This document shows positions 1 through 64,000 of a stretch of 64,000 bases of DNA, in pieces. Where the stretch lies: positions 2,425-66,424 of the forward strand of contig CAYVMD010000006.1 in assembly GCA_964452465.1 (NCBI GenBank). Direction: 5' to 3'. Every line of letters starts with the position of its first letter. The stretch's first letter is position 1. Below the pieces are notes generated by a model, which worked only from the letters and a program-made list of their open reading frames with translations, did not search any database and was not told where the DNA came from. Both the position numbers and the translations under genes were made by a program. This stretch comes from an uncultured bacterium. Lineage in GTDB: Bacteria; Armatimonadota; JACIXR01.

Positions 1-7
1 GTTTCTT

Positions 8-1831
8 TTGATATTTTTGCCCATTGCGAGAGTCCACTCCGCCTTCTACACCCTCATACCAGAGGTCAACCCCTCCGTCGTCCTTGCGGATGGGACATCC
101 ACCGCCATCATCAGCGTGCAAATTAGGGAGGAAGGGGGAAAATTGGTTAGCGATAAAGTGAGGGTGGATTTCGCTACCACCTTGGGCACCATAACCCCTT
201 GGGCGTTTGCTGAGGAAGGGGTGGCGAGGGCGGAGATCAGGAGCACAAAGCCAGGGGTGGCCGTCGTGACCATATCTTGCCTCGGCTCAACCGTTCAAAC
301 CCGCCTTTCCTTCGTCAGCGATAAATCCCTCCTTTACAAAGAGCGAGGACCGATGCGGGTGAGGGCGGATTACCTTGCCTGGTGCGCCGACGCTGGCGTC
401 CTCGATGCTACAGGGAATGTGAGGATCGAATATAGGGGCTTGCTCATAGAGGGGGATAGCCTTCAAATAGATGCCATGTCCAATACCGTTAAAGGATTGG
501 GAGCGAGGATCTCTAATGGTATTCTCACCCTCCAAGGGGATAGGCTATATTGGGACTTTTCCAGAAGTTATGGGCTCCTGCTCATAGCGGACGAGGGGGT
601 AAGGGCATTGGCTATAGAGGGCTGGGAGCTTAGGACTAGCCCTCCCTCAACTCCCCTTCCTCAAAGCGCCTTCGAATTTTACGACTCTGCCTCCTCCCAG
701 GTGGTCATCCTGACAAGGGAAGCGCTTGTATACCCCGGCGAAAGGGTGTATCTCAAGCAAACTAATACCTTTGTAAATGGTAGCAAGGTGCTTTCGCTCC
801 CTTATCAGTTGATCAGGTTGTCCGCCTATGGGGATTATACCCAGCAGATGCTGAATTGGGGAACCAGCGGGATCGCCTTCGACTTCCCCTTTTATTATTC
901 CTTGCAGGAGAGTTATGTGGGAGCCCTCCACCTTAAATATGCTACAACTGGAGGTTTGGACCCTTACAGCGTCCGCCAGGGTTGGCAGTTGGCATTGGAT
1001 CAGCAATACGAGGTCCCAAAAGCCATCGGCTCCCTCCTCTTCGAGCAAGGGGAGGGTAACGATTGGGATCTCTCTTGGCAACATAGCCATTCACTAACCG
1101 ATAACTTCCGCCTTTATCTCTACTCCAACTACCTTGCGAGGGGAGATAGGTATAACCGTGCTTCTCTTCGGGGCGAATTCCCTTCCCTTTCTCTGCTTTA
1201 CAACATCTATCACAGAAAGTATAAAGACTATTCTTCCCTTGGGCAGGATCTCTCCCTTAGGATGCGTCCCCAACGCATAGGGAAGTTTTCCCTCAGCGCG
1301 GTGGGAAGGATATACGAGAGAGATATCTGGGGAAGGGAGATCTTCCTACAATGCCTTTCGCCTTCCTTCAAAATTGGGAGCGTTTCATCCCTGGATTTTT
1401 CCCTGGAGACCGGGTATCAATGGGGAAAAGAGGATAGCGGGGTCTATGCCTTAAACGCTTATCTCTCAAACAACCTCAGAGAGTGGGGTAGCCTCTCCTT
1501 CTCTTATACCAAATTCAAGGGACATTATGGACTTAATAAGGGGGAGAACATCGGGTTGAATCTCTTGCTCCAAAGGAAGCCTTTTTCCTCCTATTTCTAT
1601 GTCAATAAAAGCTTGGAGGAGGACTCCGTGTATAGTTATGGGAAACTCTCTTGGGAGATCTCTCCCAAATGGGGATTCCATCTGCGTTCCTATTCCTACA
1701 AATTGGGCCCTTACAAATTCTCCGATATCCAATACATCCTCTCCAAGGATATAGGAGGGAGGGATCTTTATATTTACTGGTCCAAAAGGGACAAAAAACT
1801 GGAATTAGAGATTGCCCAAGGCGGGTTTTAA
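8..1831 (+). CDS. LptD/OstA-like outer-membrane LPS-assembly protein, 5' end outside window
   Basis: Open from the window edge. An OstA/LptA-like segment (RVRADYLAW...GNVRIEYRGLLIEGDSLQIDA...) is followed by a Tyr/Gly/Ser-rich region with the alternating pattern typical of a beta-barrel. An Ig-like stretch precedes the OstA region. Confidence 0.45.
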   Translation: MIFLPIARVHSAFYTLIPEVNPSVVLADGTSTAIISVQIREEGGKLVSDKVRVDFATTLGTITPWAFAEEGVARAEIRSTKPGVAVVTISCLGSTVQTRLSFVSDKSLLYKERGPMRVRADYLAWCADAGVLDATGNVRIEYRGLLIEGDSLQIDAMSNTVKGLGARISNGILTLQGDRLYWDFSRSYGLLLIADEGVRALAIEGWELRTSPPSTPLPQSAFEFYDSASSQVVILTREALVYPGERVYLKQTNTFVNGSKVLSLPYQLIRLSAYGDYTQQMLNWGTSGIAFDFPFYYSLQESYVGALHLKYATTGGLDPYSVRQGWQLALDQQYEVPKAIGSLLFEQGEGNDWDLSWQHSHSLTDNFRLYLYSNYLARGDRYNRASLRGEFPSLSLLYNIYHRKYKDYSSLGQDLSLRMRPQRIGKFSLSAVGRIYERDIWGREIFLQCLSPSFKIGSVSSLDFSLETGYQWGKEDSGVYALNAYLSNNLREWGSLSFSYTKFKGHYGLNKGENIGLNLLLQRKPFSSYFYVNKSLEEDSVYSYGKLSWEISPKWGFHLRSYSYKLGPYKFSDIQYILSKDIGGRDLYIYWSKRDKKLELEIAQGGF

Positions 1832-1918
1832 TTTGTCTTTAAAAAATTTCCTTGACTGAAAAACCAGCGAGGTCTATCATAGAGCAAAATATAAACCTAA
1901 AAGAGGGGGTTTGATATC

Positions 1919-2776
1919 TTGAAACTGCGTAGCCTTGCTTTGCTGGTAATCGTGTTGGTAGGCGTGCTGACCTTCGGTCAGCAGACGATCTATTTCGATG
2001 TTGGTATGGCGAGGCAGTTGGGTATGGGTAGCACCTTCACCGCGGTAGCGGATGAAGCATCCTGTGCCCTTTGGAACCCCGCGGGCATCGCCATGCTTCC
2101 GCAATCTCAAACATCTTTTTCGGTCGCAGTTTCCGCCGAGGATGCTAAGCTTTATTCCCTCACCTTCGCTTCCCCTCCCTCTGGCCCAGGTGACTTTGCT
2201 GGCGCCCTCACCTACTGGTATGGCAAGAAGGAGATCGGCGATATCGAGGAGACCGACTTCGTTTACAGCGTTGCCCAAAAACTCGCTGAGAATTTCGCCC
2301 TGGGAGTAAACATCCGCCATAAACGACCCACTGTGGGAGGCCAGGGGGATAGCGAGTGGGCAATAGATATCGGTCTTCTTACCAATGTAGATCCGAAAAT
2401 AACGCTCGGGCTTTCCTATCTCAACCTCAACGCTCCTTCCATTACATTGCCAGGTGGTGCCCTCCCCCTTCTTCCCGGCAGGCCCACCGTAAACATCGGA
2501 ATAGCCCTCCGTCCCGACGAGAAAACCCTTTTCGCCCTGGATATCTGTAATCTCACCGAGGAGAGAAGTGGATTCCCAAGGGATAAGGTGCAGGTGCGTG
2601 GCGGGTTGGAGAGAGTTATCGGTCAGAATATGGTGGGAAGGTTGGGTTGGATGGATAAGAACGGCACGATGGGTTTGGGCATGATCTATAAGGGGTTGAA
2701 AATAGATTACGGCTATCTTGTAGCGAGGAAGGATCGCAACGATCTCCATCTCCTCAGCGTCACTTCCATGTTTTAG
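1919..2776 (+). CDS. FadL/PorV-like outer-membrane beta-barrel protein (short variant) with signal peptide
   Basis: TTG start preceded by AGAGGGGGT. N-terminal hydrophobic signal. Motif ARQLGMGSTFTAVADEASCALWNPAGIA matches the FadL/OmpP1/PorV N-terminal signature. C-terminus ends in an aromatic residue. Confidence 0.45.
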   Translation: MKLRSLALLVIVLVGVLTFGQQTIYFDVGMARQLGMGSTFTAVADEASCALWNPAGIAMLPQSQTSFSVAVSAEDAKLYSLTFASPPSGPGDFAGALTYWYGKKEIGDIEETDFVYSVAQKLAENFALGVNIRHKRPTVGGQGDSEWAIDIGLLTNVDPKITLGLSYLNLNAPSITLPGGALPLLPGRPTVNIGIALRPDEKTLFALDICNLTEERSGFPRDKVQVRGGLERVIGQNMVGRLGWMDKNGTMGLGMIYKGLKIDYGYLVARKDRNDLHLLSVTSMF

Positions 2777-2781
2777 GAAGT

Positions 2782-2816
2782 AAGAGGGGAAGCCCCTAAG
2801 GGGCTTCCCCTCTTTT
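2782..2816 (+). terminator. Rho-independent terminator
   Basis: Perfect hairpin aagaggggaagcccc-taa-ggggcttcccctctt followed by TTTT, immediately after the TAG stop of the 1919-2776 gene. Confidence 0.6.
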
Positions 2817-2869
2817 AAACCTTTATCTAAAATACCCACATGTCCTTGAGTATTAAAAAGGCCTGTCTA

Positions 2870-5158
2870 ATGAAAGGGGGCTTTTTCTTGCTCCTCCTCT
2901 TCAGTAATCTTTCCCTATGCGGAGTTTCCCAGGATCCCCTTGGTTGGAGGGTAGAAAATTCCTTCCTTAAATTTACCCTCCTACAAACCGACCTATCCTG
3001 GGAAATAGAGGAGAAATCCAGCGGAACGGTTTGGCGCACCACCCCCCAATCCGATTTGTACCTGAAGAACTTGGACAAACCGCTACCCCTTGCCTCCGCT
3101 CAAACCAAAAGAATGGAAAGATCAGGAGAAAATGCCTTTTCCCTTCTCCTCAGCGGTTTCCCCTCCGTTCCCCACTTGGAGGTTCGCTTAACCTTTCGGT
3201 TGGAGGGAGAACACCTCCTCTACGAATTCGATATCCCCAAAGGTGGCGACCTCTTTCAAGGGCTCATCTATCCCGGTTCCTTCGTTGTCGCCGAGTCCCC
3301 TAAGAACTACTTCGCCCTACCAATCCGTAGCGGATGCCTCATCCCAGGCAACTGGAGGGAACCCCTTAATCTTCACTATCCCTATGGAGGTGCCTGGTGG
3401 GGGATGGCTTGGTTCGGAGGAGTGAAGGAGAAAAGCGCCTTCCTCACCATCCTCCTCACCCCCTATGATGCCACTATCCATATCCAGAACCCCCCTGGTG
3501 GTCCTCCTATGGTAAACTTCTCCTGGGAGGCTTCCTTTGCCACCCTTCGCTACCCCAGAAAAGCTCTCTATATCTTTAGAGACATCTCTAAGGATGCCCT
3601 TCCCGCATATAATTGGATGTCTAAGCGATACAGGGAATATGTGAAGAAAGTGGGGCTCTTTAAGCCAATAGGGGAACGAATAAAAAGGTTACCAAACATC
3701 AAAAAGCTCTTCGGCGCCATAGTTGTTCCTGCCTTAATTGCCTATTATGATAAGCAGACCCCCAATCCTACCCTTACCTATACGGCATTCGCCGATACCG
3801 CCCAGAAGCTTCAGAAGCTTTACGATATGGGCTTAAGGAAGGTCTACATTCACCTCGATGGTTGGGGAAGGAGGGGCTACGATAATCTCCACCCTGATCC
3901 CATCCCTCCTTGCCCAGAGGCAGGAGGTTGGGAAGGGTTGCGGGCTCTTTCCTTGAAGGCGAAGGAACTCGGCTTCCTTTTTGGCCTCCATGACAACTAC
4001 AGGGATTATTACCTTGATTCCCCCGCTTTCGATGAAGCATTCACATTGAAGGATGCGAACGGGAAGAGTCCAAGGTACTCGGTTTGGGCGGGAGGGGAGC
4101 AATCCGTGCTTTGCCCTGCTTGTGCTCTTCCCTTCGTGAAGAGGACATTCGAGGAGATGAAAAAGCATGGCGTCCACCTGACCGCTTATTATTTGGATGT
4201 CTTCTCCTCTGTGCCTCCCGAGGAATGCTACGATCCCCAGCACCCGGTTACGAGGGAGGATTCGACCCGCTATAGAAACCAATGCTTGGATTATGTCAAC
4301 TCCCTCGGCATTATCGTGACTTCCGAGGACGGGGCGGATTGGGCTATCCCCGCCATCAATATGCCCTATTGGATTCCTCCCCCTGGGTTCGGCGTTACCG
4401 TTCCCCTCTTTCAACTCGTCTACCACGATAGCCTCCTCGTCCCAAACGATATCCTGGCGGGCGATGATTCCTATCTGCGCGCCCTGCTCTATGGCGAATT
4501 GCCCATGGTGGGGATAGATGCCCCTCGGAAGGCGTTCCAGAATGCCCTATTGGTTGCCCGTCTTCAGGAGCAGGTTGGGAAGGCGGAGCTCCTTTGGCAC
4601 CGCTTTCTGGGCGATGACTATTCGGTGCAGGAGACCTGTTTCTCCAATGGAGTGAAAGTATGGGCGGACTTCAAAAATAAGATGTTCAAGGTTACGGGTG
4701 CCAAGGGTTTTCCTCCCGAGGTTAGAAAAATTCCCTCTTTGGGATACGATATAAAGGTGAGGGTGAGTGATTTTAAATACATAGCAGGGCGCACTTTTGA
4801 GATAACCTACGAATGGGATGTGGGGGAAGCCCTGGAGGGGGATTATTATTGCTTCAATCATTTCCTCAACGAGGAGGTCCCCCAAGGAGAGCACATCGCC
4901 TTCGGCGCTGACCATCCCCTGCCCATTCCTACCTCTCAGTGGAAACCAGGCGACAAGATAAAGGACGGACCCCATCGGGTTACCATCCCGGAGAATTTGC
5001 CCTACAGGGAATACGAGGTGGTAATTGGATTGTTCGATCGGGAGAGAGGACCACGCACCCCCCTTGTGAGTTGCGATCCTAACCTGCGCCTTCACCTCGG
5101 GAAAATAAAATTAGAAGGAGAGAAAGAGGTAGAAAAGATCCTCTTTCTCCCCTTCTAA
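2870..5158 (+). CDS. Secreted putative glycoside hydrolase (TIM-barrel-like, family unassigned)
   Basis: Signal peptide MKGGFFLLLLFSNLSLCG. The ATG at 2870 has a purine-rich RBS; the upstream ATG at 2840 has none. Central segment YIHLDGWGRRGYDNLHPD...GLHDNYRDYY looks like a glycosidase catalytic barrel. Confidence 0.45.
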   Translation: MKGGFFLLLLFSNLSLCGVSQDPLGWRVENSFLKFTLLQTDLSWEIEEKSSGTVWRTTPQSDLYLKNLDKPLPLASAQTKRMERSGENAFSLLLSGFPSVPHLEVRLTFRLEGEHLLYEFDIPKGGDLFQGLIYPGSFVVAESPKNYFALPIRSGCLIPGNWREPLNLHYPYGGAWWGMAWFGGVKEKSAFLTILLTPYDATIHIQNPPGGPPMVNFSWEASFATLRYPRKALYIFRDISKDALPAYNWMSKRYREYVKKVGLFKPIGERIKRLPNIKKLFGAIVVPALIAYYDKQTPNPTLTYTAFADTAQKLQKLYDMGLRKVYIHLDGWGRRGYDNLHPDPIPPCPEAGGWEGLRALSLKAKELGFLFGLHDNYRDYYLDSPAFDEAFTLKDANGKSPRYSVWAGGEQSVLCPACALPFVKRTFEEMKKHGVHLTAYYLDVFSSVPPEECYDPQHPVTREDSTRYRNQCLDYVNSLGIIVTSEDGADWAIPAINMPYWIPPPGFGVTVPLFQLVYHDSLLVPNDILAGDDSYLRALLYGELPMVGIDAPRKAFQNALLVARLQEQVGKAELLWHRFLGDDYSVQETCFSNGVKVWADFKNKMFKVTGAKGFPPEVRKIPSLGYDIKVRVSDFKYIAGRTFEITYEWDVGEALEGDYYCFNHFLNEEVPQGEHIAFGADHPLPIPTSQWKPGDKIKDGPHRVTIPENLPYREYEVVIGLFDRERGPRTPLVSCDPNLRLHLGKIKLEGEKEVEKILFLPF

Positions 5159-5200
5159 AACAGCCTTGCCCTTACTTTATTCAGCCTCGAATTGCCCGTC

Positions 5201-5548
5201 CTATTGTCCTTGTCTTCCTCCTTGTCTACCTGCAGGGGGCTGGAACTGGGGTTGAGGGATGGGCAGCTCCACCTTGTTCTTCTGCTGGAGCGTCTTTGCA
5301 TCGTATTGGTAAAGGGTGGAGCCGATGAGGACGAATACATAGTCGTTATTCGCGGTTAGCTGGACACCCGCCCTGCCGAAGCCCATCATGGGAGGCATCA
5401 TGGGGGGCATTTCTACTCCTCCTACTCCTGGGGTGCCAGGTGGTGGGGGCGCGAATTGGGCACGAGCGTTGGATATCGCTATCCAGCCTACCACGAAGAG
5501 GGCAAGGCACAAACCTATCGCGTACCAAAACCACCTTTTTCTCATCAT
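5201..5548 (-). CDS. Small membrane-anchored Pro/Met/Gly-rich protein
   Basis: Strong RBS AAAGAAAGGAGGTGAAATAA directly 5' of an ATGATG start. One N-terminal TM helix, then the PPPPGTPGVGGVEMPPMMPPMMGFG low-complexity region. Confidence 0.5.
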   Translation of the reverse strand: MMRKRWFWYAIGLCLALFVVGWIAISNARAQFAPPPPGTPGVGGVEMPPMMPPMMGFGRAGVQLTANNDYVFVLIGSTLYQYDAKTLQQKNKVELPIPQPQFQPPAGRQGGRQGQ

Positions 5549-5658
5549 TTATTTCACCTCCTTTCTTTCCCGCTTTTTAATTTAGACGATTTGCATTTCC
5601 CTTTTGTTCGCATAAATATATTGGACTGAGATATAATGCGCAAGATATCCTTTTAAGG

Positions 5659-7524
5659 ATGAGGAGGCTTTTAAACTTCTCCATTATTTGTCTCTTAGCC
5701 GTCCTCTACTGCTCGGCAGGGGAGGTAGTATGGCACATTAGGGACTTCGGAGCGAAAGGTGACGGGGTCAGCGACGACGGACCCGTTTTCCGTCAAGCCC
5801 TGAGCAAGGCGAAAAGCCTTGGTAGGCCGGTGCGTCTCCTTTTAGAGAGGAAGACATATAGGATTAGCTATCAGAAGGGCAATTTCTTCGCCCTCAGTTT
5901 GGAGGACGCGAAGGATATAACGATAGATGGCCGAGGCGCTCTCCTGCTTTTCCACCCCTCCAATATGGCGCTCCAACTTTACAAATGTAGAAATGTAAGG
6001 ATCAAAAATCTTCGCATAGATTATCATCCCCTTCCCTGCACCCAAGGAAGGGTGGTGAGGGTGGAGCCCGCAGATGGATCCTTTGTTGTTGAAATAAGAG
6101 AGGGATTTCCTCTGCCCTCTGTAAGGGAGGATTTTCAGCCCGCTTATCGCCATGGCTGTTTCCTTTCAGGTTCTCCTCCCTATCGCTATACCCATAACTG
6201 GTGCTACATAGAGAGAGTAAGCGAGGTAGATAGGGGGATTCGTCTTTTTAGGATAACCGTTAGCCCTCCTTCCCTCGATTCATTGAAAAAGGTCGAGGAA
6301 GGGCAGATCTTCGTCTTTAGAAATCCCCTCCAACCTCCCCCTCCCACGGACTTCACCAAGGATCCCCGTGCCCGGGTGGGCAAATCTCCCCACAACGAAG
6401 GGGTATTCCTGAATCCTCCAATAGGCTCCATTCAGATACGCTATTCTCGGGATTGTCTCCTGGAAAACATAGAGCAGTATATTTCGCCCGGTATGTCCAT
6501 CTTCGTAGATGGCTCAGAGGGGATAATAATTCGCCATTTTGCTGTGAAGCCTGGGGAGGGTAGGCTCTGCGCTAGCCTTTCGGATGGCATCCACTGTAAG
6601 GGCAACGCCTCTGGTCCTTTCATCGAGGATTGTTACTTCCAAGGCTTATGGGATGATTCCATCAACTTGGGGTCCACCCCCGCTGATGTTATAGAGGAGA
6701 GGATCTCCGCAAGGGAGTTCAAGACCCGTACCATTGATATATGGTGGATAGATTCCTATCTTCGTCCTGGGCAGAAGGTGCAATTTTGGGATAGGAAAGA
6801 GGGGCGATTTCTGGGGGAACGGAGGATAGTGAAAAGCCAATTCCTGGGTAACCAAAAGAGGATCATCACTGTAGATAGGGGGATAGAAGGGGTTCGCGAC
6901 GAGAAGGAAGGGCGAGAATATGCCACCCTTATTTATATCCTGCCTGGACCCAGCGCCGTGAGGCGTTGCATTTTCCGCTCCCAATTGAAGACTGCCATTC
7001 TTCCCGCCTCAGGAACCTTGGTGGAGGGGAATAGGATAGAGGATTGTGCATATGGGATAAATGCCTGCCTTTTCGATGCGCTAAATCTCCCTTTCCCTTG
7101 GACGCAGTCCTTTCCTCAGAACCTCGTTATCAAGGGAAACACCTTCCGCAATGTAGGGATATCCGCCATAACGCTCTACGCGGGCACTGCCAACCCTTCC
7201 GCTAAGCCCCTCTTGGGCAACATCCTTATCGAAGGGAATCGCATATATCAAAGGGATGGAAGCGGAATTGTCATCACCAATGTGAAAGGAGTAACCATCA
7301 AGGGCAACCTCATAGAGATGGACCCTGCTACCCCTCCGGGATGGAAAGCAATAGAACTTCATCATTGTGCAGGGATCTATATAGCGGACACCTACATCCA
7401 GGAGCCGAGGCATTCCGTCCCTGCGGTCATATACGCCCCCTCCACACCTCGTAGCGAGATTAAAATGCAAAATGTGGAGATTAAAGCACCCGGGGATATT
7501 CCTATTATTTCTTCATCGGGTTAA
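5659..7524 (+). CDS. Secreted right-handed beta-helix protein (pectate lyase superfamily / GH28-like)
   Basis: Signal peptide. N-terminal DFGAKGDGVSDDGPVFRQAL motif, as in the Pectate_lyase_3 family. Repeated G-N-x-I / NVxIxN coil motifs recur through the C-terminus. Confidence 0.7.
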   Translation: MRRLLNFSIICLLAVLYCSAGEVVWHIRDFGAKGDGVSDDGPVFRQALSKAKSLGRPVRLLLERKTYRISYQKGNFFALSLEDAKDITIDGRGALLLFHPSNMALQLYKCRNVRIKNLRIDYHPLPCTQGRVVRVEPADGSFVVEIREGFPLPSVREDFQPAYRHGCFLSGSPPYRYTHNWCYIERVSEVDRGIRLFRITVSPPSLDSLKKVEEGQIFVFRNPLQPPPPTDFTKDPRARVGKSPHNEGVFLNPPIGSIQIRYSRDCLLENIEQYISPGMSIFVDGSEGIIIRHFAVKPGEGRLCASLSDGIHCKGNASGPFIEDCYFQGLWDDSINLGSTPADVIEERISAREFKTRTIDIWWIDSYLRPGQKVQFWDRKEGRFLGERRIVKSQFLGNQKRIITVDRGIEGVRDEKEGREYATLIYILPGPSAVRRCIFRSQLKTAILPASGTLVEGNRIEDCAYGINACLFDALNLPFPWTQSFPQNLVIKGNTFRNVGISAITLYAGTANPSAKPLLGNILIEGNRIYQRDGSGIVITNVKGVTIKGNLIEMDPATPPGWKAIELHHCAGIYIADTYIQEPRHSVPAVIYAPSTPRSEIKMQNVEIKAPGDIPIISSSG

Positions 7525-7551
7525 AATGCTTTCGCGAAGGAGTAAAATAGG

Positions 7552-10545
7552 ATGCGCTTTATTATTTGCCTTGTGTTTGCTATAAGCGCAATGCTTCCTG
7601 CCTTTAGCGAGGTCAAGAGGATCGGAAGTTATTCCTCCCCTGCGCAATGGATTTGGGACGGGAAGCGTCCTTTCGGGGAGAGGGGGTTCTTTAGGCGGAC
7701 GATCTTCGTTCAGGGTGTCGTTAAATCCGCCTTTATTCAGATGACGGGGGATGATTGGTTTTCCCTCTATCTGAACGGCAAGCGAATAGGGGAAGGAGGC
7801 GGGGAGTTTTATCGGGGCAGCTTGAAGGTTTTCTCCATTGGGGATATGCTCTGCCAGGGCAAGAATGTGATAGCGGTGGAGTGTAAGAGTCCTGTCGATC
7901 CCGCAGGGATGATCATGGAGTGCACCATAAACTACGAGGATGGCAGGATAGAGATAATCACCTCCGACGAGGATTGGAAGTTCTCTCGGGAGTATCAGGA
8001 GGGTTGGGAGAATATGAATTTTGACGATTCCCACTGGGGCAAGGCGGTTCCCCTGGGCAGACCGCCCTTGCCTCCTTGGGGACCTCTTCAATTCCGCTAT
8101 ATGGGAGGGGATGTTTTGAGGGTAAAGGTTTTGGAGGTGAATTTCCCCAAGAGGGCGAAGGGGGGAGATCTGGTTTCAATTCACTTGAGAGGAAAGATTT
8201 TAAGCCCGCCAAGGGGCGATCATCTTGGCTTTTTGAGACTATTCAAAGGGGACCTTGTCCTTATAGAGCGGAAGGCTCTACTCACCCATCCTCCCACGAG
8301 CGCTTGCTCCATTGGCGACGAGTTCTCCCTCTCTTTTAAAATCCAAATTCCTCCCTATGTTCCCCCTGGCATCTACGAATTGGAAGTTGGGCTTCACCAA
8401 AGCCAATACGAAGGAAGGGATGATTACATCATGGGGAAAATGGAGATAGAGAGGAGAAAAAGCGAACTTCCCCTCGCGGAGATAAAGGAACTCAACGGTT
8501 CTCCTTGCCTTTTTATAAACGGAAAGCCCTTCTTCCCCATGATTTACTCCCAGATTCCCCATCCAGATGAGAAGCATTCTCGCCAGTTTGCCAAAGCGGG
8601 GATAGAGCTCTATGAGATAAACGATATATTGGGGTTCATACATACCTCCTGTTGGGAAGGGGAGGACAAATATGATTTCTCCCGCTTGGATAGCCTTGTT
8701 CTAAATGTGCTAAGGAGCAATCCCAAGGCATATTTCTTACTACGTCTGTGGTTGGAACCTCCCGAATGGTGGAAGGATTTGCACCCTGAGGAGCTTCAAC
8801 TCTATGCGGATGGGACGGGATGGGATAAGGTGGATGGCTTCGGGGGAGCGAAGTGGCCATCCTTCGCCTCCGAAGTTTGGAGAAAGGAGGCGGGGAATGC
8901 TCTGCGGGCTTTGATAAATCACATCAAAGGGTCTCCCTATGCCGAAAGGTGCATCGGTTTTCACATAGGGGCAGGAATATATGGCGAATGGCATTATATG
9001 GGAGCGCAACATGTGCCCGATATGAGCGAGCCTATGAAGAGAAGGTTTAGGAAATGGCTAAGGGAACGCTATGGGAACGATGTTAACGCTCTCCGGCGCG
9101 CCTGGGGTAGGGAGGATGTAGATTTCGAAACCGCCGAGATACCCACTCTCCAGGAGCGCATCCAGACCTCTTGGGGGATATTCCACGACCCCAGCAGAAA
9201 TCGCCAGGTGGTGGATTATTATCTCTGCCATCATGATGTTTTAGTGGAGACCATCCTTTATTTCGCGAAGATCGTTAAGGAAGCAACCGAGGGCAGGTCA
9301 TTGGTGGGCGTGTTCTACGGTTATACCGCCAATGTCCTTTGGGCTCAGGATGGTGGACATCTCGAACTCCAGAAGATATATAACTCTCTTTACATAGATT
9401 TCCTCTGCTCTCCCCACACCTATATCAGAAGAAGCTTGGGGGAGGATGGGGGCTTCAGGGCCCTGCCGGGTTCCATCGCCCTCCACGGGAAGATCTTCAT
9501 AGACGAGGCGGACGACCGCACCCACCTTGCCTCGGATCCCTATGCTCGGGGGGTAGAGGATTCTATAGCGCTGATAAGAAGGGAATTCGTGCAGGCGTTG
9601 ACCACAAATGCTGGGCTGTGGTGGTTCGATATGGAATCCCGTTGGTTCGACGACCCCCGGTTGATGGAGGAGATAAAGAAGATGAAAAAGATAGGGGATG
9701 AAAGCACTCGCCTGCTCCGCAGGCGAGTGAGCGAGGTAGCAGTCATAGCAAGCCCTTATAACCTAATCTACACTGCGCATTGGAGACATCCTAAATACGC
9801 CGACGAACGCACCTATGGGGATGCGGTGAGCGCCCTTCTCCTCAACGAACAATGGGGGGAATTCTTCAAGATGGGCGCGCCCTTCGACCTCTACGATCTG
9901 AGCGATATAGAGAGGCTTCCAACCCATTACAAATGCTACATCTTCCTCAATACATTCTACATGGAGGAGAAGGCGAGGAGGGCTATAGAGAGGTTGAAAA
10001 GGGATGGGAAGATGTTGATCTGGTTCTACGCGCCAGGGATTTTAAGCGAGAAGGGGATAAACTTGGAGGGCATGGAGGAGTTGATAGGAATGAGGATGGG
10101 GATGGCGGAGAAGGAGACGCCTTTGGAGGTTGTAACAAAGGATGGGAGGAGATGGGGGGTGGGAAAGGCGATAGCACCTACCATCTGGGTGGAGGATAGG
10201 GAGGCGGAGGTGTTGGGATTGTCTCCTGAGGGGAAAGCTAATTTCTGCCTAAAGAGGTTCAGGGATTGGATATCGGTGTATGTGGGCTCCCCAGCATTGC
10301 CGGCGGATATCCTGAGGGGACTCCTCAAATCGGCAGGCGTGCACATATATTTGGAGAGCGGCGATGTGCTTTATTTGAATGATTCCTACCTCGCCCTCCA
10401 CACCGCAAAAGCGGGCATAAAGAAGATAACCTTGCCCGAGGCAAGACAGGTAAGGGATGCCTTTGAGGATAGGGATTTGGGTACCCTTATGGAATGGGAG
10501 ATCTACCTTCCTGCTCACCGGACGGTGCTATACCAAATAAGATAG
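7552..10545 (+). CDS. Secreted GH42-like beta-galactosidase family protein with an N-terminal galactose-binding-like domain
   Basis: RBS AAGGAG and signal peptide. N-terminal jelly-roll-like region. TIM-barrel segment LFINGKPFFPMIYSQIPH...LRLWLEPPEWW. C-terminal segment resembles the GH42 trimerisation domain (CYIFLNTFYMEE...MLIWFYAPG). Confidence 0.55.
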   Translation: MRFIICLVFAISAMLPAFSEVKRIGSYSSPAQWIWDGKRPFGERGFFRRTIFVQGVVKSAFIQMTGDDWFSLYLNGKRIGEGGGEFYRGSLKVFSIGDMLCQGKNVIAVECKSPVDPAGMIMECTINYEDGRIEIITSDEDWKFSREYQEGWENMNFDDSHWGKAVPLGRPPLPPWGPLQFRYMGGDVLRVKVLEVNFPKRAKGGDLVSIHLRGKILSPPRGDHLGFLRLFKGDLVLIERKALLTHPPTSACSIGDEFSLSFKIQIPPYVPPGIYELEVGLHQSQYEGRDDYIMGKMEIERRKSELPLAEIKELNGSPCLFINGKPFFPMIYSQIPHPDEKHSRQFAKAGIELYEINDILGFIHTSCWEGEDKYDFSRLDSLVLNVLRSNPKAYFLLRLWLEPPEWWKDLHPEELQLYADGTGWDKVDGFGGAKWPSFASEVWRKEAGNALRALINHIKGSPYAERCIGFHIGAGIYGEWHYMGAQHVPDMSEPMKRRFRKWLRERYGNDVNALRRAWGREDVDFETAEIPTLQERIQTSWGIFHDPSRNRQVVDYYLCHHDVLVETILYFAKIVKEATEGRSLVGVFYGYTANVLWAQDGGHLELQKIYNSLYIDFLCSPHTYIRRSLGEDGGFRALPGSIALHGKIFIDEADDRTHLASDPYARGVEDSIALIRREFVQALTTNAGLWWFDMESRWFDDPRLMEEIKKMKKIGDESTRLLRRRVSEVAVIASPYNLIYTAHWRHPKYADERTYGDAVSALLLNEQWGEFFKMGAPFDLYDLSDIERLPTHYKCYIFLNTFYMEEKARRAIERLKRDGKMLIWFYAPGILSEKGINLEGMEELIGMRMGMAEKETPLEVVTKDGRRWGVGKAIAPTIWVEDREAEVLGLSPEGKANFCLKRFRDWISVYVGSPALPADILRGLLKSAGVHIYLESGDVLYLNDSYLALHTAKAGIKKITLPEARQVRDAFEDRDLGTLMEWEIYLPAHRTVLYQIR

Positions 10546-10576
10546 GAAAAGCCTCGTTTTCGAGGCTTTTCCTATC
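10541..10576. terminator. Bidirectional hairpin terminator between convergent genes
   Basis: Perfect 16-bp inverted repeat gataggaaaagcctcg-tttt-cgaggcttttcctatc overlapping the TAG stop of the 7552-10545 gene. It lies between convergent genes. Confidence 0.6.
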
Positions 10577-10612
10577 GTTATAAAGGTTGTCGCGTATTGG
10601 ATTCCGAAGGGC

Positions 10613-11626
10613 TTACTTTGTCGAAGATAAGGTAAAGCTGGTCAAACTATTCGTGAAGAATTCAACGAATTCCTCCACATTGACATCCACGCAGACAATG
10701 CCGTTTTCCTCCCCCTCCTCGCTTGATATTAACCCCTTCTTTTCCCCCTCGTTTAAATCGACCACTAAATGTCTATCCTCGGTCTTCACTAAATCTCCTC
10801 TTAATATCACAGCGCAGGCAAGGGGGTCGTGGAGGATTATCATCTCCTTTGCCCACCCGGCATTCTTTAAGAACTGGTTTATCAAATCCCCAAGCACGGG
10901 GATACTTTCCGAGATCTTTTCTCTATCCTCCTTCCCCAACCCGCAACGCATGGTTACATCCAACCCTACGAAGAGGGGCTTCATCCCGCTCTCCAGCATT
11001 ATCTCCATGGCATAAGGATCGCGCACTACATTATATTCGACATTGGGAGAGTTGAAACAACCTGCCATAGCCACATAGCGTTTCAATTTCCTAAATGTTG
11101 CAGGGTCGCTGAGATAGGCGACCGCTATGTTCGTCATTTTCCCTAGGGACAGAAGCACCAGGTCACCGTTTAACTTCTTGATCGCCTCCAAAATAGCCTG
11201 GGGGGCATTATCCCCTACCTTGCCTTTATATTTCCCCTTTGGCTCCGCCTTATAGGTAAAGCCCACTTGCCCGGCATATTTTCTGCCCCTGAGAAGCGGT
11301 CCCTCCCACCCCCTATATACTGGTATATCATCCCTTCCCATACCCTGCAATAAAGCTTGCAGGGTTTTCAGCCGTCCATCGATGAGACTATCCGTGACGC
11401 TTATCCCGATTATATTGAACTCCCTACGGGAAAGAGCGAAAGCTATCGCCAAGGCATCGTCTATGTCAGTTCCTATATCGGTGTCTATCCACAAGTTTAT
11501 CTTCTTGTCCATGCTCTTTCCTCCTTCCGTTAAATTTTCCTTTCCTCGCCGATTGGTGAAGCCCACTACCGATAAGGCGAGCATTCCCACAAGCAGCGTT
11601 AAGATGCTCTTCCTCATAAGAAGCAT
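10613..11626 (-). CDS. Inosine-uridine-preferring nucleoside hydrolase family protein with signal peptide
   Basis: N-terminal motif IDTDIGTDIDDALAIAFAL (the DxDxxxDD nucleoside hydrolase signature). A signal/TM segment precedes it. Confidence 0.75.
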   Translation of the reverse strand: MLLMRKSILTLLVGMLALSVVGFTNRRGKENLTEGGKSMDKKINLWIDTDIGTDIDDALAIAFALSRREFNIIGISVTDSLIDGRLKTLQALLQGMGRDDIPVYRGWEGPLLRGRKYAGQVGFTYKAEPKGKYKGKVGDNAPQAILEAIKKLNGDLVLLSLGKMTNIAVAYLSDPATFRKLKRYVAMAGCFNSPNVEYNVVRDPYAMEIMLESGMKPLFVGLDVTMRCGLGKEDREKISESIPVLGDLINQFLKNAGWAKEMIILHDPLACAVILRGDLVKTEDRHLVVDLNEGEKKGLISSEEGEENGIVCVDVNVEEFVEFFTNSLTSFTLSSTK

Positions 11627-11627
11627 C

Positions 11628-13859
11628 TCACCTTTCGACCTCCCAAACTTTTAGATTCCTTATCAAAACTTTCGCCTTTCCCCGTGTGGAGATGAAGAGA
11701 TAATAATCCGGATAATCCTCCATATCAAGCAAAACATACTTTTTGCCTTTCATCCCCTTCCTGATGGGGATGATCCTCGCTATTCCTACATCCTTCTCTA
11801 TCCCTCCGCTATCCGTTCGCCCTGCTAATGCCAGCAGGGCTCCTTTCTCGCATTCCAAAACCTCGTAATCGAACTTCGCAAGGTAGCGTCCCTTAGGTTG
11901 GAGGGGGAAGTTCGCAGGATCGGTCCGCCAATGGATGTTCCATTCTTCCTTCATTTCATAGGAATTTATCTCCAAGCGGTCCACCGACAAAAGCAATTTT
12001 TTCGCCTCGGGGGCACAAACCTCTCCCCAGAGAGGAAGGTCCTTCTCTCCTTTCTCTATCCTCTCCTTGATTAACTCATATTCCCTCCGGAAGAGGGGTA
12101 AGTAATCCCGCCAGTGCCCCCTTACTCCCCACCTATAGGACTGCCAGATGTCGAGGTGTCCCCAGGGAGGAGGTATGTCTATCTCGCTACGAGTGAAGGT
12201 AACCTCGCCAGGATAGAGGATGTTCGCTACTTCTATCACCTTCTCCCACCATCTCAAGGATTCCTCCAACCATTTCAACACCTCTTTCCCTCCTATAAGC
12301 CCGTTCCTCCATTTCTCCCAGGCTACTCCCGCTTTTATCTTCGCTTCGTAGTATAGACCGAGGTAGGAGTTCAACCTTAACCTATTCAGCAGATCTCGAA
12401 GGGAGGCATTGCCTTCCTCGTATGGCTCTATCTGGCTCAGGATGTTAAGGCAAGCCCTGGCATTTCTTCCCATCTCCTCCGCTATTTGCAAGGGAGTGGT
12501 TCCTCTAATCGTCTTTCCTTCTTTCAGGAGGTATACATACTCCTTAATGGAGACTATTCGTTCCCCCCATTCCTCAGGGGAGGGGTTGGGGAAGGTCAGA
12601 CCAACATGGGGGTAGAGGTAGCCCTTTTCGTTTATCCTCTCGTGATTCTCGTAAACATAAGTGGTAAGGGTGGGCATTTCCAATATCTGGACGAGGAGTA
12701 GCCCGAATTGAGGCATGTAATGGTCGCTCTGGCTATGGACGAGGTGGACGAAACGGGGCATTATCCCGCTGGCGTGGATCATCGCTGAGAGGAGGTTTCT
12801 TGCTTGTGCCTGGGTTAGACCATAGGTTTCTCCCACTCTTCTCTCCCAGTAATCCCTGGGGATCCTTTGATCGTAGGAATAGAGAAGGAACGCCTCCTTA
12901 ACCAGCCAGCGGTCGTGGCTTTCAACTGCCTCCACCAAAAGCCCTTCCCCGCCCTTTTTCTTTAAGTCCTCCACCACCTTCTTGGTGAAGAAGGGGTCGC
13001 CCCAGAAGAGATACCAGTTTGCCCCCTTTGGTCCTCCCAGCGAGATTATCGGTACCCCTTTAAACAACCTATGCCATCTTTGTATGCGAGGATCAGCCAT
13101 AGGTCGGAAGAATTGCTCATATTGGAGATAGGTCATAAGGACGAAGGGACCCCTATAGGCTTTCCTCACTCTCTCCACCTCCTCAGGGTAGGAGCACCAG
13201 TTCCAGTAGATCAGCCTTGGTTTTCGCTCCAATTCGTTCAATCCTCTAACGATGGAGTTCAGGACGAAATCCACGCAACCTGGTGGTGCCTCGCCCGCCT
13301 GGGTGATGAGCCCAGCGAGGTCCGGATAGGTTTCAAATAGGCGTTTAACGCAATAGCGAGTGTATTCCCGCACTAAGGGGATATCCTCTCCGAACTCTCG
13401 CAAATTGTGGGCTTTCCTCATCCCGGGAGGAAGGCAGATGTTCCAGGTCATAAGGTAAACCTCGATGCCGTAATCCTTGGCTCTTTTCGTGATCCAACGG
13501 AACATATCTATCATCTCGTCCAGCCTTTGGGGAGGGAAGTACTCCGCCTCAGGGAAGCGAGGAAGGGAAAGGAGGGCGGGGTAGGGATGGGGATGCCAGA
13601 ATACGAGGGTGTTCACCTTTAATCTCGACCATTCTTTGAATTTCCTTTCCCATTCTTCCCGATCGAACCACCACCAATCCCTCCTATTTTCCACTTCTTT
13701 ATATCCCTCCCAAACGCCATAGAGGGAGGAGCCCACATAAAAGGGAAAGGCAGTGGCGATCCCTCGCCACCTCAAAAAGCCCGCTTCCCTTTGGGAACTT
13801 GCCAGGAGGGGAATAAAGAAAAGGGAAAGAATAGCAAGGAGAAATCTTCTTCTTTTCAT
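11628..13859 (-). CDS. Secreted hypothetical protein, possible glycoside hydrolase (family unassigned)
   Basis: RBS GGAGGG and signal peptide. The 743-aa protein is rich in Trp/Tyr, with a TIM-barrel-like N-terminal half. It sits downstream of a LacI regulator and a pseudopilin gene in the same orientation. Confidence 0.4.
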   Translation of the reverse strand: MKRRRFLLAILSLFFIPLLASSQREAGFLRWRGIATAFPFYVGSSLYGVWEGYKEVENRRDWWWFDREEWERKFKEWSRLKVNTLVFWHPHPYPALLSLPRFPEAEYFPPQRLDEMIDMFRWITKRAKDYGIEVYLMTWNICLPPGMRKAHNLREFGEDIPLVREYTRYCVKRLFETYPDLAGLITQAGEAPPGCVDFVLNSIVRGLNELERKPRLIYWNWCSYPEEVERVRKAYRGPFVLMTYLQYEQFFRPMADPRIQRWHRLFKGVPIISLGGPKGANWYLFWGDPFFTKKVVEDLKKKGGEGLLVEAVESHDRWLVKEAFLLYSYDQRIPRDYWERRVGETYGLTQAQARNLLSAMIHASGIMPRFVHLVHSQSDHYMPQFGLLLVQILEMPTLTTYVYENHERINEKGYLYPHVGLTFPNPSPEEWGERIVSIKEYVYLLKEGKTIRGTTPLQIAEEMGRNARACLNILSQIEPYEEGNASLRDLLNRLRLNSYLGLYYEAKIKAGVAWEKWRNGLIGGKEVLKWLEESLRWWEKVIEVANILYPGEVTFTRSEIDIPPPWGHLDIWQSYRWGVRGHWRDYLPLFRREYELIKERIEKGEKDLPLWGEVCAPEAKKLLLSVDRLEINSYEMKEEWNIHWRTDPANFPLQPKGRYLAKFDYEVLECEKGALLALAGRTDSGGIEKDVGIARIIPIRKGMKGKKYVLLDMEDYPDYYLFISTRGKAKVLIRNLKVWEVER

Positions 13860-13918
13860 AGGTATTTTCCCTCCATTTTTTTATAAAGGAACAAGAAAAC
13901 TTTTTTTTTCATATTAGT

Positions 13919-13942
13919 GGGGGGAGGCAAACGCCTCCCCCC
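13919..13942 (-). terminator. GC-rich stem-loop 3' of DUF1559 paralog 1 (same hairpin as at 32222-32245)
   Basis: ggggggaggc-aaac-gcctcccccc, a 10-bp perfect stem 15 nt past the gene's stop. It is flanked by an A/T run. Confidence 0.45.
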
Positions 13943-13956
13943 ACTTGATGGTGTGC

Positions 13957-14754
13957 TCACTGCCCCATGATATCTCGACAGGAGAAGGCAAGGGAACCTC
14001 CCCTGCATTTGGAGCGCAACTGTTCTGCCTTATACCATTTAGCATGCCCATCTGCGAAGACCACATTTGAGCCCTCTGTATGGCGAGTCCATCTCCTCTT
14101 TGCCAACTCCAGGTCCGTTACTACGGGCGGGCATCCGCACTGCACACCGTCAAAGGGAACGCCCGTTGGCCAGTTGGCAAACGCCGCCTGGACATTTATG
14201 GCGTAATTTGCGTCGCCATAGTTGTTCACGAGCCTGGTAACGAAGGAGTCGGTTATCACCACCGTCTCCGAGGGCACGGCGATGGAAGCGAGGCGATAGG
14301 CGCCCGTTCTCCAACCTTGTCCCCACCAGATGCCAGCGAAGGGTGCTTCTTGTATACCTACATTGTAACCGTAATTGCAACGGAAGTTAGGCTGACCGTG
14401 TAGCCCCGGATAGCAGTTCGCCTTCCAGGTGTTATCCTGTTGGGAGCTGGGGCAAGAGAAGACCCCCGTGTTCTTCACATAGGGCATCAGTTGTTCGAAC
14501 CAATCCAGACCGGTGAATTGTCCATTCTTGCCCGCCCCGCAGGGGGTTTCCATGGTGGGGAGACATTCATCCCAATCCTGCGTGTACATCGCAAGCGCGG
14601 TCCCTATCTGTTTCACATTGCTCAGGCATGCTGTTTTCCTTGCTTGTTCCCTTGCTCGACTGAATACTGGGAAGAGGATAGCTGCCAGGATGGCGATAAT
14701 AGCTATCACCACCAGCAGCTCTATCAATGTGAAACCCTTCCTTTTCCCTATCAT
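13957..14754 (-). CDS. Prepilin-type N-terminal cleavage/methylation domain protein, DUF1559 (H-X9-DG) family (paralog 1)
   Basis: RBS AAGGAGGTG. N-terminus [31 protein letters not shown] is a class III signal (G|FTLIEL). C-terminal [16 protein letters not shown]9-DG motif. Confidence 0.8.
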
Positions 14755-14902
14755 CCTTATTTCACCTCCTTTCTTTTCGGTATTTGCCCCCGGATATCCA
14801 CTCTTTCCAGGGAGCCCAGAGACAGATTTCCCTGGTGGGTTTAGGGCAGGGGGAATGAATGCCCCTCTGCCCCAAGAATTCGTTCAATGGGCACCACCTC
14901 CC

Positions 14903-15913
14903 TTAACCAATTTGTATTACCCTCCTTATGGGGAGGCGTTTTTCTATCGTCCTTTTTTCCTTCCCTTCCATCATTTTGAAAAGCAACCCTCCTGCCCATA
15001 ATCCCAACTTATAAAGCGAGGTATTAAGGGCGAGGGAGGGAACCCCCGCGGAGAAATCGCCTGGCAATTTATCGAAATTCATAACCACCACCTTTTCTCT
15101 CCTTTCCATCTCTTTCTCCCTAACTGCTTGGCACACTCCCCGTATGTGTTCGCCCACCGCAACGAATATCGCGGAAGGGGGTTCCTTCAAGTTTAATAAT
15201 CTCAACGCTCCTCTGTATCCCTCCCTTTCGCCAAAGCCTTCCATCTTTACTATTAGATCTTCCTCCACCCCAATTCCTGCCTCTTTGAGTGCCCGTTCAT
15301 AGCCCTTATATCTTTCCCACATGAAGCTAGTTTCCAATCCGATCCCTATTAGACCTATTCTTTTATGCCCTCTCTCTATGAGGTATTTCGTTGCCAGATA
15401 TGCACCTCCCTCATTGTCATAATCCACTATCACCCCCTTGAATTTAGGGTGATAGCCAATCATAACTATTGGGATATTTAGAGCCTTCCATTTTTCTACT
15501 TCCTTGTCGTCCATCCTAACGGGTCCCAATGCTATAACTCCGTCCACGCGTCCTAAGACCTCCTCGATGGGAGGGAAGAAGCCCATCTTATCTCGTCTCG
15601 AGGCATTTAGGAAAAGGCTATATCCCTCCTTTCTTGCTTTATCCCAGATGCCCGCTAATATTTGAGCGGAAAGCAAACTGCTCAAATAGGCCGGGGAAGG
15701 GTAGGTGAAGAGGACGCCGATCACATAGGTTTTCCCCTTGGCTAATCCCCTCGCTAAGGGGTGGGGACGATAGCCAAGTTCCCGCGCTACCTGGATGATC
15801 CGCTCGCGGACCTTCGGTTGAACCCTCACCGTGGTTTTGCTGTTGTTCAAGACTTTAGAGACTACGGGCACCGATGTGCCTACGATCCTCGCTATTTCCT
15901 TTAATGTCGCCAT
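14903..15913 (-). CDS. LacI-family transcriptional regulator
   Basis: N-terminal HTH MATLKEIARIVGTSVPVVSKVLNN, then a periplasmic-binding-protein-like sugar-binding fold. RBS AAGGAG. Confidence 0.85.
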   Translation of the reverse strand: MATLKEIARIVGTSVPVVSKVLNNSKTTVRVQPKVRERIIQVARELGYRPHPLARGLAKGKTYVIGVLFTYPSPAYLSSLLSAQILAGIWDKARKEGYSLFLNASRRDKMGFFPPIEEVLGRVDGVIALGPVRMDDKEVEKWKALNIPIVMIGYHPKFKGVIVDYDNEGGAYLATKYLIERGHKRIGLIGIGLETSFMWERYKGYERALKEAGIGVEEDLIVKMEGFGEREGYRGALRLLNLKEPPSAIFVAVGEHIRGVCQAVREKEMERREKVVVMNFDKLPGDFSAGVPSLALNTSLYKLGLWAGGLLFKMMEGKEKRTIEKRLPIRRVIQIG

Positions 15914-15995
15914 CTATCCCGCTCCTTTTGATTAAGCGCTTAATCTACTTTCATTATGCTATACACCTAAAAATTAGTCAATACCTTTCAAGGCG

Positions 15996-16022
15996 ATTTT
16001 CTTTTTTGGGCTTAAAATTTTT
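15996..16022 (+). promoter_or_regulatory. Conserved AT-rich motif, copy A (TTTTCTTTTTTGGGCTTAAAATTTT)
   Basis: Near-identical to 17581-17608 (25 of 27 positions). Lies in the lacI upstream intergenic region. Confidence 0.4.
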
Positions 16023-16176
16023 GTGTGATGGAAAGAAAATTTATCAGGTGGTAGACCTTTTCAAATTGGTGCTTTGCTCTGGAGCCGGCATCTACTCCTC
16101 TTCTTATCCCTGTCCTTAATTTCTTCCCTTTCACAGTCTCGCAACTGCCCGTATCAGTGGTATCAAAGGTCCAGCC

Positions 16177-17487
16177 TTAAAGATTGAAGAAAGCCTTCGG
16201 GTTATTGAATAGCCAATCCTCTGCTACCTTTATGGCGGAGCTTTCCTCTATCCATCCCATCCTTATTAACTTGACCAAAGCTCTGGCGATGTTCTCCCTA
16301 CAGATTTTCAAGTGGGCTACGATGTGCTCCGGCATATCCCCAAAGTCTCCACCAAATCCGTTAATCTTTATATGAGGAGTTGTAATAAGGGCACGGGAGT
16401 ATAATTCCTCGCTATAAATAGGGTCGATTATATTTACCCAACAAAGATCTACATAAACATTGGGATAATTTTTGGCGAGGAAGAGTATTTCCCCCATATA
16501 GGGCCAATTACCGTGAAATAAATCGAACTTCACATTCTGATACAATTCCAGGATATGACTTAGCAATACAGCATTCGTCTTCTCTATTCGATTCCTTATC
16601 CCAGCCATGTGTCCTGTATGTATCTGCACTGGTAGGTCGAGCTCTCGCGCGAAATTCATGAATTGATGAAATAAGAAGTCGTCCAGGGGCTTAGCCTCCG
16701 GCCAGCCCAGCTGATTCCTCGGGTTGGAGAGTATCTTTTTGAATAACCGCTCTGCTTCGTATCTGGGAACGATTTCCAAATCTAAACTTCTATAATAGGC
16801 GCTTTGATCCTTTATACCAACAACTCCTCTCTCCTTTGCCTTCTTCAGCAGTTCGTATACTACCTCCAGGTAATCCTCCAGCGAGGTGATATATCTATCT
16901 ACAAGCGCTCCTACCGACTGAATGTAGTCAAAACTTCTCACATCCCGGTGGAACTGGGGCAAACCGAACACGAACCTTATCTTCTCATAATGCTCAAGTT
17001 CCCCATCGAGAAACTTTTTAAGAAGCTGGAAGCCCGGAAGGATATCGGGGTTGGAGATGATGTCGGAGAGCATGACCTTTATATTAGCTTTTTCCAGAAG
17101 GCGGTCGTAGTTCTCCCTGGTGGGGAGTATGACCTTGTCCCTTATTCTGAGGAGCGAGTCCAAAGAGATTTCTTCTTCGCCATAAATCTCCCTCATAATG
17201 ACCTTGGGCACCCTAGCGTAAGCGGTAAATTCCACCTTCTTCCAAAATCTCTCGAAGAGTTCCCACTTTCTCTCCGTTTCGATGTCGTTATTCAACAGAA
17301 AATCGAGTTCTTTTGGAGATATGCCCGCGGACAGCAAATCGCTGGGGAGATAACCTTGAATCAAGCTGGCTATGGGTTCCCTCCTCGCTACTTTTCCTTT
17401 AGGACCTAAGATGTGCTCGTGGCAATCTATTACCGGTAACTCTTCTATCTTGGCGAGTAACTCCCTTAAAAGAGCATCGCTATGCAT
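16177..17487 (-). CDS. Glucuronate isomerase (UxaC)-like amidohydrolase-superfamily protein
   Basis: Strong RBS GGGAGGTG. N-terminal PVIDCHEHI metal-binding motif. C-terminal WLFNNPKAFFNL resembles the UxaC C-terminus (ICFNNARDYF). Confidence 0.5.
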   Translation of the reverse strand: MHSDALLRELLAKIEELPVIDCHEHILGPKGKVARREPIASLIQGYLPSDLLSAGISPKELDFLLNNDIETERKWELFERFWKKVEFTAYARVPKVIMREIYGEEEISLDSLLRIRDKVILPTRENYDRLLEKANIKVMLSDIISNPDILPGFQLLKKFLDGELEHYEKIRFVFGLPQFHRDVRSFDYIQSVGALVDRYITSLEDYLEVVYELLKKAKERGVVGIKDQSAYYRSLDLEIVPRYEAERLFKKILSNPRNQLGWPEAKPLDDFLFHQFMNFARELDLPVQIHTGHMAGIRNRIEKTNAVLLSHILELYQNVKFDLFHGNWPYMGEILFLAKNYPNVYVDLCWVNIIDPIYSEELYSRALITTPHIKINGFGGDFGDMPEHIVAHLKICRENIARALVKLIRMGWIEESSAIKVAEDWLFNNPKAFFNL

Positions 17488-17580
17488 TTAAAACACCTCC
17501 CGCTAAAAGGGTTGTCTTCGTTCGACTTCTTGCGCCACCAAGGTTGACAGGCTGACGCTCTCATTATCAAATGTAACACA

Positions 17581-17608
17581 ATTTTTCTTTTTTGGGTCTA
17601 AAATTTTA
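17581..17608 (+). promoter_or_regulatory. Conserved AT-rich motif, copy B, with perfect palindrome CTAAAATTTTAG and a -10-like TAAAAT
   Basis: ATTTTTCTTTTTTGGGTCTAAAATTTTA lies 12 nt upstream of the 17620 start. The TAAAAT at 17599-17604 could serve as a -10 element. Confidence 0.4.
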
Positions 17609-17619
17609 GAATCAAGAGG

Positions 17620-19119
17620 ATGAAAATGAAGAAGGTGCTTATTTTCCTTTTCCTTGCTAACTTGTGCTTAGCCCAGCGGGTGGTCAAGAAGTGGGACCTC
17701 TGGGAGCTTTCCTTCTCCAACCCCCGAAATTATGCCAATCCATTCCAGGATGTTTCCTTGCTTGGGGAATTCACCCATGCTGCCTCTGGTAGGAAAATGC
17801 GGATATATGGTTTCTACGATGGGGATAACATCTGGAGGCTCCGCTTTATGCCGGATGAGGTTGGCGAATGGCGCTACGAAATCTACTTTTCCGATTCCTC
17901 CGCTAAGCGGTATCGAGGGAGCTTCAAGTGCGTAGCCTCCAATATAAAAGGACCGCTTCGTGTCAACCCCCGAAATCCCCTCTGGTTTTCTTATGCCGAT
18001 GGCACTCCCTTTTATCTCTTCGCCGCTGAGTTAGATGTTCATACTCTTCCTCCAGATGTATTGGAGAAAACTTTGGATTTCCTCCAGAAGTATCACTTCA
18101 ATGCTATAATGGGTCCCCATGTCGGAGGGCCCGGTGGGCTTCCTTGGCAGGAAATTAACGGCAAGATAGACTTCTCCCGCTACGATTTGAGCTTTTGGCG
18201 CCGTTTGGATGAGGTCCTTCTCGCTTTAAAAAGAAGGAACATGTTCCTATTCCCCTTTAGCATCTTCGGGGGGACGAACGAGGTTCCCAAGATGCCTCCT
18301 TCTCAATACGAGAATTTCATAAGGTATTGGACAGCCCGTTGGAGCGGATTCTACAATGCTACCTTCCAACCGACCTCCGAATGGGAAGAAGGATTTTCCT
18401 CCGAGGAGGTCCTCCGCATATTGGAACTCATAAAAAAGCACGATCCTTGGAAAAGGCTGTTAAGCATTCATTCCTGGGATTACAGCAAGAGGAACCCCCA
18501 AATATACAAGTCGCCATTTTACGATTACTTCACCCTACAGGATAAGTTAACCGATTGGAACTACGCCAAATATATAGAGGATCTCGAGGAAATCAGAGAG
18601 TGTGCTCCCAAGCCTATTTTTGCTCAGGAGTGTCTCTGGGAAGGTAATATCTATCAGAAGGAGGCAGGATTGGATGTCGACAACATGAGGAGGGCGGCGT
18701 GGACCATCGCCCTGAATGGAGGACATATCGGTTATGGCGACGAGGTTTCCCCTCCCCGCCAATGGGGTGGGGAGGAAACCTTCAGTGTGTATGGATTAAA
18801 GGTTAAGCCCCTGGGACTACTCTATCCCTATCTCAAATTCCTGTATGAAACGATGACCTCCATCCCCTGGTGGGAGATGGAACCTGCCCCTAAATTCGTT
18901 AAGGGTAAGAATGCCTCATGCCTAAAGGGAGACAAGGTCGTTGTGGTTTATCTCCCAGAGGGAAAAGATATTCAGTTGAACCTTCCAAGTGGGAAATATA
19001 AGGTAACCTGCCTTGACCCTGTAAATCGAAGAAGAATAAAGGAAGAGATAAGGAAATTCGAAGGAGCCATTTCCCTTTCCTACCCTGGGGAAGTAGTTTT
19101 GATATTCCAAAGGGTTTAG
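17620..19119 (+). CDS. Secreted putative glycoside hydrolase (DUF4038/GH140-like)
   Basis: Signal peptide MKMKKVLIFLFLANLCLA. Trp-rich TIM-barrel-like core. General resemblance to DUF5060+DUF4038 proteins; family assignment is tentative. Confidence 0.4.
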   Translation: MKMKKVLIFLFLANLCLAQRVVKKWDLWELSFSNPRNYANPFQDVSLLGEFTHAASGRKMRIYGFYDGDNIWRLRFMPDEVGEWRYEIYFSDSSAKRYRGSFKCVASNIKGPLRVNPRNPLWFSYADGTPFYLFAAELDVHTLPPDVLEKTLDFLQKYHFNAIMGPHVGGPGGLPWQEINGKIDFSRYDLSFWRRLDEVLLALKRRNMFLFPFSIFGGTNEVPKMPPSQYENFIRYWTARWSGFYNATFQPTSEWEEGFSSEEVLRILELIKKHDPWKRLLSIHSWDYSKRNPQIYKSPFYDYFTLQDKLTDWNYAKYIEDLEEIRECAPKPIFAQECLWEGNIYQKEAGLDVDNMRRAAWTIALNGGHIGYGDEVSPPRQWGGEETFSVYGLKVKPLGLLYPYLKFLYETMTSIPWWEMEPAPKFVKGKNASCLKGDKVVVVYLPEGKDIQLNLPSGKYKVTCLDPVNRRRIKEEIRKFEGAISLSYPGEVVLIFQRV

Positions 19120-19128
19120 AGTTTCTTA

Positions 19129-20154
19129 TTAAATAGGGAGGACTTTCCTTATTTCCTCGAAAATTTCCCTCCCAGCATCCTGGGGGCTTCTTCCCTCCCA
19201 CATCTTTATCTCCTTGAAACCCTCCCTTCTGATCCAGATCATCTGCCGGCGGGCGAAATGGCGGGTATTTCGCTTCATTATGTGGAGAGCTTCCTCCAGG
19301 CTCATTTCCCCCTTTAGATAAGCCATGATCTCCCGATAACCATGCCCCTGCATGGAGATGAAATCCTCCCTACACCCCATCTCCATCAATCTCCTCACCT
19401 CTTCTATGAAACCCTCTCTCACCATTCTCTCTGCTCTTTGGTCTATCCTTCTGTATAAAGCCTTTCTATCCCACACGAGGGCGAATTTTAAGGGGTGAAG
19501 GGGAGGCGCAGTGGTCGCTTTTTGTAAGGCGGACATGGGGGTTCCCGTCAGATAATAGATCTCCAAAGCCCTGATGATCCTTTTTATATCGTTCGGGTGT
19601 AACTCTTTCGCCCTCTCCGGATCTATTTCTTGTAGTTTCTTATAGAGGCTTCCCTTCGTTGTTCTTTCCTCCTCTAAAAGTTGTTGGCGCAAGGTGGGAG
19701 AAGCGGGGGGAGCGGGGAAAAGTCCCTTAAGGAGGGAATCTATGTAAAGCCTTGTGCCCCCCACCAAGAGGGGGATCTTCCCTTCCCGATGCATCTTTTC
19801 TATCAACGGGATGGCTAATTTCAAATAATCAGCGACGGTGAAGACCTCGGTGGGCTCTGCTATATCTATAAGATGGTGCTTTGTTCTTTCCCTTTGTTCC
19901 TTTGTGGGCTTAGCGGTGCCGATGTCCATATATTTATAAACGGCACGAGCATCGGCGGAGATTATCTCCGTGTTCATAAGAAGCGCCAATTCTATGCCTA
20001 CTTCCGTCTTCCCGGAGGCGGTGGGTCCCGTTAAAACTACTACAGGGATCGTGTCTTTCGCTTCTCCAATATCGCTTTCTCCACTTCCTCTATCTCCCAA
20101 AGAGGTGTGGAGAGCCCCGCCGTTATCCCTATCCTCTCCTTCCCCTTTAGCCAT
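19129..20154 (-). CDS. miaA: tRNA dimethylallyltransferase
   Basis: P-loop VVVLTGPTASGKT, and ADARAVYKYMDIGTAKP (the DSMQVY-type motif). ATG at 20154 has RBS AGGAGGTGAAGGAGGA; the longer ORF-track start at 20193 has no RBS. The N-terminus is Gly/Glu-rich and overlaps the ispH 3' end. Confidence 0.85.
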   Translation of the reverse strand: MAKGEGEDRDNGGALHTSLGDRGSGESDIGEAKDTIPVVVLTGPTASGKTEVGIELALLMNTEIISADARAVYKYMDIGTAKPTKEQRERTKHHLIDIAEPTEVFTVADYLKLAIPLIEKMHREGKIPLLVGGTRLYIDSLLKGLFPAPPASPTLRQQLLEEERTTKGSLYKKLQEIDPERAKELHPNDIKRIIRALEIYYLTGTPMSALQKATTAPPLHPLKFALVWDRKALYRRIDQRAERMVREGFIEEVRRLMEMGCREDFISMQGHGYREIMAYLKGEMSLEEALHIMKRNTRHFARRQMIWIRREGFKEIKMWEGRSPQDAGREIFEEIRKVLPI

Positions 20155-20888
20155 TCCTCCTTCACCTCCTCTCCCCTTTCCACGAGGTGGCATTCCACGC
20201 CTTCTCTCTCGCAGACCTCCTTCAATCGCAAGGTGTTGGCACTCCTCGCTCCTCCCACGATTATCATAAGCTCAACCATCTTGGTGAGTTTGCGGGAGGC
20301 TTCCTTGCGTTTTTCCACCTCGGGGCAGGAGGTATCGTGAATGACGAGGTTTCTCAGTTTTTCCTTCAAAAGCGAGGCGATCTCAAAGAAGTTTTCCCCT
20401 CCCTTCGTCGTTTGGCAGACGAGACCCGCTCCTTCCATCAGATCCAATCCATCTATATCCTTTGCGCTTTCTATCACTATCCCTTCTCCCTGGATATAGC
20501 CCAGGATCCCTTGCACTTCCGGATGGTTCCTATCGCCGAAGATGAGGACCTTTCTTCCCTGTTGGAAAAGTTGGAGGGCGGTCTCCTGTGCCCTCCTCAC
20601 CCTGGAGCAGGTGCAGTCTATCACCCTTATCCCCTTGTTTTTTGCTTCCTCTATAACTTTCGGATCTTCCCCATGGGCTCGAACGAGCATACAGGCGCCA
20701 GGGGGGATCTGTTCGATGCCCTCCACCACTCGCAAGCCCTTTTCCCGTAGCCTTTGCATCTCGCCGGCGTTGTGGATCAGATCGCCGATCACATAGACTT
20801 CCTTTTCCTGCTTTAAAGCCTCCTCCGCCCACCTTATTGCTCTCCTTACCCCGTAGCAAAAGCCCAGCGCTTGGGCTCGTTTAACCAT
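20040..20888 (-). CDS. ispH: 4-hydroxy-3-methylbut-2-enyl diphosphate reductase
   Basis: GFCYGVRRAI, HNAGEMQRL and the conserved Cys positions of the IspH/LytB family. The ATG overlaps the stop of the upstream polyprenyl synthase (ATGGTTAA). Confidence 0.85.
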   Translation of the reverse strand: MVKRAQALGFCYGVRRAIRWAEEALKQEKEVYVIGDLIHNAGEMQRLREKGLRVVEGIEQIPPGACMLVRAHGEDPKVIEEAKNKGIRVIDCTCSRVRRAQETALQLFQQGRKVLIFGDRNHPEVQGILGYIQGEGIVIESAKDIDGLDLMEGAGLVCQTTKGGENFFEIASLLKEKLRNLVIHDTSCPEVEKRKEASRKLTKMVELMIIVGGARSANTLRLKEVCEREGVECHLVERGEEVKEEWLKGKERIGITAGLSTPLWEIEEVEKAILEKRKTRSL

Positions 20889-21918
20889 CGTCACCGATCT
20901 TCAAAACCCTCCCGAAGAACCCTTCCAATTGTCTCAAAAAACCTTTATCGCCCTCCACCCGAGAGAGGTAGAAGATGGCATCGTCCCTATAGGATTCGCA
21001 TATCTCCATCGTGTAGCCTTTAGCTCCTACCTCCTCCAGGATCTCCAAGGCTTTATCTATGTCCTTCTTGGTCTTCCTTTTCTTCCGCAAGATCTCGCGC
21101 AATTCTTCCTTTCTCTCGCTTTTATTCAAAGCGAACACCACGGGAAAAGTTATCTTGCCCTTGTGGATATCCTCTGCTGGCTTGCCTATCTCCTCTGAAA
21201 TGCCCCAAATACCGAGGTAGTCGTCCTTTACCTGGAAGGCGAGCCCAAAGAACCTCCCGCATTTCCCCAACTTTTCTACCTCTTCTTCCCTGCCTGCTAA
21301 CACACCCGCTATTCGGCAGGCGTAATCGAAGAGGGCTCCCGTCTTTTTCCTCGCCATATCGAGGTAATCGCTGACCGTTCCCTCTGTGGCCTCCTGTAAG
21401 GCTAAATCCAAATATTGTCCCTCTGTCATCTCCTTTATGATGAGGGAGAGACTCTCCAGGATGTTGGTGACTATGTGGGGTGGAAAGTGTTCCCTCAATC
21501 TAAGAGCAGATAGGTTGACGAGCCCTTGCATGGAGGAACCGGCGTTGACCGCCTGAGGTATGCCCCATACCTTCCAAACCGTGGGGCGAAAGCGCCTTTT
21601 TATGTCTTTATCCTCGACATCATCGTGGATGAGGGAGAAGTTGTGGAGTAACTCCACCGCAGTGGCGGCGGGAATTGCCCTCTCCACATCTCCTCCCAGT
21701 GCTTTTACAAGAGCGAGGAGAAGGAGAGGTCTTATCCTCTTCCCTCCGTATCTCTTGCTCTCTTCCACAGGTAGCCATTCTCCCCTTTCGTCCTTCCACC
21801 CCAAGTGATAACGAAGCATATCATAGAGGGGAAGATCGAAGGGCTCCATAAAGGAGCGCATATCCTTCTCCACTGCCTGGAGGGTGTAGGATAGGAACTC
21901 CTCCAATCCTTCCGTCAT
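20881..21918 (-). CDS. Polyprenyl diphosphate synthase (trans-isoprenyl diphosphate synthase family)
   Basis: First DDxxD motif LIHDDVED and second motif FQVKDDYLG. RBS GGGAAGAGG is absent here; the start is in an ATGA overlap with the upstream leuA stop. Confidence 0.8.
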   Translation of the reverse strand: MTEGLEEFLSYTLQAVEKDMRSFMEPFDLPLYDMLRYHLGWKDERGEWLPVEESKRYGGKRIRPLLLLALVKALGGDVERAIPAATAVELLHNFSLIHDDVEDKDIKRRFRPTVWKVWGIPQAVNAGSSMQGLVNLSALRLREHFPPHIVTNILESLSLIIKEMTEGQYLDLALQEATEGTVSDYLDMARKKTGALFDYACRIAGVLAGREEEVEKLGKCGRFFGLAFQVKDDYLGIWGISEEIGKPAEDIHKGKITFPVVFALNKSERKEELREILRKKRKTKKDIDKALEILEEVGAKGYTMEICESYRDDAIFYLSRVEGDKGFLRQLEGFFGRVLKIGDDG

Positions 21919-23477
21919 GTTTTTTCCTTGAGGAGCCTATATTCTATCGATTCCACCAGCGCCTGCCAGGAGGCTTCTATGATGTTCGTGGAGACACCGA
22001 TGGTCGACCAAACCTCTTCTCCATCGAAGGATTCCACGAGGACCCTTACCTTCGCTGCGGTGCCTTCCTGCCCGCTTATAACCCTCACTTTGAAATCGGT
22101 AAGCCGAATCTTCTCCAATTCCGGATAGAATTGCTGGAGTGCCTTTCGAAGGGCGTTATCCAGAGCATGGACAGGACCATCTCCCTCCGCTACTGTATGG
22201 GCGATGGTATCGTTCACCTTCAATTTCAGGGAGGCTTCCGTTACGAATTCGCCGTTTTGCATCTTCTCCACGATAACCCGCAAGCCCAAAAGGTCGAAGA
22301 GCTTACGATAACCGCCCGTTAATTTCTTCACCAACAACTCAAAGGAAGCCTCTGCCCCTTCGAAGTGATAGCCCTGGTTCTCCAGTTCGGTTAACTTTTC
22401 CAAGATGAGGCGGGTCTGGGGTGAATCCTTGGTGAGGTCGAGATGGAGGCTTCGCGTCTTATAGACGATGGTGGAGGAACCGGACAACTCGGAGACAAGG
22501 ATTCGCCTCTCGTTGCCCACCGCTTCCGGATCTATGTGTTCATAGGAGCGGGGATTCTTCATTATTGCATCCACATGAACCCCACCCTTATGGGCGAAGG
22601 CGGACTCCCCCACGAAGGGCATATTGCTGGCGGGCACCACATTCGCTACTTCCGCCACGAAGCGGGATAGCTCTACGAGGTGCTTTAGTTTTTCCTTGGG
22701 AACAACTTCTATTCCCATTTTGAGGACTAAGATAGGGATGATGGAACAGAGGTTGGCGTTTCCACATCTTTCCCCGTAGCCATTTATCGTTCCCTGCACC
22801 TGGGTTGCCCCCGCCTCAACGGCGGCGATGGTGTTCGCCACTCCCGTCTCTGAATCGTTGTGGGCGTGAATGCCGAGGGGAACCTTCACCCTTTCCTTTA
22901 CCTTAGCGGTTATCTCTTTAACCTCGCTGGGCAGGCATCCCCCATTGGTATCCGCAAGGCAAAGCCAATCCGCTCCTCCTGCTTCCGCCGCTTCCAGGCA
23001 CTCCAGGGCATAGGCGGGGTCGGATTTATAACCATCGAAGAAATGCTCCGCATCGAAGATAACCTCTTTGCCGAAGGACTTTAAAAACCTCACCGATTCC
23101 TCTATCATTCGAAGGTTCTCCTCCAAACTAACCCTCAAGATTTCCTTAACATGGAAATCCCAGGATTTCCCGAATATGGTGATCGTGGGGGTATCCATTT
23201 GGACGAGCATTATGAGATTGGTGTCCTCCTCGGGTTTGCGGTTTGCCCGCCGGGTGGAACCGAAAGCAACGAGTTTGCTGTTTTGGAGCGGTTCCTCCTT
23301 CATTCTCTTAAAGAAGGCGAGGTCCTTGGGATTGGAAGCCGGCCACCCTCCTTCGATATAATGGATGCCAAACTCATCCAATTTGCGGGCGATGCGGATC
23401 TTATCCTCCACGGAGAAGGAGATGCCCTTCATCTGGGCTCCGTCCCTTAAGGTGGTATCATATAGAAATATGGTCAT
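21915..23477 (-). CDS. leuA: 2-isopropylmalate synthase / (R)-citramalate synthase family enzyme
   Basis: N-terminal TTLRDGAQ DRE-TIM metallolyase motif. C-terminal LeuA-dimer regulatory domain. RBS AGGAGG. Confidence 0.8.
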   Translation of the reverse strand: MTIFLYDTTLRDGAQMKGISFSVEDKIRIARKLDEFGIHYIEGGWPASNPKDLAFFKRMKEEPLQNSKLVAFGSTRRANRKPEEDTNLIMLVQMDTPTITIFGKSWDFHVKEILRVSLEENLRMIEESVRFLKSFGKEVIFDAEHFFDGYKSDPAYALECLEAAEAGGADWLCLADTNGGCLPSEVKEITAKVKERVKVPLGIHAHNDSETGVANTIAAVEAGATQVQGTINGYGERCGNANLCSIIPILVLKMGIEVVPKEKLKHLVELSRFVAEVANVVPASNMPFVGESAFAHKGGVHVDAIMKNPRSYEHIDPEAVGNERRILVSELSGSSTIVYKTRSLHLDLTKDSPQTRLILEKLTELENQGYHFEGAEASFELLVKKLTGGYRKLFDLLGLRVIVEKMQNGEFVTEASLKLKVNDTIAHTVAEGDGPVHALDNALRKALQQFYPELEKIRLTDFKVRVISGQEGTAAKVRVLVESFDGEEVWSTIGVSTNIIEASWQALVESIEYRLLKEKT

Positions 23478-23505
23478 GGTTAGCTCCTCCTATGTTTGTT
23501 TAGAA

Positions 23506-23534
23506 ATTTTAACAAAATGCAAATTATCTGGCAA
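23506..23534 (-). promoter_or_regulatory. Sigma70-like promoter for the leuA-ispH-miaA operon
   Basis: Minus-sense TTGCCA-17nt-TAAAAT about 30 nt upstream of the leuA ATG. Confidence 0.45.
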
Positions 23535-23587
23535 TTTTAAGGCTTCATAGAGGGCGGTATCTACCTCGAAGGGAAAAGCCACGGGGA

Positions 23588-24781
23588 TTAAGAAGGATTT
23601 TTCTGGAATTTTGCTTCCTTCACCAGGATGAGAAGCAAGAGGCTTGCAAGGAAGGCGAGGGAAGCTCCCATGCTGAAGGCGACGAGGGTTCCCTTCCAAT
23701 GCCAGACTGCCCCGAAGATGACGCTGGCGGGAAGAGCTCCTACCCCTATAGCGAACCGATAGATTCCGTAAGCGGTTCCCCTCAATTCGGGAGGAACCAA
23801 ATCGGCAACGAACGCCCTTTCGGCTCCTTCCACGAGGGAATAGTAGAAACCGTAGAGGATAAAAAGGAGCCAGATGTGAAGGGGAACGCGAGCGAGGGCG
23901 AAGCCCAAGTAGGTGAGGGCGTAGATGCCCCATCCCAGGACTATAACATAGCGCCTTCCTATCCTGTCGGAGAGCATTCCTCCGGGCAGGGAGAAGATGG
24001 TCCTTGCCATGTCCAGGGCAAACCAGAGCATGGGGATCAGTTCGAGGGGGACACCGGTGTTCCTTGCTCGCAGGAGGAGAAAGGCATCACTGGAATTGCC
24101 AAGGGTGAAGAGCACGATAACGATGAGGAAGATCTTGAAGTTGATGTTGAAGGGTTTAAGGGACAAGCGCAAGGGGATTTTCTCTTCTCTTTCCCTTGGC
24201 TGAAGTTCGGTGACCGGGATGAGGGCTAATAGGGAGAGGATAGCGGGGAGGGCAGCGAGTGCAAAGAGGGGACGGAGGTTATTTCGCAGAAGAACGAGGA
24301 GGAGGGTGGCAAACAGAGGCCCTATGGCTGCTCCCAAATTGTCCAAAGCCCTATGGAAGCCGAAGGCGCGCCCCCTGTACTCCTCGGGGGTGGAATCAGC
24401 TATCAACGCATCCCTGGGAGCTCCTCGAACGCCCTTCCCCGTCCTATCTAAGAACCTTATGACCAGGACATGCCATGGAGCCTGAGCGATGGAGATAATG
24501 GGACGGCTGAGAGAGGAGAGGGAATATCCCAAAACGACGATCTTTTTCCGCATCCTCAACCTATCCGACAACCAGCCGGAGAGGATCTGGAGAAGGCTGG
24601 CGGTGGTCTCCGCGATCCCCTCGATAACGCCGATGAAGACGGTGCTTGCCCGGAGGACCTGCTTGAGGAATATAGGGAGGAGGGGATAGATCATTTCACT
24701 GCTGACATCGTTGAGGAGGCTGACGATGCCCAGGAGAAAAACATTGCGAGATATGCCCTTTATGCGCATTTTTGCCTCCAA
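23588..24781 (-). CDS. MFS transporter
   Basis: About 12 predicted TM helices, and the MFS-type N-terminus LLGIVSLLNDVSSEMIYPLLPIFL. Confidence 0.75.
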   Translation of the reverse strand: MEAKMRIKGISRNVFLLGIVSLLNDVSSEMIYPLLPIFLKQVLRASTVFIGVIEGIAETTASLLQILSGWLSDRLRMRKKIVVLGYSLSSLSRPIISIAQAPWHVLVIRFLDRTGKGVRGAPRDALIADSTPEEYRGRAFGFHRALDNLGAAIGPLFATLLLVLLRNNLRPLFALAALPAILSLLALIPVTELQPREREEKIPLRLSLKPFNINFKIFLIVIVLFTLGNSSDAFLLLRARNTGVPLELIPMLWFALDMARTIFSLPGGMLSDRIGRRYVIVLGWGIYALTYLGFALARVPLHIWLLFILYGFYYSLVEGAERAFVADLVPPELRGTAYGIYRFAIGVGALPASVIFGAVWHWKGTLVAFSMGASLAFLASLLLLILVKEAKFQKNPS

Positions 24782-24791
24782 AATAAAAAAA

Positions 24792-24866
24792 TGGAGCCGA
24801 CGGTGGGATTCGAACCCACGACCTGGTGATTACGAATCACCCGCTCTTCCACTGAGCTACATCGGC
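24792..24866 (-). tRNA. tRNA-Thr (anticodon CGU)
   Basis: Minus-sense GCCGATGTAGCTCAGTGGAAGAGCGGGTGATTCGTAATCACCAGGTCGTGGGTTCGAATCCCACCGTCGGCTCCA. Cloverleaf with a GGTTCGAATCC T-loop, anticodon loop TTCGTAA, and an encoded CCA. Confidence 0.85.
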
Positions 24867-24994
24867 TTCTATAAAATTATAACCAACAATTCGAACTGCG
24901 CAAATATTAGGACATGACCCCCTTCTTACATTTTCATAGAGAATTGAGTTAAAGACAAGCACGAGTCCAATATGTTATGGGATTTTACGCTCGC

Positions 24995-25023
24995 TTGACA
25001 TAGCCTTCCCTTCAGGGCATAAT
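24995..25023 (+). promoter_or_regulatory. Putative gyrB promoter (TTGACA-17-CATAAT) giving a near-leaderless mRNA
   Basis: -35 TTGACA at 24995-25000 and -10 CATAAT at 25018-25023. The gyrB ATG is at 25032 with no clear SD. Confidence 0.4.
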
Positions 25024-25025
25024 AA

Positions 25026-27508
<2,483 letters not shown>

Positions 27509-27571
27509 CCCCCTTTTTATCAGCGGTGGTTTTTCCCATGGGATTAATTAAAAAGAGAAGGAGGTGAGAAA

Positions 27572-27760
27572 ATGCCCATAATCACCGTGGAAGGACGTGC
27601 TCTTGACATAGAGAAGAAGCGGGAACTCGTAGCAAAGATAACCGAAATCGCTACCCAAATCTACAACCTGCCCAAGGAAACGATAACCGTGGTCATCAAG
27701 GAAAATCCCCCCGAGAACATAGGCGTTGGAGGGAAGTTGATCGTAGATCTCTCTAAATAA
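27572..27760 (+). CDS. 4-oxalocrotonate tautomerase family protein
   Basis: 62 aa beginning MPIITVE (Pro1 after Met). RBS AGGAGGTGAG. Confidence 0.75.
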   Translation: MPIITVEGRALDIEKKRELVAKITEIATQIYNLPKETITVVIKENPPENIGVGGKLIVDLSK

Positions 27761-27767
27761 AAAGGAC

Positions 27768-29429
27768 ATGCAATACCTCACCCTCTACCGTAAGTGGAGA
27801 CCCCGAATCTTCGAGGAAGTAGTGGGGCAAAGGCATGTTACCCAAACCCTCCAAAACGCTATAAGAAATGGTAACATAGCCCATGCGTATCTTTTCTGTG
27901 GACCACGAGGAACGGGGAAGACCACCACCGCTCGTATACTTGCCAAAGCCCTTAATTGCAGGGAAGGACCTACCCCAACCCCCTGCAACAAATGCGATAT
28001 ATGCGAGGCGATAACGGAAGGGAGGGCAATGGATGTCATAGAAATGGACGCTGCCTCCTCGACGAGCGTGGAGGATGTGCGCGATCTTAGGGAAAAGGCG
28101 AGATTGGCGCCCGCTCAGGCAAGGTATAAGTTTTACATAATAGACGAGGTGCATCGGTTATCTCGTTCTGCCTTCGACGCCTTGTTGAAAACATTGGAGG
28201 AGCCTCCCCAGAATGTGATCTTCATTCTTGCCACTACGGAACCCAATAGAGTTCCTCCAACCATCGTTTCCCGTTGTCAAAGATTCGATTTCCGAAGGGG
28301 AAGCGAGGAGGAAATAAAGGGATATCTGAGAAGGGTATGTGAGGGAGAGGGAATAGAAGCAGAGGATTCGGCGCTTTTTCTCGTTGCTTCTCAGGCGGAA
28401 GGGAGTTGGCGGGATGCCCTATCCTTGCTGGAGCAGGTCATCGCTTACGCAGGTAACCGCATAACCTCGGAGGATGTGAGGGAAGTTTTAGGGTTGGTGG
28501 AGGAGGAGGTGTTCTCCTCTCTAATTCGTTCCCTTTACCAGCAGAATCCCGTTTTGGGTATGCAACTCATAAAGGAGGTGTTGGAGGGGGGAAAGGATCC
28601 GCGGGATTTCCTGCGCGGGCTGGCGAAATATATGCGTGACCTCCTCTTCATCAAGATAGGAGCGGAGGAGCTCCTGGAGAGGGAGGGGGACAAATTGGAG
28701 AAAATGAGGGAGGAGGCAGAACCTTTACCGAATTCCTTCCTCATCCAGGCGATAGAAACAGTAACCGCAACGGAGAACAGGCTTCGGTTGTCTCCTTCTC
28801 CTCGCTTGCCCTTGGAGATAATGTATGTCCAACTTCTCCAATTGTTTCAGAGGACCCTCCAGCCCGCAAAAATAAAGCATGCCGCAAAAGAGGAGGCTCA
28901 GCCAATCCCTCCCGAGGTCGTTACTCAGCCTGTAGGCACTCCCCAACCTGCAGCGGTGGAAACCCCATCCCAACAGATGGTTCCACCCCAACTCGCCCAA
29001 CCTCAGCCATCTGCTCCTTCGGATAGTTCCTTAACCTTTCCTCAGTTGCTTGCTCAGTGGAGGAAGATCCTGAGTATCTTGCAGAGGGAATCCCCCCAAG
29101 TTTACTCCTTCCTCCAACACGCTACCCCCGTTTCCCTTGAGGGGGGTATTCTCACCTTTGGCTTTCCTCCCGAGAGGGAGTTTCTCAAGAAGAGATTCGA
29201 TAGCGATTCTTCTAAGCACAAGGTTCTCCTTAAGGCGATCCAGAAGTGTTTCCCCCAGGTTTCCCTAAAATTCCAAACCACCTTGGTAGAAGAGAAGGAG
29301 GGGAAAGAACCTGCTCCTCAACGGGAAGAACCGGAGGAGCTGGACGACAACCTGAGATTGCTTTTCTCCGTCTTCCCGGAGGCTAAAATTATAAAAAGAA
29401 ACGGAGGTCAGAGCGAAGGAAATGTTTAA
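27768..29429 (+). CDS. dnaX: DNA polymerase III subunit gamma/tau
   Basis: YRKWRPRIFEEVVGQ, the AAA+ P-loop GPRGTGKTT, and a zinc module CNKCDICE. Confidence 0.9.
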   Translation: MQYLTLYRKWRPRIFEEVVGQRHVTQTLQNAIRNGNIAHAYLFCGPRGTGKTTTARILAKALNCREGPTPTPCNKCDICEAITEGRAMDVIEMDAASSTSVEDVRDLREKARLAPAQARYKFYIIDEVHRLSRSAFDALLKTLEEPPQNVIFILATTEPNRVPPTIVSRCQRFDFRRGSEEEIKGYLRRVCEGEGIEAEDSALFLVASQAEGSWRDALSLLEQVIAYAGNRITSEDVREVLGLVEEEVFSSLIRSLYQQNPVLGMQLIKEVLEGGKDPRDFLRGLAKYMRDLLFIKIGAEELLEREGDKLEKMREEAEPLPNSFLIQAIETVTATENRLRLSPSPRLPLEIMYVQLLQLFQRTLQPAKIKHAAKEEAQPIPPEVVTQPVGTPQPAAVETPSQQMVPPQLAQPQPSAPSDSSLTFPQLLAQWRKILSILQRESPQVYSFLQHATPVSLEGGILTFGFPPEREFLKKRFDSDSSKHKVLLKAIQKCFPQVSLKFQTTLVEEKEGKEPAPQREEPEELDDNLRLLFSVFPEAKIIKRNGGQSEGNV

Positions 29430-29721
29430 ATCCTTAGAAAAACAATACAAAAAGTTGATGGAGGACCTTATGAAAGTTAATGAGGCGTTGGCGAATGAAA
29501 GGATCGAAGCCACAGCAGGAGGGGGTATGGTGAAGGCGGTTGTCTCAGGACAAGGCGAGGTCCTGGAGATAACCATCTCGCCCGAGGTCGTCGATCCTAA
29601 TGATGTGGAGATGCTACAGGACCTTGTTTTGTCCGCGGTGCGCTCCGCTCTCACTGAGGCAGCCAAGAGGAAAGAGCAGGCGCTCTCCCAAATAACCGGG
29701 GGGTTGTTGCCTCCCTTCTGA
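29422..29721 (+). CDS. ybaB: Nucleoid-associated protein YbaB/EbfC
   Basis: 99 aa YbaB fold (EATAGGGMVKAVVSGQGEVLEITI). Sits in the conserved dnaX-ybaB-recR synteny. Confidence 0.9.
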   Translation: MFKSLEKQYKKLMEDLMKVNEALANERIEATAGGGMVKAVVSGQGEVLEITISPEVVDPNDVEMLQDLVLSAVRSALTEAAKRKEQALSQITGGLLPPF

Positions 29722-29722
29722 T

Positions 29723-30316
29723 ATGCCCAGTAAAACCTTAAACAACTTGATCGGCGTGCTCTCTAAATTACCCGGAATAGGACCGAAGACCGCCACCCGC
29801 CTTGCCTTTTTCATCCTTAGAATGCCTACACAAGAAGCGGAAGAGTTAGCGGACGCTATAAGGAAGGTGAAAGAAGAAGTAAAAGTCTGTAGGGAATGTG
29901 GGAACTACGCCGATGAGGAGATCTGCGATATATGCTCTGATCAGAAGAGGGATAGATCGGTTCTCTGCGTGGTTGCCGATCCTCGAGATGTGATCGCCAT
30001 AGATAACACGCGAGAATATAGGGGGTTGTATCATGTCTTAGGGGGGGTGCTTTCGCCTTTGGATGGAGTGGGACCGGAGCAATTGCGGATAAGGGAACTA
30101 TTAGACAGATTGAAGGAAAGCGATGTAACAGAGGTGATAATCGCCCTCAGCCCCACAGTGGAGGGGGAGGCGACCGCAATTTATTTGGCTAAGTTAATCA
30201 AACCATTGGGAGTGAAGGTGACCCGCATCGCTCCCGGCATCCCTGTGGGAGGGGAGTTGGATTACGCCGATCCCGCTACGCTCATAAAATCGCTTGAGGG
30301 AAGGCGAGAAATTTAG
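29723..30316 (+). CDS. recR: Recombination protein RecR
   Basis: Helix-hairpin-helix N-terminus, C4 zinc finger CRECGNYADEEICDIC, and a Toprim domain. Confidence 0.9.
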   Translation: MPSKTLNNLIGVLSKLPGIGPKTATRLAFFILRMPTQEAEELADAIRKVKEEVKVCRECGNYADEEICDICSDQKRDRSVLCVVADPRDVIAIDNTREYRGLYHVLGGVLSPLDGVGPEQLRIRELLDRLKESDVTEVIIALSPTVEGEATAIYLAKLIKPLGVKVTRIAPGIPVGGELDYADPATLIKSLEGRREI

Positions 30317-30334
30317 TAGAATAGTCAAAAATTA

Positions 30335-30652
30335 TTGAGGAGGAAAAAAGAGATGGAAGATATTAACGCCAAGAAGGAGAAGATAATGGAAAATTTGAAG
30401 GAGGTGCGGGATCCCGAGCTGGGTTTTCCCATCGTCGATGCGGGATTGATAGATGAAATAGAGGTGGAAGGAAAGAAAGCGAGGATAACCTATCACCTTA
30501 CCGCTCCCTTTTGTCCCCCTCCCTTCGCCCTTTACATCGGGAAGCAGATAAAGGAGAAGACATTAGAGGTAGAGGGAGTGGAGGAAGTGGAAGTTACCCT
30601 CCGAGGGCATATAGCGGAAGAGGAAATAAACCAGATGTTGAGGGAAGAGTAA
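30335..30652 (+). CDS. DUF59 (MIP18/SufT-like) Fe-S cluster assembly domain protein
   Basis: LKEVRDPELGFPIVDAGLI...ITYHLTAPFCP is the characteristic DUF59 motif with its conserved Cys. Confidence 0.7.
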   Translation: MRRKKEMEDINAKKEKIMENLKEVRDPELGFPIVDAGLIDEIEVEGKKARITYHLTAPFCPPPFALYIGKQIKEKTLEVEGVEEVEVTLRGHIAEEEINQMLREE

Positions 30653-30688
30653 GAAGGTAGAGGATTTTAGGCGTTGCCTTGAAACTCT

Positions 30689-31117
30689 TTATTTGGGTGG
30701 AAGAGGGGTTACTTTTGGATGGCGGTGGGAGATGAGGAGAAGCTGTATCAGGTAATAGGAGCCGAGGAAGCGGGGGAGGGTGAGGAGGATCTTCCAAGGT
30801 AAGGGGGAGGCATGTGCCCAAGAGGCGTGGAGGGAGATGGCGAGCATCAAAACACCGAAGGCGAGGAGGAATGCCCCGATGGTTCCAAAGAAGCGTTTCC
30901 AGTCCCTCGTCTTTCGGAAGTAATCCAGTATCTCGTAGAAGATAAGGGCGCCTAATAGAAGGAAAAGCACTCCTACCCCTTCCAACCCCATCCTTGTGAA
31001 GGCATCCGCAAGGGGGAAAATAGCGAGGCTTAGGATCCTCCACCACCCTTTAAAACCGATGGGAGGAGGAACCTCGACGGTTTGCTTTTTTGCCTCTTTG
31101 TCCTTTTTCTGCTTCAT
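30689..31117 (-). CDS. Hypothetical membrane protein
   Basis: 142 aa with 3 predicted TM helices and a Lys-rich N-terminus. No recognisable domain. Confidence 0.4.
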   Translation of the reverse strand: MKQKKDKEAKKQTVEVPPPIGFKGWWRILSLAIFPLADAFTRMGLEGVGVLFLLLGALIFYEILDYFRKTRDWKRFFGTIGAFLLAFGVLMLAISLHASWAHASPLPWKILLTLPRFLGSYYLIQLLLISHRHPKVTPLPPK

Positions 31118-31240
31118 GGCTTTTAATTTTCCCCTCTTCTCCTAGGGAAGTCAAGGGATAACATGCCATATGCCAAGAACAATTTCCCTTCAAAAAAATT
31201 TTTAATTTTTCGCCCCACCCCCTTGCCCAAAAAAACTTGT

Positions 31241-31249
31241 TGTTATAAT
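31241..31249 (+). promoter_or_regulatory. Extended -10 promoter element (TGtTATAAT) upstream of DUF1559 paralog 2, about 195-nt leader
   Basis: TGTTATAAT at 31241-31249, with TTGCCC as a -35-like element. The long 5' UTR contains hairpins (for example gcaggaagtgcccgccttcctgc). Confidence 0.35.
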
Positions 31250-31447
31250 TTTTATGAAGACCAATTCTCCCACAGAGGGTTGGTCCTCGTATCCTCTTAA
31301 AGAGGTGGTGATGTGATTTGAGGGTATTGAGTTGAAGCAGGAAGTGCCCGCCTTCCTGCTTAAAATGAAAGAAGGGTTGGCCCCTGACCCTTCAAAGAAG
31401 TGGGCTTGCAGGGGCGAAACTAAACAAAAGGAGGAGAAAGGGTAAAG

Positions 31448-32212
31448 ATGTTAAAGGGTAAAAGAGGGTTTACATTGATAGAGCTATTGGTGGTCATAGC
31501 TATCATCGCCATTCTCGCGGCGATACTCTTCCCAGTATTCAGCCGAGCAAGGGAACAGGCGAGGAAGACAGCTTGTCTCTCCAATATGAAGCAGATAGGA
31601 ATGGCGTTGGCTATGTATACCCAAGATTGGGATGAAACACTTCCCTTCTGGTGGTTCCGCTGCTGGGGTGGACCTAATGTAGGTGGCTTGTATTGGCATG
31701 AGCAGCTTATGCCCTATGTGAAGAACCTCGATGTTTTTAGATGCCCCAGTGCTAGTGTGGAATGGCAAGCTCCGTGTGGGTGTTATCCAGGCACTGTAGG
31801 TAGACCCCAGAATAACATAAGATGCAACTATGGTTATCATGACAACATGTTGGCCGGCAGTGACGGAATTAACAGGTTAGCCAGGCAAGCATCTCCAGCG
31901 GAAACAGTGGTAATAGCGGACGCTTTTGACAACTGGATGACTCCTTACGCACCGATGAGTGCAGGGGGGATAATTGCAAAGGTTGCTTTCGCTAATATCC
32001 CGGACAAGTTTAACACCCCAGGTTTTAGCTGCGGTTGCCCGCCTACAATTAGCTTGCCTCTCGATGTGGCCCTTGATAAGTGGGCTCGACACTCGGGAGG
32101 AGCAGTCCTCGTCTTTGCGGATGGACACGCGAAGTGGTATAAAGGCGACCAGATAAAATCTCGATGTCGGGGAGGCACCCTTCGCATAAGTTGTCCTGAT
32201 ATAAGACAGTAA
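31448..32212 (+). CDS. Prepilin-type N-terminal cleavage/methylation domain protein, DUF1559 (H-X9-DG) family (paralog 2)
   Basis: RBS AAGGAGGAG. N-terminus [32 protein letters not shown]-terminal [14 protein letters not shown] motif. About 55% identical to paralog 1. Confidence 0.8.
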
Positions 32213-32221
32213 ACGAAGCAA

Positions 32222-32245
32222 GGGGGGAGGCGAAAGCCTCCCCCC
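32222..32245 (+). terminator. GC-rich stem-loop 3' of DUF1559 paralog 2 (same hairpin as at 13919-13942)
   Basis: ggggggaggc-gaaa-gcctcccccc, 10 nt after the stop. Confidence 0.45.
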
Positions 32246-32381
32246 AATTTATAAAAAAGAAAATATATCTTAAAATGTAGCCCGCTGGAGGCTTTCCCAG
32301 CAGGGGGATAGAGGGATTTCCTTGACCTGGGTCTACTTTTCCTCTTAAATTCTTCGAAAATCCCTATAGGGAGGCGATTTT

Positions 32382-33362
32382 ATGCTTACTTCTGAGAAGG
32401 TCAAGGAATACGCTAAAAGACACGGAGCGGATATAGTGGGAGTGGGCTCCATGGATAGATTCGAGGGGGCGCCTAGAGAAATGGATCCAAGATATATCTT
32501 CCCCTCTGCGAAGGCGATCATTGGCTTCGGCTTCCGCATCCCCAGGGGTTGCTTTAGGGGAATAGAGGAGGGAACTTATTTCGCCGCTTATCCCTCTATG
32601 GGTTATTCCTTTATTAACCTGGTTTACGCCCCCATTGTGCTCTACGAAGTCTGCAAGATGCTCGAGGACGAAGGCTACGAGGCGACTCCCATCCAGAACA
32701 TGGTGATCGGCTCCTCGGTCGATATATTGAAGGGGCATAAAACTAATCTGAGCAGATCGGTTTCGCCCCACAAGCCTGCCCCCGATGTCCTTCTTCATTT
32801 TCGTATCTCCGCTGTTATCTGTGGGATGGGGGAGATCGGCTATAGCAAATTATTCCTCTCCCCTGAGTTCGGTCCTCGCCAGAGGCTGGCTTTCATCCTA
32901 ACCGATGCTCCCTTGGAGCCGGACCCCATCTTCGAGGGACAAATTTGCGATAAATGCATGAGGTGTGTAAGCGAGTGCTCGGGCAAGGCGATATCGGCTG
33001 CGGAAACGGTGAAGGTTAAAATCGCGGGGAGGGAATTCGAATGGGGGAAATTGGATGAGGAACGTTGTATGCTTGCTTATACGGGTGGTGCGAAAGAGAC
33101 CTCTCCTTTTCTTCCTCCCGATTATCCCTATGGGGATATCGAAAAGGTGGAAACAGGTGCAGGTTATGCCAATCCCGCCTTTCGGGAACTATGCAAAATA
33201 CCCTATAATGCTTCCTCCCTCAGCGTATTTCATCATCTTGGTGCTATAGAGGGGGCAAGGGGATGCATCCGTGCTTGTATGATGCACCTCGAGGAGACAG
33301 GCAGGATAAAGGCGAGGTTTAAGGAGCCTTTTAGAAAGAGTCGACCCTGGAGCCTCGTCTGA
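32382..33362 (+). CDS. Epoxyqueuosine reductase (QueG)-like Fe-S protein, divergent
   Basis: Own promoter TTGACC-17-TTAAAT and RBS AGGGAGG. DUF1730-like N-terminus, then CDKCMRCVSEC 4Fe-4S motif, aligning with B. subtilis QueG. The second ferredoxin motif is degenerate. Confidence 0.5.
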   Translation: MLTSEKVKEYAKRHGADIVGVGSMDRFEGAPREMDPRYIFPSAKAIIGFGFRIPRGCFRGIEEGTYFAAYPSMGYSFINLVYAPIVLYEVCKMLEDEGYEATPIQNMVIGSSVDILKGHKTNLSRSVSPHKPAPDVLLHFRISAVICGMGEIGYSKLFLSPEFGPRQRLAFILTDAPLEPDPIFEGQICDKCMRCVSECSGKAISAAETVKVKIAGREFEWGKLDEERCMLAYTGGAKETSPFLPPDYPYGDIEKVETGAGYANPAFRELCKIPYNASSLSVFHHLGAIEGARGCIRACMMHLEETGRIKARFKEPFRKSRPWSLV

Positions 33363-33399
33363 GTTATAATGGAGGAAATCTCCCCAAGGAGGGATCGTC

Positions 33400-34092
33400 A
33401 TGTCCGTGATACAGGAAGTAAAGCGAGTGTTCTACTTTAACCTATCCATGGGCTTCTGCCACGAAACCACCGCCACCGCAGCGGATGTAATCACCCGGTT
33501 AGGATGGCGTTCCCAGCCCCGTTTCATCACCACCGCCAGCGAGGACTGGAGGCTTATAACGCGGGATATTCTGAAGGATTACGATGCCCTCATTTTCTAC
33601 ACCACTGGCGAACTCCCCTTCACCGAGGAGCAGAAGAAGGCGCTCTTGGATTTCATCAAGGAAGGCAAGGGCTTCGTGGGGATCCATAGCGCGGTTGATA
33701 CCTTCTACCAGTGGTCGGAGTATGGGGAAATGATCGGTGGATACTTCAATGGGCACCCCTGGCATCAAAAGGTGAGGGTGATCGTTGAGGACAACACCCA
33801 TCCCGCTACAAGACATTTGGGGGGGACCTGGGAAGTGGTGGACGAGATATACCAGGTGAGGGATTGGTCGAGGGAGAAGGTGAAGGTACTAATGAGGTTG
33901 GATCCCGCCTCTGTGGATATCTCTAAGGGAGCAAGGGAAGATCAGGATTACGCCCTCGCTTGGTGCAAGACATACGGCAAAGGGCGAATCCTCTACACCG
34001 CCCTTGGACATCCCGTGGAACTTTGGTGGGATGAGAAGTTCCAACAGCATCTCCTCGGCGCCATCCTCTGGGCGATGGGGGTGCTCGAATAA
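33400..34092 (+). CDS. ThuA-like (trehalose utilisation) class-I glutamine amidotransferase-like protein
   Basis: [29 protein letters not shown]...[14 protein letters not shown] matches the ThuA family pattern. Confidence 0.7.
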
Positions 34093-34799
34093 TTAGGAAG
34101 GGCGGTTTCACCCTCTTAGAATTATTGGTCGTTATAGCTATTATCAGCATCCTTGCTTCCATCTTGTTTCCCATATTCAGCGAGGCAAGAGAGAGGGCAC
34201 GGCAATCGGTTTGCCTGAGCAACCTCAAGCAACTTTACCTCGCTTTTTCCATGTATCTACAGGATTACGACGAGTTCTTTCCCTGCAATAGCGATCCTTT
34301 CCTTTGGATGGGGAGAAACTGGCGACCGTTAATTTCCCCCTACATCAGGGGTATAAGGATCAAAAGTAACCCTTACGGCTACAAGGCGCCCATTCAAACC
34401 GAGCATTCCGATGTCTTCCTTTGTCCTTCCGATGTCCAGGCACCCGCGAAATGGGAGAGGACTTCCTATGGCTATTCCTTAGCCTTCTACCATTCTAAAT
34501 GGCAGGTGAATTCCATGAAGCAATGGACGGATGCGTTGAGGAGCGATATACCATCCATTCCTCAAACCCTCTCTTCCGTCCTTTACCCAGATAAAAAGGC
34601 TCTCCTGGGGGAATGGCTTTCCAATCATGAAAGGATAAAAGACGATAAAGGTTGGTGGTGTTATGAGGGAGCAAGGAATTTCCTCTTCGTGGATGGACAC
34701 TGCAAGTTCCTGCGGGCGAGCGAGCTTAGGCTTGCCAACGATGGCTATCCCGACATAAACCTTACCATTGATGGCATAGAGGGAAAAGATATAGAATGA
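34089..34799 (+). CDS. Prepilin-type DUF1559 (H-X9-DG) protein, paralog 3, with non-canonical ATA at the expected start (possible pseudogene)
   Basis: The frame is open from 34035 and reads IIRKGG|[24 protein letters not shown]. The ATG aligned with paralogs 1 and 2 is ATA at 34089-34091, overlapping the thuA stop (ATAA rather than ATGA). SD GGGGGTG is intact. C-terminal FVDGHCKFL motif. The ORF-track start is an internal TTG at 34125. Confidence 0.55.
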
Positions 34800-34815
34800 A
34801 AGGACGGGTGATTAG

Positions 34816-37800
34816 ATGATGAGGAAGATCTTCTTTGTCTGCGTGGTTTTAACCGCTTTGTCCTTCGTTTGGTCACAGCCCGCTTGGCATCAACTTTACC
34901 TGGATGGGGGAGGTTATTGGAAGGGGAGGATTCGCTTAGAAGTGGAGAATCCAACCTCCCAGGATGTTAAGGGGGAGACGATCCGGATTAAGGTGGGAGC
35001 AAATCCCGAAGAATTGAATTTGGTGGGAGAGGAAGCCAAGGGTCTGCGTGTCTGCGATGAAGAAGGAAGGGAACTCCTCTTCGACATACTCTCCTCTGCT
35101 GGGGGTTGTAAGCGTTCGGGGAAATTGACCAAGGGGGATATGCTTCTTCTGCCCGTGGAGGTGAAGACAGGGGAGAAGAAGGGATATTTCGTCTACTACG
35201 GCAACGAAGATGCCTGGGGAGTGCCTGATTTTTGGAGGGGTGGGTTATACAACGGGGGATTTGAGATAGGGAAGGATTCTCCCGAGGATTGGTCGGCGGT
35301 GGAAACGGATGCCTACCACCAGGTTTTCTGGGTTAAGGAGAATCCCCATTCAGGGAGATATTGTGCGAAGACGGTCGTTAGGATGGGTGCTTCCCCATCT
35401 TGGGTGAAGTACCATCAGACGAACATCCCTATCGTGGAGGGCAGAAGGTATATCCTACGCGCCTGGGTGAAAGCGAAGGATGTAAAGGGGATGGCGGGAT
35501 GGTTCATACATGTTTTCGGCAATAAGGGATGGCTTATCAACCAGGTTTTGAATGCTGGTGAGGGAACTTACGATTGGAGGGAGATAACCTATGAATTCGT
35601 TGCCCCCGAAAGCGCTACCAACGCCACTATCGGTACCGTGCTTTACGGCACGGGCACCGCTTGGTTCGATGATGTCTCCCTCCAACCCGCTGAGCCGATG
35701 GAAAACCTACTGCGGATTTCCATCGGTGGGAGGGAGGAAATGAGGCTAAGGGAGATAAGGGGCGGGGACAGAGAAAACAGGGCAAGTTTCTTCCAGGAGA
35801 TAAAGGTGCGTAACTTCTCCAATTCCCCTAAGGGGGGAGTTCTTATCTCCTTGGAGTTGAACCGCTTGCGCCGATACATCCCCTCCCTTAAATTCCGCAT
35901 CCTCGATCCCGAGACGAAGAAAACCTGTCCCTATATCAAATTCGAGGATATCCTTCTCTTCATCACCTCTCTTCCTCCCAAGAGCGAGAAGGTCTTCCTC
36001 CTCTATCCCGACGAGAAGGGCGAGGAGATGGACCTTCAGCAGTTGATAACCAGCAAGGTCAACCTGGTGAAAAATCCCTCCTTTGAGGAAGAGGACGAGA
36101 ATCACCTCCCTGCCTATTGGCAAGGTGGATTTGAGATGGAGAAAAGGGAGGGGAGAGCGGTGATCGTTTCCTCCCTGCGGGAGGGAAATGTCGTCCTCGG
36201 CATCCCCTCCCTCGATAGTAGGGACCCTGCGCTTGGGAATAAATGCGCCCGTTTAGAGATCCCCGAGGGTGCTCCCCTTCGCTGGGTAGGTTGGCATCAG
36301 GAGATCCCGGCTAACCCCAATACCACCCATCTTTATCTTGGTTTCCTCAAAACGGAAAACCTCAAGGGGGAGGTCGTCCTCTACGGACACTTTCACGACA
36401 AGGAGGGCAAGCTCTGCCAGGGAGCGCAGTATTTCCAAACCGCTCCTGCCTTATCCGGCACTCGCCCTTGGACGCTCACCTATTCCCTCCTCCAGACTCC
36501 CTATGATTGTGCCTCCGTGGAGCTCCATTTAACGGTGAACGCCCATGGCATCGTCTATCACGATGGCATATTCTTTGCTGAGGTGGAGAAAGGGATATGG
36601 GGCAAAGCATATGCTCCTCCCTCTAAAGAAATGCTCAATGTCTGGCAGGTTGATCCCTTGATCAAGGTTTTCCAGGACGATGTGCCCGGACCCGCCCCTA
36701 AGGAGATAAGGTTATATTGCGCCATTAACGAGAGAGAATCCCTTCAGTTGGCGTTCCGAAGCGAGAAGGGGCTCAAGGGGGTAAGGATATCGGTGAGAAA
36801 GCCAATGAATAAAGCGGGGCAAACCCTCCCCGATGTTAAAGTTAACCTTGTGGGCTATGTGCCCATAGATGTTCCCTCTGCTTATTATTCCTCTCCCGCT
36901 CAAGCGCCCTGGTATAGGTTGGTGCCCAAGGGGACGCCGGGAAGCGATGGCTGGGCAGGCTACTGGCCTGATCCTCTTCTCCCTAACAAGCCCTTCGACC
37001 TACAAGCTCAAACCACTCAGCCCATTTGGCTGACGGTCCAGGTTCCTCCCAATGCCTCTCCTGGCGAATACAAGTCCCTCATCACTATCCAGGGGGAAAA
37101 TGCCCAAATAAGCATACCCCTCACTATAAAGGTGTGGGGCTTCTCCCTTCCGAAGAGCCCTTCCCTCAAGGTCATATTCGATTTCCACTCTGATGCTGGC
37201 TTGGATTTGAAGAGTTGGTATAGGTTCTATGCGGAGCATCGTATCTCTCCCAATACGATTCGCCCTGAGCCCACGATAGATTATAAGGATGGGCAGGTGA
37301 GCCTTAATACATCGGGCTTCGATGAGATGGCGCATTATTGCCTCGATGACTTGGGGATGAGCGTCGTTTATCTCCCCGGCTTTTTCTACATGATGGGGTG
37401 GGGCTTTTCGCCAAAGCAGATGTTTGGCTACGAGGCATTTACTCCCGAGTTTAATCTTGCCTTTTCCCAATGCTACCGTGCCTTCCTCAACCATTTAAAG
37501 GAGAAGGGATGGAAGGACAAGTTCGTCTATTATGTTGCGGATGAACCCCACTACTGGTTTCCCAAGGTCGGGGAAAATATGGAGAAGATGTGCGATCTCA
37601 TCCATTCAGTATCCCGAGACATACCCATCTACTCCAGCGTTTGGAATTATGTGGGGGATTGGGTAGGATATCTCGATATATGGGGAGTGGGACCGCACGG
37701 CTCCTGCCCCGTGGACAAGATGGAGGAGTTGAAAAGGAGCGGGGCAAAGCTCTGGTTCACCACCGATGGACATATGTGCATAGATACCCCTTATCTGGCG

Positions 37801-38289
37801 ATCGAGAGGCTCCTGCCCTATCTCTGCTGGAAGTACGGGGTGGAAGGCTACGAATTCTGGGGGCTCAATTGGTGGACATATAATCCCTATGAGAAGGGAT
37901 GGCATGCTTTCCTTCCCCATACCTTCACCGAGGGAGGGGAGGCTACGATGATAAGATATCCCAATGGCGATGGTTTCCTTTCCTACCCGCCGGTGGATAA
38001 GAATTACAAGGAGCCAGTGTCCACCATTCGCCTGGAGCAAGTAAGGGAGGGCATAGAGGATTACGAGTATCTCGTTCTTTTGGATAGGTTGGTGGCGGAG
38101 GCAAGAGGAAAGGGAATGGATGTCTCTCGGGCAAGCAGGATTTTGGAAAGGGCAAGGGCGCTCGTCTTCATTCCCAACAAGGGAGGCTTGAGATCCCTTT
38201 CCCTGCTCCCTCGTCCCTCGGAGGTTGCAGAAATACGAAGGGCAATGGGAGAGGAGATAGAGAGGCTCCTTAGAGAAAGAAAGGAATAG
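34816..38289 (+). CDS. Large secreted protein with two CBM4/9-like carbohydrate-binding modules and a C-terminal DUF4091-like glycoside-hydrolase-like domain
   Basis: Signal peptide. Two jelly-roll segments (GGLYNGGFEIG...WSAVE... and NLVKNPSFEEED...YWQGGFEME...). C-terminal YYVADEPHYWFP...IWGVGPHG resembles DUF4091. Confidence 0.5.
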   Translation: MMRKIFFVCVVLTALSFVWSQPAWHQLYLDGGGYWKGRIRLEVENPTSQDVKGETIRIKVGANPEELNLVGEEAKGLRVCDEEGRELLFDILSSAGGCKRSGKLTKGDMLLLPVEVKTGEKKGYFVYYGNEDAWGVPDFWRGGLYNGGFEIGKDSPEDWSAVETDAYHQVFWVKENPHSGRYCAKTVVRMGASPSWVKYHQTNIPIVEGRRYILRAWVKAKDVKGMAGWFIHVFGNKGWLINQVLNAGEGTYDWREITYEFVAPESATNATIGTVLYGTGTAWFDDVSLQPAEPMENLLRISIGGREEMRLREIRGGDRENRASFFQEIKVRNFSNSPKGGVLISLELNRLRRYIPSLKFRILDPETKKTCPYIKFEDILLFITSLPPKSEKVFLLYPDEKGEEMDLQQLITSKVNLVKNPSFEEEDENHLPAYWQGGFEMEKREGRAVIVSSLREGNVVLGIPSLDSRDPALGNKCARLEIPEGAPLRWVGWHQEIPANPNTTHLYLGFLKTENLKGEVVLYGHFHDKEGKLCQGAQYFQTAPALSGTRPWTLTYSLLQTPYDCASVELHLTVNAHGIVYHDGIFFAEVEKGIWGKAYAPPSKEMLNVWQVDPLIKVFQDDVPGPAPKEIRLYCAINERESLQLAFRSEKGLKGVRISVRKPMNKAGQTLPDVKVNLVGYVPIDVPSAYYSSPAQAPWYRLVPKGTPGSDGWAGYWPDPLLPNKPFDLQAQTTQPIWLTVQVPPNASPGEYKSLITIQGENAQISIPLTIKVWGFSLPKSPSLKVIFDFHSDAGLDLKSWYRFYAEHRISPNTIRPEPTIDYKDGQVSLNTSGFDEMAHYCLDDLGMSVVYLPGFFYMMGWGFSPKQMFGYEAFTPEFNLAFSQCYRAFLNHLKEKGWKDKFVYYVADEPHYWFPKVGENMEKMCDLIHSVSRDIPIYSSVWNYVGDWVGYLDIWGVGPHGSCPVDKMEELKRSGAKLWFTTDGHMCIDTPYLAIERLLPYLCWKYGVEGYEFWGLNWWTYNPYEKGWHAFLPHTFTEGGEATMIRYPNGDGFLSYPPVDKNYKEPVSTIRLEQVREGIEDYEYLVLLDRLVAEARGKGMDVSRASRILERARALVFIPNKGGLRSLSLLPRPSEVAEIRRAMGEEIERLLRERKE

Positions 38290-38315
38290 TTCCTCCGCTC
38301 CGGTTCGGGATCCCC

Positions 38316-39380
38316 TTAGGGGAAAAGGGCGTTTACCCTTTCCCAAAGTAGATTTTCGTTCTTTATGCGGAAGGAGGAACGAAGGACAAGCAAGGGCAAT
38401 GGGGAGGTCCTACTACCCAAGAGCCTTCCCATCTTCACCCCGTCCTTAGGCGTCATCACCACCGCCTCACAGCCTTTTCCCTCAGCCTCTTTTAGAATTT
38501 CCTCTAAATCCTGTTCTTTATAAAGATAATGATCGGGATAGGAACGAAACACAACCTCCCCACTCAATTTTTCCAAGGTCCTCCTAAAGCCCTCGGGATT
38601 CCCTATCCCCGCTACCCCCATAACTTTTCTTCCCCATAAGTAATCTAAGCCTATCTCCTTCCCTTCTATTATGTCCTCTAACCGATCCGGCTCGTAATCC
38701 GCCTCCAATACCAGTGCTTTTTTGTTATATCGATATATCATCTCCTTTATCCCTTTCTTGTCCTTCGCTAAACCCGCATTGCTCAGGATTATCACATCCC
38801 CCCTCGCCAAGCCCTTCAGGCTTTCTCTTAAAGCCCCGCGAGGGAATAGCCTTCCATAGCCAAAGGGATTCAGGGCGTTTAACAACACGATCTCCAGATC
38901 CTTTTCCACCCGGAAGTATTGCAGGGCGTCATCGAGCACCACCACCGCCGCTCCTTCCTCCACCGCCTGCTCGATGGATTTTATTCGGTCCCTTCCTATC
39001 CACACGCTGATGCCCGGGAGGGAATTCGTTATGAGAAAAGCCTCATCCCCTATCTCTTCTATGCTCCTTCCCTCTGCTTTTCCTGCTTTTCCTCTTCCTC
39101 CATAGCCGGTGCAAATGACAGCCACCCTATATCCCTTCCCTTTGAGGGATCTCGCCAATTCGATGGTTAGAGGCGTCTTTCCCGTACCTCCTAAGGTTAT
39201 GTTCCCTACCCCGATCACTTTACAAGGAGGTCTTAGCTTCCTTCTTTCTTGAAGGGCTCGGAAGATGAGAAAGCCAAGGGCATAAAGCGGGGTCAATAGG
39301 CAAAGGAAAAATCTTAGAAGGGCTAAAAAGGTGCCTCTTTCCCCGCTGATCGCTCTTCTCCAGGTTTCTTCCCAACCCAT
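38316..39380 (-). CDS. lpxK: Tetraacyldisaccharide 4'-kinase
   Basis: N-terminal TM segment. P-loop VIGVGNITLGGTGKTP. ATG at 39380 lies 2 nt after the waaA stop. Confidence 0.85.
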   Translation of the reverse strand: MGWEETWRRAISGERGTFLALLRFFLCLLTPLYALGFLIFRALQERRKLRPPCKVIGVGNITLGGTGKTPLTIELARSLKGKGYRVAVICTGYGGRGKAGKAEGRSIEEIGDEAFLITNSLPGISVWIGRDRIKSIEQAVEEGAAVVVLDDALQYFRVEKDLEIVLLNALNPFGYGRLFPRGALRESLKGLARGDVIILSNAGLAKDKKGIKEMIYRYNKKALVLEADYEPDRLEDIIEGKEIGLDYLWGRKVMGVAGIGNPEGFRRTLEKLSGEVVFRSYPDHYLYKEQDLEEILKEAEGKGCEAVVMTPKDGVKMGRLLGSRTSPLPLLVLRSSFRIKNENLLWERVNALFP

Positions 39381-39382
39381 CT

Positions 39383-41284
39383 TCAAGTCCCTTTGCTCGC
39401 TAACTCCGCGATTGCCTGGGCATACGCTTTGGAAGCACCCTGCATAGTTTCTATCAACCTCTCCGCGCTCTTTGCTATCTCCTTTCTCAGAGAAGCTTCC
39501 CCCAGGAGCGCTTTCACCTTCTCGCTTAACTCTTTGCTATTCCTAACTTCTATACCAACCTCTGCCTGCTTCGCTAAATCCGTTATATCTCGGAAATTGT
39601 GCATATAAGGACCGAAGAGGACCGGCTTCCCCCAGGCTAAGGGTTCCAGGATATTGTGTCCTCCCTTGGGCACTAAACTTCCTCCCACGAATGCAACCGT
39701 GCACAATCCGTAGAGGGTGAACAGCTCCCCTACGGTATCTATGAGGATGACGGCGTTTTTATCCAGGGCCTCCAGAGGCAGTCTGCTTCTTTTAACATAG
39801 GTGAAGCCTCGCTTGGAAAGGAGGCTCTCCACTTCCTCCATTCTCTCGGGATGACGAGGCGCGAGGATCAGCCTTAAATGGGGGAAGGAAAGGCGAGCAT
39901 TCCAATAGGCATCGAGGACCATTTCTTCTTCTCCGGGGTGGGTGCTTCCGGCGACGAGGATTTCCTCGTCCTCCTCTATTTTAAGTAGGTTCTTTAGGTT
40001 TTCCAATTTCGAAAGGTCCTTGCTAAGGGCAACTTGGTCGAACTTACTGTTCCCCACCACTTTTACATTCCTGCCTCCGCTTTGGAACGCCCGCTTGGCG
40101 TCCCGTTCCGACTGCATAAAAAGGGTCATCTGTTCCAAAAGCGGGGCAAAGAAGAACTTGAGGGCGCGCATCTTCACCAAACTATCATCCGATATCCTAC
40201 CGTTTACCAAAAGCAAGGGGATGTTAAGGAGCCTCGCCCAGAAGATGAGGTTGGGCCAGACCTCGGTCTCCACCAGCGCTATCACCCGGGGCTTCAACCT
40301 TCTTAGAGCTATAAGGGGGCAGGGAAATATATCGAGGGGGAAATAGAAAAGTTTGGCGAGGTCGCGAAGATGCCTTTTTGCGGTTTCCATCCCCGTGGTG
40401 GTCGTTACGGAAAGGTAGATTTCTTTCTCCTCCACCAATCGCTTTAGGTTTTCCACTATTGGCTTGGCTGCCATGGTCTCCCCCACGGAAACGGCGTGCA
40501 CCCAGATGGCCCCTTCTCCCCTGGGAGCCAGCCCCATTTTCTCCTTCCATCCCCTCAATTTCTTCCCCCCAAACTGGCGGAGGAAAAACCAACCCAATAT
40601 GAAGGGCAAAAGAAGGAAGATGGCTATGTTGTAAAGAAGGATGGGGATAAGCAACCTCCAACGAGAGGGGCGCGGGTCTTCTATGAGGAGCTTCTTTGCT
40701 TTTTCCTCTTCCCTATCCAATGCCTGCTTCACCGAATTTAGATCTCCTTGGGGATAGAAAGGTTTTCCGAAGGAGACGATGATTTTGGAAAAGGGGAGGG
40801 GGAGAAGATGCCTATCCCAAGTGGGAAGCCTAAGGGCAGGGCTTATCGCTACTCCCACCGGTATGATGGGGGTATCCCTATCGGTGAGGAGGAGGATGCC
40901 CTTCTTGGGGATGCGAGGCGGACCGAGGGGACCGTCCGGCGTTATCCCCAGGATCTCCCCCTGGGCAAGGGCTTGCTTGGCTTGGCGGAAGGCGGAGATC
41001 CCGCCTCGCCTGCTCGAGCCCAGGATAACCTTGCAGCCCGAAAGGGTGAGGAATTTCCCCAGAAGCCTTCCATCGGCGGAAGGGGAAACTATGCAGAGCA
41101 GTTTCCTCTTCCTTAGCAGGAAAACGGGGATGGAGAAGAGGCTATGCCAAGAGGCAAGTATGCTTCTCCTTTTAATCCTTTCCATTCCCAGGATATTTAA
41201 TCGAGAGGTAGCTAGGACGAGGTGGAAATAAAGCCAGGCGATATAAGGGGCTAAGGATGCCAAGTATTTAAGAAACCTTCTCAT
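39383..41284 (-). CDS. waaA: DUF374 (lysophospholipid acyltransferase-like) domain fused to 3-deoxy-D-manno-octulosonic acid transferase
   Basis: A DUF374-like segment of about 230 aa precedes the WaaA glycosyltransferase (IWVHAVSVGETMAAKPIVENL, GT30 C-terminus). RBS GGGAAGAGG. Confidence 0.8.
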   Translation of the reverse strand: MRRFLKYLASLAPYIAWLYFHLVLATSRLNILGMERIKRRSILASWHSLFSIPVFLLRKRKLLCIVSPSADGRLLGKFLTLSGCKVILGSSRRGGISAFRQAKQALAQGEILGITPDGPLGPPRIPKKGILLLTDRDTPIIPVGVAISPALRLPTWDRHLLPLPFSKIIVSFGKPFYPQGDLNSVKQALDREEEKAKKLLIEDPRPSRWRLLIPILLYNIAIFLLLPFILGWFFLRQFGGKKLRGWKEKMGLAPRGEGAIWVHAVSVGETMAAKPIVENLKRLVEEKEIYLSVTTTTGMETAKRHLRDLAKLFYFPLDIFPCPLIALRRLKPRVIALVETEVWPNLIFWARLLNIPLLLVNGRISDDSLVKMRALKFFFAPLLEQMTLFMQSERDAKRAFQSGGRNVKVVGNSKFDQVALSKDLSKLENLKNLLKIEEDEEILVAGSTHPGEEEMVLDAYWNARLSFPHLRLILAPRHPERMEEVESLLSKRGFTYVKRSRLPLEALDKNAVILIDTVGELFTLYGLCTVAFVGGSLVPKGGHNILEPLAWGKPVLFGPYMHNFRDITDLAKQAEVGIEVRNSKELSEKVKALLGEASLRKEIAKSAERLIETMQGASKAYAQAIAELASKGT

Positions 41285-43016
41285 CCTCTTCCCTCATCTG
41301 AAGCTCATATAGCTTGGCGTAAAGCCCTCCCTTCTCCAACAACTCCTTATGCGTTCCCTCCTCCACTATCCTTCCCTTATCCAAGACCACAATCCTATCC
41401 GCAACCCTGGCGGTGGATAAGCGATGGGCGACGAGCACTATGGTTTGTTCTCCTCGAGATAGGTTGTTCAACAAGGCTTGCTCCGAAATGGAATCCAAAT
41501 TCGCTGTAGCTTCATCCAGTATCAGGATGGAGGGCTTTCTTAAGAGCGCCCTTGCTATCGCCAGCCTTTGTTTTTGCCCCGCTGAAAGCGTCACTCCCCT
41601 CTCTCCTATGTAACTATCCAACCCCTCGGGAAGGGAGGCGACGAACTCCCAAAGCCCAACCTTTTCCAAGGCAGATCTCATCTCCTCCTCGCTTACCTCG
41701 TTCGCATAGGAAAGGTTTTCCCTTATCGTGCCGGCAAATACCAAAGGTTCCTGAGAGACTATCGCTATCTGTTTTCGTAGAGAGGGGATCCTCACCTCTC
41801 TTATATCCCAATCGTCTATCCTTATCTCGCCCTCTTTAGGCTCGAAGAAACGGGGGATGAGGTCAACGAGGCTCGTCTTGCCTGCCCCCGAGGGACCGAC
41901 GATGGCTATCATTTCGCCCTTTTTAATCTCCAAGTTTATTCCCTCCAAAACCGCTGTCCCATTATAGGATAAGGAAACATTGCTGAACTTCAATTCCCTT
42001 TGGAAGGAAGGAAGCTCCACTACGCCTTCCTTTTCCTCTTGGATGGTTGGCTCCAAGAGCTCTAATAAACGAGAGGCTGCCCCCGCGCTCTGCTGTAGGT
42101 TCATTATAACTTCCCCCCAATTCCTCAGGTTTTGATAGAGCATTTGGAGCAGGATTATGAACTCCGTTAACTTCCCCAGATTAAAATTGCTACCCGCCTT
42201 TATTATTTGCCAACTGGCGAAGAGGATTATGAATACCACCCCAATCGCCCCAGCCAATTCTATCAAAGGGATGAGTAACGCTCGTAATCTGATCCCCCTC
42301 ATGATCGCCCCAAAGGTTTGGGAAAGGGTGGTGGAGAATCGCTTCCTTTCCAATTCCTCGGCACATAGCCCCTTGACCTCCTTAACGAAGGAAAGGAAAT
42401 GTTCCAATCGGTTATTGATATCCCCAAACCTTTGCTGGATCTCCACCTGTATCCGGCGCATTTTCTTCCCCGCTAAATCTATCACATATCCGAGCAGGGG
42501 GATGGCGGTCACGCTGAAGAGGGAAAGTTGCCAATTTAGCATGAGGAGTCTGACCATAAAGGCTATTACCAATATGGGAGTGACGAATATCCTTTCCAAT
42601 ACTGTTGGTAGGGTTTCCTCTATAACTCTTACATCCACTACTACCCGGGATATCAGGTCACCTGCGCGTCTACGATGGAAGAAGGGCAAGGGGAGAAAGA
42701 GGAGGCGGGAGAGGAGAAGTTCCCTGATCTCCATCCCTATCCTATGGGCAACCCATCCCAAAAAGTAGGAGGAACAATAAAAGAATAATCCTTTGAAGGT
42801 ATAAGCTGCTATCCCAAGGGCGCAGACGATGGCTATGGTGTGGAAATCCTTTCCCCCTATGCTGGAGATGGCCTCTCGGGCCAACCTTGCCACCAATACC
42901 CCTAACAACCCCGCCCCTGCTGAGCCGATTAACCCGAGGAGCGTCCTTTTAAGGTATTTCCTAACCCAGGATGCAAGCCAAGGAATTGGTTTCATATGCT
43001 CACATAATTTTACCAT
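41268..43016 (-). CDS. msbA: Lipid A export ABC transporter (permease plus ATPase)
   Basis: Six TM helices, Walker A GPSGAGKTS, signature LSAGQKQRLAIARALL. Its 3' end overlaps the waaA start. Confidence 0.85.
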   Translation of the reverse strand: MVKLCEHMKPIPWLASWVRKYLKRTLLGLIGSAGAGLLGVLVARLAREAISSIGGKDFHTIAIVCALGIAAYTFKGLFFYCSSYFLGWVAHRIGMEIRELLLSRLLFLPLPFFHRRRAGDLISRVVVDVRVIEETLPTVLERIFVTPILVIAFMVRLLMLNWQLSLFSVTAIPLLGYVIDLAGKKMRRIQVEIQQRFGDINNRLEHFLSFVKEVKGLCAEELERKRFSTTLSQTFGAIMRGIRLRALLIPLIELAGAIGVVFIILFASWQIIKAGSNFNLGKLTEFIILLQMLYQNLRNWGEVIMNLQQSAGAASRLLELLEPTIQEEKEGVVELPSFQRELKFSNVSLSYNGTAVLEGINLEIKKGEMIAIVGPSGAGKTSLVDLIPRFFEPKEGEIRIDDWDIREVRIPSLRKQIAIVSQEPLVFAGTIRENLSYANEVSEEEMRSALEKVGLWEFVASLPEGLDSYIGERGVTLSAGQKQRLAIARALLRKPSILILDEATANLDSISEQALLNNLSRGEQTIVLVAHRLSTARVADRIVVLDKGRIVEEGTHKELLEKGGLYAKLYELQMREEDEKVS

Positions 43017-43162
43017 GTTCTCTTGGATTTTGGAAGTTTCGCGCTTCTAATGCAAGATAAAGCCCTAAAGGAGGAGCCTAACTCAATTTAGAATAGATTT
43101 TATTTAGAGGAAAAAACGGTTTCCCCCTTGACTAACTGTTCCGAAGGGGAGAAAATAATAGG

Positions 43163-43687
43163 ATGGGAGAGATGAAGAAGATAGGCAATATAAGCATAGA
43201 GGTAATAAAGGGCGATATAACGGAGATGGAATGCGATGCCATAGTAAATGCTGCCAATAATCGCCTTTGGATGGGGGGTGGAGTTGCCGGCGCTATAAAA
43301 AGAAAGGGTGGGATAGAAATAGAAAAGGAAGCGGTCGCCAAAGGGCCTATAGGGATAGGGGAAGCGATCCATACCTCCGCTGGAAGCCTCAAAGCGAAGT
43401 TCGTCATCCATGCCGCGGTCATGGGCGATGATAGGACCACGGATTGGGAGAAAATCTATAAGGCAACGAAGAGCAGCTTGGAACTGGCGGAGCGATTGGG
43501 GGTTAAATCCATGGCCTTCCCTGCCCTCGGCACGGGGGTAGGGGGATTCCCCTATAAGGAGAGCGCCCGTGCCATGCTCCAGGCGATAGAGGAAGTAGCC
43601 CCAAGCACCTCCAACCTCGAGCGGATAGTCTTCGTCCTTTGGGATGAACCTGCTTACCAAGCCTTTAAAGAGGTGATTGAGGGATGA
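43163..43687 (+). CDS. Macro domain protein (O-acetyl-ADP-ribose deacetylase / YmdB-like)
   Basis: IKGDITEMECDAIVNAANNRLWMGGGVAGAI and HAAVMG macro motifs. Confidence 0.8.
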   Translation: MGEMKKIGNISIEVIKGDITEMECDAIVNAANNRLWMGGGVAGAIKRKGGIEIEKEAVAKGPIGIGEAIHTSAGSLKAKFVIHAAVMGDDRTTDWEKIYKATKSSLELAERLGVKSMAFPALGTGVGGFPYKESARAMLQAIEEVAPSTSNLERIVFVLWDEPAYQAFKEVIEG

Positions 43688-44556
43688 AAAGATGCCTATT
43701 TGTTTTGCTCCTTCCCCTCTTTGCTTTCGCTTCCCCCGCTGAGGAATATCTCAACCTTCTCAAATCTAATCGCTATGCGGAATTCGCCGGGAAGATAATC
43801 GGGATCGTGAAATCCTCTAGTTCTACCACCGTCCTGCTCCAAGAAGGCGATCTTACCAAATGCGTAAAGTTAGCCTCCTCTGCTAACTTGGATATAGGTA
43901 AGGAGGTCAGGATGCTCCTTAAGCCCCTGGGGGATGGGCAGTATGAACTCGTCATGGCTATAGATGCCTCCGAGATCAAGGAAACCCCTCCTCAAACCCA
44001 AGCCACTCAGCCTTCTTATTTCCTCTATTTCCCCGTCTCTAAATCCTCGCGGGGGAATCTCACCAGTCGTTCCCTCCCCATCCAAATTCCCAATGATATA
44101 GTGCAAGCCTATAAAAGAGCGGTCCTATACTTCAATCCTCGCCTTAAGGATGAGGATGCGGAGTTGATCGCTAAGGCGATCCTTTACTTCAGTGTGGAGA
44201 ACAATTTAGATCCGCGCCTCGTCGTAGCGGTGATCGCTGTGGAATCGGGCTTCAATCCCTCTGCTGTTTCCAAGAAGGGGGCTATGGGGTTGGGGCAACT
44301 CATGCCAGTGAATGTCCGAGGGATGGGAGTGAAGAACCCCTTTGATCCTCTTGAGAACCTCTCTGCTTCCATTCGCCTCATAAGGGGACATTTGGAGCAG
44401 TTCGAGGGGCATCCCCAACAATTAGCCCTTGCCCTTGCCTGCTACAATGCGGGCTCGGGAGCGGTTAGGAGATATGGGGGAGTGCCTCCTTACAAGGAAA
44501 CCCAGAATTATATCAAGAAGGTCACGGAGCTTTATAGAAAGATATGCGGATACTGA
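43684..44556 (+). CDS. Secreted lytic transglycosylase (SLT domain)
   Basis: ATGA overlap with the macro gene. Signal peptide. SLT motifs AVESGFNPSAVSKKGAMGLGQLMP and ALACYNAGSGAV. Confidence 0.8.
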   Translation: MKRCLFVLLLPLFAFASPAEEYLNLLKSNRYAEFAGKIIGIVKSSSSTTVLLQEGDLTKCVKLASSANLDIGKEVRMLLKPLGDGQYELVMAIDASEIKETPPQTQATQPSYFLYFPVSKSSRGNLTSRSLPIQIPNDIVQAYKRAVLYFNPRLKDEDAELIAKAILYFSVENNLDPRLVVAVIAVESGFNPSAVSKKGAMGLGQLMPVNVRGMGVKNPFDPLENLSASIRLIRGHLEQFEGHPQQLALALACYNAGSGAVRRYGGVPPYKETQNYIKKVTELYRKICGY

Positions 44557-44569
44557 AGAAGATGAGAAG

Positions 44570-45274
44570 ATGCGAGAGAAGATAGCCTTGCTTTGGCAGT
44601 TGGAGCAAATAGACACTGCCATTCAGCGAAAACTGGGAGAGATGGCGAATTTGGACGATGGTAGCGCTTTAGCAAAAGTTGCGGAGGGGCTTCGGGAAGA
44701 GGTAGCAAAACTGAGAAAGGAATTGGAGAAGATGCAGAGAGAGATGCGGGACAAGGAGCTGGAAGCGAGGAGCTTGGAGGAGAAACGCAAATCAATGGAG
44801 AAAAGGATGTATGGGGGGTTCGTGAGCAATCCCAAGGAATTGGAAGCGATGGAGAAGGACATAGCGATGTTGAAGAAAAACCAAGATGCATTGGAGGAAA
44901 GGGTTATAGAACTCATGTACTTGATCGAGGAGAAAACCCCTGTTCTCCAGGAGATGGAAAGGGAACTCCAAAATAAGGAGAAGGAACTCCAGGAGATCCA
45001 AACCAATTATCAGCAAACGGTTCAAACCCTCTCAAGCGAGGTTGCTTCCCTTAAGGAAAGGAGGGAAGCCCTCCTTCCCTCCATCGACCCCCACCTTTTA
45101 GAACGCTATAACGAGATAAGGGAAAGGGAAGGTGCGGGGGTGTCCAAGATTGTTTCGGGCATCTGCAGTCACTGCAACTTGGGCGTTAGCCCTCGCCTCC
45201 TCTCCAAACTCCAGGAGGATCAAACCCTCGTTTATTGTGAGCACTGTGGTTGTATCCTCTACCTTGAGAAATAA
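44570..45274 (+). CDS. Coiled-coil protein with a C-terminal C4 zinc ribbon (COG1579/DUF164-like)
   Basis: ATG just after the SLT stop. Long heptad-rich coiled coil. C-terminal CSHCNLGVS...YCEHCGCIL. Confidence 0.65.
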   Translation: MREKIALLWQLEQIDTAIQRKLGEMANLDDGSALAKVAEGLREEVAKLRKELEKMQREMRDKELEARSLEEKRKSMEKRMYGGFVSNPKELEAMEKDIAMLKKNQDALEERVIELMYLIEEKTPVLQEMERELQNKEKELQEIQTNYQQTVQTLSSEVASLKERREALLPSIDPHLLERYNEIREREGAGVSKIVSGICSHCNLGVSPRLLSKLQEDQTLVYCEHCGCILYLEK

Positions 45275-45689
45275 CGAATCCCAGGACATCACCATCATCA
45301 TAGACGGAGCTTCCCGAGGCAATCCCGGTGAGGCTTTCCTTGCCGTTTGTTTTCTTCGGGGCGACGAAATCGTTGCCTCGCTATCTCGCTTCATAGGAAC
45401 TGCGACCAATAATCAAGCGGAATGGCTCGCCTTTCTTCATGCCCTTCGCTTCGCTAAGCTACTCGGTCTCGAGAAGATAAAGATCCTCACCGATAGCGTG
45501 CTCCTGTTTCAACAGTGGAAGGGGTCTTTCAAGACCAAAGCACCTCAACTGAAACAGTTCCTTATCCAAGGGAAGGAGCTAGCTAATTCCTTCCAGGAGG
45601 TGGACCTCGTCCTTGTCCCCAGGAAGATGGTGAGGATAGCCCATAACCTTGCCCATAGATGCCTTAAAACTACCGAAAAGGAGGAATAA
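45246..45689 (+). CDS. rnhA: Ribonuclease HI family protein
   Basis: IIIDGASRGNPGEA plus the catalytic D/E pattern. The start is uncertain (GTG 45246 or TTG 45264). The gene overlaps the zinc-ribbon gene's end; this pairing is commonly conserved. Confidence 0.7.
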   Translation: MVVSSTLRNNESQDITIIIDGASRGNPGEAFLAVCFLRGDEIVASLSRFIGTATNNQAEWLAFLHALRFAKLLGLEKIKILTDSVLLFQQWKGSFKTKAPQLKQFLIQGKELANSFQEVDLVLVPRKMVRIAHNLAHRCLKTTEKEE

Positions 45690-45691
45690 AA

Positions 45692-46279
45692 ATGCAGGAG
45701 GAAATAACCCTCCCCCCTCCTCTAAAGAGAGGAGGCGTCTCCCTGGAGGAATCGCTTTGGCGAAGGAGATCAGTGCGCCAATTCTCTCCTCAGCCCTTGT
45801 CATGGGAGGAGATAGGGCAGATACTCTGGGCAGGGCAGGGGATATCCGAGGAAGAAATGGGCTTCCGCACCGCTCCCTCCGCTGGCGCTACCTTCCCCCT
45901 CTTCCTGTATGCCTTGCTCCCCCAAGGAACCTTTAAATACATCCCCCATTCCCACAAACTTCGCCAAATATCACCAAAGGACCTTCGTTCCCAACTCGCC
46001 GTTGTCTCCCTCTATCAATCCTTCATCGCCCAGGCCCCCTTGGTCGTCCTCATTTCCGCCGATTACGCTCGCACGACCCATCGCTACGGCCGGAGGGGCA
46101 TCCGCTATGTGGACATAGAGGTTGGGCATGTGGGGCAGAACATCCAACTTCAAGCGGTGGCTCTGGGGCTTGCCTCGGTATGTGTAGGTGCCTTCGAGGA
46201 TGAGGAGGTTAAGGCGCTCATTCCCCTCCCTCCCGAGGAAGAGCCTTTGTATATCATCCCTGTAGGACATCCAAGATGA
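45692..46279 (+). CDS. Nitroreductase-family protein (SagB/ThcOx-type dehydrogenase domain)
   Basis: RBS AAGGAGG. LEESLWRRRSVRQFSPQPLSWEEIGQILWAGQGI matches the nitroreductase fold. Confidence 0.65.
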   Translation: MQEEITLPPPLKRGGVSLEESLWRRRSVRQFSPQPLSWEEIGQILWAGQGISEEEMGFRTAPSAGATFPLFLYALLPQGTFKYIPHSHKLRQISPKDLRSQLAVVSLYQSFIAQAPLVVLISADYARTTHRYGRRGIRYVDIEVGHVGQNIQLQAVALGLASVCVGAFEDEEVKALIPLPPEEEPLYIIPVGHPR

Positions 46280-46743
46280 GGAGATTCATCGGGGTAATAG
46301 GAGCATCCAATCCCCCTCTCGACCTCATCCCAGTGGCTGAGAGGGTGGGGGAGGAGATAGCGAGCAGAGAGGGGATTCTGATCTGTGGAGGAATGGGAGG
46401 AGTGATGGAGGCGGTCTGTAGGGGAGCGAAAAGGCGGGGAGGTCTCACCATAGGAATTCTCCCCACTACATCCCGGGAGGACGCTAATCCCTTCGTGGAT
46501 ATTCCCATCCCTACGGGGATGGGTTATGCGAGGAACATAATAATCGTTCTCTCTTCCGAAGCACTCATCGCTATTGGGGGAGCTTATGGCACCCTCACGG
46601 AGATCGCCTTCGCCCTCCACTTCCAAAGACCAATAATAGGGCTATCCACCTGGCGCATTCAGGGCCAAGAGGGAGAGGTAAAGGACATAATTTATGTGGA
46701 TGACCCTGTCTTGGCTGTAAAACTCGCTATGGAAGGAGGATAG
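46276..46743 (+). CDS. TIGR00725/LOG-like Rossmann-fold nucleotide-binding protein (SLOG superfamily)
   Basis: ATGA overlap with the upstream gene. IGVIGASNPP...ICGGMGGVMEAVCRGAKRRGGLTIGILP matches this family. Confidence 0.65.
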   Translation: MRRFIGVIGASNPPLDLIPVAERVGEEIASREGILICGGMGGVMEAVCRGAKRRGGLTIGILPTTSREDANPFVDIPIPTGMGYARNIIIVLSSEALIAIGGAYGTLTEIAFALHFQRPIIGLSTWRIQGQEGEVKDIIYVDDPVLAVKLAMEGG

Positions 46744-46744
46744 A

Positions 46745-47023
46745 ATGGCGCGCAAGAGGGTAGAGATAGAAGTCTTCGGGCGAGTGCAAAGGGTAGGCTA
46801 TCGTTTCTATGTGGAGGATGTAGCGTTGAAATACCGCCTGGAAGGCTATGTGCGCAACACGAGGCGGGGGTCAGTGGAGATAGTCGCGGAAGGAGAGGAG
46901 GATACCCTCTGCAATTTCATAAGCGAATTGAGGAAGGCTCCACCTCCCGCCAGGGTCGATGATATAAAGATACTTTGGGGAGAGCCTAAGGATGAGTTCC
47001 GCCGTTTCGAGATTCGCTATTGA
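46745..47023 (+). CDS. acyP: Acylphosphatase
   Basis: VEIEVFGRVQRVGYRFYVEDVALKYRLEGYVRNTRRGSVEIVAEG is a canonical AcyP sequence. Confidence 0.85.
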   Translation: MARKRVEIEVFGRVQRVGYRFYVEDVALKYRLEGYVRNTRRGSVEIVAEGEEDTLCNFISELRKAPPPARVDDIKILWGEPKDEFRRFEIRY

Positions 47024-47690
47024 GGATGTAAAAGAGCGCCTCCTTCTGATAAACGAACTGTTGGAAAAGCGCTTCGGAACGCCCCGGAGGGAGGCATTGC
47101 CCCCGCTGGACGAGCTCATCCGCACCATCCTTTCCCAGAACACCTCCGATAAGAATTCCCATAGAGCCTTCGCTAATCTGAAGCGGGCTTTCCCCGATTG
47201 GCATTCCCTCCTTTCCGCTCCTCTTTCCCAAATCGAGGAGGCGATCAGGATCGGCGGGCTCTCCCAAATAAAGGCCAAGAGGATCAAGGAGATAGTGGAA
47301 AGATTAAAGGAGATGGATCCTTCCCTCACGCTTTCCTTTCTTTCCGACTATACCCCTGAGGAGATAAAGCAGTTTCTCCTTTCCCTTCCCGGTGTGGGGG
47401 CGAAAACCACCGCCTGCGTGCTTCTCTTTTCCCTAAAGAAGCCCGCCTTTCCCGTGGATACCCATATCCTGCGCATTTCCAGGCGGTTGTGCCTCGCTCA
47501 GGGAAAGACCTCTCCGGATAACCTTCAAACCTTCTACGAGGCGCATCTGCCCTCTCATCTTTATCTTCCCCTCCACCTAAACCTCATTCGCTTGGGCAGG
47601 GAGATCTGCCATCCTCGGAAGCCCCTGTGCCATATTTGTCCTCTCGAAGGGATCTGCCCAAAGGGAGCATGCGATTCGGATTCCAGGTGA
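46992..47690 (+). CDS. nth: Endonuclease III family DNA glycosylase (HhH-GPD, 4Fe-4S)
   Basis: HhH motif LPGVGAKTTACVLLFSL. C-terminal Cys-x6-Cys-x2-Cys-x5-Cys cluster CHPRKPLCHICPLEGIC. Confidence 0.8.
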   Translation: MSSAVSRFAIEDVKERLLLINELLEKRFGTPRREALPPLDELIRTILSQNTSDKNSHRAFANLKRAFPDWHSLLSAPLSQIEEAIRIGGLSQIKAKRIKEIVERLKEMDPSLTLSFLSDYTPEEIKQFLLSLPGVGAKTTACVLLFSLKKPAFPVDTHILRISRRLCLAQGKTSPDNLQTFYEAHLPSHLYLPLHLNLIRLGREICHPRKPLCHICPLEGICPKGACDSDSR

Positions 47691-48532
47691 AGATAAGCGA
47701 GGGCTACGAGAAAGCCCTCGCCTACGCGCTCAAGATCGGCTGCGAGTGCATCCAAACCCTCATTACAAGCCCTCTTACCTGGCATTTGAGGACTAATATC
47801 CCCGCCCTCCGGGAGTACATCGCCTCCCTTCGTTCCCACGATATCCAGCCCATCGCTATCCATGCCCCCTACCTCCTAAACCTCGCCTCACCAGAGGGGA
47901 CGATCTACGAAAAATCACTTCAAGCTCTCATGGATGAGTTTCATATCGCCCAGGAGGTGGAGGCGGATTTCCTCATCGTTCATGCGGGAAGCCATAGGGG
48001 GCAGAATGGTAAGGAGGGCGTGAAGAGGCTGATCTCCGCCCTGAAGGCTGTTGAACGCTCCTTCGCTTCCTCTCCTGAAAAATCTCCCATACTTTTAGTG
48101 GAGAACACGGCGGGGGGAGGAGGGGAAATAGGGGCTTCGTTGGAGGAGTTGGAGGAAATACTGAATCACATATCCTGGCAGGGGATCGGGATTTGCTTGG
48201 ATACCTGCCACCTCTGCGCCTATGGTTATGATCTAAGTTCTCCCCGCGGGGTGGAGGGGTTAGCCAAAGAGGCGAAGAAGAGGTTGGGGGATAGGCTTCA
48301 CTTAATCCACCTCAACGATTGCAAGGCGCCCTGCGGGAGCAAATACGACAGGCATGAGAATTTGGGCGAGGGAAGCATAGGGCTGGCAGGCTTCAGGGCG
48401 ATAATAAACCATCCCTTCTTTTCCCCCCTCCCAGCCATCATGGAAACCCCGGCCAGTTATCAGGATGACCTCCGCAACATCGCCCTTGCCAAGCGCCTTC
48501 GTGCTACTCCCCCTGGATCCTCCTCAAAGTGA
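47669..48532 (+). CDS. nfo: Endonuclease IV (AP endonuclease family 2)
   Basis: Xylose-isomerase-like TIM barrel. MRFGFQV start, then ILLVENTAGGGGEIG and DTCHLCAYGYD metal-binding motifs. Confidence 0.8.
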   Translation: MRFGFQVKISEGYEKALAYALKIGCECIQTLITSPLTWHLRTNIPALREYIASLRSHDIQPIAIHAPYLLNLASPEGTIYEKSLQALMDEFHIAQEVEADFLIVHAGSHRGQNGKEGVKRLISALKAVERSFASSPEKSPILLVENTAGGGGEIGASLEELEEILNHISWQGIGICLDTCHLCAYGYDLSSPRGVEGLAKEAKKRLGDRLHLIHLNDCKAPCGSKYDRHENLGEGSIGLAGFRAIINHPFFSPLPAIMETPASYQDDLRNIALAKRLRATPPGSSSK

Positions 48533-50462
48533 GCAGGGCGGAGCCAGGCGCCTTGTCTATCCTGAGGGTTATGCCTCTCGCCAATTCCCTGCCGGTCAGC
48601 GTTCTCCTTTCCCCCCGATCCTGATCGATAACCTCGAAGAGGGCTTTGGCGGGAAGTCCCTTTAGGTTCAACTTTATCTCCGATACAGGGCAAAGATGGC
48701 GCCTAAAGGCAAGCACCATTCCTTCCCCTAAATCCTCCCTGTAGAACTGATAGGCCATGAAGGCATCGTCGCTCGTGCTATAGGGGGTGAGGGGGTAGTA
48801 ATCGCCAAGGAAAAGTCCCCTAACCCTCCTGAACTCCTCTATCCTTCTTTTCGCCTCCTCCAAAGGGAAATCGGGAGCATAGATGTTCCAAGATACTACC
48901 ATTCCATTGTTCATTGAACTGCGGAAGACATAGGCTTCCGGGGAACCGCAACCTGTGCTCGTCGTGGGTAGGTAGTAGTTGATCCCGTAAGTGTGGCATT
49001 GATAACCGTTCGGCTCGAAATATTGATAGTCGGTGCGCCAGAGGGCAACGCTCCTGGAGATGGTTTCCAGATCTATTCGCCTACCTCCGCTGGCGCAGTT
49101 GTCGATTATTAGCCCGGGATGGCGCCTCAGTAGTTCGTCCCAAAAGGCGTAGAAGCCCTCTATATACCTTATCTCCGTTATTCCCTGCCTATCCTCGGGA
49201 TCGGCAGAGCGCCAGAAGGGCAGGGGGTCTATGTTGAAGTCGTGTCTGTAGACATTTATCCCCTCCCTTTCGATCATCTGAGAGATGTGATGGGTCAGCC
49301 ATCTCCGCGCCTCCTCATTGCCCAGGTTCAAAAGCCCATTGGGGTTCCCCGGCAATCTTAAAATCCAGTCCGGGTGTTCCCTATCTAGCCAAGTGCCCTG
49401 GAAGACCCGCTCTGGCTCGAACCAGAGGAGGAAGCCCTTCATCCCCATATCCTTGACCGCTTCGGAAACAGGGCGAAGCCCGCGAGGAAAACCATCCTTG
49501 CGAGGAAACCAGTTGCCCACCCCATTCGGCCACTTCCCCTCGAACCACCCCGCATCTATCCACCAATAATCGAAGTCGAGCTCCAATTCGCGGAAACGCT
49601 TGGCAAAGGCGATCTGGTTCTCCTCGTTTGCATCGTTGAACTCTATATCCGTGAGGGAAGGGTCGTAATAGCGCGGTGAGCCGGTGGCGGAGAAGGGGAG
49701 CTCCAAGGGCTTGGGAGCAATGTGGTCTATAATGAACCGGCGGAAGAGGTTCTGGCCTATAAAGAAATCCCTTCCCTTCCAGGAGAGGAGAAGAATGCGG
49801 GGAGAACGAATCTCCTCGCCCGGGTAAAGCTTGAGGTGGGTCAATTCCATGCCCGCTCGCACCTTAACGGAGGAGTTGGCATCCCCCTCGAAGGAAGCGC
49901 ACCACTGCCCCGACCAACCTATGGCGATGATCACCCCTCCCTTGCCCCGGAACTCTATGTGGAAGAAAGGGAGGGATGTGGTATGGGAAGATCGCCCACC
50001 CAAGGGAGCGATGCGGAGGGAAGTGCCTTGCTTTATTTCCTTCTCTAAAGGGGCGAAATCGTCCCTTTGGGCATTGCTCCCCTTATTGTGATGGAGGATG
50101 ACCCTTAGAGTTCCCGCTGGGGGGACGAAGACGGCGTCCAGCGCCTGGATGTTTTCTATTATGGGGGTGTCTTCCTTGCCCTCGTTCTTGAACCGTAGTA
50201 GCCACTCGATGGCGGGGAAATCCTCGTATTCGAGCGCTTCGCAGGTTACACGGAGGTGGGTTTGAGGGTCGAGGTAGGTGAAGACATGTTGGGTGCCTTT
50301 CCCCTTTATTGCCCTCTGCTGATGGGAGAATTTCCAATGGGGAAGAAGATCCTTGGAGGATCGGCCTTGATAGATGAAGGAGAAAGGGGGCGCGGTTTGG
50401 AAGTCCAGAGGGAGGTAAGCCATCACCGCCAGCCCAAACACGGGAAATCCCAATATGCACAT
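48504..50462 (-). CDS. Glycoside hydrolase family 36-like (alpha-galactosidase family) protein
   Basis: RBS AAAGGAGGGG. Resembles the GH36 N-terminal and catalytic regions (VYRHDFNIDPLPFW, WFEPERV). Cytoplasmic: no signal peptide. Confidence 0.5.
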   Translation of the reverse strand: MCILGFPVFGLAVMAYLPLDFQTAPPFSFIYQGRSSKDLLPHWKFSHQQRAIKGKGTQHVFTYLDPQTHLRVTCEALEYEDFPAIEWLLRFKNEGKEDTPIIENIQALDAVFVPPAGTLRVILHHNKGSNAQRDDFAPLEKEIKQGTSLRIAPLGGRSSHTTSLPFFHIEFRGKGGVIIAIGWSGQWCASFEGDANSSVKVRAGMELTHLKLYPGEEIRSPRILLLSWKGRDFFIGQNLFRRFIIDHIAPKPLELPFSATGSPRYYDPSLTDIEFNDANEENQIAFAKRFRELELDFDYWWIDAGWFEGKWPNGVGNWFPRKDGFPRGLRPVSEAVKDMGMKGFLLWFEPERVFQGTWLDREHPDWILRLPGNPNGLLNLGNEEARRWLTHHISQMIEREGINVYRHDFNIDPLPFWRSADPEDRQGITEIRYIEGFYAFWDELLRRHPGLIIDNCASGGRRIDLETISRSVALWRTDYQYFEPNGYQCHTYGINYYLPTTSTGCGSPEAYVFRSSMNNGMVVSWNIYAPDFPLEEAKRRIEEFRRVRGLFLGDYYPLTPYSTSDDAFMAYQFYREDLGEGMVLAFRRHLCPVSEIKLNLKGLPAKALFEVIDQDRGERRTLTGRELARGITLRIDKAPGSALLTLRRIQGE

Positions 50463-50690
50463 CTCGAGCCCCTCCTTTCGTTGTTTGTCTCATTTTACTA
50501 ACCTCACAGGGGACAGCAAGGAGAAACCGATTGTTCCTCTTTTCCCATCTGTTTTTATCTTCCACCCCTAACTTCCTCCTAATAAACAAGGCAAAGATAG
50601 GGAATGGTGGCGACGATCTGGGAGCGCTTACGACGCAAGAGGTTCGTTGTAGCGGGGTTCGAACGAATAGGAAAATTCCCGAAGACAGTT

Positions 50691-51635
50691 TTACTGGAAT
50701 TTCTTTAGGAATTCGTCGACGTTCTCCTTCGTCACCAATTGCACGGGCACATAGATCTCCTTCTCCACTTTTCCTCCTTTTAGCACTTCGAGGGCTATAT
50801 CGACCGCCATCCTTCCCATCTCCTCGGGTTGCTGGGCTACTGTGGCAAGCAGTTTCCCCGCTTTGATCGCCTCCAAAGCATCTTTATTGCCATCGAATCC
50901 TATAACCTTTATCTTGCCGACCTTCCCCACCGCCTCTATGGCCTGCAGGGCGCCGAGCGCCATTTCATCGTTCTGAGCGAAGACCGCATCCAAGTTTGGA
51001 TGCTTTTGCAGGATGTCCTCCATGACCTGCATAGCCAGGTCCCGGCGGGAATCCGCCGGGCGCTTAGCGACTATCTTTATCTGTGTCCCCTTCAAAGCAT
51101 CCTCAAAGCCCTGTCCCCTCTTCTGAGCGTTCACTGCCCCCAACTGGCACTGGATATGTGCTACATTCCCTTTTCCCTTGAGTGCCTTCTTGAGGAACTC
51201 CCCTGCCAACTGCCCTCCCTTATAGTTATCCGAGATAATGAGGGAGGCATACTCCCCTCCACTTACTCCTATATCCACTATCACCACGGGGATACCCGCC
51301 TTATTAGCGGATTTAACCGCCGGCACTATTGGGTCGCTCTCGTAAGGGGAGATAAGGAGGACATCCACCTTCTTTTGAATTAGGTCATCGACATCGTTCA
51401 ATTGCTTATAGGGGTTATCCTGGGCATCCGCCACGATCACCTTTATCCCCGTTTTGTCGCACTCCTCCCTTATCCCCTTGGTGACCCTTATCCAGAAGGT
51501 ATTGTTCAAGGCGGGCGTGGAGTAGCCAATGGTAAACACCTCCCTCCCTTCCTTCTTCACCGCCTGCTTCTTTCCGCAACTCAAAAAGAGAACGGGAAGG
51601 AGGAAAGCAAGTATAAGCAAGCTCCTCTTCATCAT
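50691..51635 (-). CDS. Sugar ABC transporter substrate-binding lipoprotein (RbsB/LacI-type periplasmic binding fold)
   Basis: RBS GGAGGTG. Lipoprotein signal LFLSC. Type-I periplasmic binding protein motifs. No permease or ATPase gene is adjacent. Confidence 0.8.
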   Translation of the reverse strand: MMKRSLLILAFLLPVLFLSCGKKQAVKKEGREVFTIGYSTPALNNTFWIRVTKGIREECDKTGIKVIVADAQDNPYKQLNDVDDLIQKKVDVLLISPYESDPIVPAVKSANKAGIPVVIVDIGVSGGEYASLIISDNYKGGQLAGEFLKKALKGKGNVAHIQCQLGAVNAQKRGQGFEDALKGTQIKIVAKRPADSRRDLAMQVMEDILQKHPNLDAVFAQNDEMALGALQAIEAVGKVGKIKVIGFDGNKDALEAIKAGKLLATVAQQPEEMGRMAVDIALEVLKGGKVEKEIYVPVQLVTKENVDEFLKKFQ

Positions 51636-52227
51636 CCTTCACCTCCGATTCGTATTATACCTCTTCGAGATTCTTCCCGATAGATATTCTATTATTCTCT
51701 ATTATTCATCGATGATAAATGAACAAAGCCTTTCCGTATAGTTCGCCCTTTCCTTGAGCAATTCCCTCCCAAGATTTCCTAATAGGAAAATGGAACGAAG
51801 GACAGGGGACAAAAGGCGGGAATCCCCCAAGTCACCTTGGATATCTCCCTCTTCACCTTTCCTCGGTTACGCGGGATTCCCCATTGCCACCTCCATAGCC
51901 ATAACTGCGGGATGTCTTCTCCTTTGGGAGGGACGTGCTTTCTCATCTTCTTGGGGGTGGGCTATCTGGTCAAATTCCCCGAGGCGGATCGCCTCAAGGA
52001 AGCGTTGAGGTGATTAGAGGAAGCATTCAAGAAAGTCAAACCGACGAATTACTCAAACTGCGGTTGCGAGTGCCACTGGAATTATTGAAGTTCCCTCTTT
52101 CCTTATGAAGATAAAATCTCTTCGAGGTCAATTTACGGTTAATCATGCTCGTCAAATTTGAGGAAACACGGGATTTGACGCATTGGGGGAAAAACTTTAC
52201 CCTTTAGTGGAAAGGAGTGAGAAACGG

Positions 52228-52788
52228 ATGTCGTGGATTTGGGTTGCCGTTGTCCTGTTCGTTATCTTCATCCTGTGGCCTATATCCATCTACAATGGGC
52301 TGGTGCGAAGGAGGGTTAGGGCAGATAACGCTTGGAGGCAGATAGATGTCCAACTCAAAAGAAGACACGACCTTATACCCAACCTCGTAGAGGCGGTTAA
52401 AGGCTACATGAAATATGAGAGGGAAACCCTGGAGCGGGTTATAGAAGCAAGGGGGAAAGCGGTCTCCGCTTCCACCATAGAGGAGAGCGGTAGAGCGGAA
52501 GGAGAGCTAACCCGCGCTCTCCGCCAACTATTCGCCCTTTTCGAGCGTTACCCCGACCTTAAAGCGAACCAGAATGTTATGCAACTTCAGGAGGAGTTGA
52601 CGCACACGGAGAATAACATCGCCTTTTCCCGCCAATTTTATAACGATGTGGTGATGGATTACAATACCTCCATTCAGGTTTTCCCTAACTCCATCATCGC
52701 TTCCCTCTTTAATTTCCAGCCCAAGCCCTTTTACCGATTGGAGGTAGAGGAAGAAACATCTGCCCCCCGCGTGGACCTCGGCATTTAA
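52228..52788 (+). CDS. lemA: LemA family membrane protein
   Basis: RBS GGAGTG. N-terminal TM segment, then the LemA core YNGLVRRRVRADNAWRQIDVQLKRRHDLIPNLVE. Confidence 0.85.
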   Translation: MSWIWVAVVLFVIFILWPISIYNGLVRRRVRADNAWRQIDVQLKRRHDLIPNLVEAVKGYMKYERETLERVIEARGKAVSASTIEESGRAEGELTRALRQLFALFERYPDLKANQNVMQLQEELTHTENNIAFSRQFYNDVVMDYNTSIQVFPNSIIASLFNFQPKPFYRLEVEEETSAPRVDLGI

Positions 52789-52794
52789 CGGGTT

Positions 52795-53760
52795 ATGGGC
52801 ATCACCTTTTACAGCCTTGCCGAACAGAATAGGCGTAAGACCTTTCTTTTGATATCCGTCCTCACCTTGCTCCTTTGTTTCTTGGGCTTTCTCGTTGATG
52901 CCTTTTATCTCGATTTCCCCCACCATTTTCCCTATCCCATCTTCTCCCTCATCGCCTTCCTCGTTGCCCTCACCCAGGCTCTCATCGCCTATTATCAGGG
53001 GGACAGGATAGTGCTGTCCTCCCTTCGTGCCCGTCCAGCCAGCAGGGAGGTCCTCCAAGAGAGGATGCTTATAAATGTAGTGGAAGAGATGAGCATAGCC
53101 TCGGGTCTTCCTATACCAAAGGTTTACATAATAGATAGCGAGATGCCCAATGCCTGTGCCACGGGGAGAACTCCCTCCAACGCCTCCATCTGCGTTACCT
53201 CGGGGTTATTGGACATGATGGATAGGGAGGAGCTCCAGGGGGTGATAGGGCACGAGATCGCCCATATAAGAAATAGGGATATATTGGTTATGACCGTTAC
53301 CGCTGTTCTTTTGGGAACGATCGTTATCCTGGCTGACCTCGTGCGTCGATTTCCTCGTGCTGATAGGGAGAACTATGGAGTAGGCAGAGGGAAGGGTAGG
53401 GGATCTCCTATTCTCCTCGTTTTCCTCATAATCTTCGCCATACTCGCCCCCCTCATCGCTCGACTCATTTTCCTTGCCGTTTCCCGGAGCAGGGAATACA
53501 TTGCCGATGCCCATGGTGCTGAATTCACCCGCAATCCTCTTGGCTTAGCCCAGGCATTGGAAAAAATAGAGCGTTATCAGGCGAGCAGGATCCTCAAGGG
53601 AGTTCCTTCTATTTTAGCGAATCCTGCCCTTGCCCATCTTTTCATCGCCGATCCCCTAAACAGAGGGATAAACGAGAGGGAGGGGTTTTGGGCGACCCTC
53701 TGGAGCACTCATCCTCCCATACTCCGACGCATCCAACTTTTGAAAGAAATGGCGGTTTGA
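52795..53760 (+). CDS. htpX: Zinc metalloprotease HtpX (peptidase M48)
   Basis: Four TM helices and the HEIAHIRNRD zinc-binding motif. The lemA-htpX pairing is a common conserved neighbourhood. Confidence 0.85.
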   Translation: MGITFYSLAEQNRRKTFLLISVLTLLLCFLGFLVDAFYLDFPHHFPYPIFSLIAFLVALTQALIAYYQGDRIVLSSLRARPASREVLQERMLINVVEEMSIASGLPIPKVYIIDSEMPNACATGRTPSNASICVTSGLLDMMDREELQGVIGHEIAHIRNRDILVMTVTAVLLGTIVILADLVRRFPRADRENYGVGRGKGRGSPILLVFLIIFAILAPLIARLIFLAVSRSREYIADAHGAEFTRNPLGLAQALEKIERYQASRILKGVPSILANPALAHLFIADPLNRGINEREGFWATLWSTHPPILRRIQLLKEMAV

Positions 53761-53771
53761 GGACTTTTTAT

Positions 53772-53799
53772 TTGACGAATTCGCATATGTTGTTAGAAT
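53772..53799 (+). promoter_or_regulatory. Putative promoter of the ABC fusion gene (TTGACG-16-TGtTAGAAT)
   Basis: -35 TTGACG at 53772-53777 and an extended -10-like TGTTAGAAT at 53791-53799. Confidence 0.4.
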
Positions 53800-53839
53800 T
53801 ACTAACTTGCTAATAAGAAAGCCGGAGGTGAAAGAAAGG

Positions 53840-56581
53840 ATGGTGAATTTAGAAGAACCACCATTACATCTCCTAAGCGAAACGAAAGAGCGCTTGGGGG
53901 AGGAAGAAATTAAGTTGCTTCTTGCTTCGGACCTGGGGGAAGAAGATGGAACAACCGATTATCTTGCCATTACTAAATCTCGACTTGCTGTAATCTCCGC
54001 TTCTCCCGATGGCAGTAGAACGAAGTATATATTCGATCTCAAAGATATAGAGGATGTAAGATCGACCCCCCTCGTCGGGTGCGGAGCTTTGGAGGCGAGG
54101 ATCAATGGGGAATGGGTGAGGCTCCTTCGCTATTCCAATGTTCTTGCTCCTCAATTTGCCCTTGCCTCCAAAAACATAATGAACTTGAAGGAAGGGCGGG
54201 AGGAATTAGAGGAGGATAAAGAAATAAGGAGATGCCCCAAATGCAATATGCCCCTTCCTTCGGGTTCCCAGGTTTGTCCCAGATGTCTTCCCAAGGGTAA
54301 AGTTCTTCGGCGTCTCCTTTCCTATGCCAAACCGTATAAGTGGGTCCTTGCTCTTGCAGGAGCCCTCGTTCTAATAGACACCGCTCTTAACCTGGTTCCC
54401 CTTTATATCAATCGATACCTTGTGGATAACATCCTCATCCCCCGCAAGGAAGGGTGGGTGCTGGGGATCATGATCCTCGCTTGGCTACTCATAAGGGTGG
54501 TGAGCACGGGGATAGTGATTTCGAGGGGAAGGTTGACCGCAAAGACGGGGCAAAGGATGATGTATGACCTCCGCACTGCCCTTTATCGAACCCTCCAGCG
54601 GCTCTCGGTCACTTTCTATGATAAATACCCCACGGGTTCCCTTATCTCCCGTATCACCCAGGACATAAGCTCCCTCCAGGGGTTCCTTGCCCACGATATA
54701 CATTTCTTTGCTGCTAACATCCTTCTCCTCATAGGTATAAGTGCGGTCCTCATCCAGATGAATTGGGAACTCGCTCTCCTTACCCTTCTCCCAGCCCCCC
54801 TTATCATCTTCTTCGTCTCCTCCGTGTGGCGTTATATCTATCTCAATTATCGCAGGCTTTGGCATAGATGGAGCAGGTTCGTGGCTATCCTCAGTGATTC
54901 CCTCTCGGGAGTGCGAGTAATAAAGGCATTCGCCCAGGAGGATAAGGAGGCGCAAAGGTTCGACAAAAGGGCAACCGCACTTTGGGAGGCAGGTGTAAGG
55001 GCAGAGTTGCTCAACGCTACTTTCGCTCCCGTCCTTTCCTTGCTCATAGGCTCTACCTCCTTCATTATTTGGTACTTCGGAGGTAAGGAAGTTGTGGGTG
55101 GGGCGATGACTACGGGGACCCTTTTTGCTTTTCTCTCCGCCCTTGGCATGCTCTTTGGTCCCATCCAGGTAGTCCTTCAGATGAGCACGAGCATCGCCAA
55201 TGCTCTTGCTGCCTCCGAGAGGGTCTTCGAGATAATGGATGCGGAGACGGAGGAGGTTGAGGAGGGCGGACCGAAGATCTCGATGCCTTATGTCTACGGC
55301 AATGTGGAGTTCCGGAATGTTACCTTCGGCTACGATAAGTACCAACCCATTCTCCACAATATCAATCTGAAAGTAAGGGCGGGAGAAATGGTGGGGATAG
55401 TGGGGCCGAGCGGAGCGGGGAAGACCACCATCATCAACCTCATCTGTAGATTTTATCTTCCCACCGAAGGGGAAATCCTGATCGACGGTGTGAACATCAA
55501 GGATATAAACATCGAGGATTTAAGGAAACAAATTGGATTGGTTCCCCAGGAGCCCTTCCTCTTCCACAGCACCATAGCGGATAACATCGCCTATGCTAAG
55601 GAAGGCGCCAACAAAAAGGAAATCATAAGGTGTGCTAAAGCGGCTAACGCTCATGATTTTATCCTTTTCTACCCCGATGGCTACGATACCATGGTGGGGG
55701 AAAGGGGGACCCGCCTCTCAGGTGGTCAAAGGCAAAGGGTTGCAATAGCCCGTGCCCTTCTCCATAATCCCCGCATCCTCATCCTCGATGAGGCGACTTC
55801 CTCCGTGGACACGGAAGCGGAGAAGCAGATCCAAGAAGCGCTTACGAGATTGGTGAGGGGGAGGACCACTTTTGCCATTGCCCACCGCTTATCCACCTTG
55901 AGGATAGCTGACCGTATAGTCGTCCTCAAGAACGGGAGAATTGTGGAGGAAGGAAGAAGTGAGGAGCTTCTTTCCTATGATAGTGAATACAAGAGGCTCG
56001 TGGAGCTCCAAGCGGGTCCCATCACCTCTCCGGATCAGTGGACGATTAAAAGGGAGGAAGTGGAGGAAATGGACATCGGTCCCCTTTTCCTTCCTCCTTC
56101 CTCGGTTAGATTCGAAAGAACGGAGGGAAATGTGCTGAAGCTCTGGGTAGAGGGAGTAGGTGAATTTCGCAAGGTCTCCCTCCGCAGGCTCTTCCCTCTT
56201 ACCGACCCCGATCATTATATAAGCGTCCTTAACACTGACTATCGGGAAGTGGATACCCATCAGGAGATAGGCGTTATAGTGGATCTCTCCCTTCTTCCCG
56301 AGGATTCTCGACGCTTGGTAGAGCAGGAACTCCAACGCACCTACTTCATAGCCCAGGTTAAGAGGATAATTTCCCTTAAGGAGCTCTACGGTTTCACCGA
56401 ATGGGTTGTGGAAACCGACAAAGGGCAAAGGAAGTTCCTCACATGGGGGCTCCACCACAGCGTAATAGATATGGGGGGAAGAAGGTTGATAATAGTCGAT
56501 GTGGATGACATTTACTACGAGATAAAGGACTGGGCGCTCCTCGATCCTAAAAGCATTGCTTTCCTGAGGAGAATCCTCTAA
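53840..56581 (+). CDS. ABC exporter (transmembrane domain plus ATPase) fused to an N-terminal PH-like plus zinc-ribbon module and a C-terminal DUF1854-like domain
   Basis: ATG with RBS GGAGGTG (the ORF-track TTG at 53807 is less likely). Residues 1-140: PH-like segment, then CPKCNMPLPSGSQVCPRC. Six TM helices, Walker A GPSGAGKTT, signature LSGGQRQRVAIARALL. A further C-terminal region of about 180 aa resembles DUF1854. Confidence 0.8.
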   Translation: MVNLEEPPLHLLSETKERLGEEEIKLLLASDLGEEDGTTDYLAITKSRLAVISASPDGSRTKYIFDLKDIEDVRSTPLVGCGALEARINGEWVRLLRYSNVLAPQFALASKNIMNLKEGREELEEDKEIRRCPKCNMPLPSGSQVCPRCLPKGKVLRRLLSYAKPYKWVLALAGALVLIDTALNLVPLYINRYLVDNILIPRKEGWVLGIMILAWLLIRVVSTGIVISRGRLTAKTGQRMMYDLRTALYRTLQRLSVTFYDKYPTGSLISRITQDISSLQGFLAHDIHFFAANILLLIGISAVLIQMNWELALLTLLPAPLIIFFVSSVWRYIYLNYRRLWHRWSRFVAILSDSLSGVRVIKAFAQEDKEAQRFDKRATALWEAGVRAELLNATFAPVLSLLIGSTSFIIWYFGGKEVVGGAMTTGTLFAFLSALGMLFGPIQVVLQMSTSIANALAASERVFEIMDAETEEVEEGGPKISMPYVYGNVEFRNVTFGYDKYQPILHNINLKVRAGEMVGIVGPSGAGKTTIINLICRFYLPTEGEILIDGVNIKDINIEDLRKQIGLVPQEPFLFHSTIADNIAYAKEGANKKEIIRCAKAANAHDFILFYPDGYDTMVGERGTRLSGGQRQRVAIARALLHNPRILILDEATSSVDTEAEKQIQEALTRLVRGRTTFAIAHRLSTLRIADRIVVLKNGRIVEEGRSEELLSYDSEYKRLVELQAGPITSPDQWTIKREEVEEMDIGPLFLPPSSVRFERTEGNVLKLWVEGVGEFRKVSLRRLFPLTDPDHYISVLNTDYREVDTHQEIGVIVDLSLLPEDSRRLVEQELQRTYFIAQVKRIISLKELYGFTEWVVETDKGQRKFLTWGLHHSVIDMGGRRLIIVDVDDIYYEIKDWALLDPKSIAFLRRIL

Positions 56582-56591
56582 AATGGATTAA

Positions 56592-57251
56592 ATGCCCCCA
56601 GATGCAACCCAGCGAGGATTATTCATCGCCATAGAAGGAGGGGAGGGCGTTGGTAAATCCACTCAAGCCCGCCTCCTTTATGAACATCTGAGGCAACGTT
56701 TCCCAACCGTCCTCACCAAGGAGCCCGCAGGCACTAAACTGGGCGAGAGGATAAAAGATATCCTCTACGAGCCCTCCTTATATCCTCTTCACCCCCTCGC
56801 TGAACTTTTCCTCTTCTTATCCGCTCGAGCCCAACATATTCAAGAGGTGATAAAACCTGCCCTCTCGGAAGGGAGGATCGTGATATCCGATAGATTCGCC
56901 CTTTCCTCCCTCGCTTATCAAGGCTTTGGGAGGGGTGTTCCCCTCGAGGTAATAGAGGAACTAAACGCCTTGGCTTGTGAGGGCATCTCCCCCGATCTCG
57001 TTATTTATATAGACCTTCCTCCCGAAGAAGGCGTAAAACGCCATCCACCCAACACCTTTCATACTGAAGACCTCCTCTTCCATAGAAAGGTAAGGGAAGG
57101 CTTCCTCCACTATGCTCGCCTTTGCCCCCAAACGATAAAAGTGGTTAGAGGGGAAAGGTCCATAGAGGAGATACACGAGGAGATAAAGGGTTTTGTGGAG
57201 GACTTGATAAGGAGGTGGAAAGATGAAGCTCCTCATAACTGTGGTCCATAA
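56592..57251 (+). CDS. tmk: Thymidylate kinase
   Basis: FIAIEGGEGVGKSTQ P-loop, a DRF/DRY-type motif, and a lid region. Confidence 0.9.
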   Translation: MPPDATQRGLFIAIEGGEGVGKSTQARLLYEHLRQRFPTVLTKEPAGTKLGERIKDILYEPSLYPLHPLAELFLFLSARAQHIQEVIKPALSEGRIVISDRFALSSLAYQGFGRGVPLEVIEELNALACEGISPDLVIYIDLPPEEGVKRHPPNTFHTEDLLFHRKVREGFLHYARLCPQTIKVVRGERSIEEIHEEIKGFVEDLIRRWKDEAPHNCGP

Positions 57252-57555
57252 CAGGGATAAGAACGCGCTTTCTTCCGCCCTTCTATCCGCTGGTTACCGT
57301 TTCACGGAGGTAGCCTCTACGGGTGGGCTCCTTAGGGAAGGAAACACGACTTTCTTAATCGGAGTGGAGGAGGAAGACCTGCAAAATGTCCTCTCCATAG
57401 TGGAGAAGAACTGTAAGACGAGGGAGCAATTCATCACCTCTCGTCCCCTCACCATAAGCGATCCTTCTGCTTGGACCCTGCCTATCCCCGTGAAGATTCA
57501 GGTGGGAGGAGCGGTGGTCTTCGTCATAGATGTAGAATCCTTCCACAGGTTCTAA
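57223..57555 (+). CDS. darA: PII-like c-di-AMP receptor DarA/YaaQ (DUF970)-like protein
   Basis: 110 aa, MKLLITVVHNRDKNALSSALLSAGYRFTEVASTGGLLREGNTTFLIGVEEE. Sits between tmk and holB, as yaaQ does in Firmicutes. Confidence 0.6.
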   Translation: MKLLITVVHNRDKNALSSALLSAGYRFTEVASTGGLLREGNTTFLIGVEEEDLQNVLSIVEKNCKTREQFITSRPLTISDPSAWTLPIPVKIQVGGAVVFVIDVESFHRF

Positions 57556-57556
57556 C

Positions 57557-58588
57557 ATGTCCTTTAGGGACATAATAGGACAGGAACAGGTCATAGAGAT
57601 TCTCAAATCCTATGCTAAAGGAGGGAAGATCCCCCACGCCTATCTCTTCGTTGGTCCCAAGGGAGTTGGGAAGACCACTTGCGCCTTAAACTTCGCCAAA
57701 TTGCTCAATTGTTCCCATGTCGCGCCTGATATGGAACCCTGTGATTCTTGTTCTTCCTGTGTTGCTATTGATGAAGGTTATCATCCCGACCTCTATTTCC
57801 TTTCTCCATCCGAGGAGGGAAGGGAAATAGGTATAGATGAGGTTAGGAATTGGCGTCAATCGGCCCAGATGTCCTCAGCTTGGGGGAGGTGGAAGATATT
57901 CATAGTGGAATCCGCCGAGCTTTTAACCCCTGAAGCAGAGGATGCCCTCCTTAAGATCCTGGAGGAACCTCCCCCCAACTCCCTCTTCATCCTCCTCTCC
58001 ACTTCTCTAAACGATGTCGCCCCCACCATCGCCTCTCGGTGCCACCTCCTGCGTTTTAAACCGGTAAAAATAGAGGAGGTGGCTCAGTTTCTGGAGAGGA
58101 GGTTCCCTTCCCTTTCTGCTCCCCAAGTCCTTGCTAACCTTTCGGAAGGACGCGTTGGGCTTGCCATCAGGCTCGCCGAGGATCAGCAGGTCTTTCATTC
58201 CACGCGGAACACCCTCTTTTCCCTTTTCCTAAATCTTCCCACCCATCCCTTCTACGCTTTGCGCGCTACCCAAAGGTTTCTCTCCCTCCCCGCCCCCTAT
58301 CAAGAGGAAAAGGAGAAAGCGCAGTTTCTCCTTCTCCTTTCCTCTACGATCTTCCGAGATCTTCTTTCGCTTTACCTAACTGGAGACCCCTCTTTCCTCA
58401 TCAATGTAGATAAGGAAGAGGTTCTCCTTCAGCATTATCAACGCTATTCCCTTTCCTATCTCCTCTTCGCCCTGAACACCCTCCAGAGGACTTACTACCT
58501 CCTCTCTCCTCATCTCACCACCAACCTGCGCCTCGCTCTGGAGGTTATGTTCCTGGACCTAATAGAGGGGAAGGAAAAGTACTCCTAA
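57557..58588 (+). CDS. holB: DNA polymerase III subunit delta'
   Basis: AAA+ motifs AYLFVGPKGVGKTT and a zinc module CSHVAPDMEPCDSCSSC. Lies downstream of tmk. Confidence 0.85.
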   Translation: MSFRDIIGQEQVIEILKSYAKGGKIPHAYLFVGPKGVGKTTCALNFAKLLNCSHVAPDMEPCDSCSSCVAIDEGYHPDLYFLSPSEEGREIGIDEVRNWRQSAQMSSAWGRWKIFIVESAELLTPEAEDALLKILEEPPPNSLFILLSTSLNDVAPTIASRCHLLRFKPVKIEEVAQFLERRFPSLSAPQVLANLSEGRVGLAIRLAEDQQVFHSTRNTLFSLFLNLPTHPFYALRATQRFLSLPAPYQEEKEKAQFLLLLSSTIFRDLLSLYLTGDPSFLINVDKEEVLLQHYQRYSLSYLLFALNTLQRTYYLLSPHLTTNLRLALEVMFLDLIEGKEKYS

Positions 58589-59619
58589 AGTTCCACCTCC
58601 TTATGTTTGCATGCCGATTCGTAGATGCCGTTTAAGATTTTCTGGATCTTTATCGCTTCCTCTATGTTTGGTATCGGCTCCTTGTCCTCTAAGATGCATT
58701 CGACGAAGTGATTTATCTCCTCGTAGAAGGCATCAACTCGAGGGAGGCGGGGCACTATATCCACGGGTTGCCCTCCCATGTCGGTGAACAGCCTGAGGGG
58801 GGACCATTCCGCTCCTCCCTTAGTGCCTTGGATGGCAGCTCCTAAGCGATCGCTTTCAATATGGGAGGCCCAGCTGACCTGCAGCAATATGGAAGCGCCG
58901 TTCTGGAACCTTATGAAAGCGTTAGCCAGGTCCTCCACATTGAAAACCCCTCCCGGCTCGGGTATGCCCCATCCTCCCACACCTTCACCGTAGGGACCGA
59001 ACTTGGCGTAGGTCTCGGCGCTTATGCTCTTCACCTCGGGATAGCCCATGATATAAAGTAGGAGATCAAGGATGTGAACCCCTATATCAATGACCGGTCC
59101 ACCGCCAGATCTCTCCAATTGGGTAAACCATCCTCCCATGCCTGGGATGCCCTTGCGCCTCTGCCACAATCCTATGGCGGAGTAGATTTCGCCGAAGAAT
59201 CCCTGGGTCGCCAATTCCTTGAGGTATCTTCCTTCGGCGCTGAACCTCTGCACGAGGGCGGTCATGTATTTCTTCCCCGTTTTGAGCACCGCTTCCTTCA
59301 TCTTCTCCACTTCTTGAACATTCCTGGCTGGGGGTTTCTCGCAGAGGACATGCTTCCCTGCCTCCAGGGCGGCGACGGTCACCGGCATATGGAGATCGTT
59401 GGGAGTGCAGACGGATACCGCGTCTAATTCCTCCATCTCCAGCATATCCTTGTAATCGGTGAAGGTGTGGGGCACCTCGTATTCCTTGGCTAAACGCTTC
59501 AGGAGATCCTCGCGCACATCGCAGAGGGCTAATACCTCCACCTTGGGGTGCTTCTTGTAAGCGTCAAGGTGAACTCGTCCTATGCCTAAGCCGACTATAC
59601 CGACTCTTACTTTATCCAT
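58585..59619 (-). CDS. Gfo/Idh/MocA family NAD(P)-dependent oxidoreductase
   Basis: Rossmann N-terminus VRVGIVGLGIGRVHLDAY, an EKP motif, and the family's C-terminal alpha/beta domain. Confidence 0.85.
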   Translation of the reverse strand: MDKVRVGIVGLGIGRVHLDAYKKHPKVEVLALCDVREDLLKRLAKEYEVPHTFTDYKDMLEMEELDAVSVCTPNDLHMPVTVAALEAGKHVLCEKPPARNVQEVEKMKEAVLKTGKKYMTALVQRFSAEGRYLKELATQGFFGEIYSAIGLWQRRKGIPGMGGWFTQLERSGGGPVIDIGVHILDLLLYIMGYPEVKSISAETYAKFGPYGEGVGGWGIPEPGGVFNVEDLANAFIRFQNGASILLQVSWASHIESDRLGAAIQGTKGGAEWSPLRLFTDMGGQPVDIVPRLPRVDAFYEEINHFVECILEDKEPIPNIEEAIKIQKILNGIYESACKHKEVEL

Positions 59620-59644
59620 TTAAATTTTCACCTCCGAGGGATTT

Positions 59645-60496
59645 TTATATCACGAATTGGGAAAGATGCTTAAGCCCCAGGAGCAGACCCTCCTTGAATC
59701 GCGGTCCATGGAACACGGGGTCCTCATGCTCTATGTCGAGGTTCCCCTCGTAACCGACATCGAGGAGGGCTGAGACCACCGCCTGCCAATCCACCTCACC
59801 CCATCCGGGGATCCTATACCTCCACCAGCCCGAGCCGTAGATGGTCGCTTTGCCCAATTTGCTGTAGAAGATTTCTGTATCCTTGGCATGCACATGGAAG
59901 ATCCTGTCCCCGAAATCCCTTATCGCTTGGATATAATCCGCTTGGAGCCAGAGGAGGTGGGAGGGGTCGTATTCCAGCCCAAGGTAGGGGGAGTCGACGG
60001 CAGAGAAGATCATCTCCCAAGCCTCGGGAGTGAAGGCGATGTTGACGCCACGGAAGGGGTGCCCTCCCATCATTGGGCAGTTTTCCAGGGCGATCTTCAC
60101 ATTTCTCTTCTCCGCTTTCTCAACATAGGGAAGGAATACCTCCTTGAAGATGGGGATGTTATCCTCAATGGATAGGTCGGGGACCCTACCAGCGAAGGTG
60201 CAAACGACGCGCACATCCATTTCGGCGGCGACATCCAAGAGCTTGAGGAAATATTGGTTGATCCTCTTTCGCCTCTCCTCCTCGGGATCGAGGTGGTTGG
60301 TGTAGAAGCCCAGGGCAGAGATCTGGATGTTGTATTTGTCGCAGATGCGTCGAACCTCGTCTATGTCCCTGCTGGTGAGCTTCTCCGCATCCAAAGCGGA
60401 ACCAGGTCCTGCGCCCAGCTCCAAACTACCGAAGCCCACTTCGCTCGCCCAACGCACGATCTCTTCGTTGTAATCGGTGAGGAACCCTATGCGCAT
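59645..60496 (-). CDS. Sugar phosphate isomerase/epimerase (xylose isomerase-like TIM barrel)
   Basis: AP_endonuc_2/xylose-isomerase-like fold (MRIGFLTDY..., HVHAKD, LDIEHED). Confidence 0.8.
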   Translation of the reverse strand: MRIGFLTDYNEEIVRWASEVGFGSLELGAGPGSALDAEKLTSRDIDEVRRICDKYNIQISALGFYTNHLDPEEERRKRINQYFLKLLDVAAEMDVRVVCTFAGRVPDLSIEDNIPIFKEVFLPYVEKAEKRNVKIALENCPMMGGHPFRGVNIAFTPEAWEMIFSAVDSPYLGLEYDPSHLLWLQADYIQAIRDFGDRIFHVHAKDTEIFYSKLGKATIYGSGWWRYRIPGWGEVDWQAVVSALLDVGYEGNLDIEHEDPVFHGPRFKEGLLLGLKHLSQFVI

Positions 60497-60644
60497 AACA
60501 GATTCCCTCCTTTCAAAGTTTTTAGGAGTATAAACTTCCCCATACTTTCCGTCTATACCCTTTTGATCAGGAGGGGGAATTTTCCTTAATTCTCCTGTTG
60601 TGGTATAATATTATCAAGCAATTAATCCTTCCTCAAAAGGAGGA

Positions 60645-61277
60645 ATGGAAATGAGGATCAGTTTTCTTGGACATGCTTGCTTTCTCATAACCTCTTCGGA
60701 TGGGACGAGGATAATAACCGATCCCTATGATACCTCGGTAGGCTACGCCCCCATAGGGGAATCCGCCGATATCGTTACCGTTTCCCACGAGCACTTTGAT
60801 CATAACGCCGTGAAACAAGTGGGAGGAAATCCCGTGGTTGTTCGCTCCTCCCAAACCGTTAAGGGCATCTCCTTCCAAGCTATCCCTACTTTCCACGACG
60901 ATAGCCGAGGCTCCAAGCGAGGGCGCAACACGGTATTTTTGTTCGAGGTGGACGGAATGAAGATTTGCCACCTGGGCGACTTAGGGCATGTACCTACGGA
61001 GCAGTTCCCCCAACTTTCCGGCGTGAACATCCTGCTCATACCAGTGGGCGGTTATTATACCATTGGACCGCGAGAGGCAACCCAGATCGTGGAAGCCCTA
61101 AAACCCAACATCGTCTGCCCCATGCACTACAAAACATCCAAGATAGACTTCCCCATCGCGGGGGTGGAGGAGTTCCTACAGGGGAAGGAAAATGTGGAGA
61201 GGATGGAGGAGTTGGAGGTTTTCAAGGAGACCTTGCCATCTCCCGTAAAGATAATCGTGCTTCAACATAGGAGATAA
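60645..61277 (+). CDS. MBL-fold metallo-hydrolase (UPF0173 type)
   Basis: RBS AAGGAGG. MRISFLGHACFLITS...IVTVSHEHFDHN (HxHxDH). Confidence 0.85.
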   Translation: MEMRISFLGHACFLITSSDGTRIITDPYDTSVGYAPIGESADIVTVSHEHFDHNAVKQVGGNPVVVRSSQTVKGISFQAIPTFHDDSRGSKRGRNTVFLFEVDGMKICHLGDLGHVPTEQFPQLSGVNILLIPVGGYYTIGPREATQIVEALKPNIVCPMHYKTSKIDFPIAGVEEFLQGKENVERMEELEVFKETLPSPVKIIVLQHRR

Positions 61278-61279
61278 AG

Positions 61280-61837
61280 ATGCTATACGAGGAGGTATTC
61301 ATGGCCGGTTTGGGTGGGCAGGGGCTGATGTTTATGGGACAATTATTAGCATACTCCGCTATTAAGGAGGACAAATTCGCCCTCTGGACCTCTTCCTATG
61401 GACCGGAGATGAGGGGAGGCTTTGCCTACTGCAGGACGATCATCTCCTCGGAGGAGATAGGCTCCCCCATTGGCATAGAGCCGACCACAGTGATAGTCAT
61501 GCACCCCAATTTCCTCGATGTAGCGGAACAGTTGAAGCCTGGCGGTTTCCTTTTCGTTAATTCCTCTCTGATATCCGCAAATCCTCCCAAGGAGGATTGC
61601 ATTTTCGTTCCCATCCCCGCCATCGAACTCGCTGGGGAGATTGGTTCTCCCCAGATCGGTAATCTGGTCATGCTGGGGGCGTATGTCGCATTGGTCAAGC
61701 CGGTGTCCCTCGAAACGGTCATGTCCGTCCTCCCTCAGGTTATTCCTGCCCATCGAGCCCATCTTATCCCTCTCAATGAGAAAGCCCTCCGGAAGGGGGA
61801 GGAGTTTGCCATTAAAAACTTCCTCCAGTATGCATGA
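61280..61837 (+). CDS. 2-oxoacid:ferredoxin oxidoreductase gamma-subunit family protein (POR_G)
   Basis: MAGLGGQGLMFMGQLLAYSAIKE...TSSYGPEMRGG is the POR gamma signature. No alpha or beta subunit gene is adjacent. Confidence 0.75.
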   Translation: MLYEEVFMAGLGGQGLMFMGQLLAYSAIKEDKFALWTSSYGPEMRGGFAYCRTIISSEEIGSPIGIEPTTVIVMHPNFLDVAEQLKPGGFLFVNSSLISANPPKEDCIFVPIPAIELAGEIGSPQIGNLVMLGAYVALVKPVSLETVMSVLPQVIPAHRAHLIPLNEKALRKGEEFAIKNFLQYA

Positions 61838-63212
61838 TCTCCTGCTCGAAGATCTTGTTCGTAGCCTCCCCATTTTAGCGGATATCTCCCATTCCGAGCT
61901 TCTCCTTCTCGTGCCTTCTTCAAGGGAGCCGGCGGGAGGGAAGGATTTGGATCCTCCTTCTTCCCTGGTGGTCCTTGCGCATTCCAAGCCTTCCACTGCT
62001 CCATTTATTTATAGGAGAAGCAGGGAGGGCGAGGAAATCCCCCTCCATCTCTCTCCATTCCTTGGGGAAGCCTTCAGGAAGAAGAAGATCATCAAGGGAA
62101 GGGAGGGAGAAATGGTGAGGGGGATTCCCGTTTGGCGGTGGTGTGCTCCCGTCCTTCAAGAGGGAAGAGTGATCGCTCTCTTGGAGGTAGACCAGAATCT
62201 CCTCCAAAGGAGATTTCCCCGTCCTTCCCCTTGTCTCAAGAGGATTGCCTCCCTTCTCAATGAGGCACTTTTTCGTTCCCAAATGGAGGAGGAGGTCCTC
62301 CTTCAACTCCTAAAACAGGGAGATGGGCTTGTGCTTCGGGAGAAGGGGCGGATCGTTTTCGCCGATAAAAGGGCGAGGGATATCTACCGCAAGATCGGGA
62401 TAAGGAACCCCGTGGGCAAGAAGCTCAAAAAGGAGGAGTTGGAGGGGGCGGTGAAGATAGCTACCCAGAGGAACTCCCTCTGTACTCGGCAGGAGATACA
62501 AATAGGGAACACGATCATCCTCAAGAGGGAGATACCCCTTGTCGGAAACTTTACCCTCTCTATTCTCTGCGATGTTTCCCTTTTAAGGAAGAGACTGCAG
62601 GAGAGAATGCTTCGTTCCGAGGTCAGGCAGGAGATCCATCACCACATAAAGAACACCCTACAGACCACCATAAGAATACTGAGGATGCAACAAAGGCGTT
62701 TGAACAGCGAAACGGCAAAGGAAGCTCTAAACTCCGCCATAAACCGTCTCTCCAGCATCGCTACAGTCCACCACCTCCTTTCCGAGGAAGGCATCCAAGC
62801 AGTCGACTTCCGGGAACTCGTCTTCAAAGTGGCTCAGAATGTCCTGCAATCCTTTCCCCATCTGGATATTAACCTTCAGGTGGAGGGAGTGTCCCCTCTC
62901 TTTCCTCCTTCCACCGCTTCCCTCCTCGCTCTTATCATCGATGAGTTACTACTCAATTCGCTCCAGCATGCCTTTCCCCACAAGGAAGGGAACATATGGG
63001 TTCGCTTAATGGAGGAGGGCCAAAATCTTATGTTGGAGGTTAAGGACGATGGGAAGGGGCTCCCCGCCTCTTATACCACAGGGCTTGGCTTATCCATCGT
63101 GAAGGTATTGGCGGAGGATATAGGTGCTAATTTCCAAATCTTTTCCCAGAACGGCACCGTGGCGCGGTTGACTTTCCCTAAGGAAATAGGGATATGGGAC
63201 TTAGAATACTGA
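61830..63212 (+). CDS. Sensor histidine kinase, HisKA_2 type
   Basis: ATG overlaps the POR_G stop by 8 nt (the ORF-track N-terminal extension lies inside POR_G). H-box HHHIKNTLQ; HATPase region DDGKGLP...GLGLSIV. No TM helices (cytoplasmic). Confidence 0.75.
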   Translation: MHDLLLEDLVRSLPILADISHSELLLLVPSSREPAGGKDLDPPSSLVVLAHSKPSTAPFIYRRSREGEEIPLHLSPFLGEAFRKKKIIKGREGEMVRGIPVWRWCAPVLQEGRVIALLEVDQNLLQRRFPRPSPCLKRIASLLNEALFRSQMEEEVLLQLLKQGDGLVLREKGRIVFADKRARDIYRKIGIRNPVGKKLKKEELEGAVKIATQRNSLCTRQEIQIGNTIILKREIPLVGNFTLSILCDVSLLRKRLQERMLRSEVRQEIHHHIKNTLQTTIRILRMQQRRLNSETAKEALNSAINRLSSIATVHHLLSEEGIQAVDFRELVFKVAQNVLQSFPHLDINLQVEGVSPLFPPSTASLLALIIDELLLNSLQHAFPHKEGNIWVRLMEEGQNLMLEVKDDGKGLPASYTTGLGLSIVKVLAEDIGANFQIFSQNGTVARLTFPKEIGIWDLEY

Positions 63213-63769
63213 TTGCTGACGACGAGCCCATAGCGAGGATGGATCTGCGGGAAATTTTAGAGACGGAGGGCTACGAAGTGGTGGGGGAGGCAGGGGATGG
63301 TGAGTCCGCCTTGCGCTTGGCGGAGCAGCTTAAGCCCGACCTGGCGATCTTGGATATAAAGATGCCCAAGCGAGGGGGGATAGAAATCGTTCCTCAACTC
63401 TTGGAGATGAATATAGCTAGCCTTCTACTCACCGCCTACAGCGACAGGGAATTGGTGGAAGAGGCGAGCAGGGTAGGAGTGCTCGCTTATTTGGTGAAGC
63501 CTTTCTCCCCTCAAACCCTCATCCCCGCCATAAAGGTGGCTATGGCGAGATTTAGGGAACTGCAAGACTTGAGGAAGGAGGTTTCCTCCCTCCAATCCGC
63601 CCTCGAGGCGCGGAAGGTCATCGAAAGGGCAAAGGGATTGGTTATGAAGCACTTCGGGCTTTCCGAGGAGGATGCCTATCGCTATCTGCAGAGGCAGAGC
63701 ATGGAACATAGAAAGCCCATGAAGGAGATCGCCGAGGCTGTCATCCTCGCCTTGGAGAGAAAGGATTAG
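63194..63769 (+). CDS. Response regulator with a C-terminal ANTAR RNA-binding domain
   Basis: REC domain (ILIADDEPIAR...LDIKMPKRGG). ANTAR coiled coil ALEARKVIERAKGLVMKHFGLSEEDAYRYLQRQSMEHRKPMKEIAEAVI. The start overlaps the kinase gene's end by 19 nt. Confidence 0.85.
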   Translation: MGLRILIADDEPIARMDLREILETEGYEVVGEAGDGESALRLAEQLKPDLAILDIKMPKRGGIEIVPQLLEMNIASLLLTAYSDRELVEEASRVGVLAYLVKPFSPQTLIPAIKVAMARFRELQDLRKEVSSLQSALEARKVIERAKGLVMKHFGLSEEDAYRYLQRQSMEHRKPMKEIAEAVILALERKD

Positions 63770-63787
63770 GCTTTACCTTACGGATTC

Positions 63788-63816
63788 TTGACGAGAAACT
63801 CTTCTAAGACTAATAT
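63788..63816 (+). promoter_or_regulatory. Putative promoter TTGACG-17-TAATAT upstream of the HIT-family gene
   Basis: -35 TTGACG at 63788-63793 and -10 TAATAT at 63811-63816; the ATG is at 63835. Confidence 0.35.
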
Positions 63817-63834
63817 TTTGAAAAGACGAAAGCC

Positions 63835-64000
63835 ATGGAGATTCTCTGGGCCCCTTGGAGGATATCCTATGTGAGCGGAGTCAAAAAGGAAGGATGTATC
63901 TTTTGCCAGAAGCAAGAGGGTGACGAGGAAGAGAACCTCGTCGTCCTGCGAGGCAACACTTGCTTCGCGATGCTCAATCTCTTTCCTTACAATAACGGGC
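63835..64000 (+). CDS. HIT-family protein (diadenosine polyphosphate hydrolase/phosphorylase-like), 3' end outside window
   Basis: MEILWAPWRISYVSG...CIFC...FAMLNLFPYNNG matches the HIT-family N-terminus. It is absent from the ORF track because it is truncated by the window edge. Confidence 0.5.
   Translation, partial: MEILWAPWRISYVSGVKKEGCIFCQKQEGDEEENLVVLRGNTCFAMLNLFPYNNG

Follow-up and report, generated by a model that had tools for sequence, protein, structure and literature searches.

Three prepilin-type DUF1559 proteins among carbohydrate-active-enzyme genes of an Armatimonadota-like chromosome

The 64-kb stretch of DNA analysed here (the window) encodes three related prepilin-type proteins, P1, P2 and P3, near genes for carbohydrate-active enzymes, which raises the question of what these proteins are and whether their placement reflects a role shared with the neighbouring enzymes. 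A six-frame motif scan of the window found exactly three G-F-T-L-x-E prepilin motifs, which belong to the following ORFs:

13957-14754, minus strand: P1, a 265-aa prepilin-type DUF1559 / H-X9-DG protein
31448-32212, plus strand: P2, a 254-aa prepilin-type DUF1559 / H-X9-DG protein
34092-34799, plus strand: P3, a prepilin-type DUF1559 protein of about 235 aa that probably starts at an ATT and belongs to the W/F/Y-X9-DG subfamily

All three ORFs lie where the first-pass annotation had placed them and on the same strands, apart from a correction to the 5' end of P3. Profile searches also bore out its assignment of a prepilin signal and a DUF1559 domain to each: all three ORFs exceed the gathering score of N_methyl PF07963 (31.8-37.5 bits vs 21.2), reach the cutoff of TIGR02532, and exceed the gathering score of DUF1559/SBP_bac_10 PF07596 (33-45 bits vs 23.3), with PF07596 matches that span only the first 60-120 of 268 profile positions. 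The H-X9-DG label suits two of them, as P1 (26.0) and P2 (22.4) score above the TIGR04294 cutoff of 19 and P3 (16.7) falls below it. In P3 the motif is Y-X9-DG, with Tyr replacing the His, and its subfamily has Trp or Phe at this position throughout. The C-terminal FxDGHxKW/F motif is common to all three, as had been noted. P1 shares 58.6% identity with P2, and P3 about 36% with either; in an hhalign comparison, profiles of the P1/P2 and P3 types match each other from end to end (E = 2.9e-55).

Each protein has a short, basic leader that ends in Gly and is followed by F+1 and E+5. The 50-residue alpha-1 helix is nearly invariant across the DUF1559 family; in a 60-sequence alignment, columns 8-31 are invariant, as are D60, D62, H225, D235 and H237. 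The heads of P1-P3, of roughly 180-200 residues, diverge fast; with the head alone as query, just 16 of 1.84 billion cluster representatives reached E <= 1e-10. Of 8000 word-sharing candidates that were scored, only one failed to reach E <= 1e-10. The AlphaFold models of P1-P3 are confident and their structural neighbours are solely type IV pilins and pseudopilins, which supports the pilin-like fold that had been put forward for structure prediction; the fold search returned neither a lectin or CBM-like fold for the heads nor a periplasmic-binding-protein fold. A profile search of PDB sequences likewise matched pilin N-termini only.

Within this fold class, GspG is the best-scoring match of the first 60 residues, and hhalign against PulG gives 97% probability over a stretch that takes in the leader, alpha-1 and the first part of the head. 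The leader, the cleavage site between G and F, E+5, P22, alpha-1 and an "AL-MY--D---P" head start all align with GspG/PulG (TIGR01710). However, P1-P3 score 39-41 bits against this model, whose cutoff is 88.85, the similarity ends near residue 65, and the head has roughly double the size and no sequence relationship. Moreover, the P1-P3 genes lie outside any gsp operon, and DUF1559 proteins, unlike GspG/PulG, occur as many paralogues per genome. Identity to type IV pilins such as Thermus thermophilus PilA4 (PDB 6xxd) is low (13-14%), the P1-P3 head is much larger, and pil genes do not adjoin P1-P3. These profile and motif matches make P1-P3, firmly, ordinary members of the DUF1559 prepilin-type, GspG-derived pseudopilin-like family.

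DUF1559 is a very large family that was catalogued before P1-P3, with TIGR04294 proteins in Planctomycetota, Verrucomicrobiota, Lentisphaerota and Armatimonadota. P1-P3 share the domain pair, the invariant N-terminal helix and the C-terminal DGH motif of these proteins; P1 and P2 show no essential difference from them, and P3 differs in its W/F/Y subfamily residue in place of His and its score under the cutoff. Planctopirus limnophila has 68 paralogues and Rhodopirellula baltica has 74, and two of the Planctopirus genes are reported to be essential on laboratory medium (PMC10632474). An implied PVC origin of the window did not hold: judged by its best genome matches, which are Armatimonadota, the chromosome is Armatimonadota-like. 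The window encodes no secretin, assembly ATPase, platform protein or prepilin peptidase, in agreement with the first reading. It does carry lpxK, a Kdo-transferase-family gene (Glycos_transf_N) and an ABC exporter (ABC_membrane/ABC_tran); we infer that the latter two are kdtA and msbA, and together the three genes suggest an LPS-containing outer membrane. An earlier paper reports a T2SS in Armatimonadetes (PMC6668835).

The genes and signals around P1 are as follows:

15930-15945, strandless: perfect 16-bp palindrome GATTAAGCGCTTAATC, a candidate LacI operator, between a promoter-like site and the lacI start
14903-15913, minus strand: LacI-family regulator (PF00356 LacI, Peripla_BP_3/1), 148 nt upstream of P1
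13916-13945, minus strand: perfect GC-rich hairpin of 13 bp immediately after the P1 stop (MFE -30.7 kcal/mol, z = -6.1)
11628-13859, minus strand: 743-aa secreted protein with a signal peptide, 97 nt downstream of P1
10613-11626, minus strand: nucleoside-hydrolase-family protein (PF01156, IU_nuc_hydro, E = 5e-48), after a 1-nt gap
10541-10576, minus strand: intrinsic-terminator-like hairpin with a 16-bp stem and a T-rich tail (MFE -31.4 kcal/mol, z = -10)

The palindrome is the sole exact copy in the window; the promoter-like site (15981-15953) lies upstream of both it and lacI, and the interval between lacI and P1 contains no hairpin. The terminator-like hairpin closes the unit formed by lacI, P1 and the genes for the 743-aa protein and the hydrolase. 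The hairpin behind P1 is followed by an A-run, not a T-run, and its stem, GGGGGGAGGC/GCCTCCCCCC, recurs identically after P2 and nowhere else in the window; it probably acts as an attenuator, as a terminator that lacks a U-tract or as a 3' stabiliser of the mRNA. Pfam matches confirm the regulator and the nucleoside hydrolase, which has an N-terminal hydrophobic signal or anchor, as the neighbours first named. The 743-aa protein had been called a secreted hydrolase-like protein; its signal peptide stands, but it has no Pfam match, its resemblance to a solved protein, at the N-terminal region of BPa0997 (PDB 6hzf), is confined to residues 63-192, and its nearest NCBIfam model, alpha-D-galacturonidase, is far under cutoff.

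P2 is arranged differently from P1. A perfect TATAAT lies upstream of it at 31245-31250, and its stop is followed by one further element:

32222-32245, plus strand: perfect GC hairpin of 10 bp behind the P2 stop, its stem sequence shared with the hairpin after P1 (MFE -26.1 kcal/mol, z = -5.2)

Synteny with a 93.6%-identical relative (L086) is broken right after P2 and begins only at 32330. Because it has its own TATAAT box and 3' hairpin and synteny breaks just behind it, P2 is probably monocistronic.

P3, on the other hand, is the third of four tightly packed genes:

32382-33362, plus strand: 326-aa cytoplasmic Fe-S protein, weakly QueG / reductive-dehalogenase-like, first gene of the unit
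33400-34092, plus strand: ThuA-family protein (PF06283, E = 3e-53)
34816-38289, plus strand: 1157-aa secreted GH123-family glycosidase (PF13320 GH123_cat, PF22680) with a signal peptide and a CBM-like N-terminal region

The original ThuA call agrees with this match, and the QueG-like call survives as a weak resemblance only (Fer4_7 under cutoff, RDH/QueG TIGRFAMs far under theirs). What had been read as a tandem-CBM plus DUF4091-like protein is instead a GH123 protein, whose CBM_4_9 match is sub-threshold. P3 itself had been placed at 34089-34799; the ORF and strand are right, but position 34089 is ATA and the gene has no canonical start codon. The frame opens after TGA at 34032-34034 and has no ATG, GTG or TTG before TTG 34125, which falls within the pilin helix. 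The start is likely ATT 34092, which overlaps the thuA TAA stop (34090-34092) and is kept in L086, as is the arrangement in which the GH123 gene starts 16 nt downstream of P3.

The proposal that such genes come first in sugar operons was thus wrong in all three cases, with P1 second after lacI, P2 apparently monocistronic and P3 third of four. Family-wide, 3' hairpins of DUF1559 genes are stronger than those of other genes (p = 1.4e-6), which argues that many form separate or attenuated transcription units; many members may be transcribed on their own.

As the window is rich in such enzymes in any case, at roughly 7 carbohydrate-active-enzyme-like genes in 54, adjacency within it is by itself only marginally informative, and we turned to 80 Armatimonadota loci with related genes and 110 control genes. 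LacI-type genes make up 5 of the 27 same-strand upstream neighbours vs at most 1 of the 110 controls (Fisher p = 0.001). DUF4838, GH123_N, fucosidase, GH2 and GHL6 each recur among the 31 same-strand downstream neighbours, GH123_N and DUF4838 (three times) at gaps of 36 nt or less. No glycosidase family has two members among the controls, whose families were listed only where they had at least two members, so that the comparison holds per family and not for the total fraction. A 69% orthologue adjoins LacI-like, IU_nuc_hydro and GH129 genes. The claimed association with LacI regulators and glycosidases is upheld to this extent, but many homologue contexts are unrelated (sulfur/thiamine genes, ilv genes, CRISPR, tRNA synthetase), and close homologues of P1 (64%, 56%) and of P3 (50-56%) lie in contexts without glycosidases.

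A precedent exists in another phylum. In Verruconatronum alginivorum, 67 homologues make up a PulG-like pseudopilin family, and one of them lies in an alginate-induced cluster for use of this polysaccharide; a pseudopilin is among the few proteins over-expressed on alginate, and the authors suggest T2SS export of the lyases (PMC13274419, AEM 2026). Like P1-P3, the pseudopilin pgaptmp_000050 of this organism belongs to a family of paralogues; its DUF1559 membership is putative and its mechanism is a proposal. The idea that such pseudopilins aid export, display or substrate capture is therefore not new.

While the identity of the proteins is firm, their role is inferred. We give about even chances to the likeliest reading, in which P1 and P3 are induced by substrate, each specific to its own locus, as subunits of a pseudopilus or short pilus; this structure would help the neighbouring enzymes with signal peptides to cross the outer membrane or to remain there. 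A prepilin peptidase encoded elsewhere would cleave P1-P3 between G and F and N-methylate the new N-terminus; the invariant helix would give every paralogue access to a common type II secretion / type IV filament assembly platform, with the variable heads as the exposed, functional part. Expression of P1 and P3 appears to be linked to that of sugar-catabolic genes. P1 would be co-transcribed with lacI from a promoter overlapped by the LacI-type operator palindrome, a coupling suggested by the palindrome and promoter-like site before lacI and the hairpin-free interval, and its 3' hairpin would lower read-through into the two downstream genes or make the pilin message more stable. For P3, translation would rely on termination-reinitiation at the thuA stop (TAATT, ATT start) immediately ahead of GH123, as the overlap and the 16-nt gap, both conserved in L086, suggest. 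P2 would stand alone, with a promoter-like box and a hairpin of its own. The signal peptides of the 743-aa protein and GH123 support such coupling, as do the LacI and glycosidase neighbours in the 80 loci, the context of the 69% orthologue and the V. alginivorum precedent. Against subunits of this kind stand the distance from any assembly machinery, the strong hairpins after P1 and P2 and across the family, the glycosidase-free contexts of close P1 and P3 homologues, and the two reportedly essential Planctopirus genes.

The same proteins could instead be adhesive pilins built into true type IV pili, with variable heads that recognise particular glycans and so let the cell capture polysaccharide or attach to it, the enzymes being co-regulated and secreted independently. 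Pilin-type cellulose-binding proteins are found in Ruminococcus albus, and pili-like fibres have been proposed for polysaccharide capture in Planctomycetes. Large, fast-evolving heads, hairpins typical of abundant structural subunits and the association with sugar regulators all suit adhesion, which nevertheless seems unlikely given the closer resemblance of the N-terminus to GspG and PulG, heads without a detected lectin or CBM-like fold, and the tens of major-pilin-like paralogues per genome that would have to share one fibre. A different alternative, that the helix is an inner-membrane anchor for a periplasmic head active in, for example, sugar or solute binding or sensing, follows the Pfam name SBP_bac_10, which denotes a solute-binding-protein family and was repeated in a 2009 paper. 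An N_methyl protein adjoins an SSF transporter at one locus (L083), and the five invariant D and H residues could make a ligand or metal site. We regard this as very unlikely, since the fold search points to pilins only, transporters are not recurrent neighbours in the 80 loci, and the extreme conservation of G-1, F+1, E+5 and alpha-1 reflects a demand of filament assembly beyond that of a simple anchor.

The neighbourhood could also be coincidental, with a high-copy family serving a general envelope or pilus role, or phage- or predator-driven variation, unrelated to the enzymes. The enzyme-rich window, the heterogeneous homologue contexts, the isolation of P2 and the family-wide hairpins would all be expected, and a frameshifted DUF1559 copy upstream of a GH123-like gene (L004) suggests dispensability. 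The two Planctopirus paralogues reported as essential without polysaccharide (PMC10632474) fit a purely polysaccharide-specific role poorly. Coincidence still seems unlikely in view of the LacI enrichment, the recurrence of the same glycosidase families at short gaps, the conserved four-gene arrangement with its overlap of thuA and P3, and the alginate response in V. alginivorum. The association of DUF1559 genes with sugar genes is real but loose, and P1-P3 are thus an ordinary example of a known puzzle.

P1 (13957-14754, minus strand), P2 (31448-32212, plus strand) and P3 (about 34092-34799, plus strand), the three prepilin-type genes of the window, are additional members of an already known family, DUF1559. 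The first-pass annotation had placed all three open reading frames correctly, and the shared prepilin signal and helix and the C-terminal F-x-D-G-H-x-K-W/F motif that it described are readable in each translation. A six-frame scan of the window found exactly three prepilin motifs, one in each of these genes. The signal is of class III, defined as a short basic leader ending in Gly, Phe or Met at +1, Glu at +5 and a hydrophobic helix of about 20 residues; KG/FTLIELLVV, the slash marking the end of the leader, can be read directly in the sequence. All three proteins pass TIGR02532, the N_methyl model PF07963 and DUF1559/SBP_bac_10 (PF07596), the last with 44.7, 43.6 and 33.1 bits for P1, P2 and P3 (gathering threshold 23.3) in alignments that cover only positions 2-66, 2-60 and 2-119, respectively, of the 268 in the profile.

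The H-X9-DG designation, previously given to all three proteins, holds for two of them. TIGR04294, which describes a C-terminal His followed by nine residues and Asp-Gly and applies at 19 bits or more, recognizes P1 (26.0 bits) and P2 (22.4 bits), in both of which His-X9-Asp-Gly is readable, whereas P3 scores 16.7 bits and carries Tyr in place of the His (Y-X9-DG). At this position of P3 (Y191, window position about 34662), 113 of its 120 nearest database homologues (P0121-P0240) have an aromatic residue, Trp in 99 and Phe in 14, and His is present in 117 of 120 homologues of P1. The occurrence of W, F or Y in the P3 subfamily thus indicates that the His of H-X9-DG is not universally required in DUF1559 proteins. 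Identity is 58.6% between P1 and P2 and about 36% between P3 and either of them, and the P1/P2-type and P3-type profiles can be aligned along their whole length (hhalign E = 2.9e-55), so the three are true paralogues within one family that comprises two subfamilies. When 8000 word-sharing candidates were scored, all but one fell at E <= 1e-10. Genomes closest to the window all come from Armatimonadota MAGs (the top one UBA1398, at 56%), and therefore the host lineage is not PVC. Single MAGs hold up to eight loci among the best 80.

Comparison with characterized pseudopilins places the resemblance at the N-terminus. Beyond the generic signal, the top NCBIfam match was the GspG major pseudopilin (TIGR01710), at 38.6-40.7 bits against a cutoff of 88.85. 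The proteins do not qualify as GspG equivalogs, since coverage is limited to model positions 1-57 or 1-64, nor is the genomic context that of a gsp operon, as the 64-kb window encodes no secretin, assembly ATPase or platform protein. A prepilin peptidase gene is likewise absent from it, in agreement with the initial reading of these genes as separate from their machinery. An hhalign comparison with PulG, which serves as a lead rather than a reference, gave 97% probability over 65 columns that comprise the leader, the alpha-1 helix and the beginning of the head, where the alignment ends. AlphaFold models of P1 (pLDDT 90.2, pTM 0.85) and P3 (pLDDT 93.7, pTM 0.87), built on alignments of 60 and 54 sequences, confidently predict a type IV pilin fold, in which a long N-terminal helix packs against an antiparallel beta-sheet.

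Across the 60-sequence alignment, the alpha-1 helix (columns 8-31) is invariant, as are Cys43, Cys101, Asp60, Asp62, His225, Asp235, Gly236 and His237. A head-only search returned 1287 cluster representatives of 1.84 billion at E <= 1e-3, and just 16 at E <= 1e-10. At the level of sequence, the pattern is an invariant putative assembly helix joined to a fast-diverging head. Foldseek found no match to the P1 model in the PDB with E below 3, and searching PDB sequences by profile gave pilin N-termini only, so there is no solved structure of a DUF1559 head.

On the minus strand, P1 lies in a unit that runs from lacI through P1 to the gene for a 743-aa secreted protein and a nucleoside-hydrolase-family gene. 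The signals predicted in this unit, together with a related hairpin after P2, are as follows.

Predicted signals flanking P1 and P2 (window coordinates)
15981-15953, minus strand: promoter-like site upstream of lacI
15930-15945: perfect 16-bp palindrome GATTAAGCGCTTAATC between the promoter-like site and the lacI start, single copy in the window
13916-13945, minus strand: 13-bp perfect GC hairpin directly 3' of P1 (-30.7 kcal/mol, z = -6.1)
10576-10541, minus strand: strong canonical terminator at the end of the lacI-P1-743-aa-hydrolase unit
32222-32245, plus strand: hairpin directly 3' of P2, its stem GGGGGGAGGC/GCCTCCCCCC identical to that of the hairpin after P1

The palindrome is shaped like a LacI-family operator and is a candidate autoregulatory site for lacI. 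No second copy precedes P1, the 743-aa gene or the P2/P3 cluster, and matches with up to 3 mismatches occur at chance level. The 148-nt gap between lacI and P1 contains no hairpin; the hairpin 3' of P1 is followed by an A-run, not a T-run, and a single nucleotide separates the 743-aa gene from the nucleoside-hydrolase gene. The product of the latter (10613-11626) belongs to the inosine-uridine family, whose members are mostly cytoplasmic, and is unusual among them in having a hydrophobic N-terminal signal or anchor; a homologue also adjoins the P1 orthologue in another locus (L081). The 743-aa protein (11628-13859), a putative enzyme, has no Pfam domain, and only its residues 63-192 resemble a known structure, the N-terminal region of BPa0997 (PDB 6hzf).

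Upstream of P2, some 400 nt are non-coding and include a perfect TATAAT at 31245-31250. If this element is used, the leader would span about 190 nt (31250-31447), with several short hairpins and no Rfam match. Rfam recognized no known RNA element in the UTRs; its sole match in the whole window is the one tRNA gene (24795-24866, minus strand), between an MFS transporter gene and gyrB. The stem shared by the P1 and P2 hairpins occurs twice in the window, after the two stop codons, with different loops and no T-run following, and never in shuffled sequence. A shorter version lies 3' of a DUF1559 gene in another MAG (L009, 688-707). A genome-wide repeat was considered as its origin and rejected for the window, where there are just two copies, each right after a pilin stop codon. 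The contig of a close relative (L086) is 93.6% identical to window positions 32330-43040 and is colinear only from 32330 on, just beyond the P2 hairpin, so P2 behaves as a separate module. Upstream of the colinear start, positions 1-81 of that contig hold a different DUF1559-like C-terminal fragment, ending in VRVAFANYDSSQWYIIPLKFPKPL before its stop codon, and the P2 position thus seems to be a variable slot.

P3 is the third of four closely spaced genes, in the order Fe-S gene, thuA, P3 and GH123, with gaps of 37, -1 and 16 nt and the same arrangement in the close relative. Its start codon required correction, as no canonical start is available. The frame opens after TGA 34032-34034, and its first ATG, GTG or TTG is TTG 34125, within the helix; ATT 34092, whose first base is also the final one of the thuA stop (TAATT), is favored instead and would yield a leader reading M-R-K-G-G/F. 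In the relative the junction reads GAATAATAATTAGAGAGCACGGTTTC, and start candidates there are also just ATA or ATT (L086 1840-1900, window 34068-34130). The G-F-T-L-L-E-L segment upstream of the TTG differs between the two genomes by two substitutions, GAA to GAG and TTA to CTA, both synonymous. The gene caller's version of the relative's protein (P0121) is truncated to 223 aa and has lost its N_methyl domain. The simplest reading is that P3 starts at a conserved near-cognate codon, which is probably used by termination-reinitiation after thuA.

With lacI before P1, P2 a separate module and P3 behind the Fe-S gene and thuA, no operon starts with any of these three genes, and the position first assigned to them therefore does not stand. 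P1 and P3 do lie directly upstream of genes for signal-peptide-bearing enzymes. To place this arrangement in a wider context, open reading frames were called in 80 Armatimonadota loci containing 93 family members, and same-strand neighbors were counted (at least 150 aa for the upstream set). LacI-type regulators (Peripla_BP_3) were the upstream neighbor in 5 of 27 cases and AraC-type regulators in 2 of 27. The LacI count compares with at most 1 of 110 control genes, drawn from the same loci and each at least three genes from any family member (Fisher p = 0.001). Downstream (n=31), DUF4838 recurred three times and alpha-L-fucosidase, GH123_N, GH2 and GHL6 twice each; this enrichment rests on family recurrence rather than on a full control count, no LacI or glycosidase family having two members among the 110 controls. 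Tight pairs, with gaps of 36 nt or less, involve GH123_N (L004), DUF4838 (L023, and twice in L071) and ADP-ribosylglycohydrolase, while pairs at gaps up to about 52 nt involve a Kelch propeller, a phosphoesterase, an FAD oxidoreductase and leucyl-tRNA synthetase. In one of these loci (L004 2400-3043, MAG-56), the DUF1559 gene that precedes a 1112-aa GH123_N protein by 21 nt is interrupted by a stop after the helix region and a frameshift, and represents a pseudogene or a mistake in the assembly.

Individual orthologues show how mixed these contexts are. The 69% orthologue of P1 is flanked by a QueG-like gene on one side and by LacI-like, IU_nuc_hydro and GH129 genes on the other, an ArsR-type regulator accompanies the 64% orthologue, and the 56% orthologue has a divergent LacI followed by hypothetical proteins and CRISPR genes. 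P3-type homologues occur with sulfur/thiamine genes, with ilv genes, or upstream of a DUF6785 membrane protein and a GH43-like gene; in one instance (L089/L090, 6815-9794) the membrane protein is a 662-aa DUF6785/DUF6784 protein, another partner that recurs. A QueG/reductive-dehalogenase-like Fe-S gene adjoins a DUF1559 gene both in the window (32382-33362) and beside the 69% orthologue of P1 (L081 6647-7792). The 60 nt following the stop have a median MFE of -21.3 kcal/mol for family members versus -15.0 for other genes of the same loci (Mann-Whitney p = 1.4e-6), with 36% versus 14% at or below -25, and many of the family's genes seem to give transcripts with terminators of their own that are probably abundant. 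Co-transcription and co-induction of the pilin genes with the neighboring glycosidases are favored by the operator-like palindrome, the overlap of the thuA stop with the P3 start, the 16-nt gap to GH123, the conserved synteny and the LacI and glycosidase neighbors of related loci, and disfavored by the hairpins after P1 and P2 and the mixed contexts of homologues; overall, the neighbor statistics and mixed contexts indicate a link to sugar regulators and glycosidases that is real but partial.

These observations lend themselves to a proposal, to which we give about an even chance, in which P1 and P3 are sugar-induced, locus-specific pilin subunits that share a platform and help the adjacent enzymes. 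A prepilin peptidase encoded elsewhere would process P1, P2 and P3, which would then enter a common T2SS/T4P-type platform. The cognate sugar would relieve repression, leading to production of P1 and P3, and these subunits would aid export or retention of the enzymes encoded next to them. The hairpin after P1 may set the pilin-to-enzyme ratio, by attenuation or by stabilization of the upstream message. The proposal builds on the class III signal, the invariant helix, the pilin-type fold with its variable head and the lack of machinery genes nearby and, at the loci themselves, on the tight coupling of P3 with thuA and GH123, the operator-like site before lacI-P1 and the signal peptides of the enzymes encoded downstream. 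An outer membrane with LPS is probable for this cell, as lpxK, a Kdo-transferase-family gene that we take to be kdtA and an ABC exporter that we take to be msbA are also present in the window, and a T2SS has been reported in Armatimonadetes by phylogenomic work (PMC6668835).

In the literature consulted, papers mentioning DUF1559 gave no function for the family, and nothing useful was found on H-X9-DG, on prepilins, Planctomycetes and polysaccharide, or on secretion or pili in Fervidibacter. There is nevertheless published precedent for the idea, raised in the first-pass annotation, that such pseudopilins assist glycoside hydrolases: in a 2026 report on Verruconatronum alginivorum, a PulG-like pseudopilin with 67 homologues in the genome is encoded within an alginate utilization gene cluster, a pseudopilin is among the few proteins over-expressed on alginate, and the authors suggest that the lyases are exported by a T2SS (PMC13274419). 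The signal and pilin-type fold might instead belong to adhesive glycan-binding pili, which we regard as unlikely. We give a similarly low probability to a chance neighborhood of a scattered, high-copy family; Planctopirus limnophila has 68 paralogues, two of them essential (PMC10632474), and Rhodopirellula baltica 74, some stress-responsive (PMC2754498), and the mixed contexts point in this direction, the LacI enrichment away from it. Least probable of all, in our judgment, are membrane-anchored periplasmic binding proteins, against which the pilin-type fold of the predicted models speaks. The R. baltica proteins have been called 'solute binding' (PMC2754498) because of the Pfam name alone.

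Extending the proposal of locus-specific subunits to DUF1559 pseudopilins of Armatimonadota and PVC bacteria generally, one could imagine a one-pilin-per-locus system in which sugar-regulated paralogues act as cargo- or glycan-specific adaptors on a T2SS-type pseudopilus that all of them share, each serving to recruit, export or tether the glycosidase next door. Such a system, which we offer as speculation with the odds against it, would correspond in function to the SusD-like proteins that Bacteroidota encode locus by locus. Overall, the earlier interpretation is partly supported, and the window is ordinary for such genomes. Its support is circumstantial, consisting of a putative LacI-controlled unit, predicted translational coupling to a GH123 operon and neighborhood statistics, and the question thereby becomes slightly more testable rather than answered.

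Among families without an assigned function, DUF1559 is one of those with the most paralogues in Planctomycetota, Verrucomicrobiota and, as found here, Armatimonadota, with tens of copies per genome, some of them reported to be essential. If its paralogues are indeed induced with, and needed for, the neighboring secreted glycosidases, this would explain the expansion of the family and show how these polysaccharide degraders, which to our knowledge lack Sus-type systems, organize the export of enzymes or the capture of substrate. Pseudopilins acting as adaptors for glycosidase export, each specific to its locus, would, if shown, be of real interest.

Follow-up and report, generated by a model that had tools for sequence, protein, structure and literature searches.

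The DUF1559 prepilin-like gene that follows thuA in this DNA (paralog 3, one of three in the window, by which we mean the whole 64,000-nucleotide stretch analysed) has no ATG at its expected beginning, which raises the question of whether it is translated at all and, if so, from which codon. In the pilin frame the sequence runs ATA(34089) ATT(34092) AGG AAG GGC GGT(34104) TTC ACC CTC TTA GAA TTA TTG(34125), and translation from the ATA gives I I R K G G | F T L L E L L. Direct reading thus confirms what the initial annotation had described, namely an ATA standing in the place of the start codon, overlapping the TAA stop of thuA and followed by a complete prepilin leader and cleavage site. Neither the ORF listing nor a six-frame scan contained an in-frame ATG, GTG or TTG between the upstream stop (~34032) and the TTG at 34125. 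The two other paralogs are also present as described, both with ordinary Shine-Dalgarno (SD)-ATG starts (Table 1). The proposed alignment of the ATA with their ATG codons holds loosely but not in a gapless count from the cleavage site, which puts the ATA at position -6 and the ATG at -7; position -7 of paralog 3 is CGA, and leader length varies within the family. The ATT at 34092, a further candidate start, had been overlooked.

Table 1. Features of the thuA/pilin locus and of the other DUF1559 paralogs (window coordinates)
Feature	Position	Strand	Description
DUF1559 paralog 2	13957..14754	-	MIGKRKG|FTLIE; normal ATG and SD AAGGAGGTG
DUF1559 paralog 1	31448..32212	+	MLKGKRG|FTLIE; normal ATG and SD
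326-aa gene (orf326) upstream of thuA	32382..33362	+	Syntenic in L002 and L003; weak 4Fe-4S-type NCBIfam matches only
thuA	33400..34092	+	230 aa, ThuA domain (PF06283, E = 3e-53); stop TAA 34090-34092
Shine-Dalgarno GGGGGTG	34077..34083	+	Formed by thuA codons (AT)G GGG GTG
ATA, candidate initiator	34089..34091	+	Overlaps the thuA stop as ATAA; 7 nt past the GGGGG core in both haplotypes
ATT, second candidate initiator	34092..34094	+	Kept in both haplotypes
Predicted prepilin leader (I/M)-I-R-K-G-G	34089..34106	+	N_methyl and TIGR02532 matches; cleavage expected after Gly 34104-34106
DUF1559 prepilin-like paralog 3	34089..34799	+	236 codons from ATA; stop 34797-34799; PF07596 and PF07963
TTG, first in-frame canonical start	34125..34127	+	Inside the hydrophobic helix; use unlikely
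GH123-like glycoside hydrolase, 1157 aa	34816..38289	+	PF13320 and PF22680; syntenic in L002, L003 and L174

The order 326-aa gene, thuA, pilin gene, GH123-like gene is the same in the window and in two of the independent assemblies introduced below (L002 and L003), and the GH123-like gene begins 16 nt downstream of the pilin gene. The 3' end of thuA reads GGG GTG CTC GAA TAA. The pilin frame is -1 relative to that of thuA and remains open for 18 codons upstream of the ATA, from 34035. Both genes have the same orientation and share a four-base start/stop overlap (ATAA, 34089-34092), which is kept in L002 and whose start member is non-canonical; ordinary -4 overlaps occur elsewhere in the window (ATGA at 21918-21915 and TTGA at 39386-39383). 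TAA is the commonest stop codon in the window (16 of 32). No plus-strand terminator between thuA and the pilin gene was returned by the promoter/terminator scan. Promoter-like matches in the locus scan were at chance level, and Rfam and tRNA scans yielded only a tRNA-Thr, far away. Since the best source-named ThuA matches, among the matches listed, come from Fervidibacter, we place the organism near the Fervidibacteria of the Armatimonadota.

Translated from the ATA, paralog 3 matches the N_methyl profile PF07963 (31.8 bits, cut-off 21.2) and TIGR02532 (32 bits, cut-off 16.3), followed after the pilin helix by a match to DUF1559/SBP_bac_10 (PF07596, 33.1 bits, cut-off 23.3). It has the short Gly-ending leader, Phe at +1, Glu at +5 and ~20-residue hydrophobic helix of prepilins, and its 4182 homologues at E <= 1e-3 are mostly annotated as DUF1559 or prepilin-type. 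TIGR04294 (H-X9-DG) recognised paralog 1 at 22.4 bits; paralog 3 is unlisted for this profile at E <= 0.001, though ...FVDGH... is present. The DUF1559 prepilin-like family has many members in Armatimonadota and Planctomycetota; a literature search found almost nothing published on its function. Across all retrieved loci there are 99 distinct prepilin-like ORFs, of which only the orthologues of paralog 3 are without an in-frame canonical start; the other 97 all have one, mostly 3-5 codons before G-1. A leader begun at ATA or ATT falls within the usual length range of the family. The nearest subfamily (53-54% identity) includes one member with a normal ATG (L168), one whose ATG is out of frame in a G-run (L166) and an ORF without a nearby start at a contig edge (L167). 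Suggestive as they are, these irregularities may each result from faulty assembly or truncation.

An SD, GGGGGTG, had been reported 8 nt upstream of the ATA. The motif is indeed present, but the spacing has to be corrected: its 3' end lies 5 nt and its GGGGG core 7 nt before the ATA, and 8 nt is the distance to the ATT. Measured from the core, the ATA stands 7 nt away in both haplotypes described below, while the ATT stands 10 nt away in the window and 13 nt away in L002. Window genes with a clear GGAGG mostly have spacings of 7-10 nt, with 7 nt as the modal value. The predicted SD duplex of -12.8 kcal/mol, for which a canonical anti-SD was assumed because the 16S rRNA lies outside the window, is stronger than that of 22 of the 32 gene starts in the window, and an SD equally strong at the same distance was found at 2.8% of random coding positions in the window. 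GGGGGTG is identical across all five assemblies. It arises from the choice of GGG GTG for Gly-Val, which under window codon usage has a probability of ~0.33 x 0.38. By comparison, an 81%-identical ThuA without an overlapping pilin gene (L004/L005) encodes the same M-G-V-L as ATG GGT GTT CTT, which is not SD-like, and a separate pilin gene with its own SD and ATG lies 85 nt downstream.

The junction was compared in five assemblies from four sequencing runs: the window, L001 (SRR6318356), L003 (SRR29054607), L002 (ERR14373517) and L173 (ERR14373512). L001 is an independent Logan assembly reached by exact-protein look-up of ThuA; the other three were reached via members of the close pilin cluster and of the ThuA cluster. 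Two haplotypes were found. The first, ATA ATT, occurs in the window, L001 and L003, and the L001 junction is identical to that of the window. The second, ATA ATA ATT, occurs in L002 and L173 and has one extra codon, an in-frame 3-nt indel of the ATA/TAA triplet, so that the junction reads CTC GAA TAA TAA TTA and the pilin frame ATA ATA ATT AGA GAG CAC GGT TTC. In the resulting L002 leader, (I)-I-I-R-E-H-G, G-1 is kept while K is replaced by E and G by H, which makes it less basic than the leader in the window. The L003 pilin shares 97.5% amino-acid identity with the window pilin, and the ThuA orthologues are 93% (L002) and 98% (L003) identical. A homology search with the pilin returned one close cluster, P0001, at 88% identity, all others being at 56% or below. 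The conservation of the ATA and ATT codons is that of one independent comparison, between two diverged lineages.

These assemblies bear directly on whether the missing ATG is an error of sequencing or assembly, the true base at 34091 being G and the junction ATGA. Beyond the general prior that single-base errors happen, nothing speaks for such an error: the same base was recovered in the window, L001 and L003, and the diverged haplotype of L002 and L173, which reads ATAATAATT, is likewise without ATG. With ATA in every one of the five assemblies and ATG in none, this explanation, which had been raised in the initial annotation, is excluded for practical purposes. The suggestion of a very recent pseudogene fares no better. 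In a Nei-Gojobori comparison of the window with L002, with the pilin gene read from the ATA, we obtained a dS of 0.36, a dN of 0.060 and a dN/dS of 0.165 (43 synonymous and 32 non-synonymous differences; Fisher p = 3e-13 against equal rates). The corresponding dN/dS ratios for the other genes of the locus are 0.055 (orf326), 0.105 (thuA) and 0.166 (GH123-like). Nucleotide identity between window and L002 is 89-94% across the four genes, indicating a split at about species level. The 236 pilin codons contain no stop or frameshift in the window or in L002, and the ORF is intact in three variants; of the usual marks of a pseudogene (dN/dS near 1, frameshifts, internal stops), paralog 3 displays none. 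The start-less state has therefore outlasted a species-level divergence under constraint like that of the neighbouring genes, which is incompatible with a recent pseudogene. A gene left silent or barely expressed by a start-codon knockout, and drifting towards a pseudogene throughout the clade, deserves separate consideration. Loss of the ATG is the classic first pseudogene lesion, the family is redundant (three paralogs in the window and thousands of homologues), and the NCBI annotation carries only a 182-aa fragment. Yet the dN/dS of the pilin gene equals that of the GH123-like neighbour, the sole indel that separates the two uninterrupted reading frames is in frame, and the lesion is older than a split that has left ~89% nucleotide identity, and we regard such drift as quite improbable.

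It is likewise unlikely, if a little less so, that translation begins at the internal TTG at 34125, or at the adjacent GTG in L002, with the upstream "leader" persisting as a relic that has not yet decayed. No canonical start precedes this TTG in the frame, and all assemblies have it; it or the neighbouring GTG is the start picked by gene callers (P0122, P0001), and the dN/dS over the bulk of the gene is compatible with it. Starting there would yield a membrane-anchored protein of 224 aa with neither leader nor cleavage site nor Glu+5. Its first residue would fall within the hydrophobic helix, leaving no charged N-region, and the family-defining N_methyl motif would be lost. Moreover, the 30 nt upstream of the TTG contain no SD-like run, although strong SDs are frequent in the genome, and the GTG that serves as the caller's start in L002 is GTC in the window. 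Between G-1 and V+9 the window and L002 differ at three codons (GAA to GAG, TTA to CTA and GTC to GTG), all synonymously; two of these changes lie upstream of the TTG, and G-1, F+1 and E+5 are kept across a dS of 0.36. The 24 nt that encode GFTLLELL are 92% identical, as against 81% and 69% in two short intergenic spacers, which have diverged by 19-31%. The codons upstream of the TTG thus behave like coding sequence and look translated; the evidence particular to this region consists of only the two synonymous changes and the retention of the motif. Initiation at the TTG, one of the options offered in the initial annotation, is accordingly disfavoured. The pilin frame could also be entered from thuA itself: a programmed -1 frameshift close to its 3' end, such as a slip in the P site at the G GGG of 34077-34080, would produce a ThuA-pilin fusion from which prepilin peptidase would then free the mature pilin. 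The -1 register of the pilin frame, its 18 open codons ahead of the ATA and the five-G run located there speak for such an event. However, the last 19 thuA codons contain no X XXY YYZ slippery heptamer, and a pilin domain occurs in none of 120 ThuA homologues among the matches listed. In addition, the G to T change at 34074 leaves the thuA residue unchanged (GCG to GCT) but replaces D by Y in the pilin frame; the other two changes in that stretch of thuA (CAG to GAA) alter the residue in both frames. Since the change at 34074 is synonymous in thuA only, the pilin frame is not constrained upstream of the SD, which argues against an upstream start as well as against a frameshift fusion. We know of no precedent for a 230-aa prepilin leader, and consider the fusion very improbable.

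Two further candidates were examined and rejected. An upstream CTG at 34068 has no SD, and its conservation is uninformative because it is forced by the thuA codons. A conserved mRNA hairpin masking the SD or start would have pointed to coupling through RNA unfolding. In the window fold the SD is paired with an upstream CAUCUCC and AUAAUU with a downstream GAAUUAUU, but the z-score is only -1.2, and L002 adopts a different fold with z = -1.1. An RNA hairpin enforcing coupling to thuA is therefore not supported.

As to how the junction arose, the putative descent of ATAA from an ancestral ATGA is logically sound, because one G-to-A substitution changes ATG to ATA and TGA to TAA together. Genome and metagenome contigs were scanned with the pilin for an outgroup with the thuA/pilin junction, and nothing closer than 52-54% identity was found; the neighbourhoods of ThuA relatives at 81%, 69% and 69% identity differ and lack the junction.

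Taken together, the evidence suggests a functional paralog 3 that is translated from AUA, AUU or both and is probably coupled to thuA, a reading that we hold to be likely. The occurrence of the same state in a sister lineage, combined with purifying selection, makes a rare ATA/ATT start behind a strong SD the most likely explanation. Of the possibilities first put forward, use of ATA as a rare initiator is thus the one that gains support, from the shared state, the purifying selection and the strong SD, with the ATT at 34092 as an equally conserved candidate. The absence of a canonical alternative, the conservation and the strong SD all fit the features of natural non-canonical starts. Between the two codons, ATA has a slight advantage, since its SD spacing is constant and the AUAA overlap is retained.

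We propose that the GGGGGUG in the last thuA codons would set the ribosomal P site on AUA/AUU, and that fMet-tRNA would initiate there with reduced efficiency. Since the pilin frame begins within the thuA stop, the two genes are almost certainly carried on one mRNA and, their frames overlapping, initiation is probably helped by ribosomes terminating on thuA. Judging from the geometry, the terminating ribosome, or the 30S subunit left behind, may contribute because a shift of its P site by just +2 or +5 nt would suffice. Published figures for near-cognate starts make this plausible and suggest, by analogy, that pilin output would be low, roughly 1-30% of that from AUG. Prepilin peptidase is expected to cut the leader after Gly-1, so that either start codon would yield the same mature protein, F-T-L-L-E-L-L....

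A stronger version, which we put forward only tentatively and consider possible but doubtful, is that the AUAA junction is an obligatory site of termination-reinitiation at a non-AUG codon, selected as a stoichiometry device and not a tolerated lesion. The SD inside thuA would then hold finishing ribosomes, which would restart on AUA or AUU, and removal of the prepilin leader would leave the start codon free to be near-cognate. If this were true, the pilin-like protein would be made only alongside ThuA, at a fixed small fraction, within a string of sugar-utilisation genes of a thermophilic armatimonadote.

The likely AUA/AUU start of paralog 3 has a practical side. A start model limited to ATG, GTG and TTG misses it: gene callers gave truncated proteins of 224, 223 or 182 aa in every case, each without the N_methyl match. 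Since automatic truncation removes the pilin signal motif, all database copies misrepresent what is a complete prepilin. With its strong SD, the locus also adds to the candidates for conserved AUA/AUU starts, and does so in a phylum distant from the two in which such starts have been measured, the Firmicutes and Proteobacteria; its ATAA overlap could test whether re-initiating ribosomes tolerate near-cognate codons better. The effect is modest: a single gene is concerned, and its family is very large and redundant.

Within the DUF1559/H-X9-DG family (PF07596, PF07963, TIGR04294), paralog 3 is typical in its G|FTLLE motif, its DUF1559 match and its position beside glycoside-hydrolase genes; it has a C-terminal ...FVDGH... 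segment but no TIGR04294 match at E <= 0.001, and differs in being the only one among the 99 surveyed that lacks a canonical start. Conserved AUA/AUU starts with an extended SD are uncommon but already known in bacteria (infC, pcnB, ccpN, cvfC1). A phrase search of the literature for natural bacterial AUA starts returned mostly mitochondrial papers.

Ribosome profiling in S. aureus identified conserved AUA/AUU starts with extended SDs and ~10-30% of the output of AUG (PMC13009471); in S. aureus and B. subtilis, AUA is the start of infC, ccpN and citZ and AUU that of cvfC1 (PMC13009471). The proposed pilin start resembles these in using codons near-cognate to AUG that are conserved in relatives and preceded by a long, well-spaced SD, and similarly attenuated translation would be expected by analogy. 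It differs in overlapping the stop of the upstream gene (AUAA), in comprising two adjacent near-cognates, in its Fervidibacter-related armatimonadote host, in its product, a prepilin whose leader is predicted to be removed, and in being predicted from sequence.

In E. coli, AUA, AUU, AUC and CUG give 0.02-3% of the AUG level, and the confirmed natural cases are only infC and pcnB, both with AUU (10.1101/063800); for these two, PMC13009471 also cites Binns & Masters 2002. Like the pilin gene as read here, infC and pcnB are natural chromosomal genes in which an AUN near-cognate start limits or regulates expression, but the AUU of infC serves IF3 autoregulation, whereas the pilin paralog is without evident regulatory logic. 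With the initiation region optimised, an mRNA starting with AUA matched its AUG counterpart in vitro; an AUG-to-AUA mutant of T4 rIIB lost ~85% of its translation (PMC5499595). Finally, termination-reinitiation coupling at 4-nt overlaps of the NTGA type is well described (PMC6728339, PMC12548453). As in such overlaps, the last two bases of the candidate pilin start are the first two of the thuA stop and the SD lies inside the upstream gene; in contrast to their combination of NTG with TGA, the thuA/pilin junction joins a non-canonical start to a TAA stop as ATAA.

Every public gene call covering window 34089-34799, the prepilin-like DUF1559 paralog 3 (proteins P0121, P0122 and P0001), is truncated at its N-terminus: the NCBI record begins at an internal ATG and gives 182 aa, and the Logan calls give 224 aa and 223 aa. 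Because of this truncation, the PF07963 prepilin motif is missing from the precomputed annotations of the paralog.

The ATGA and TTGA overlaps found elsewhere in the window (table), both of the ordinary type between co-directional genes, show that the -4 coupling geometry is in use at other sites of this genome. The gene starting at the TTGA overlap has an alternative start, an ATG two codons downstream. At the thuA-paralog 3 junction itself, the insertion in the diverged L002/L173 haplotype provides thuA with two in-frame stops in tandem (TAA TAA) and the pilin frame with a second ATA codon, and looks like the product of slippage of the TAA/ATA triplet. In the minimum-free-energy fold of window 34046-34125, the Shine-Dalgarno (SD) sequence GGGGGUGC paired with GCAUCUCC lying upstream, and the start region AUAAUUAGGA with UCUUAGAAUUAUU lying downstream; with a z-score of only -1.2 and a different fold in L002, this structure was set aside as unsupported. 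Rfam and ARAGORN scans of the 64-kb window returned no match besides one tRNA-Thr gene.

Features at and around the junction and in related loci
Feature	Location	Strand	Remarks
ATGA start/stop overlap, 4 nt	window 21915-21918	(-)	co-directional genes, ordinary type
tRNA-Thr (anticodon CGT)	window 24792-24866	(-)	Rfam / ARAGORN
Co-directional gene string	window 31448-38289	(+)	
TTGA start/stop overlap, 4 nt	window 39383-39386	(-)	co-directional genes, ordinary type
3-nt insertion	L002:1843-1848		haplotype common to L002/L173
thuA-pilin neighbourhood, ThuA 81% identical	L004:4717-4971 and L005		nearest ThuA relative outside clade
Pilin homologue P0004, 54% identical	L166:1429-1590		JGI 3300020567
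Pilin homologue P0002, close	L167:1-100		GCA_012961665.1

The leader-proximal ATG of the pilin homologue P0004 lies inside a G-run, one base out of frame (GGTGATGGGGAGGGGTTCTCA), and could reflect a homopolymer error or else a start prone to slippage; one additional G would yield M-G-R-G/F-S-L. Its called ORF is lengthened to an ATG 40 codons upstream, which overlaps a radical-SAM gene (ATGA). In P0002, the SD AAGGAGG is followed by ...GGG CGT CGA GGG CTC ACG (G-R-R-G/L-T-L-V-E), with ATG, GTG and TTG all absent nearby; since the ORF is open up to the contig start, a more distant start is possible.

The gene string opens with DUF1559 paralog 1, followed by a protein of 326 aa that has weak matches of the 4Fe-4S type (RDH/QueG-like); ThuA and DUF1559 paralog 3 come next, and a GH123-like hydrolase of 1157 aa bearing a CBM4/9 domain closes it. 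This composition connects a glycan-utilisation locus with the pilin-like proteins. L002 and L003 share the conserved arrangement starting at the 326-aa gene. In L004/L005, thuA carries a C-terminal extension of 9 residues and is followed by an AT-rich spacer of ~85 nt and then by a pilin gene that has an SD (AAGGAGGTG) and an ATG of its own; thuA-pilin adjacency therefore recurs there without overlap.

Follow-up and report, generated by a model that had tools for sequence, protein, structure and literature searches.

Exporters of the MsbA, Sav1866 and ABCB1 type share a core of transmembrane domain (TMD) and nucleotide-binding domain (NBD) with the protein described here (E values of 1e-96 to 1e-175 to solved structures, residues ~154-750), but none of the solved chains covers its N-terminal 150 or its C-terminal 165 residues. 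In Wzt, the ATPase of an O-antigen ABC transporter, a C-terminal carbohydrate-binding domain recognises the cytoplasmic polymer for export; as an extra beta-rich domain fused C-terminally to an exporter NBD, it may serve as a functional analogy for DUF1854. The PH-domain proteins DdE and DdF are needed for the ABC-mediated export of leaderless enterocin DD14, a case in which bacterial PH-like domains cooperate with an ABC exporter in exporting a product from the cytoplasm (PMC8657885). This is a precedent for a PH-domain requirement in the ABC-mediated export of a cytoplasmic peptide, with these differences: the PH domains of DdE and DdF are located on separate membrane proteins, the ABC protein is of another type, and neither a zinc ribbon nor DUF1854 is present.

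The only literature found on DUF1854 (PF08909) was the preprint of Price et al. (bioRxiv 10.1101/072470), in which DUF1854 was genetically linked to its ABC partner. The DUF1854 and ABC proteins of Cupriavidus basilensis 4G11 and Acidovorax sp. 3H11 reported there belong to the same two families as the present protein, and the preprint already mentioned rare fused forms "in a few genomes"; rare DUF1854 fusion was also recorded by the Pfam curators. Beta-proteobacterial members of the Cupriavidus/Acidovorax type are labelled "cyanophycin metabolism-associated" in NCBIfam (NF052233/NF052234). In contrast to that pair, the present protein is a single chain, scores below both cut-offs, belongs to an Armatimonadota-like host, whose GyrB shares 69% identity with Armatimonadota sequences, and has no cphA gene nearby. 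The family is already known, though functionally uncharacterised, the architecture is rare yet recorded, and the present protein is a further member.

The following features were assigned in the window, that is, the whole 64-kb stretch of DNA that was analysed:

53772..53799, plus strand: sigma-70-like promoter candidate (TTGACG, 16 nt, TAGAAT, with an upstream TG), by consensus match only
53824..53830, plus strand: Shine-Dalgarno-like GGAGGTG, 9 nt 5' of the ATG, read directly from the sequence
53840..56581, plus strand: CDS (913 aa and stop) of the single-chain bPH-like/zinc-ribbon/TMD/NBD/DUF1854 ABC exporter
53900..54193, plus strand: PH-like domain (bacterial PH, bPH_3-like), cytoplasmic, residues ~21-118
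54233..54286, plus strand: C4 zinc ribbon (CPKC-N10-CPRC), residues 132-149, immediately 5' of the elbow helix and TM1
54350..55162, plus strand: type-I ABC exporter TMD, six TM helices, residues 171-441 (Pfam ABC_membrane)
55352..56011, plus strand: NBD with all catalytic motifs, residues 505-724 (Pfam ABC_tran and motifs)
56012..56083, plus strand: fusion linker, residues 725-748 (alignment to both separate proteins of locus L008)
56084..56578, plus strand: DUF1854 module, residues 749-913, equivalent to an entire stand-alone DUF1854 protein (Pfam PF08909 and L008 alignment)
56592..58588, plus strand: tmk, a cyclic-di-AMP receptor gene (DarA-like) and holB, downstream of the exporter gene

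The open reading frame extends from an ATG at 53840 to a TAA at 56579-56581, and its product of 913 aa was also returned by an independent gene call. A sequence-only reading had given the same frame 914 aa; the frame itself was upheld, whereas that length had included the stop codon. A longer start from TTG at 53807 is unlikely, since the N-terminus MVNLEEPPL was found in 6/6 close homologues, GGAGGTG lies at 53824-53830 and the independent call gave the shorter product. With 10/12 matches, the promoter candidate shared the top score within 52000-58800 with one minus-strand site, and it was the only one of the top-scoring sites in that interval to carry an upstream TG.

From the N-terminus, the chain consists of the bPH-like domain, the C4 zinc ribbon, six TM helices, the NBD with complete catalytic motifs, the linker and DUF1854; Pfam, motif and family comparison agreed with all four parts that the sequence-only reading had distinguished. 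ABC_membrane (PF00664) was matched at residues 171-441 (E 4.8e-42), where six hydrophobic segments were counted, and ABC_tran (PF00005) at residues 505-654 (E 6.4e-38). Walker A (522-529), Q-loop (568-571), LSGGQ (626-630), Walker B (ILILDE, 646-651, with the catalytic Glu), D-loop (654-657) and H-loop (681-683) are all intact. A six-helix ABC_membrane TMD followed by an NBD in one chain, with its motifs preserved, is the arrangement of a type-I (ABCB-like) half-transporter, and the 913-aa protein would accordingly be classed as a half-size type-I ABC exporter, presumably homodimeric. The end of the ABC part (residue 724) was placed by alignment to the unfused protein P0007. PF08909 was matched at residues 776-911 (E 9e-32, 110.1 bits versus a gathering cut-off of 26.8), and the complete module (749-913) aligned to the stand-alone DUF1854 protein encoded in L008 (its residues 13-171); by alignment to the L008 pair, the linker corresponds to the former C-terminal tail of the ABC protein joined to the former N-terminal tail of the DUF1854 protein.

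The N-terminal region begins with a short helix (residues 9-19), behind which a beta-sandwich of seven strands with a C-terminal helix as its cap is predicted; its structural likeness to PH domains places it in the PH-like fold superfamily. The window copy missed the gathering threshold of bPH_3 (PF14470; 13.2 bits, E 0.13, cut-off 23), and the profile was matched by 9/36 family members, at best with E 7.5e-6. Residues 132-149 (CPKCNMPLPSGSQVCPRC) carry two conserved CxxC knuckles, which point to a C4 zinc ribbon with predicted zinc binding: C132, C135, C146 and C149 are invariant in 36/36 family sequences, and the Zn_Ribbon_1 and DZR profiles match 32-35 of these. When the N-terminal and C-terminal segments were searched separately against PDB sequences, only chance zinc-knuckle matches were obtained. 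The PH/zinc-ribbon N-terminus was found in >100 homologues and falls within the NF052233 profile. Judged by these comparisons, it is the standard N-terminus of the whole ABC family and no unusual addition. Of the earlier suggestion that fusion of modules at both ends is unusual, the part concerning the C-terminal DUF1854 holds, the fusion being rare, and the part concerning the N-terminus does not.

The relationship between the two parts of the chain is seen most directly in the closest unfused relatives (P0007/L008, P0051/L017 and P0110/L018). Their ABC proteins are 47-52% identical to the window protein across residues 5-724, N-terminal domain included, and residues 749-913 are matched by a separate DUF1854 protein; what is one chain in the window is encoded in these loci by two genes, spaced from a 4-nt overlap up to a 185-nt gap. 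The order ABC then DUF1854, with the genes adjacent or overlapping, was found in L008, L017, L018, L013 and L015, and the reverse order in L006/L007 and L012. The earlier view of DUF1854 as a small protein that usually has its own gene beside that of an ABC exporter was borne out by these loci. No DUF1854 gene adjoins the related ABC genes P0045 and P0107, so an ABC gene of this family need not have its DUF1854 partner in cis. The unfused relatives thus consist of the same PH/zinc-ribbon ABC protein, usually followed by a DUF1854 gene, in many cases with a 4-nt overlap, and the window gene is a fused form of this two-gene module.

DUF1854 homologues were taken from an exhaustive profile search; a word-index search with the C-terminal 184 aa had given one match. 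The profile of the DUF1854 region retrieved 1930 DUF1854 cluster representatives, and fusion to an ABC protein was found in ~5% of the best 150 representatives. The AF2 model of DUF1854 (pLDDT 91) consists of two beta-rich halves with a helix at the end of each. A Foldseek search of this model against the PDB gave nothing significant, and no convincing solved structural relative was found.

As had been noted from the sequence, tmk follows the exporter gene; it starts 10 nt downstream. No terminator-like site was found between the exporter gene and tmk/DarA-like/holB, and co-transcription is therefore possible. These three genes are not conserved beside the homologues and, on that comparative basis, are not regarded as functional partners. 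When LemA, M48, tmk, DarA and HolB were compared by tblastn with nine homologous loci, the single match was an M48 gene 7 kb away in L003, and no operon partner emerged from conserved synteny in these nine loci. No biosynthetic gene is conserved beside the exporter gene, which is thus a solitary one.

Taken as a fused half-size type-I exporter of the widespread PH/zinc-ribbon ABC plus DUF1854 module, the protein probably uses its cytoplasmic terminal domains to recruit or recognise cargo, or to couple cargo to ATP hydrolysis. Both terminal modules would be cytoplasmic. The PH/zinc-ribbon unit would lie next to the elbow helix, on the surface of the inner leaflet, since the ribbon ends ~18 residues before TM1. 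DUF1854 would hang off the NBD, and for that reason would accompany the ATPase as an accessory subunit in 1:1 stoichiometry. The likeliest task of these domains would be to recruit or recognise a cargo made in the cytoplasm, or to link ATP hydrolysis to its presence, the cargo then being exported across the inner membrane. A purely regulatory role of the terminal domains, for example trans-inhibition, fits equally well, and the gated or substrate-sensing transporter proposed from the sequence is plausible. More tentatively, the PH/zinc-ribbon ABC protein and DUF1854 may form a distinct and widespread exporter class, in which DUF1854, with a previously unseen double beta-barrel fold, would dock on the NBD as a subunit for cargo recognition or gating, and the PH/zinc-ribbon unit would be a membrane-proximal sensor of cargo or lipid. 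At 50% identity there are ~1,900 DUF1854 cluster representatives, and the module was found in Armatimonadota, Poribacteria, Planctomycetota, Latescibacterota, Limnochordia and Proteobacteria.

A more specific assignment, export of cyanophycin or a cyanophycin-like amino-acid polymer, is suggested by the best-scoring NCBIfam models, NF052233 (608 bits, alignment spanning residues 21-730) and NF052234 (70.2 bits, the best match of the C-terminus), and by the cofitness of DUF1854 and its ABC partner with cphA/cphA' in Acidovorax and Cupriavidus (bioRxiv 10.1101/072470). Both scores are nevertheless below the curated cut-offs (880 and 150, respectively), so the window protein falls outside these equivalogs, and all non-proteobacterial homologues tested also scored below the NF052233 cut-off (530-688 bits). 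The association of the NF052233/NF052234 pair with cyanophycin synthetase genes was not seen here either: no cyanophycin synthetase-like domain was found in ORFs of >=600 aa in the 64-kb window, and no cphA-like gene within 7-10 kb (less at contig ends) of the nine related loci. Moreover, in a review-level statement from 2023, cyanophycin is said to have no known export process (PMC9974463). We consider this assignment improbable; the family extends well beyond genomes with an adjacent cyanophycin synthetase, and the "cyanophycin-associated" label should therefore not pass to these members.

It is similarly doubtful that the protein is a flippase of lipids or lipid-linked glycans (MsbA-like or associated with the Wzx/Wzy pathway) whose PH-like domain binds head groups of the inner leaflet. 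PH folds commonly bind lipids, MsbA and MsbA-related models were the second-best NCBIfam matches (472 and 453 bits), and a Wzy_C (O-antigen-ligase-like) gene is located directly upstream of the DUF1854-ABC pair of L006 and L012, with another in the vicinity in L003. Against this, no Wzy_C gene was found beside the window gene or its closest fused relatives, and the MsbA lipid A flippase model (TIGR02203) was missed (471.6 bits, cut-off 602). The window has a separate MsbA-like ABC gene (41268-43016) within an msbA-kdtA-lpxK cluster; with the lipid A gene context located there, that gene is the better candidate for a lipid A flippase.

C-terminal regulatory domains are carried by MalK, MetN and ModC, and by comparison with these the terminal domains could be pure regulators that gate the ATPase of a general multidrug or stress efflux pump on a cytoplasmic ligand. 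The ABCB-like core (587 bits to P-glycoprotein; strong matches to Sav1866, TmrAB-like proteins and BmrA), the variable genomic context without a biosynthetic partner and the pleiotropic stress phenotypes in Price et al. (bioRxiv 10.1101/072470) are in line with such a pump. We regard it as unlikely: known multidrug half-transporters are without the PH/zinc-ribbon and DUF1854 modules, DUF1854 has no known ligand or regulatory precedent, and a PH/zinc-ribbon unit so strictly conserved across phyla points to a specific function in common.

A merger of the ABC and DUF1854 genes by a sequencing or assembly frameshift or stop loss in one assembly, for which a single indel could suffice given the 4-nt overlap in unfused relatives, is effectively refuted and was rejected, since the frame is continuous in six homologues (P0001-P0006; 68-96% identity, 913-930 aa, same architecture) from different samples and assemblies and in three GTDB species genomes, an identical protein is present in a separate, independent Logan assembly, and the linker sequence is conserved among the fused homologues. 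Together with the independent gene call, these homologues establish the fusion as genuine, and the search for the same architecture in related genomes that had been proposed from the sequence was thereby answered. The genome-locus search, performed with a 5-sequence alignment, found 7 loci, all of them in MAGs. Three further fused proteins (P0139, P0221 and P0252) have ABC cores just 44-49% identical to that of the window protein, and each has closer unfused relatives (46-54%, ABC cores); these pairwise identities suggest that at least four fusion events took place.

Knowledge of ABC transport in general is unchanged by these results. For the family, the N-terminus, previously uncharacterised, is shown to be a PH-like domain with a zinc ribbon. 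If the PH/zinc-ribbon ABC protein and DUF1854 do form a distinct exporter class, the naturally fused single-chain versions would be an ideal handle on its structure and cargo, and the version from the present lineage, which is probably thermophile-related, would lend itself well to cryo-EM. Fusion is classic "Rosetta stone" evidence for two proteins working as one machine; DUF1854 as a physical subunit of one particular ABC exporter would thereby be independently confirmed by gene architecture, in a phylum only distantly related to the beta-proteobacteria for which fitness data exist.

The fused ABC exporter-DUF1854 gene lies on the plus strand, running from ATG 53840 to TAA 56579-56581 and encoding 913 amino acids. 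An alternative TTG start eleven codons upstream is unlikely: all six close homologues begin with MVNLEEPPL, the motif GGAGGTG is located 9 nt ahead of ATG 53840, and an independent gene call, made on a different assembly, agrees on the 913-aa product. The four parts proposed by the sequence-only reading (PH-like segment with zinc ribbon, six-TM domain, ATPase and DUF1854-like C-terminus) were all recovered at the positions given there, with the following Pfam assignments:

Residues 132-149: zinc ribbon (weak match)
Residues 171-441: ABC_membrane (PF00664)
Residues 505-654: ABC_tran (PF00005)
Residues 776-911: DUF1854 (PF08909; E 9e-32, 110 bits against a threshold of 26.8)

Six hydrophobic segments and all ATPase motifs (Walker A, Q-loop, LSGGQ, Walker B with the catalytic Glu, D-loop, H-loop) were found, and the exporter core is complete and ABCB-like.

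The architecture shared with homologues, the identical protein elsewhere and the conserved linker exclude a chimera caused by a frameshift or by assembly: the nearest six proteins in a 5.8-billion-protein collection (68-96% identical, 913-930 aa) all keep PF00664, PF00005 and PF08909; the identical protein is encoded on a Logan contig of 58.7 kb, from an independent assembly, and also on a 73.5-kb NCBI contig; and the linker sequence is conserved between the window protein and the fused homologues. The search for the same architecture in related genomes, proposed earlier, thus returned six fused homologues, together with the fused gene in three GTDB species genomes. The NCBI name of one of these homologues (P0004, 70% identical) is just 'DUF1854 domain-containing protein'.

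From rank 7 on, the homologues are about 50% identical and about 740 aa long; they match no more than the first 77-79% of the query, and in them the ABC core still follows the N-terminal domain but DUF1854 is absent. For three unfused metagenomic relatives (P0007, P0051 and P0110) a separate DUF1854 gene (171-187 aa) was found directly downstream, with a 4-nt overlap in two cases and at a distance of 185 nt in the third. The same order is present at loci L013 and L015, the reversed order (DUF1854 upstream) at L006/L007 and L012, and no DUF1854 gene adjoins the ABC gene at the loci of P0045 (Chthonomonadetes) or P0107 (Fimbriimonadales); at the latter (L019, one locus examined), thyX is located directly upstream of the ABC gene. 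In the window protein the ABC part stops near residue 724, and residues 749-913 can be aligned to the stand-alone DUF1854 protein of L008, the P0007 locus (residues 13-171). The gene is therefore a head-to-tail fusion of this two-gene module.

The frequency of such fusions was assessed by an exhaustive DUF1854 profile search of 1.84 billion cluster representatives (E <= 1e-3), which returned 1930 proteins. Among the best 150 of these 1930 matches, about 143 were stand-alone (127-307 aa), in agreement with the earlier statement that DUF1854 is usually a separate small protein encoded beside ABC exporters, and seven were joined to an ABC NBD (P0002 of the window clade, P0139, P0221, P0252, and the fragments P0156, P0191 and P0202). 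Comparison of ABC cores gave 56-57% identity of the window protein to the unfused P0008 and P0009, as against 44-49% to the other fused proteins, each of which is likewise closest to unfused proteins. Since fused proteins are each nearer to unfused than to other fused ones, fusion seems to have occurred independently at least four times, a count that comes from pairwise identities and not from a tree.

The two parts were best matched by the NCBIfam equivalogs NF052233 ('cyanophycin metabolism-associated ABC transporter'; 608 bits, below the cut-off of 880) and NF052234 ('cyanophycin metabolism-associated DUF1854 family protein'; 70 bits, below the cut-off of 150). All non-proteobacterial relatives tested also scored below the NF052233 cut-off (530-688 bits). 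Cofitness of DUF1854 with the ABC transporter and cphA/cphA' is described for Acidovorax and Cupriavidus (Price et al., bioRxiv 10.1101/072470), the only paper found in literature searches for DUF1854/PF08909. The same preprint had already noted fused forms, from few genomes. No cyanophycin synthetase was found among ORFs of >=600 aa in the 64-kb window, or among called genes within 7-10 kb (less at contig ends) of nine related loci. The window protein falls outside the curated cyanophycin-associated equivalogs, so that this label should not be applied, and is an independently fused member of an already known family.

D31, G80, C132, C135, C146 and C149 were invariant across 36 aligned, diverse members of the family. 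The AF2 model of residues 1-158 (pLDDT 90) has seven beta-strands, preceded by a short helix and followed by a long C-terminal one, an arrangement that, as modelled, is PH topology. The designation 'PH-like' therefore held at the level of the fold and did not at that of sequence, where similarity was sub-threshold; the view of this module as an unusual addition had to be given up, since members of the ABC family carry it at the N-terminus as standard and the NF052233 profile includes it. Since the zinc ribbon ends about 18 residues ahead of TM1, its predicted position is next to the elbow helix, on the cytoplasmic face of the membrane. Variation was seen among relatives: P0221 (896 aa, independently fused) keeps the PH-like domain and has lost all four zinc-ribbon cysteines, and in the Fimbriimonadales-type proteins P0107, P0111, P0118 and P0119 about 35 extra residues are inserted between strands of this domain. 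A set of proteins of 1180-1270 aa, some from Streptomyces (P0011, P0012, P0084, P0090, P0092, P0097, P0098, P0106 and P0112-P0114), has an exporter core 35-40% identical to the query. In all but P0113 this core is combined with a P-loop kinase domain of Zeta_toxin-like type (PF06414), which is another accessory-domain solution within the same ABC clade.

The DUF1854 segment gave no sequence match in the PDB, no solved ABC transporter chain reaches into the N- or C-terminal module, and the PH domain and DUF1854 were unrelated in profile-profile comparison; DUF1854 is therefore structurally uncharacterised, and statements on its fold class are tentative.

GyrB of the window is 69% identical to Armatimonadota and Fimbriimonadales sequences, which places the organism near Armatimonadota. 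The following lipid A genes are present:

38316-43016, minus strand: lipid A gene cluster (msbA-like/kdtA/lpxK)
41268-43016, minus strand: MsbA-like ABC exporter (TIGR02203 456 bits, below cut-off)
39383-41284, minus strand: Kdo transferase fused to an N-terminal DUF374 domain
38316-39386, minus strand: LpxK

As this cluster shows, the organism is a diderm; the separate gene at 41268-43016, a candidate for the lipid A flippase, argues against the fused protein acting in the MsbA role.

The fused gene is directly flanked, upstream, by genes for LemA and an M48 (HtpX-like) peptidase (the latter at 52795-53760, directly adjacent) and, downstream, by tmk (as noted in the sequence-only reading), a c-di-AMP receptor gene and holB, none of which is conserved beside homologues apart from one M48 gene in L003. 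The latter (2343-3212, 43% identical) is located 7 kb upstream of an unfused ABC gene in a Chthonomonadetes MAG, and its recurrence is probably coincidence. The tmk/cyclic-di-AMP receptor (PF06153, DarA-like)/holB cluster (56592-58588, plus strand) has an arrangement typical of Firmicutes, with a 29-nt overlap of tmk and the receptor gene; no terminator-like site was found between the ABC gene and this cluster. A tRNA-Thr(CGT) gene (24792-24866, minus strand) was the sole RNA gene detected in the 64-kb window, and a 743-aa ORF (11628-13859, minus strand) with no Pfam match at E <= 1e-5 is located amid many glycoside-hydrolase genes:

2840-5158: DUF5696/GH129-like
7552-10545: GH42-like
34816-38289: GH123-like
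48504-50462: melibiase-like

The sole recurring neighbour of related loci was a Wzy_C (O-antigen-ligase-like) membrane protein, found at three:

L006, 6759-9182: Wzy_C with C-terminal TPR repeats
L012, 1872-4652: Wzy_C with C-terminal TPR repeats
L003, 5921-7339: Wzy_C, nearby

This is a weak hint that the cargo may be envelope-related, with a possible link to envelope glycans.

Both the operon arrangement and the fusion of ABC and DUF1854 are recurrent, and in the fused protein the DUF1854:NBD stoichiometry is 1:1 and covalent. As the extra modules precede TM1 and follow the NBD in a six-TM exporter, both are predicted to be on the cytoplasm side. DUF1854 would dock on or near the NBD dimer and the PH/Zn-ribbon unit would be held at the inner-leaflet surface, and one or both may recognise a cargo in the cytoplasm or link ATP hydrolysis to the presence of that cargo. 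For cargo-recognising terminal modules, analogies may be drawn to Wzt, with its carbohydrate-binding domain at the C-terminus, and to HlyB, whose N-terminus carries a C39-like domain. The PH-domain proteins DdE/DdF, which a leaderless bacteriocin requires for its ABC-mediated export (PMC8657885), may be a further analogy for a PH module acting with an ABC exporter. A purely regulatory role of the terminal modules fits equally well. The window protein is of value mainly as corroborating Rosetta-stone evidence and as a convenient single-chain target for structural work.
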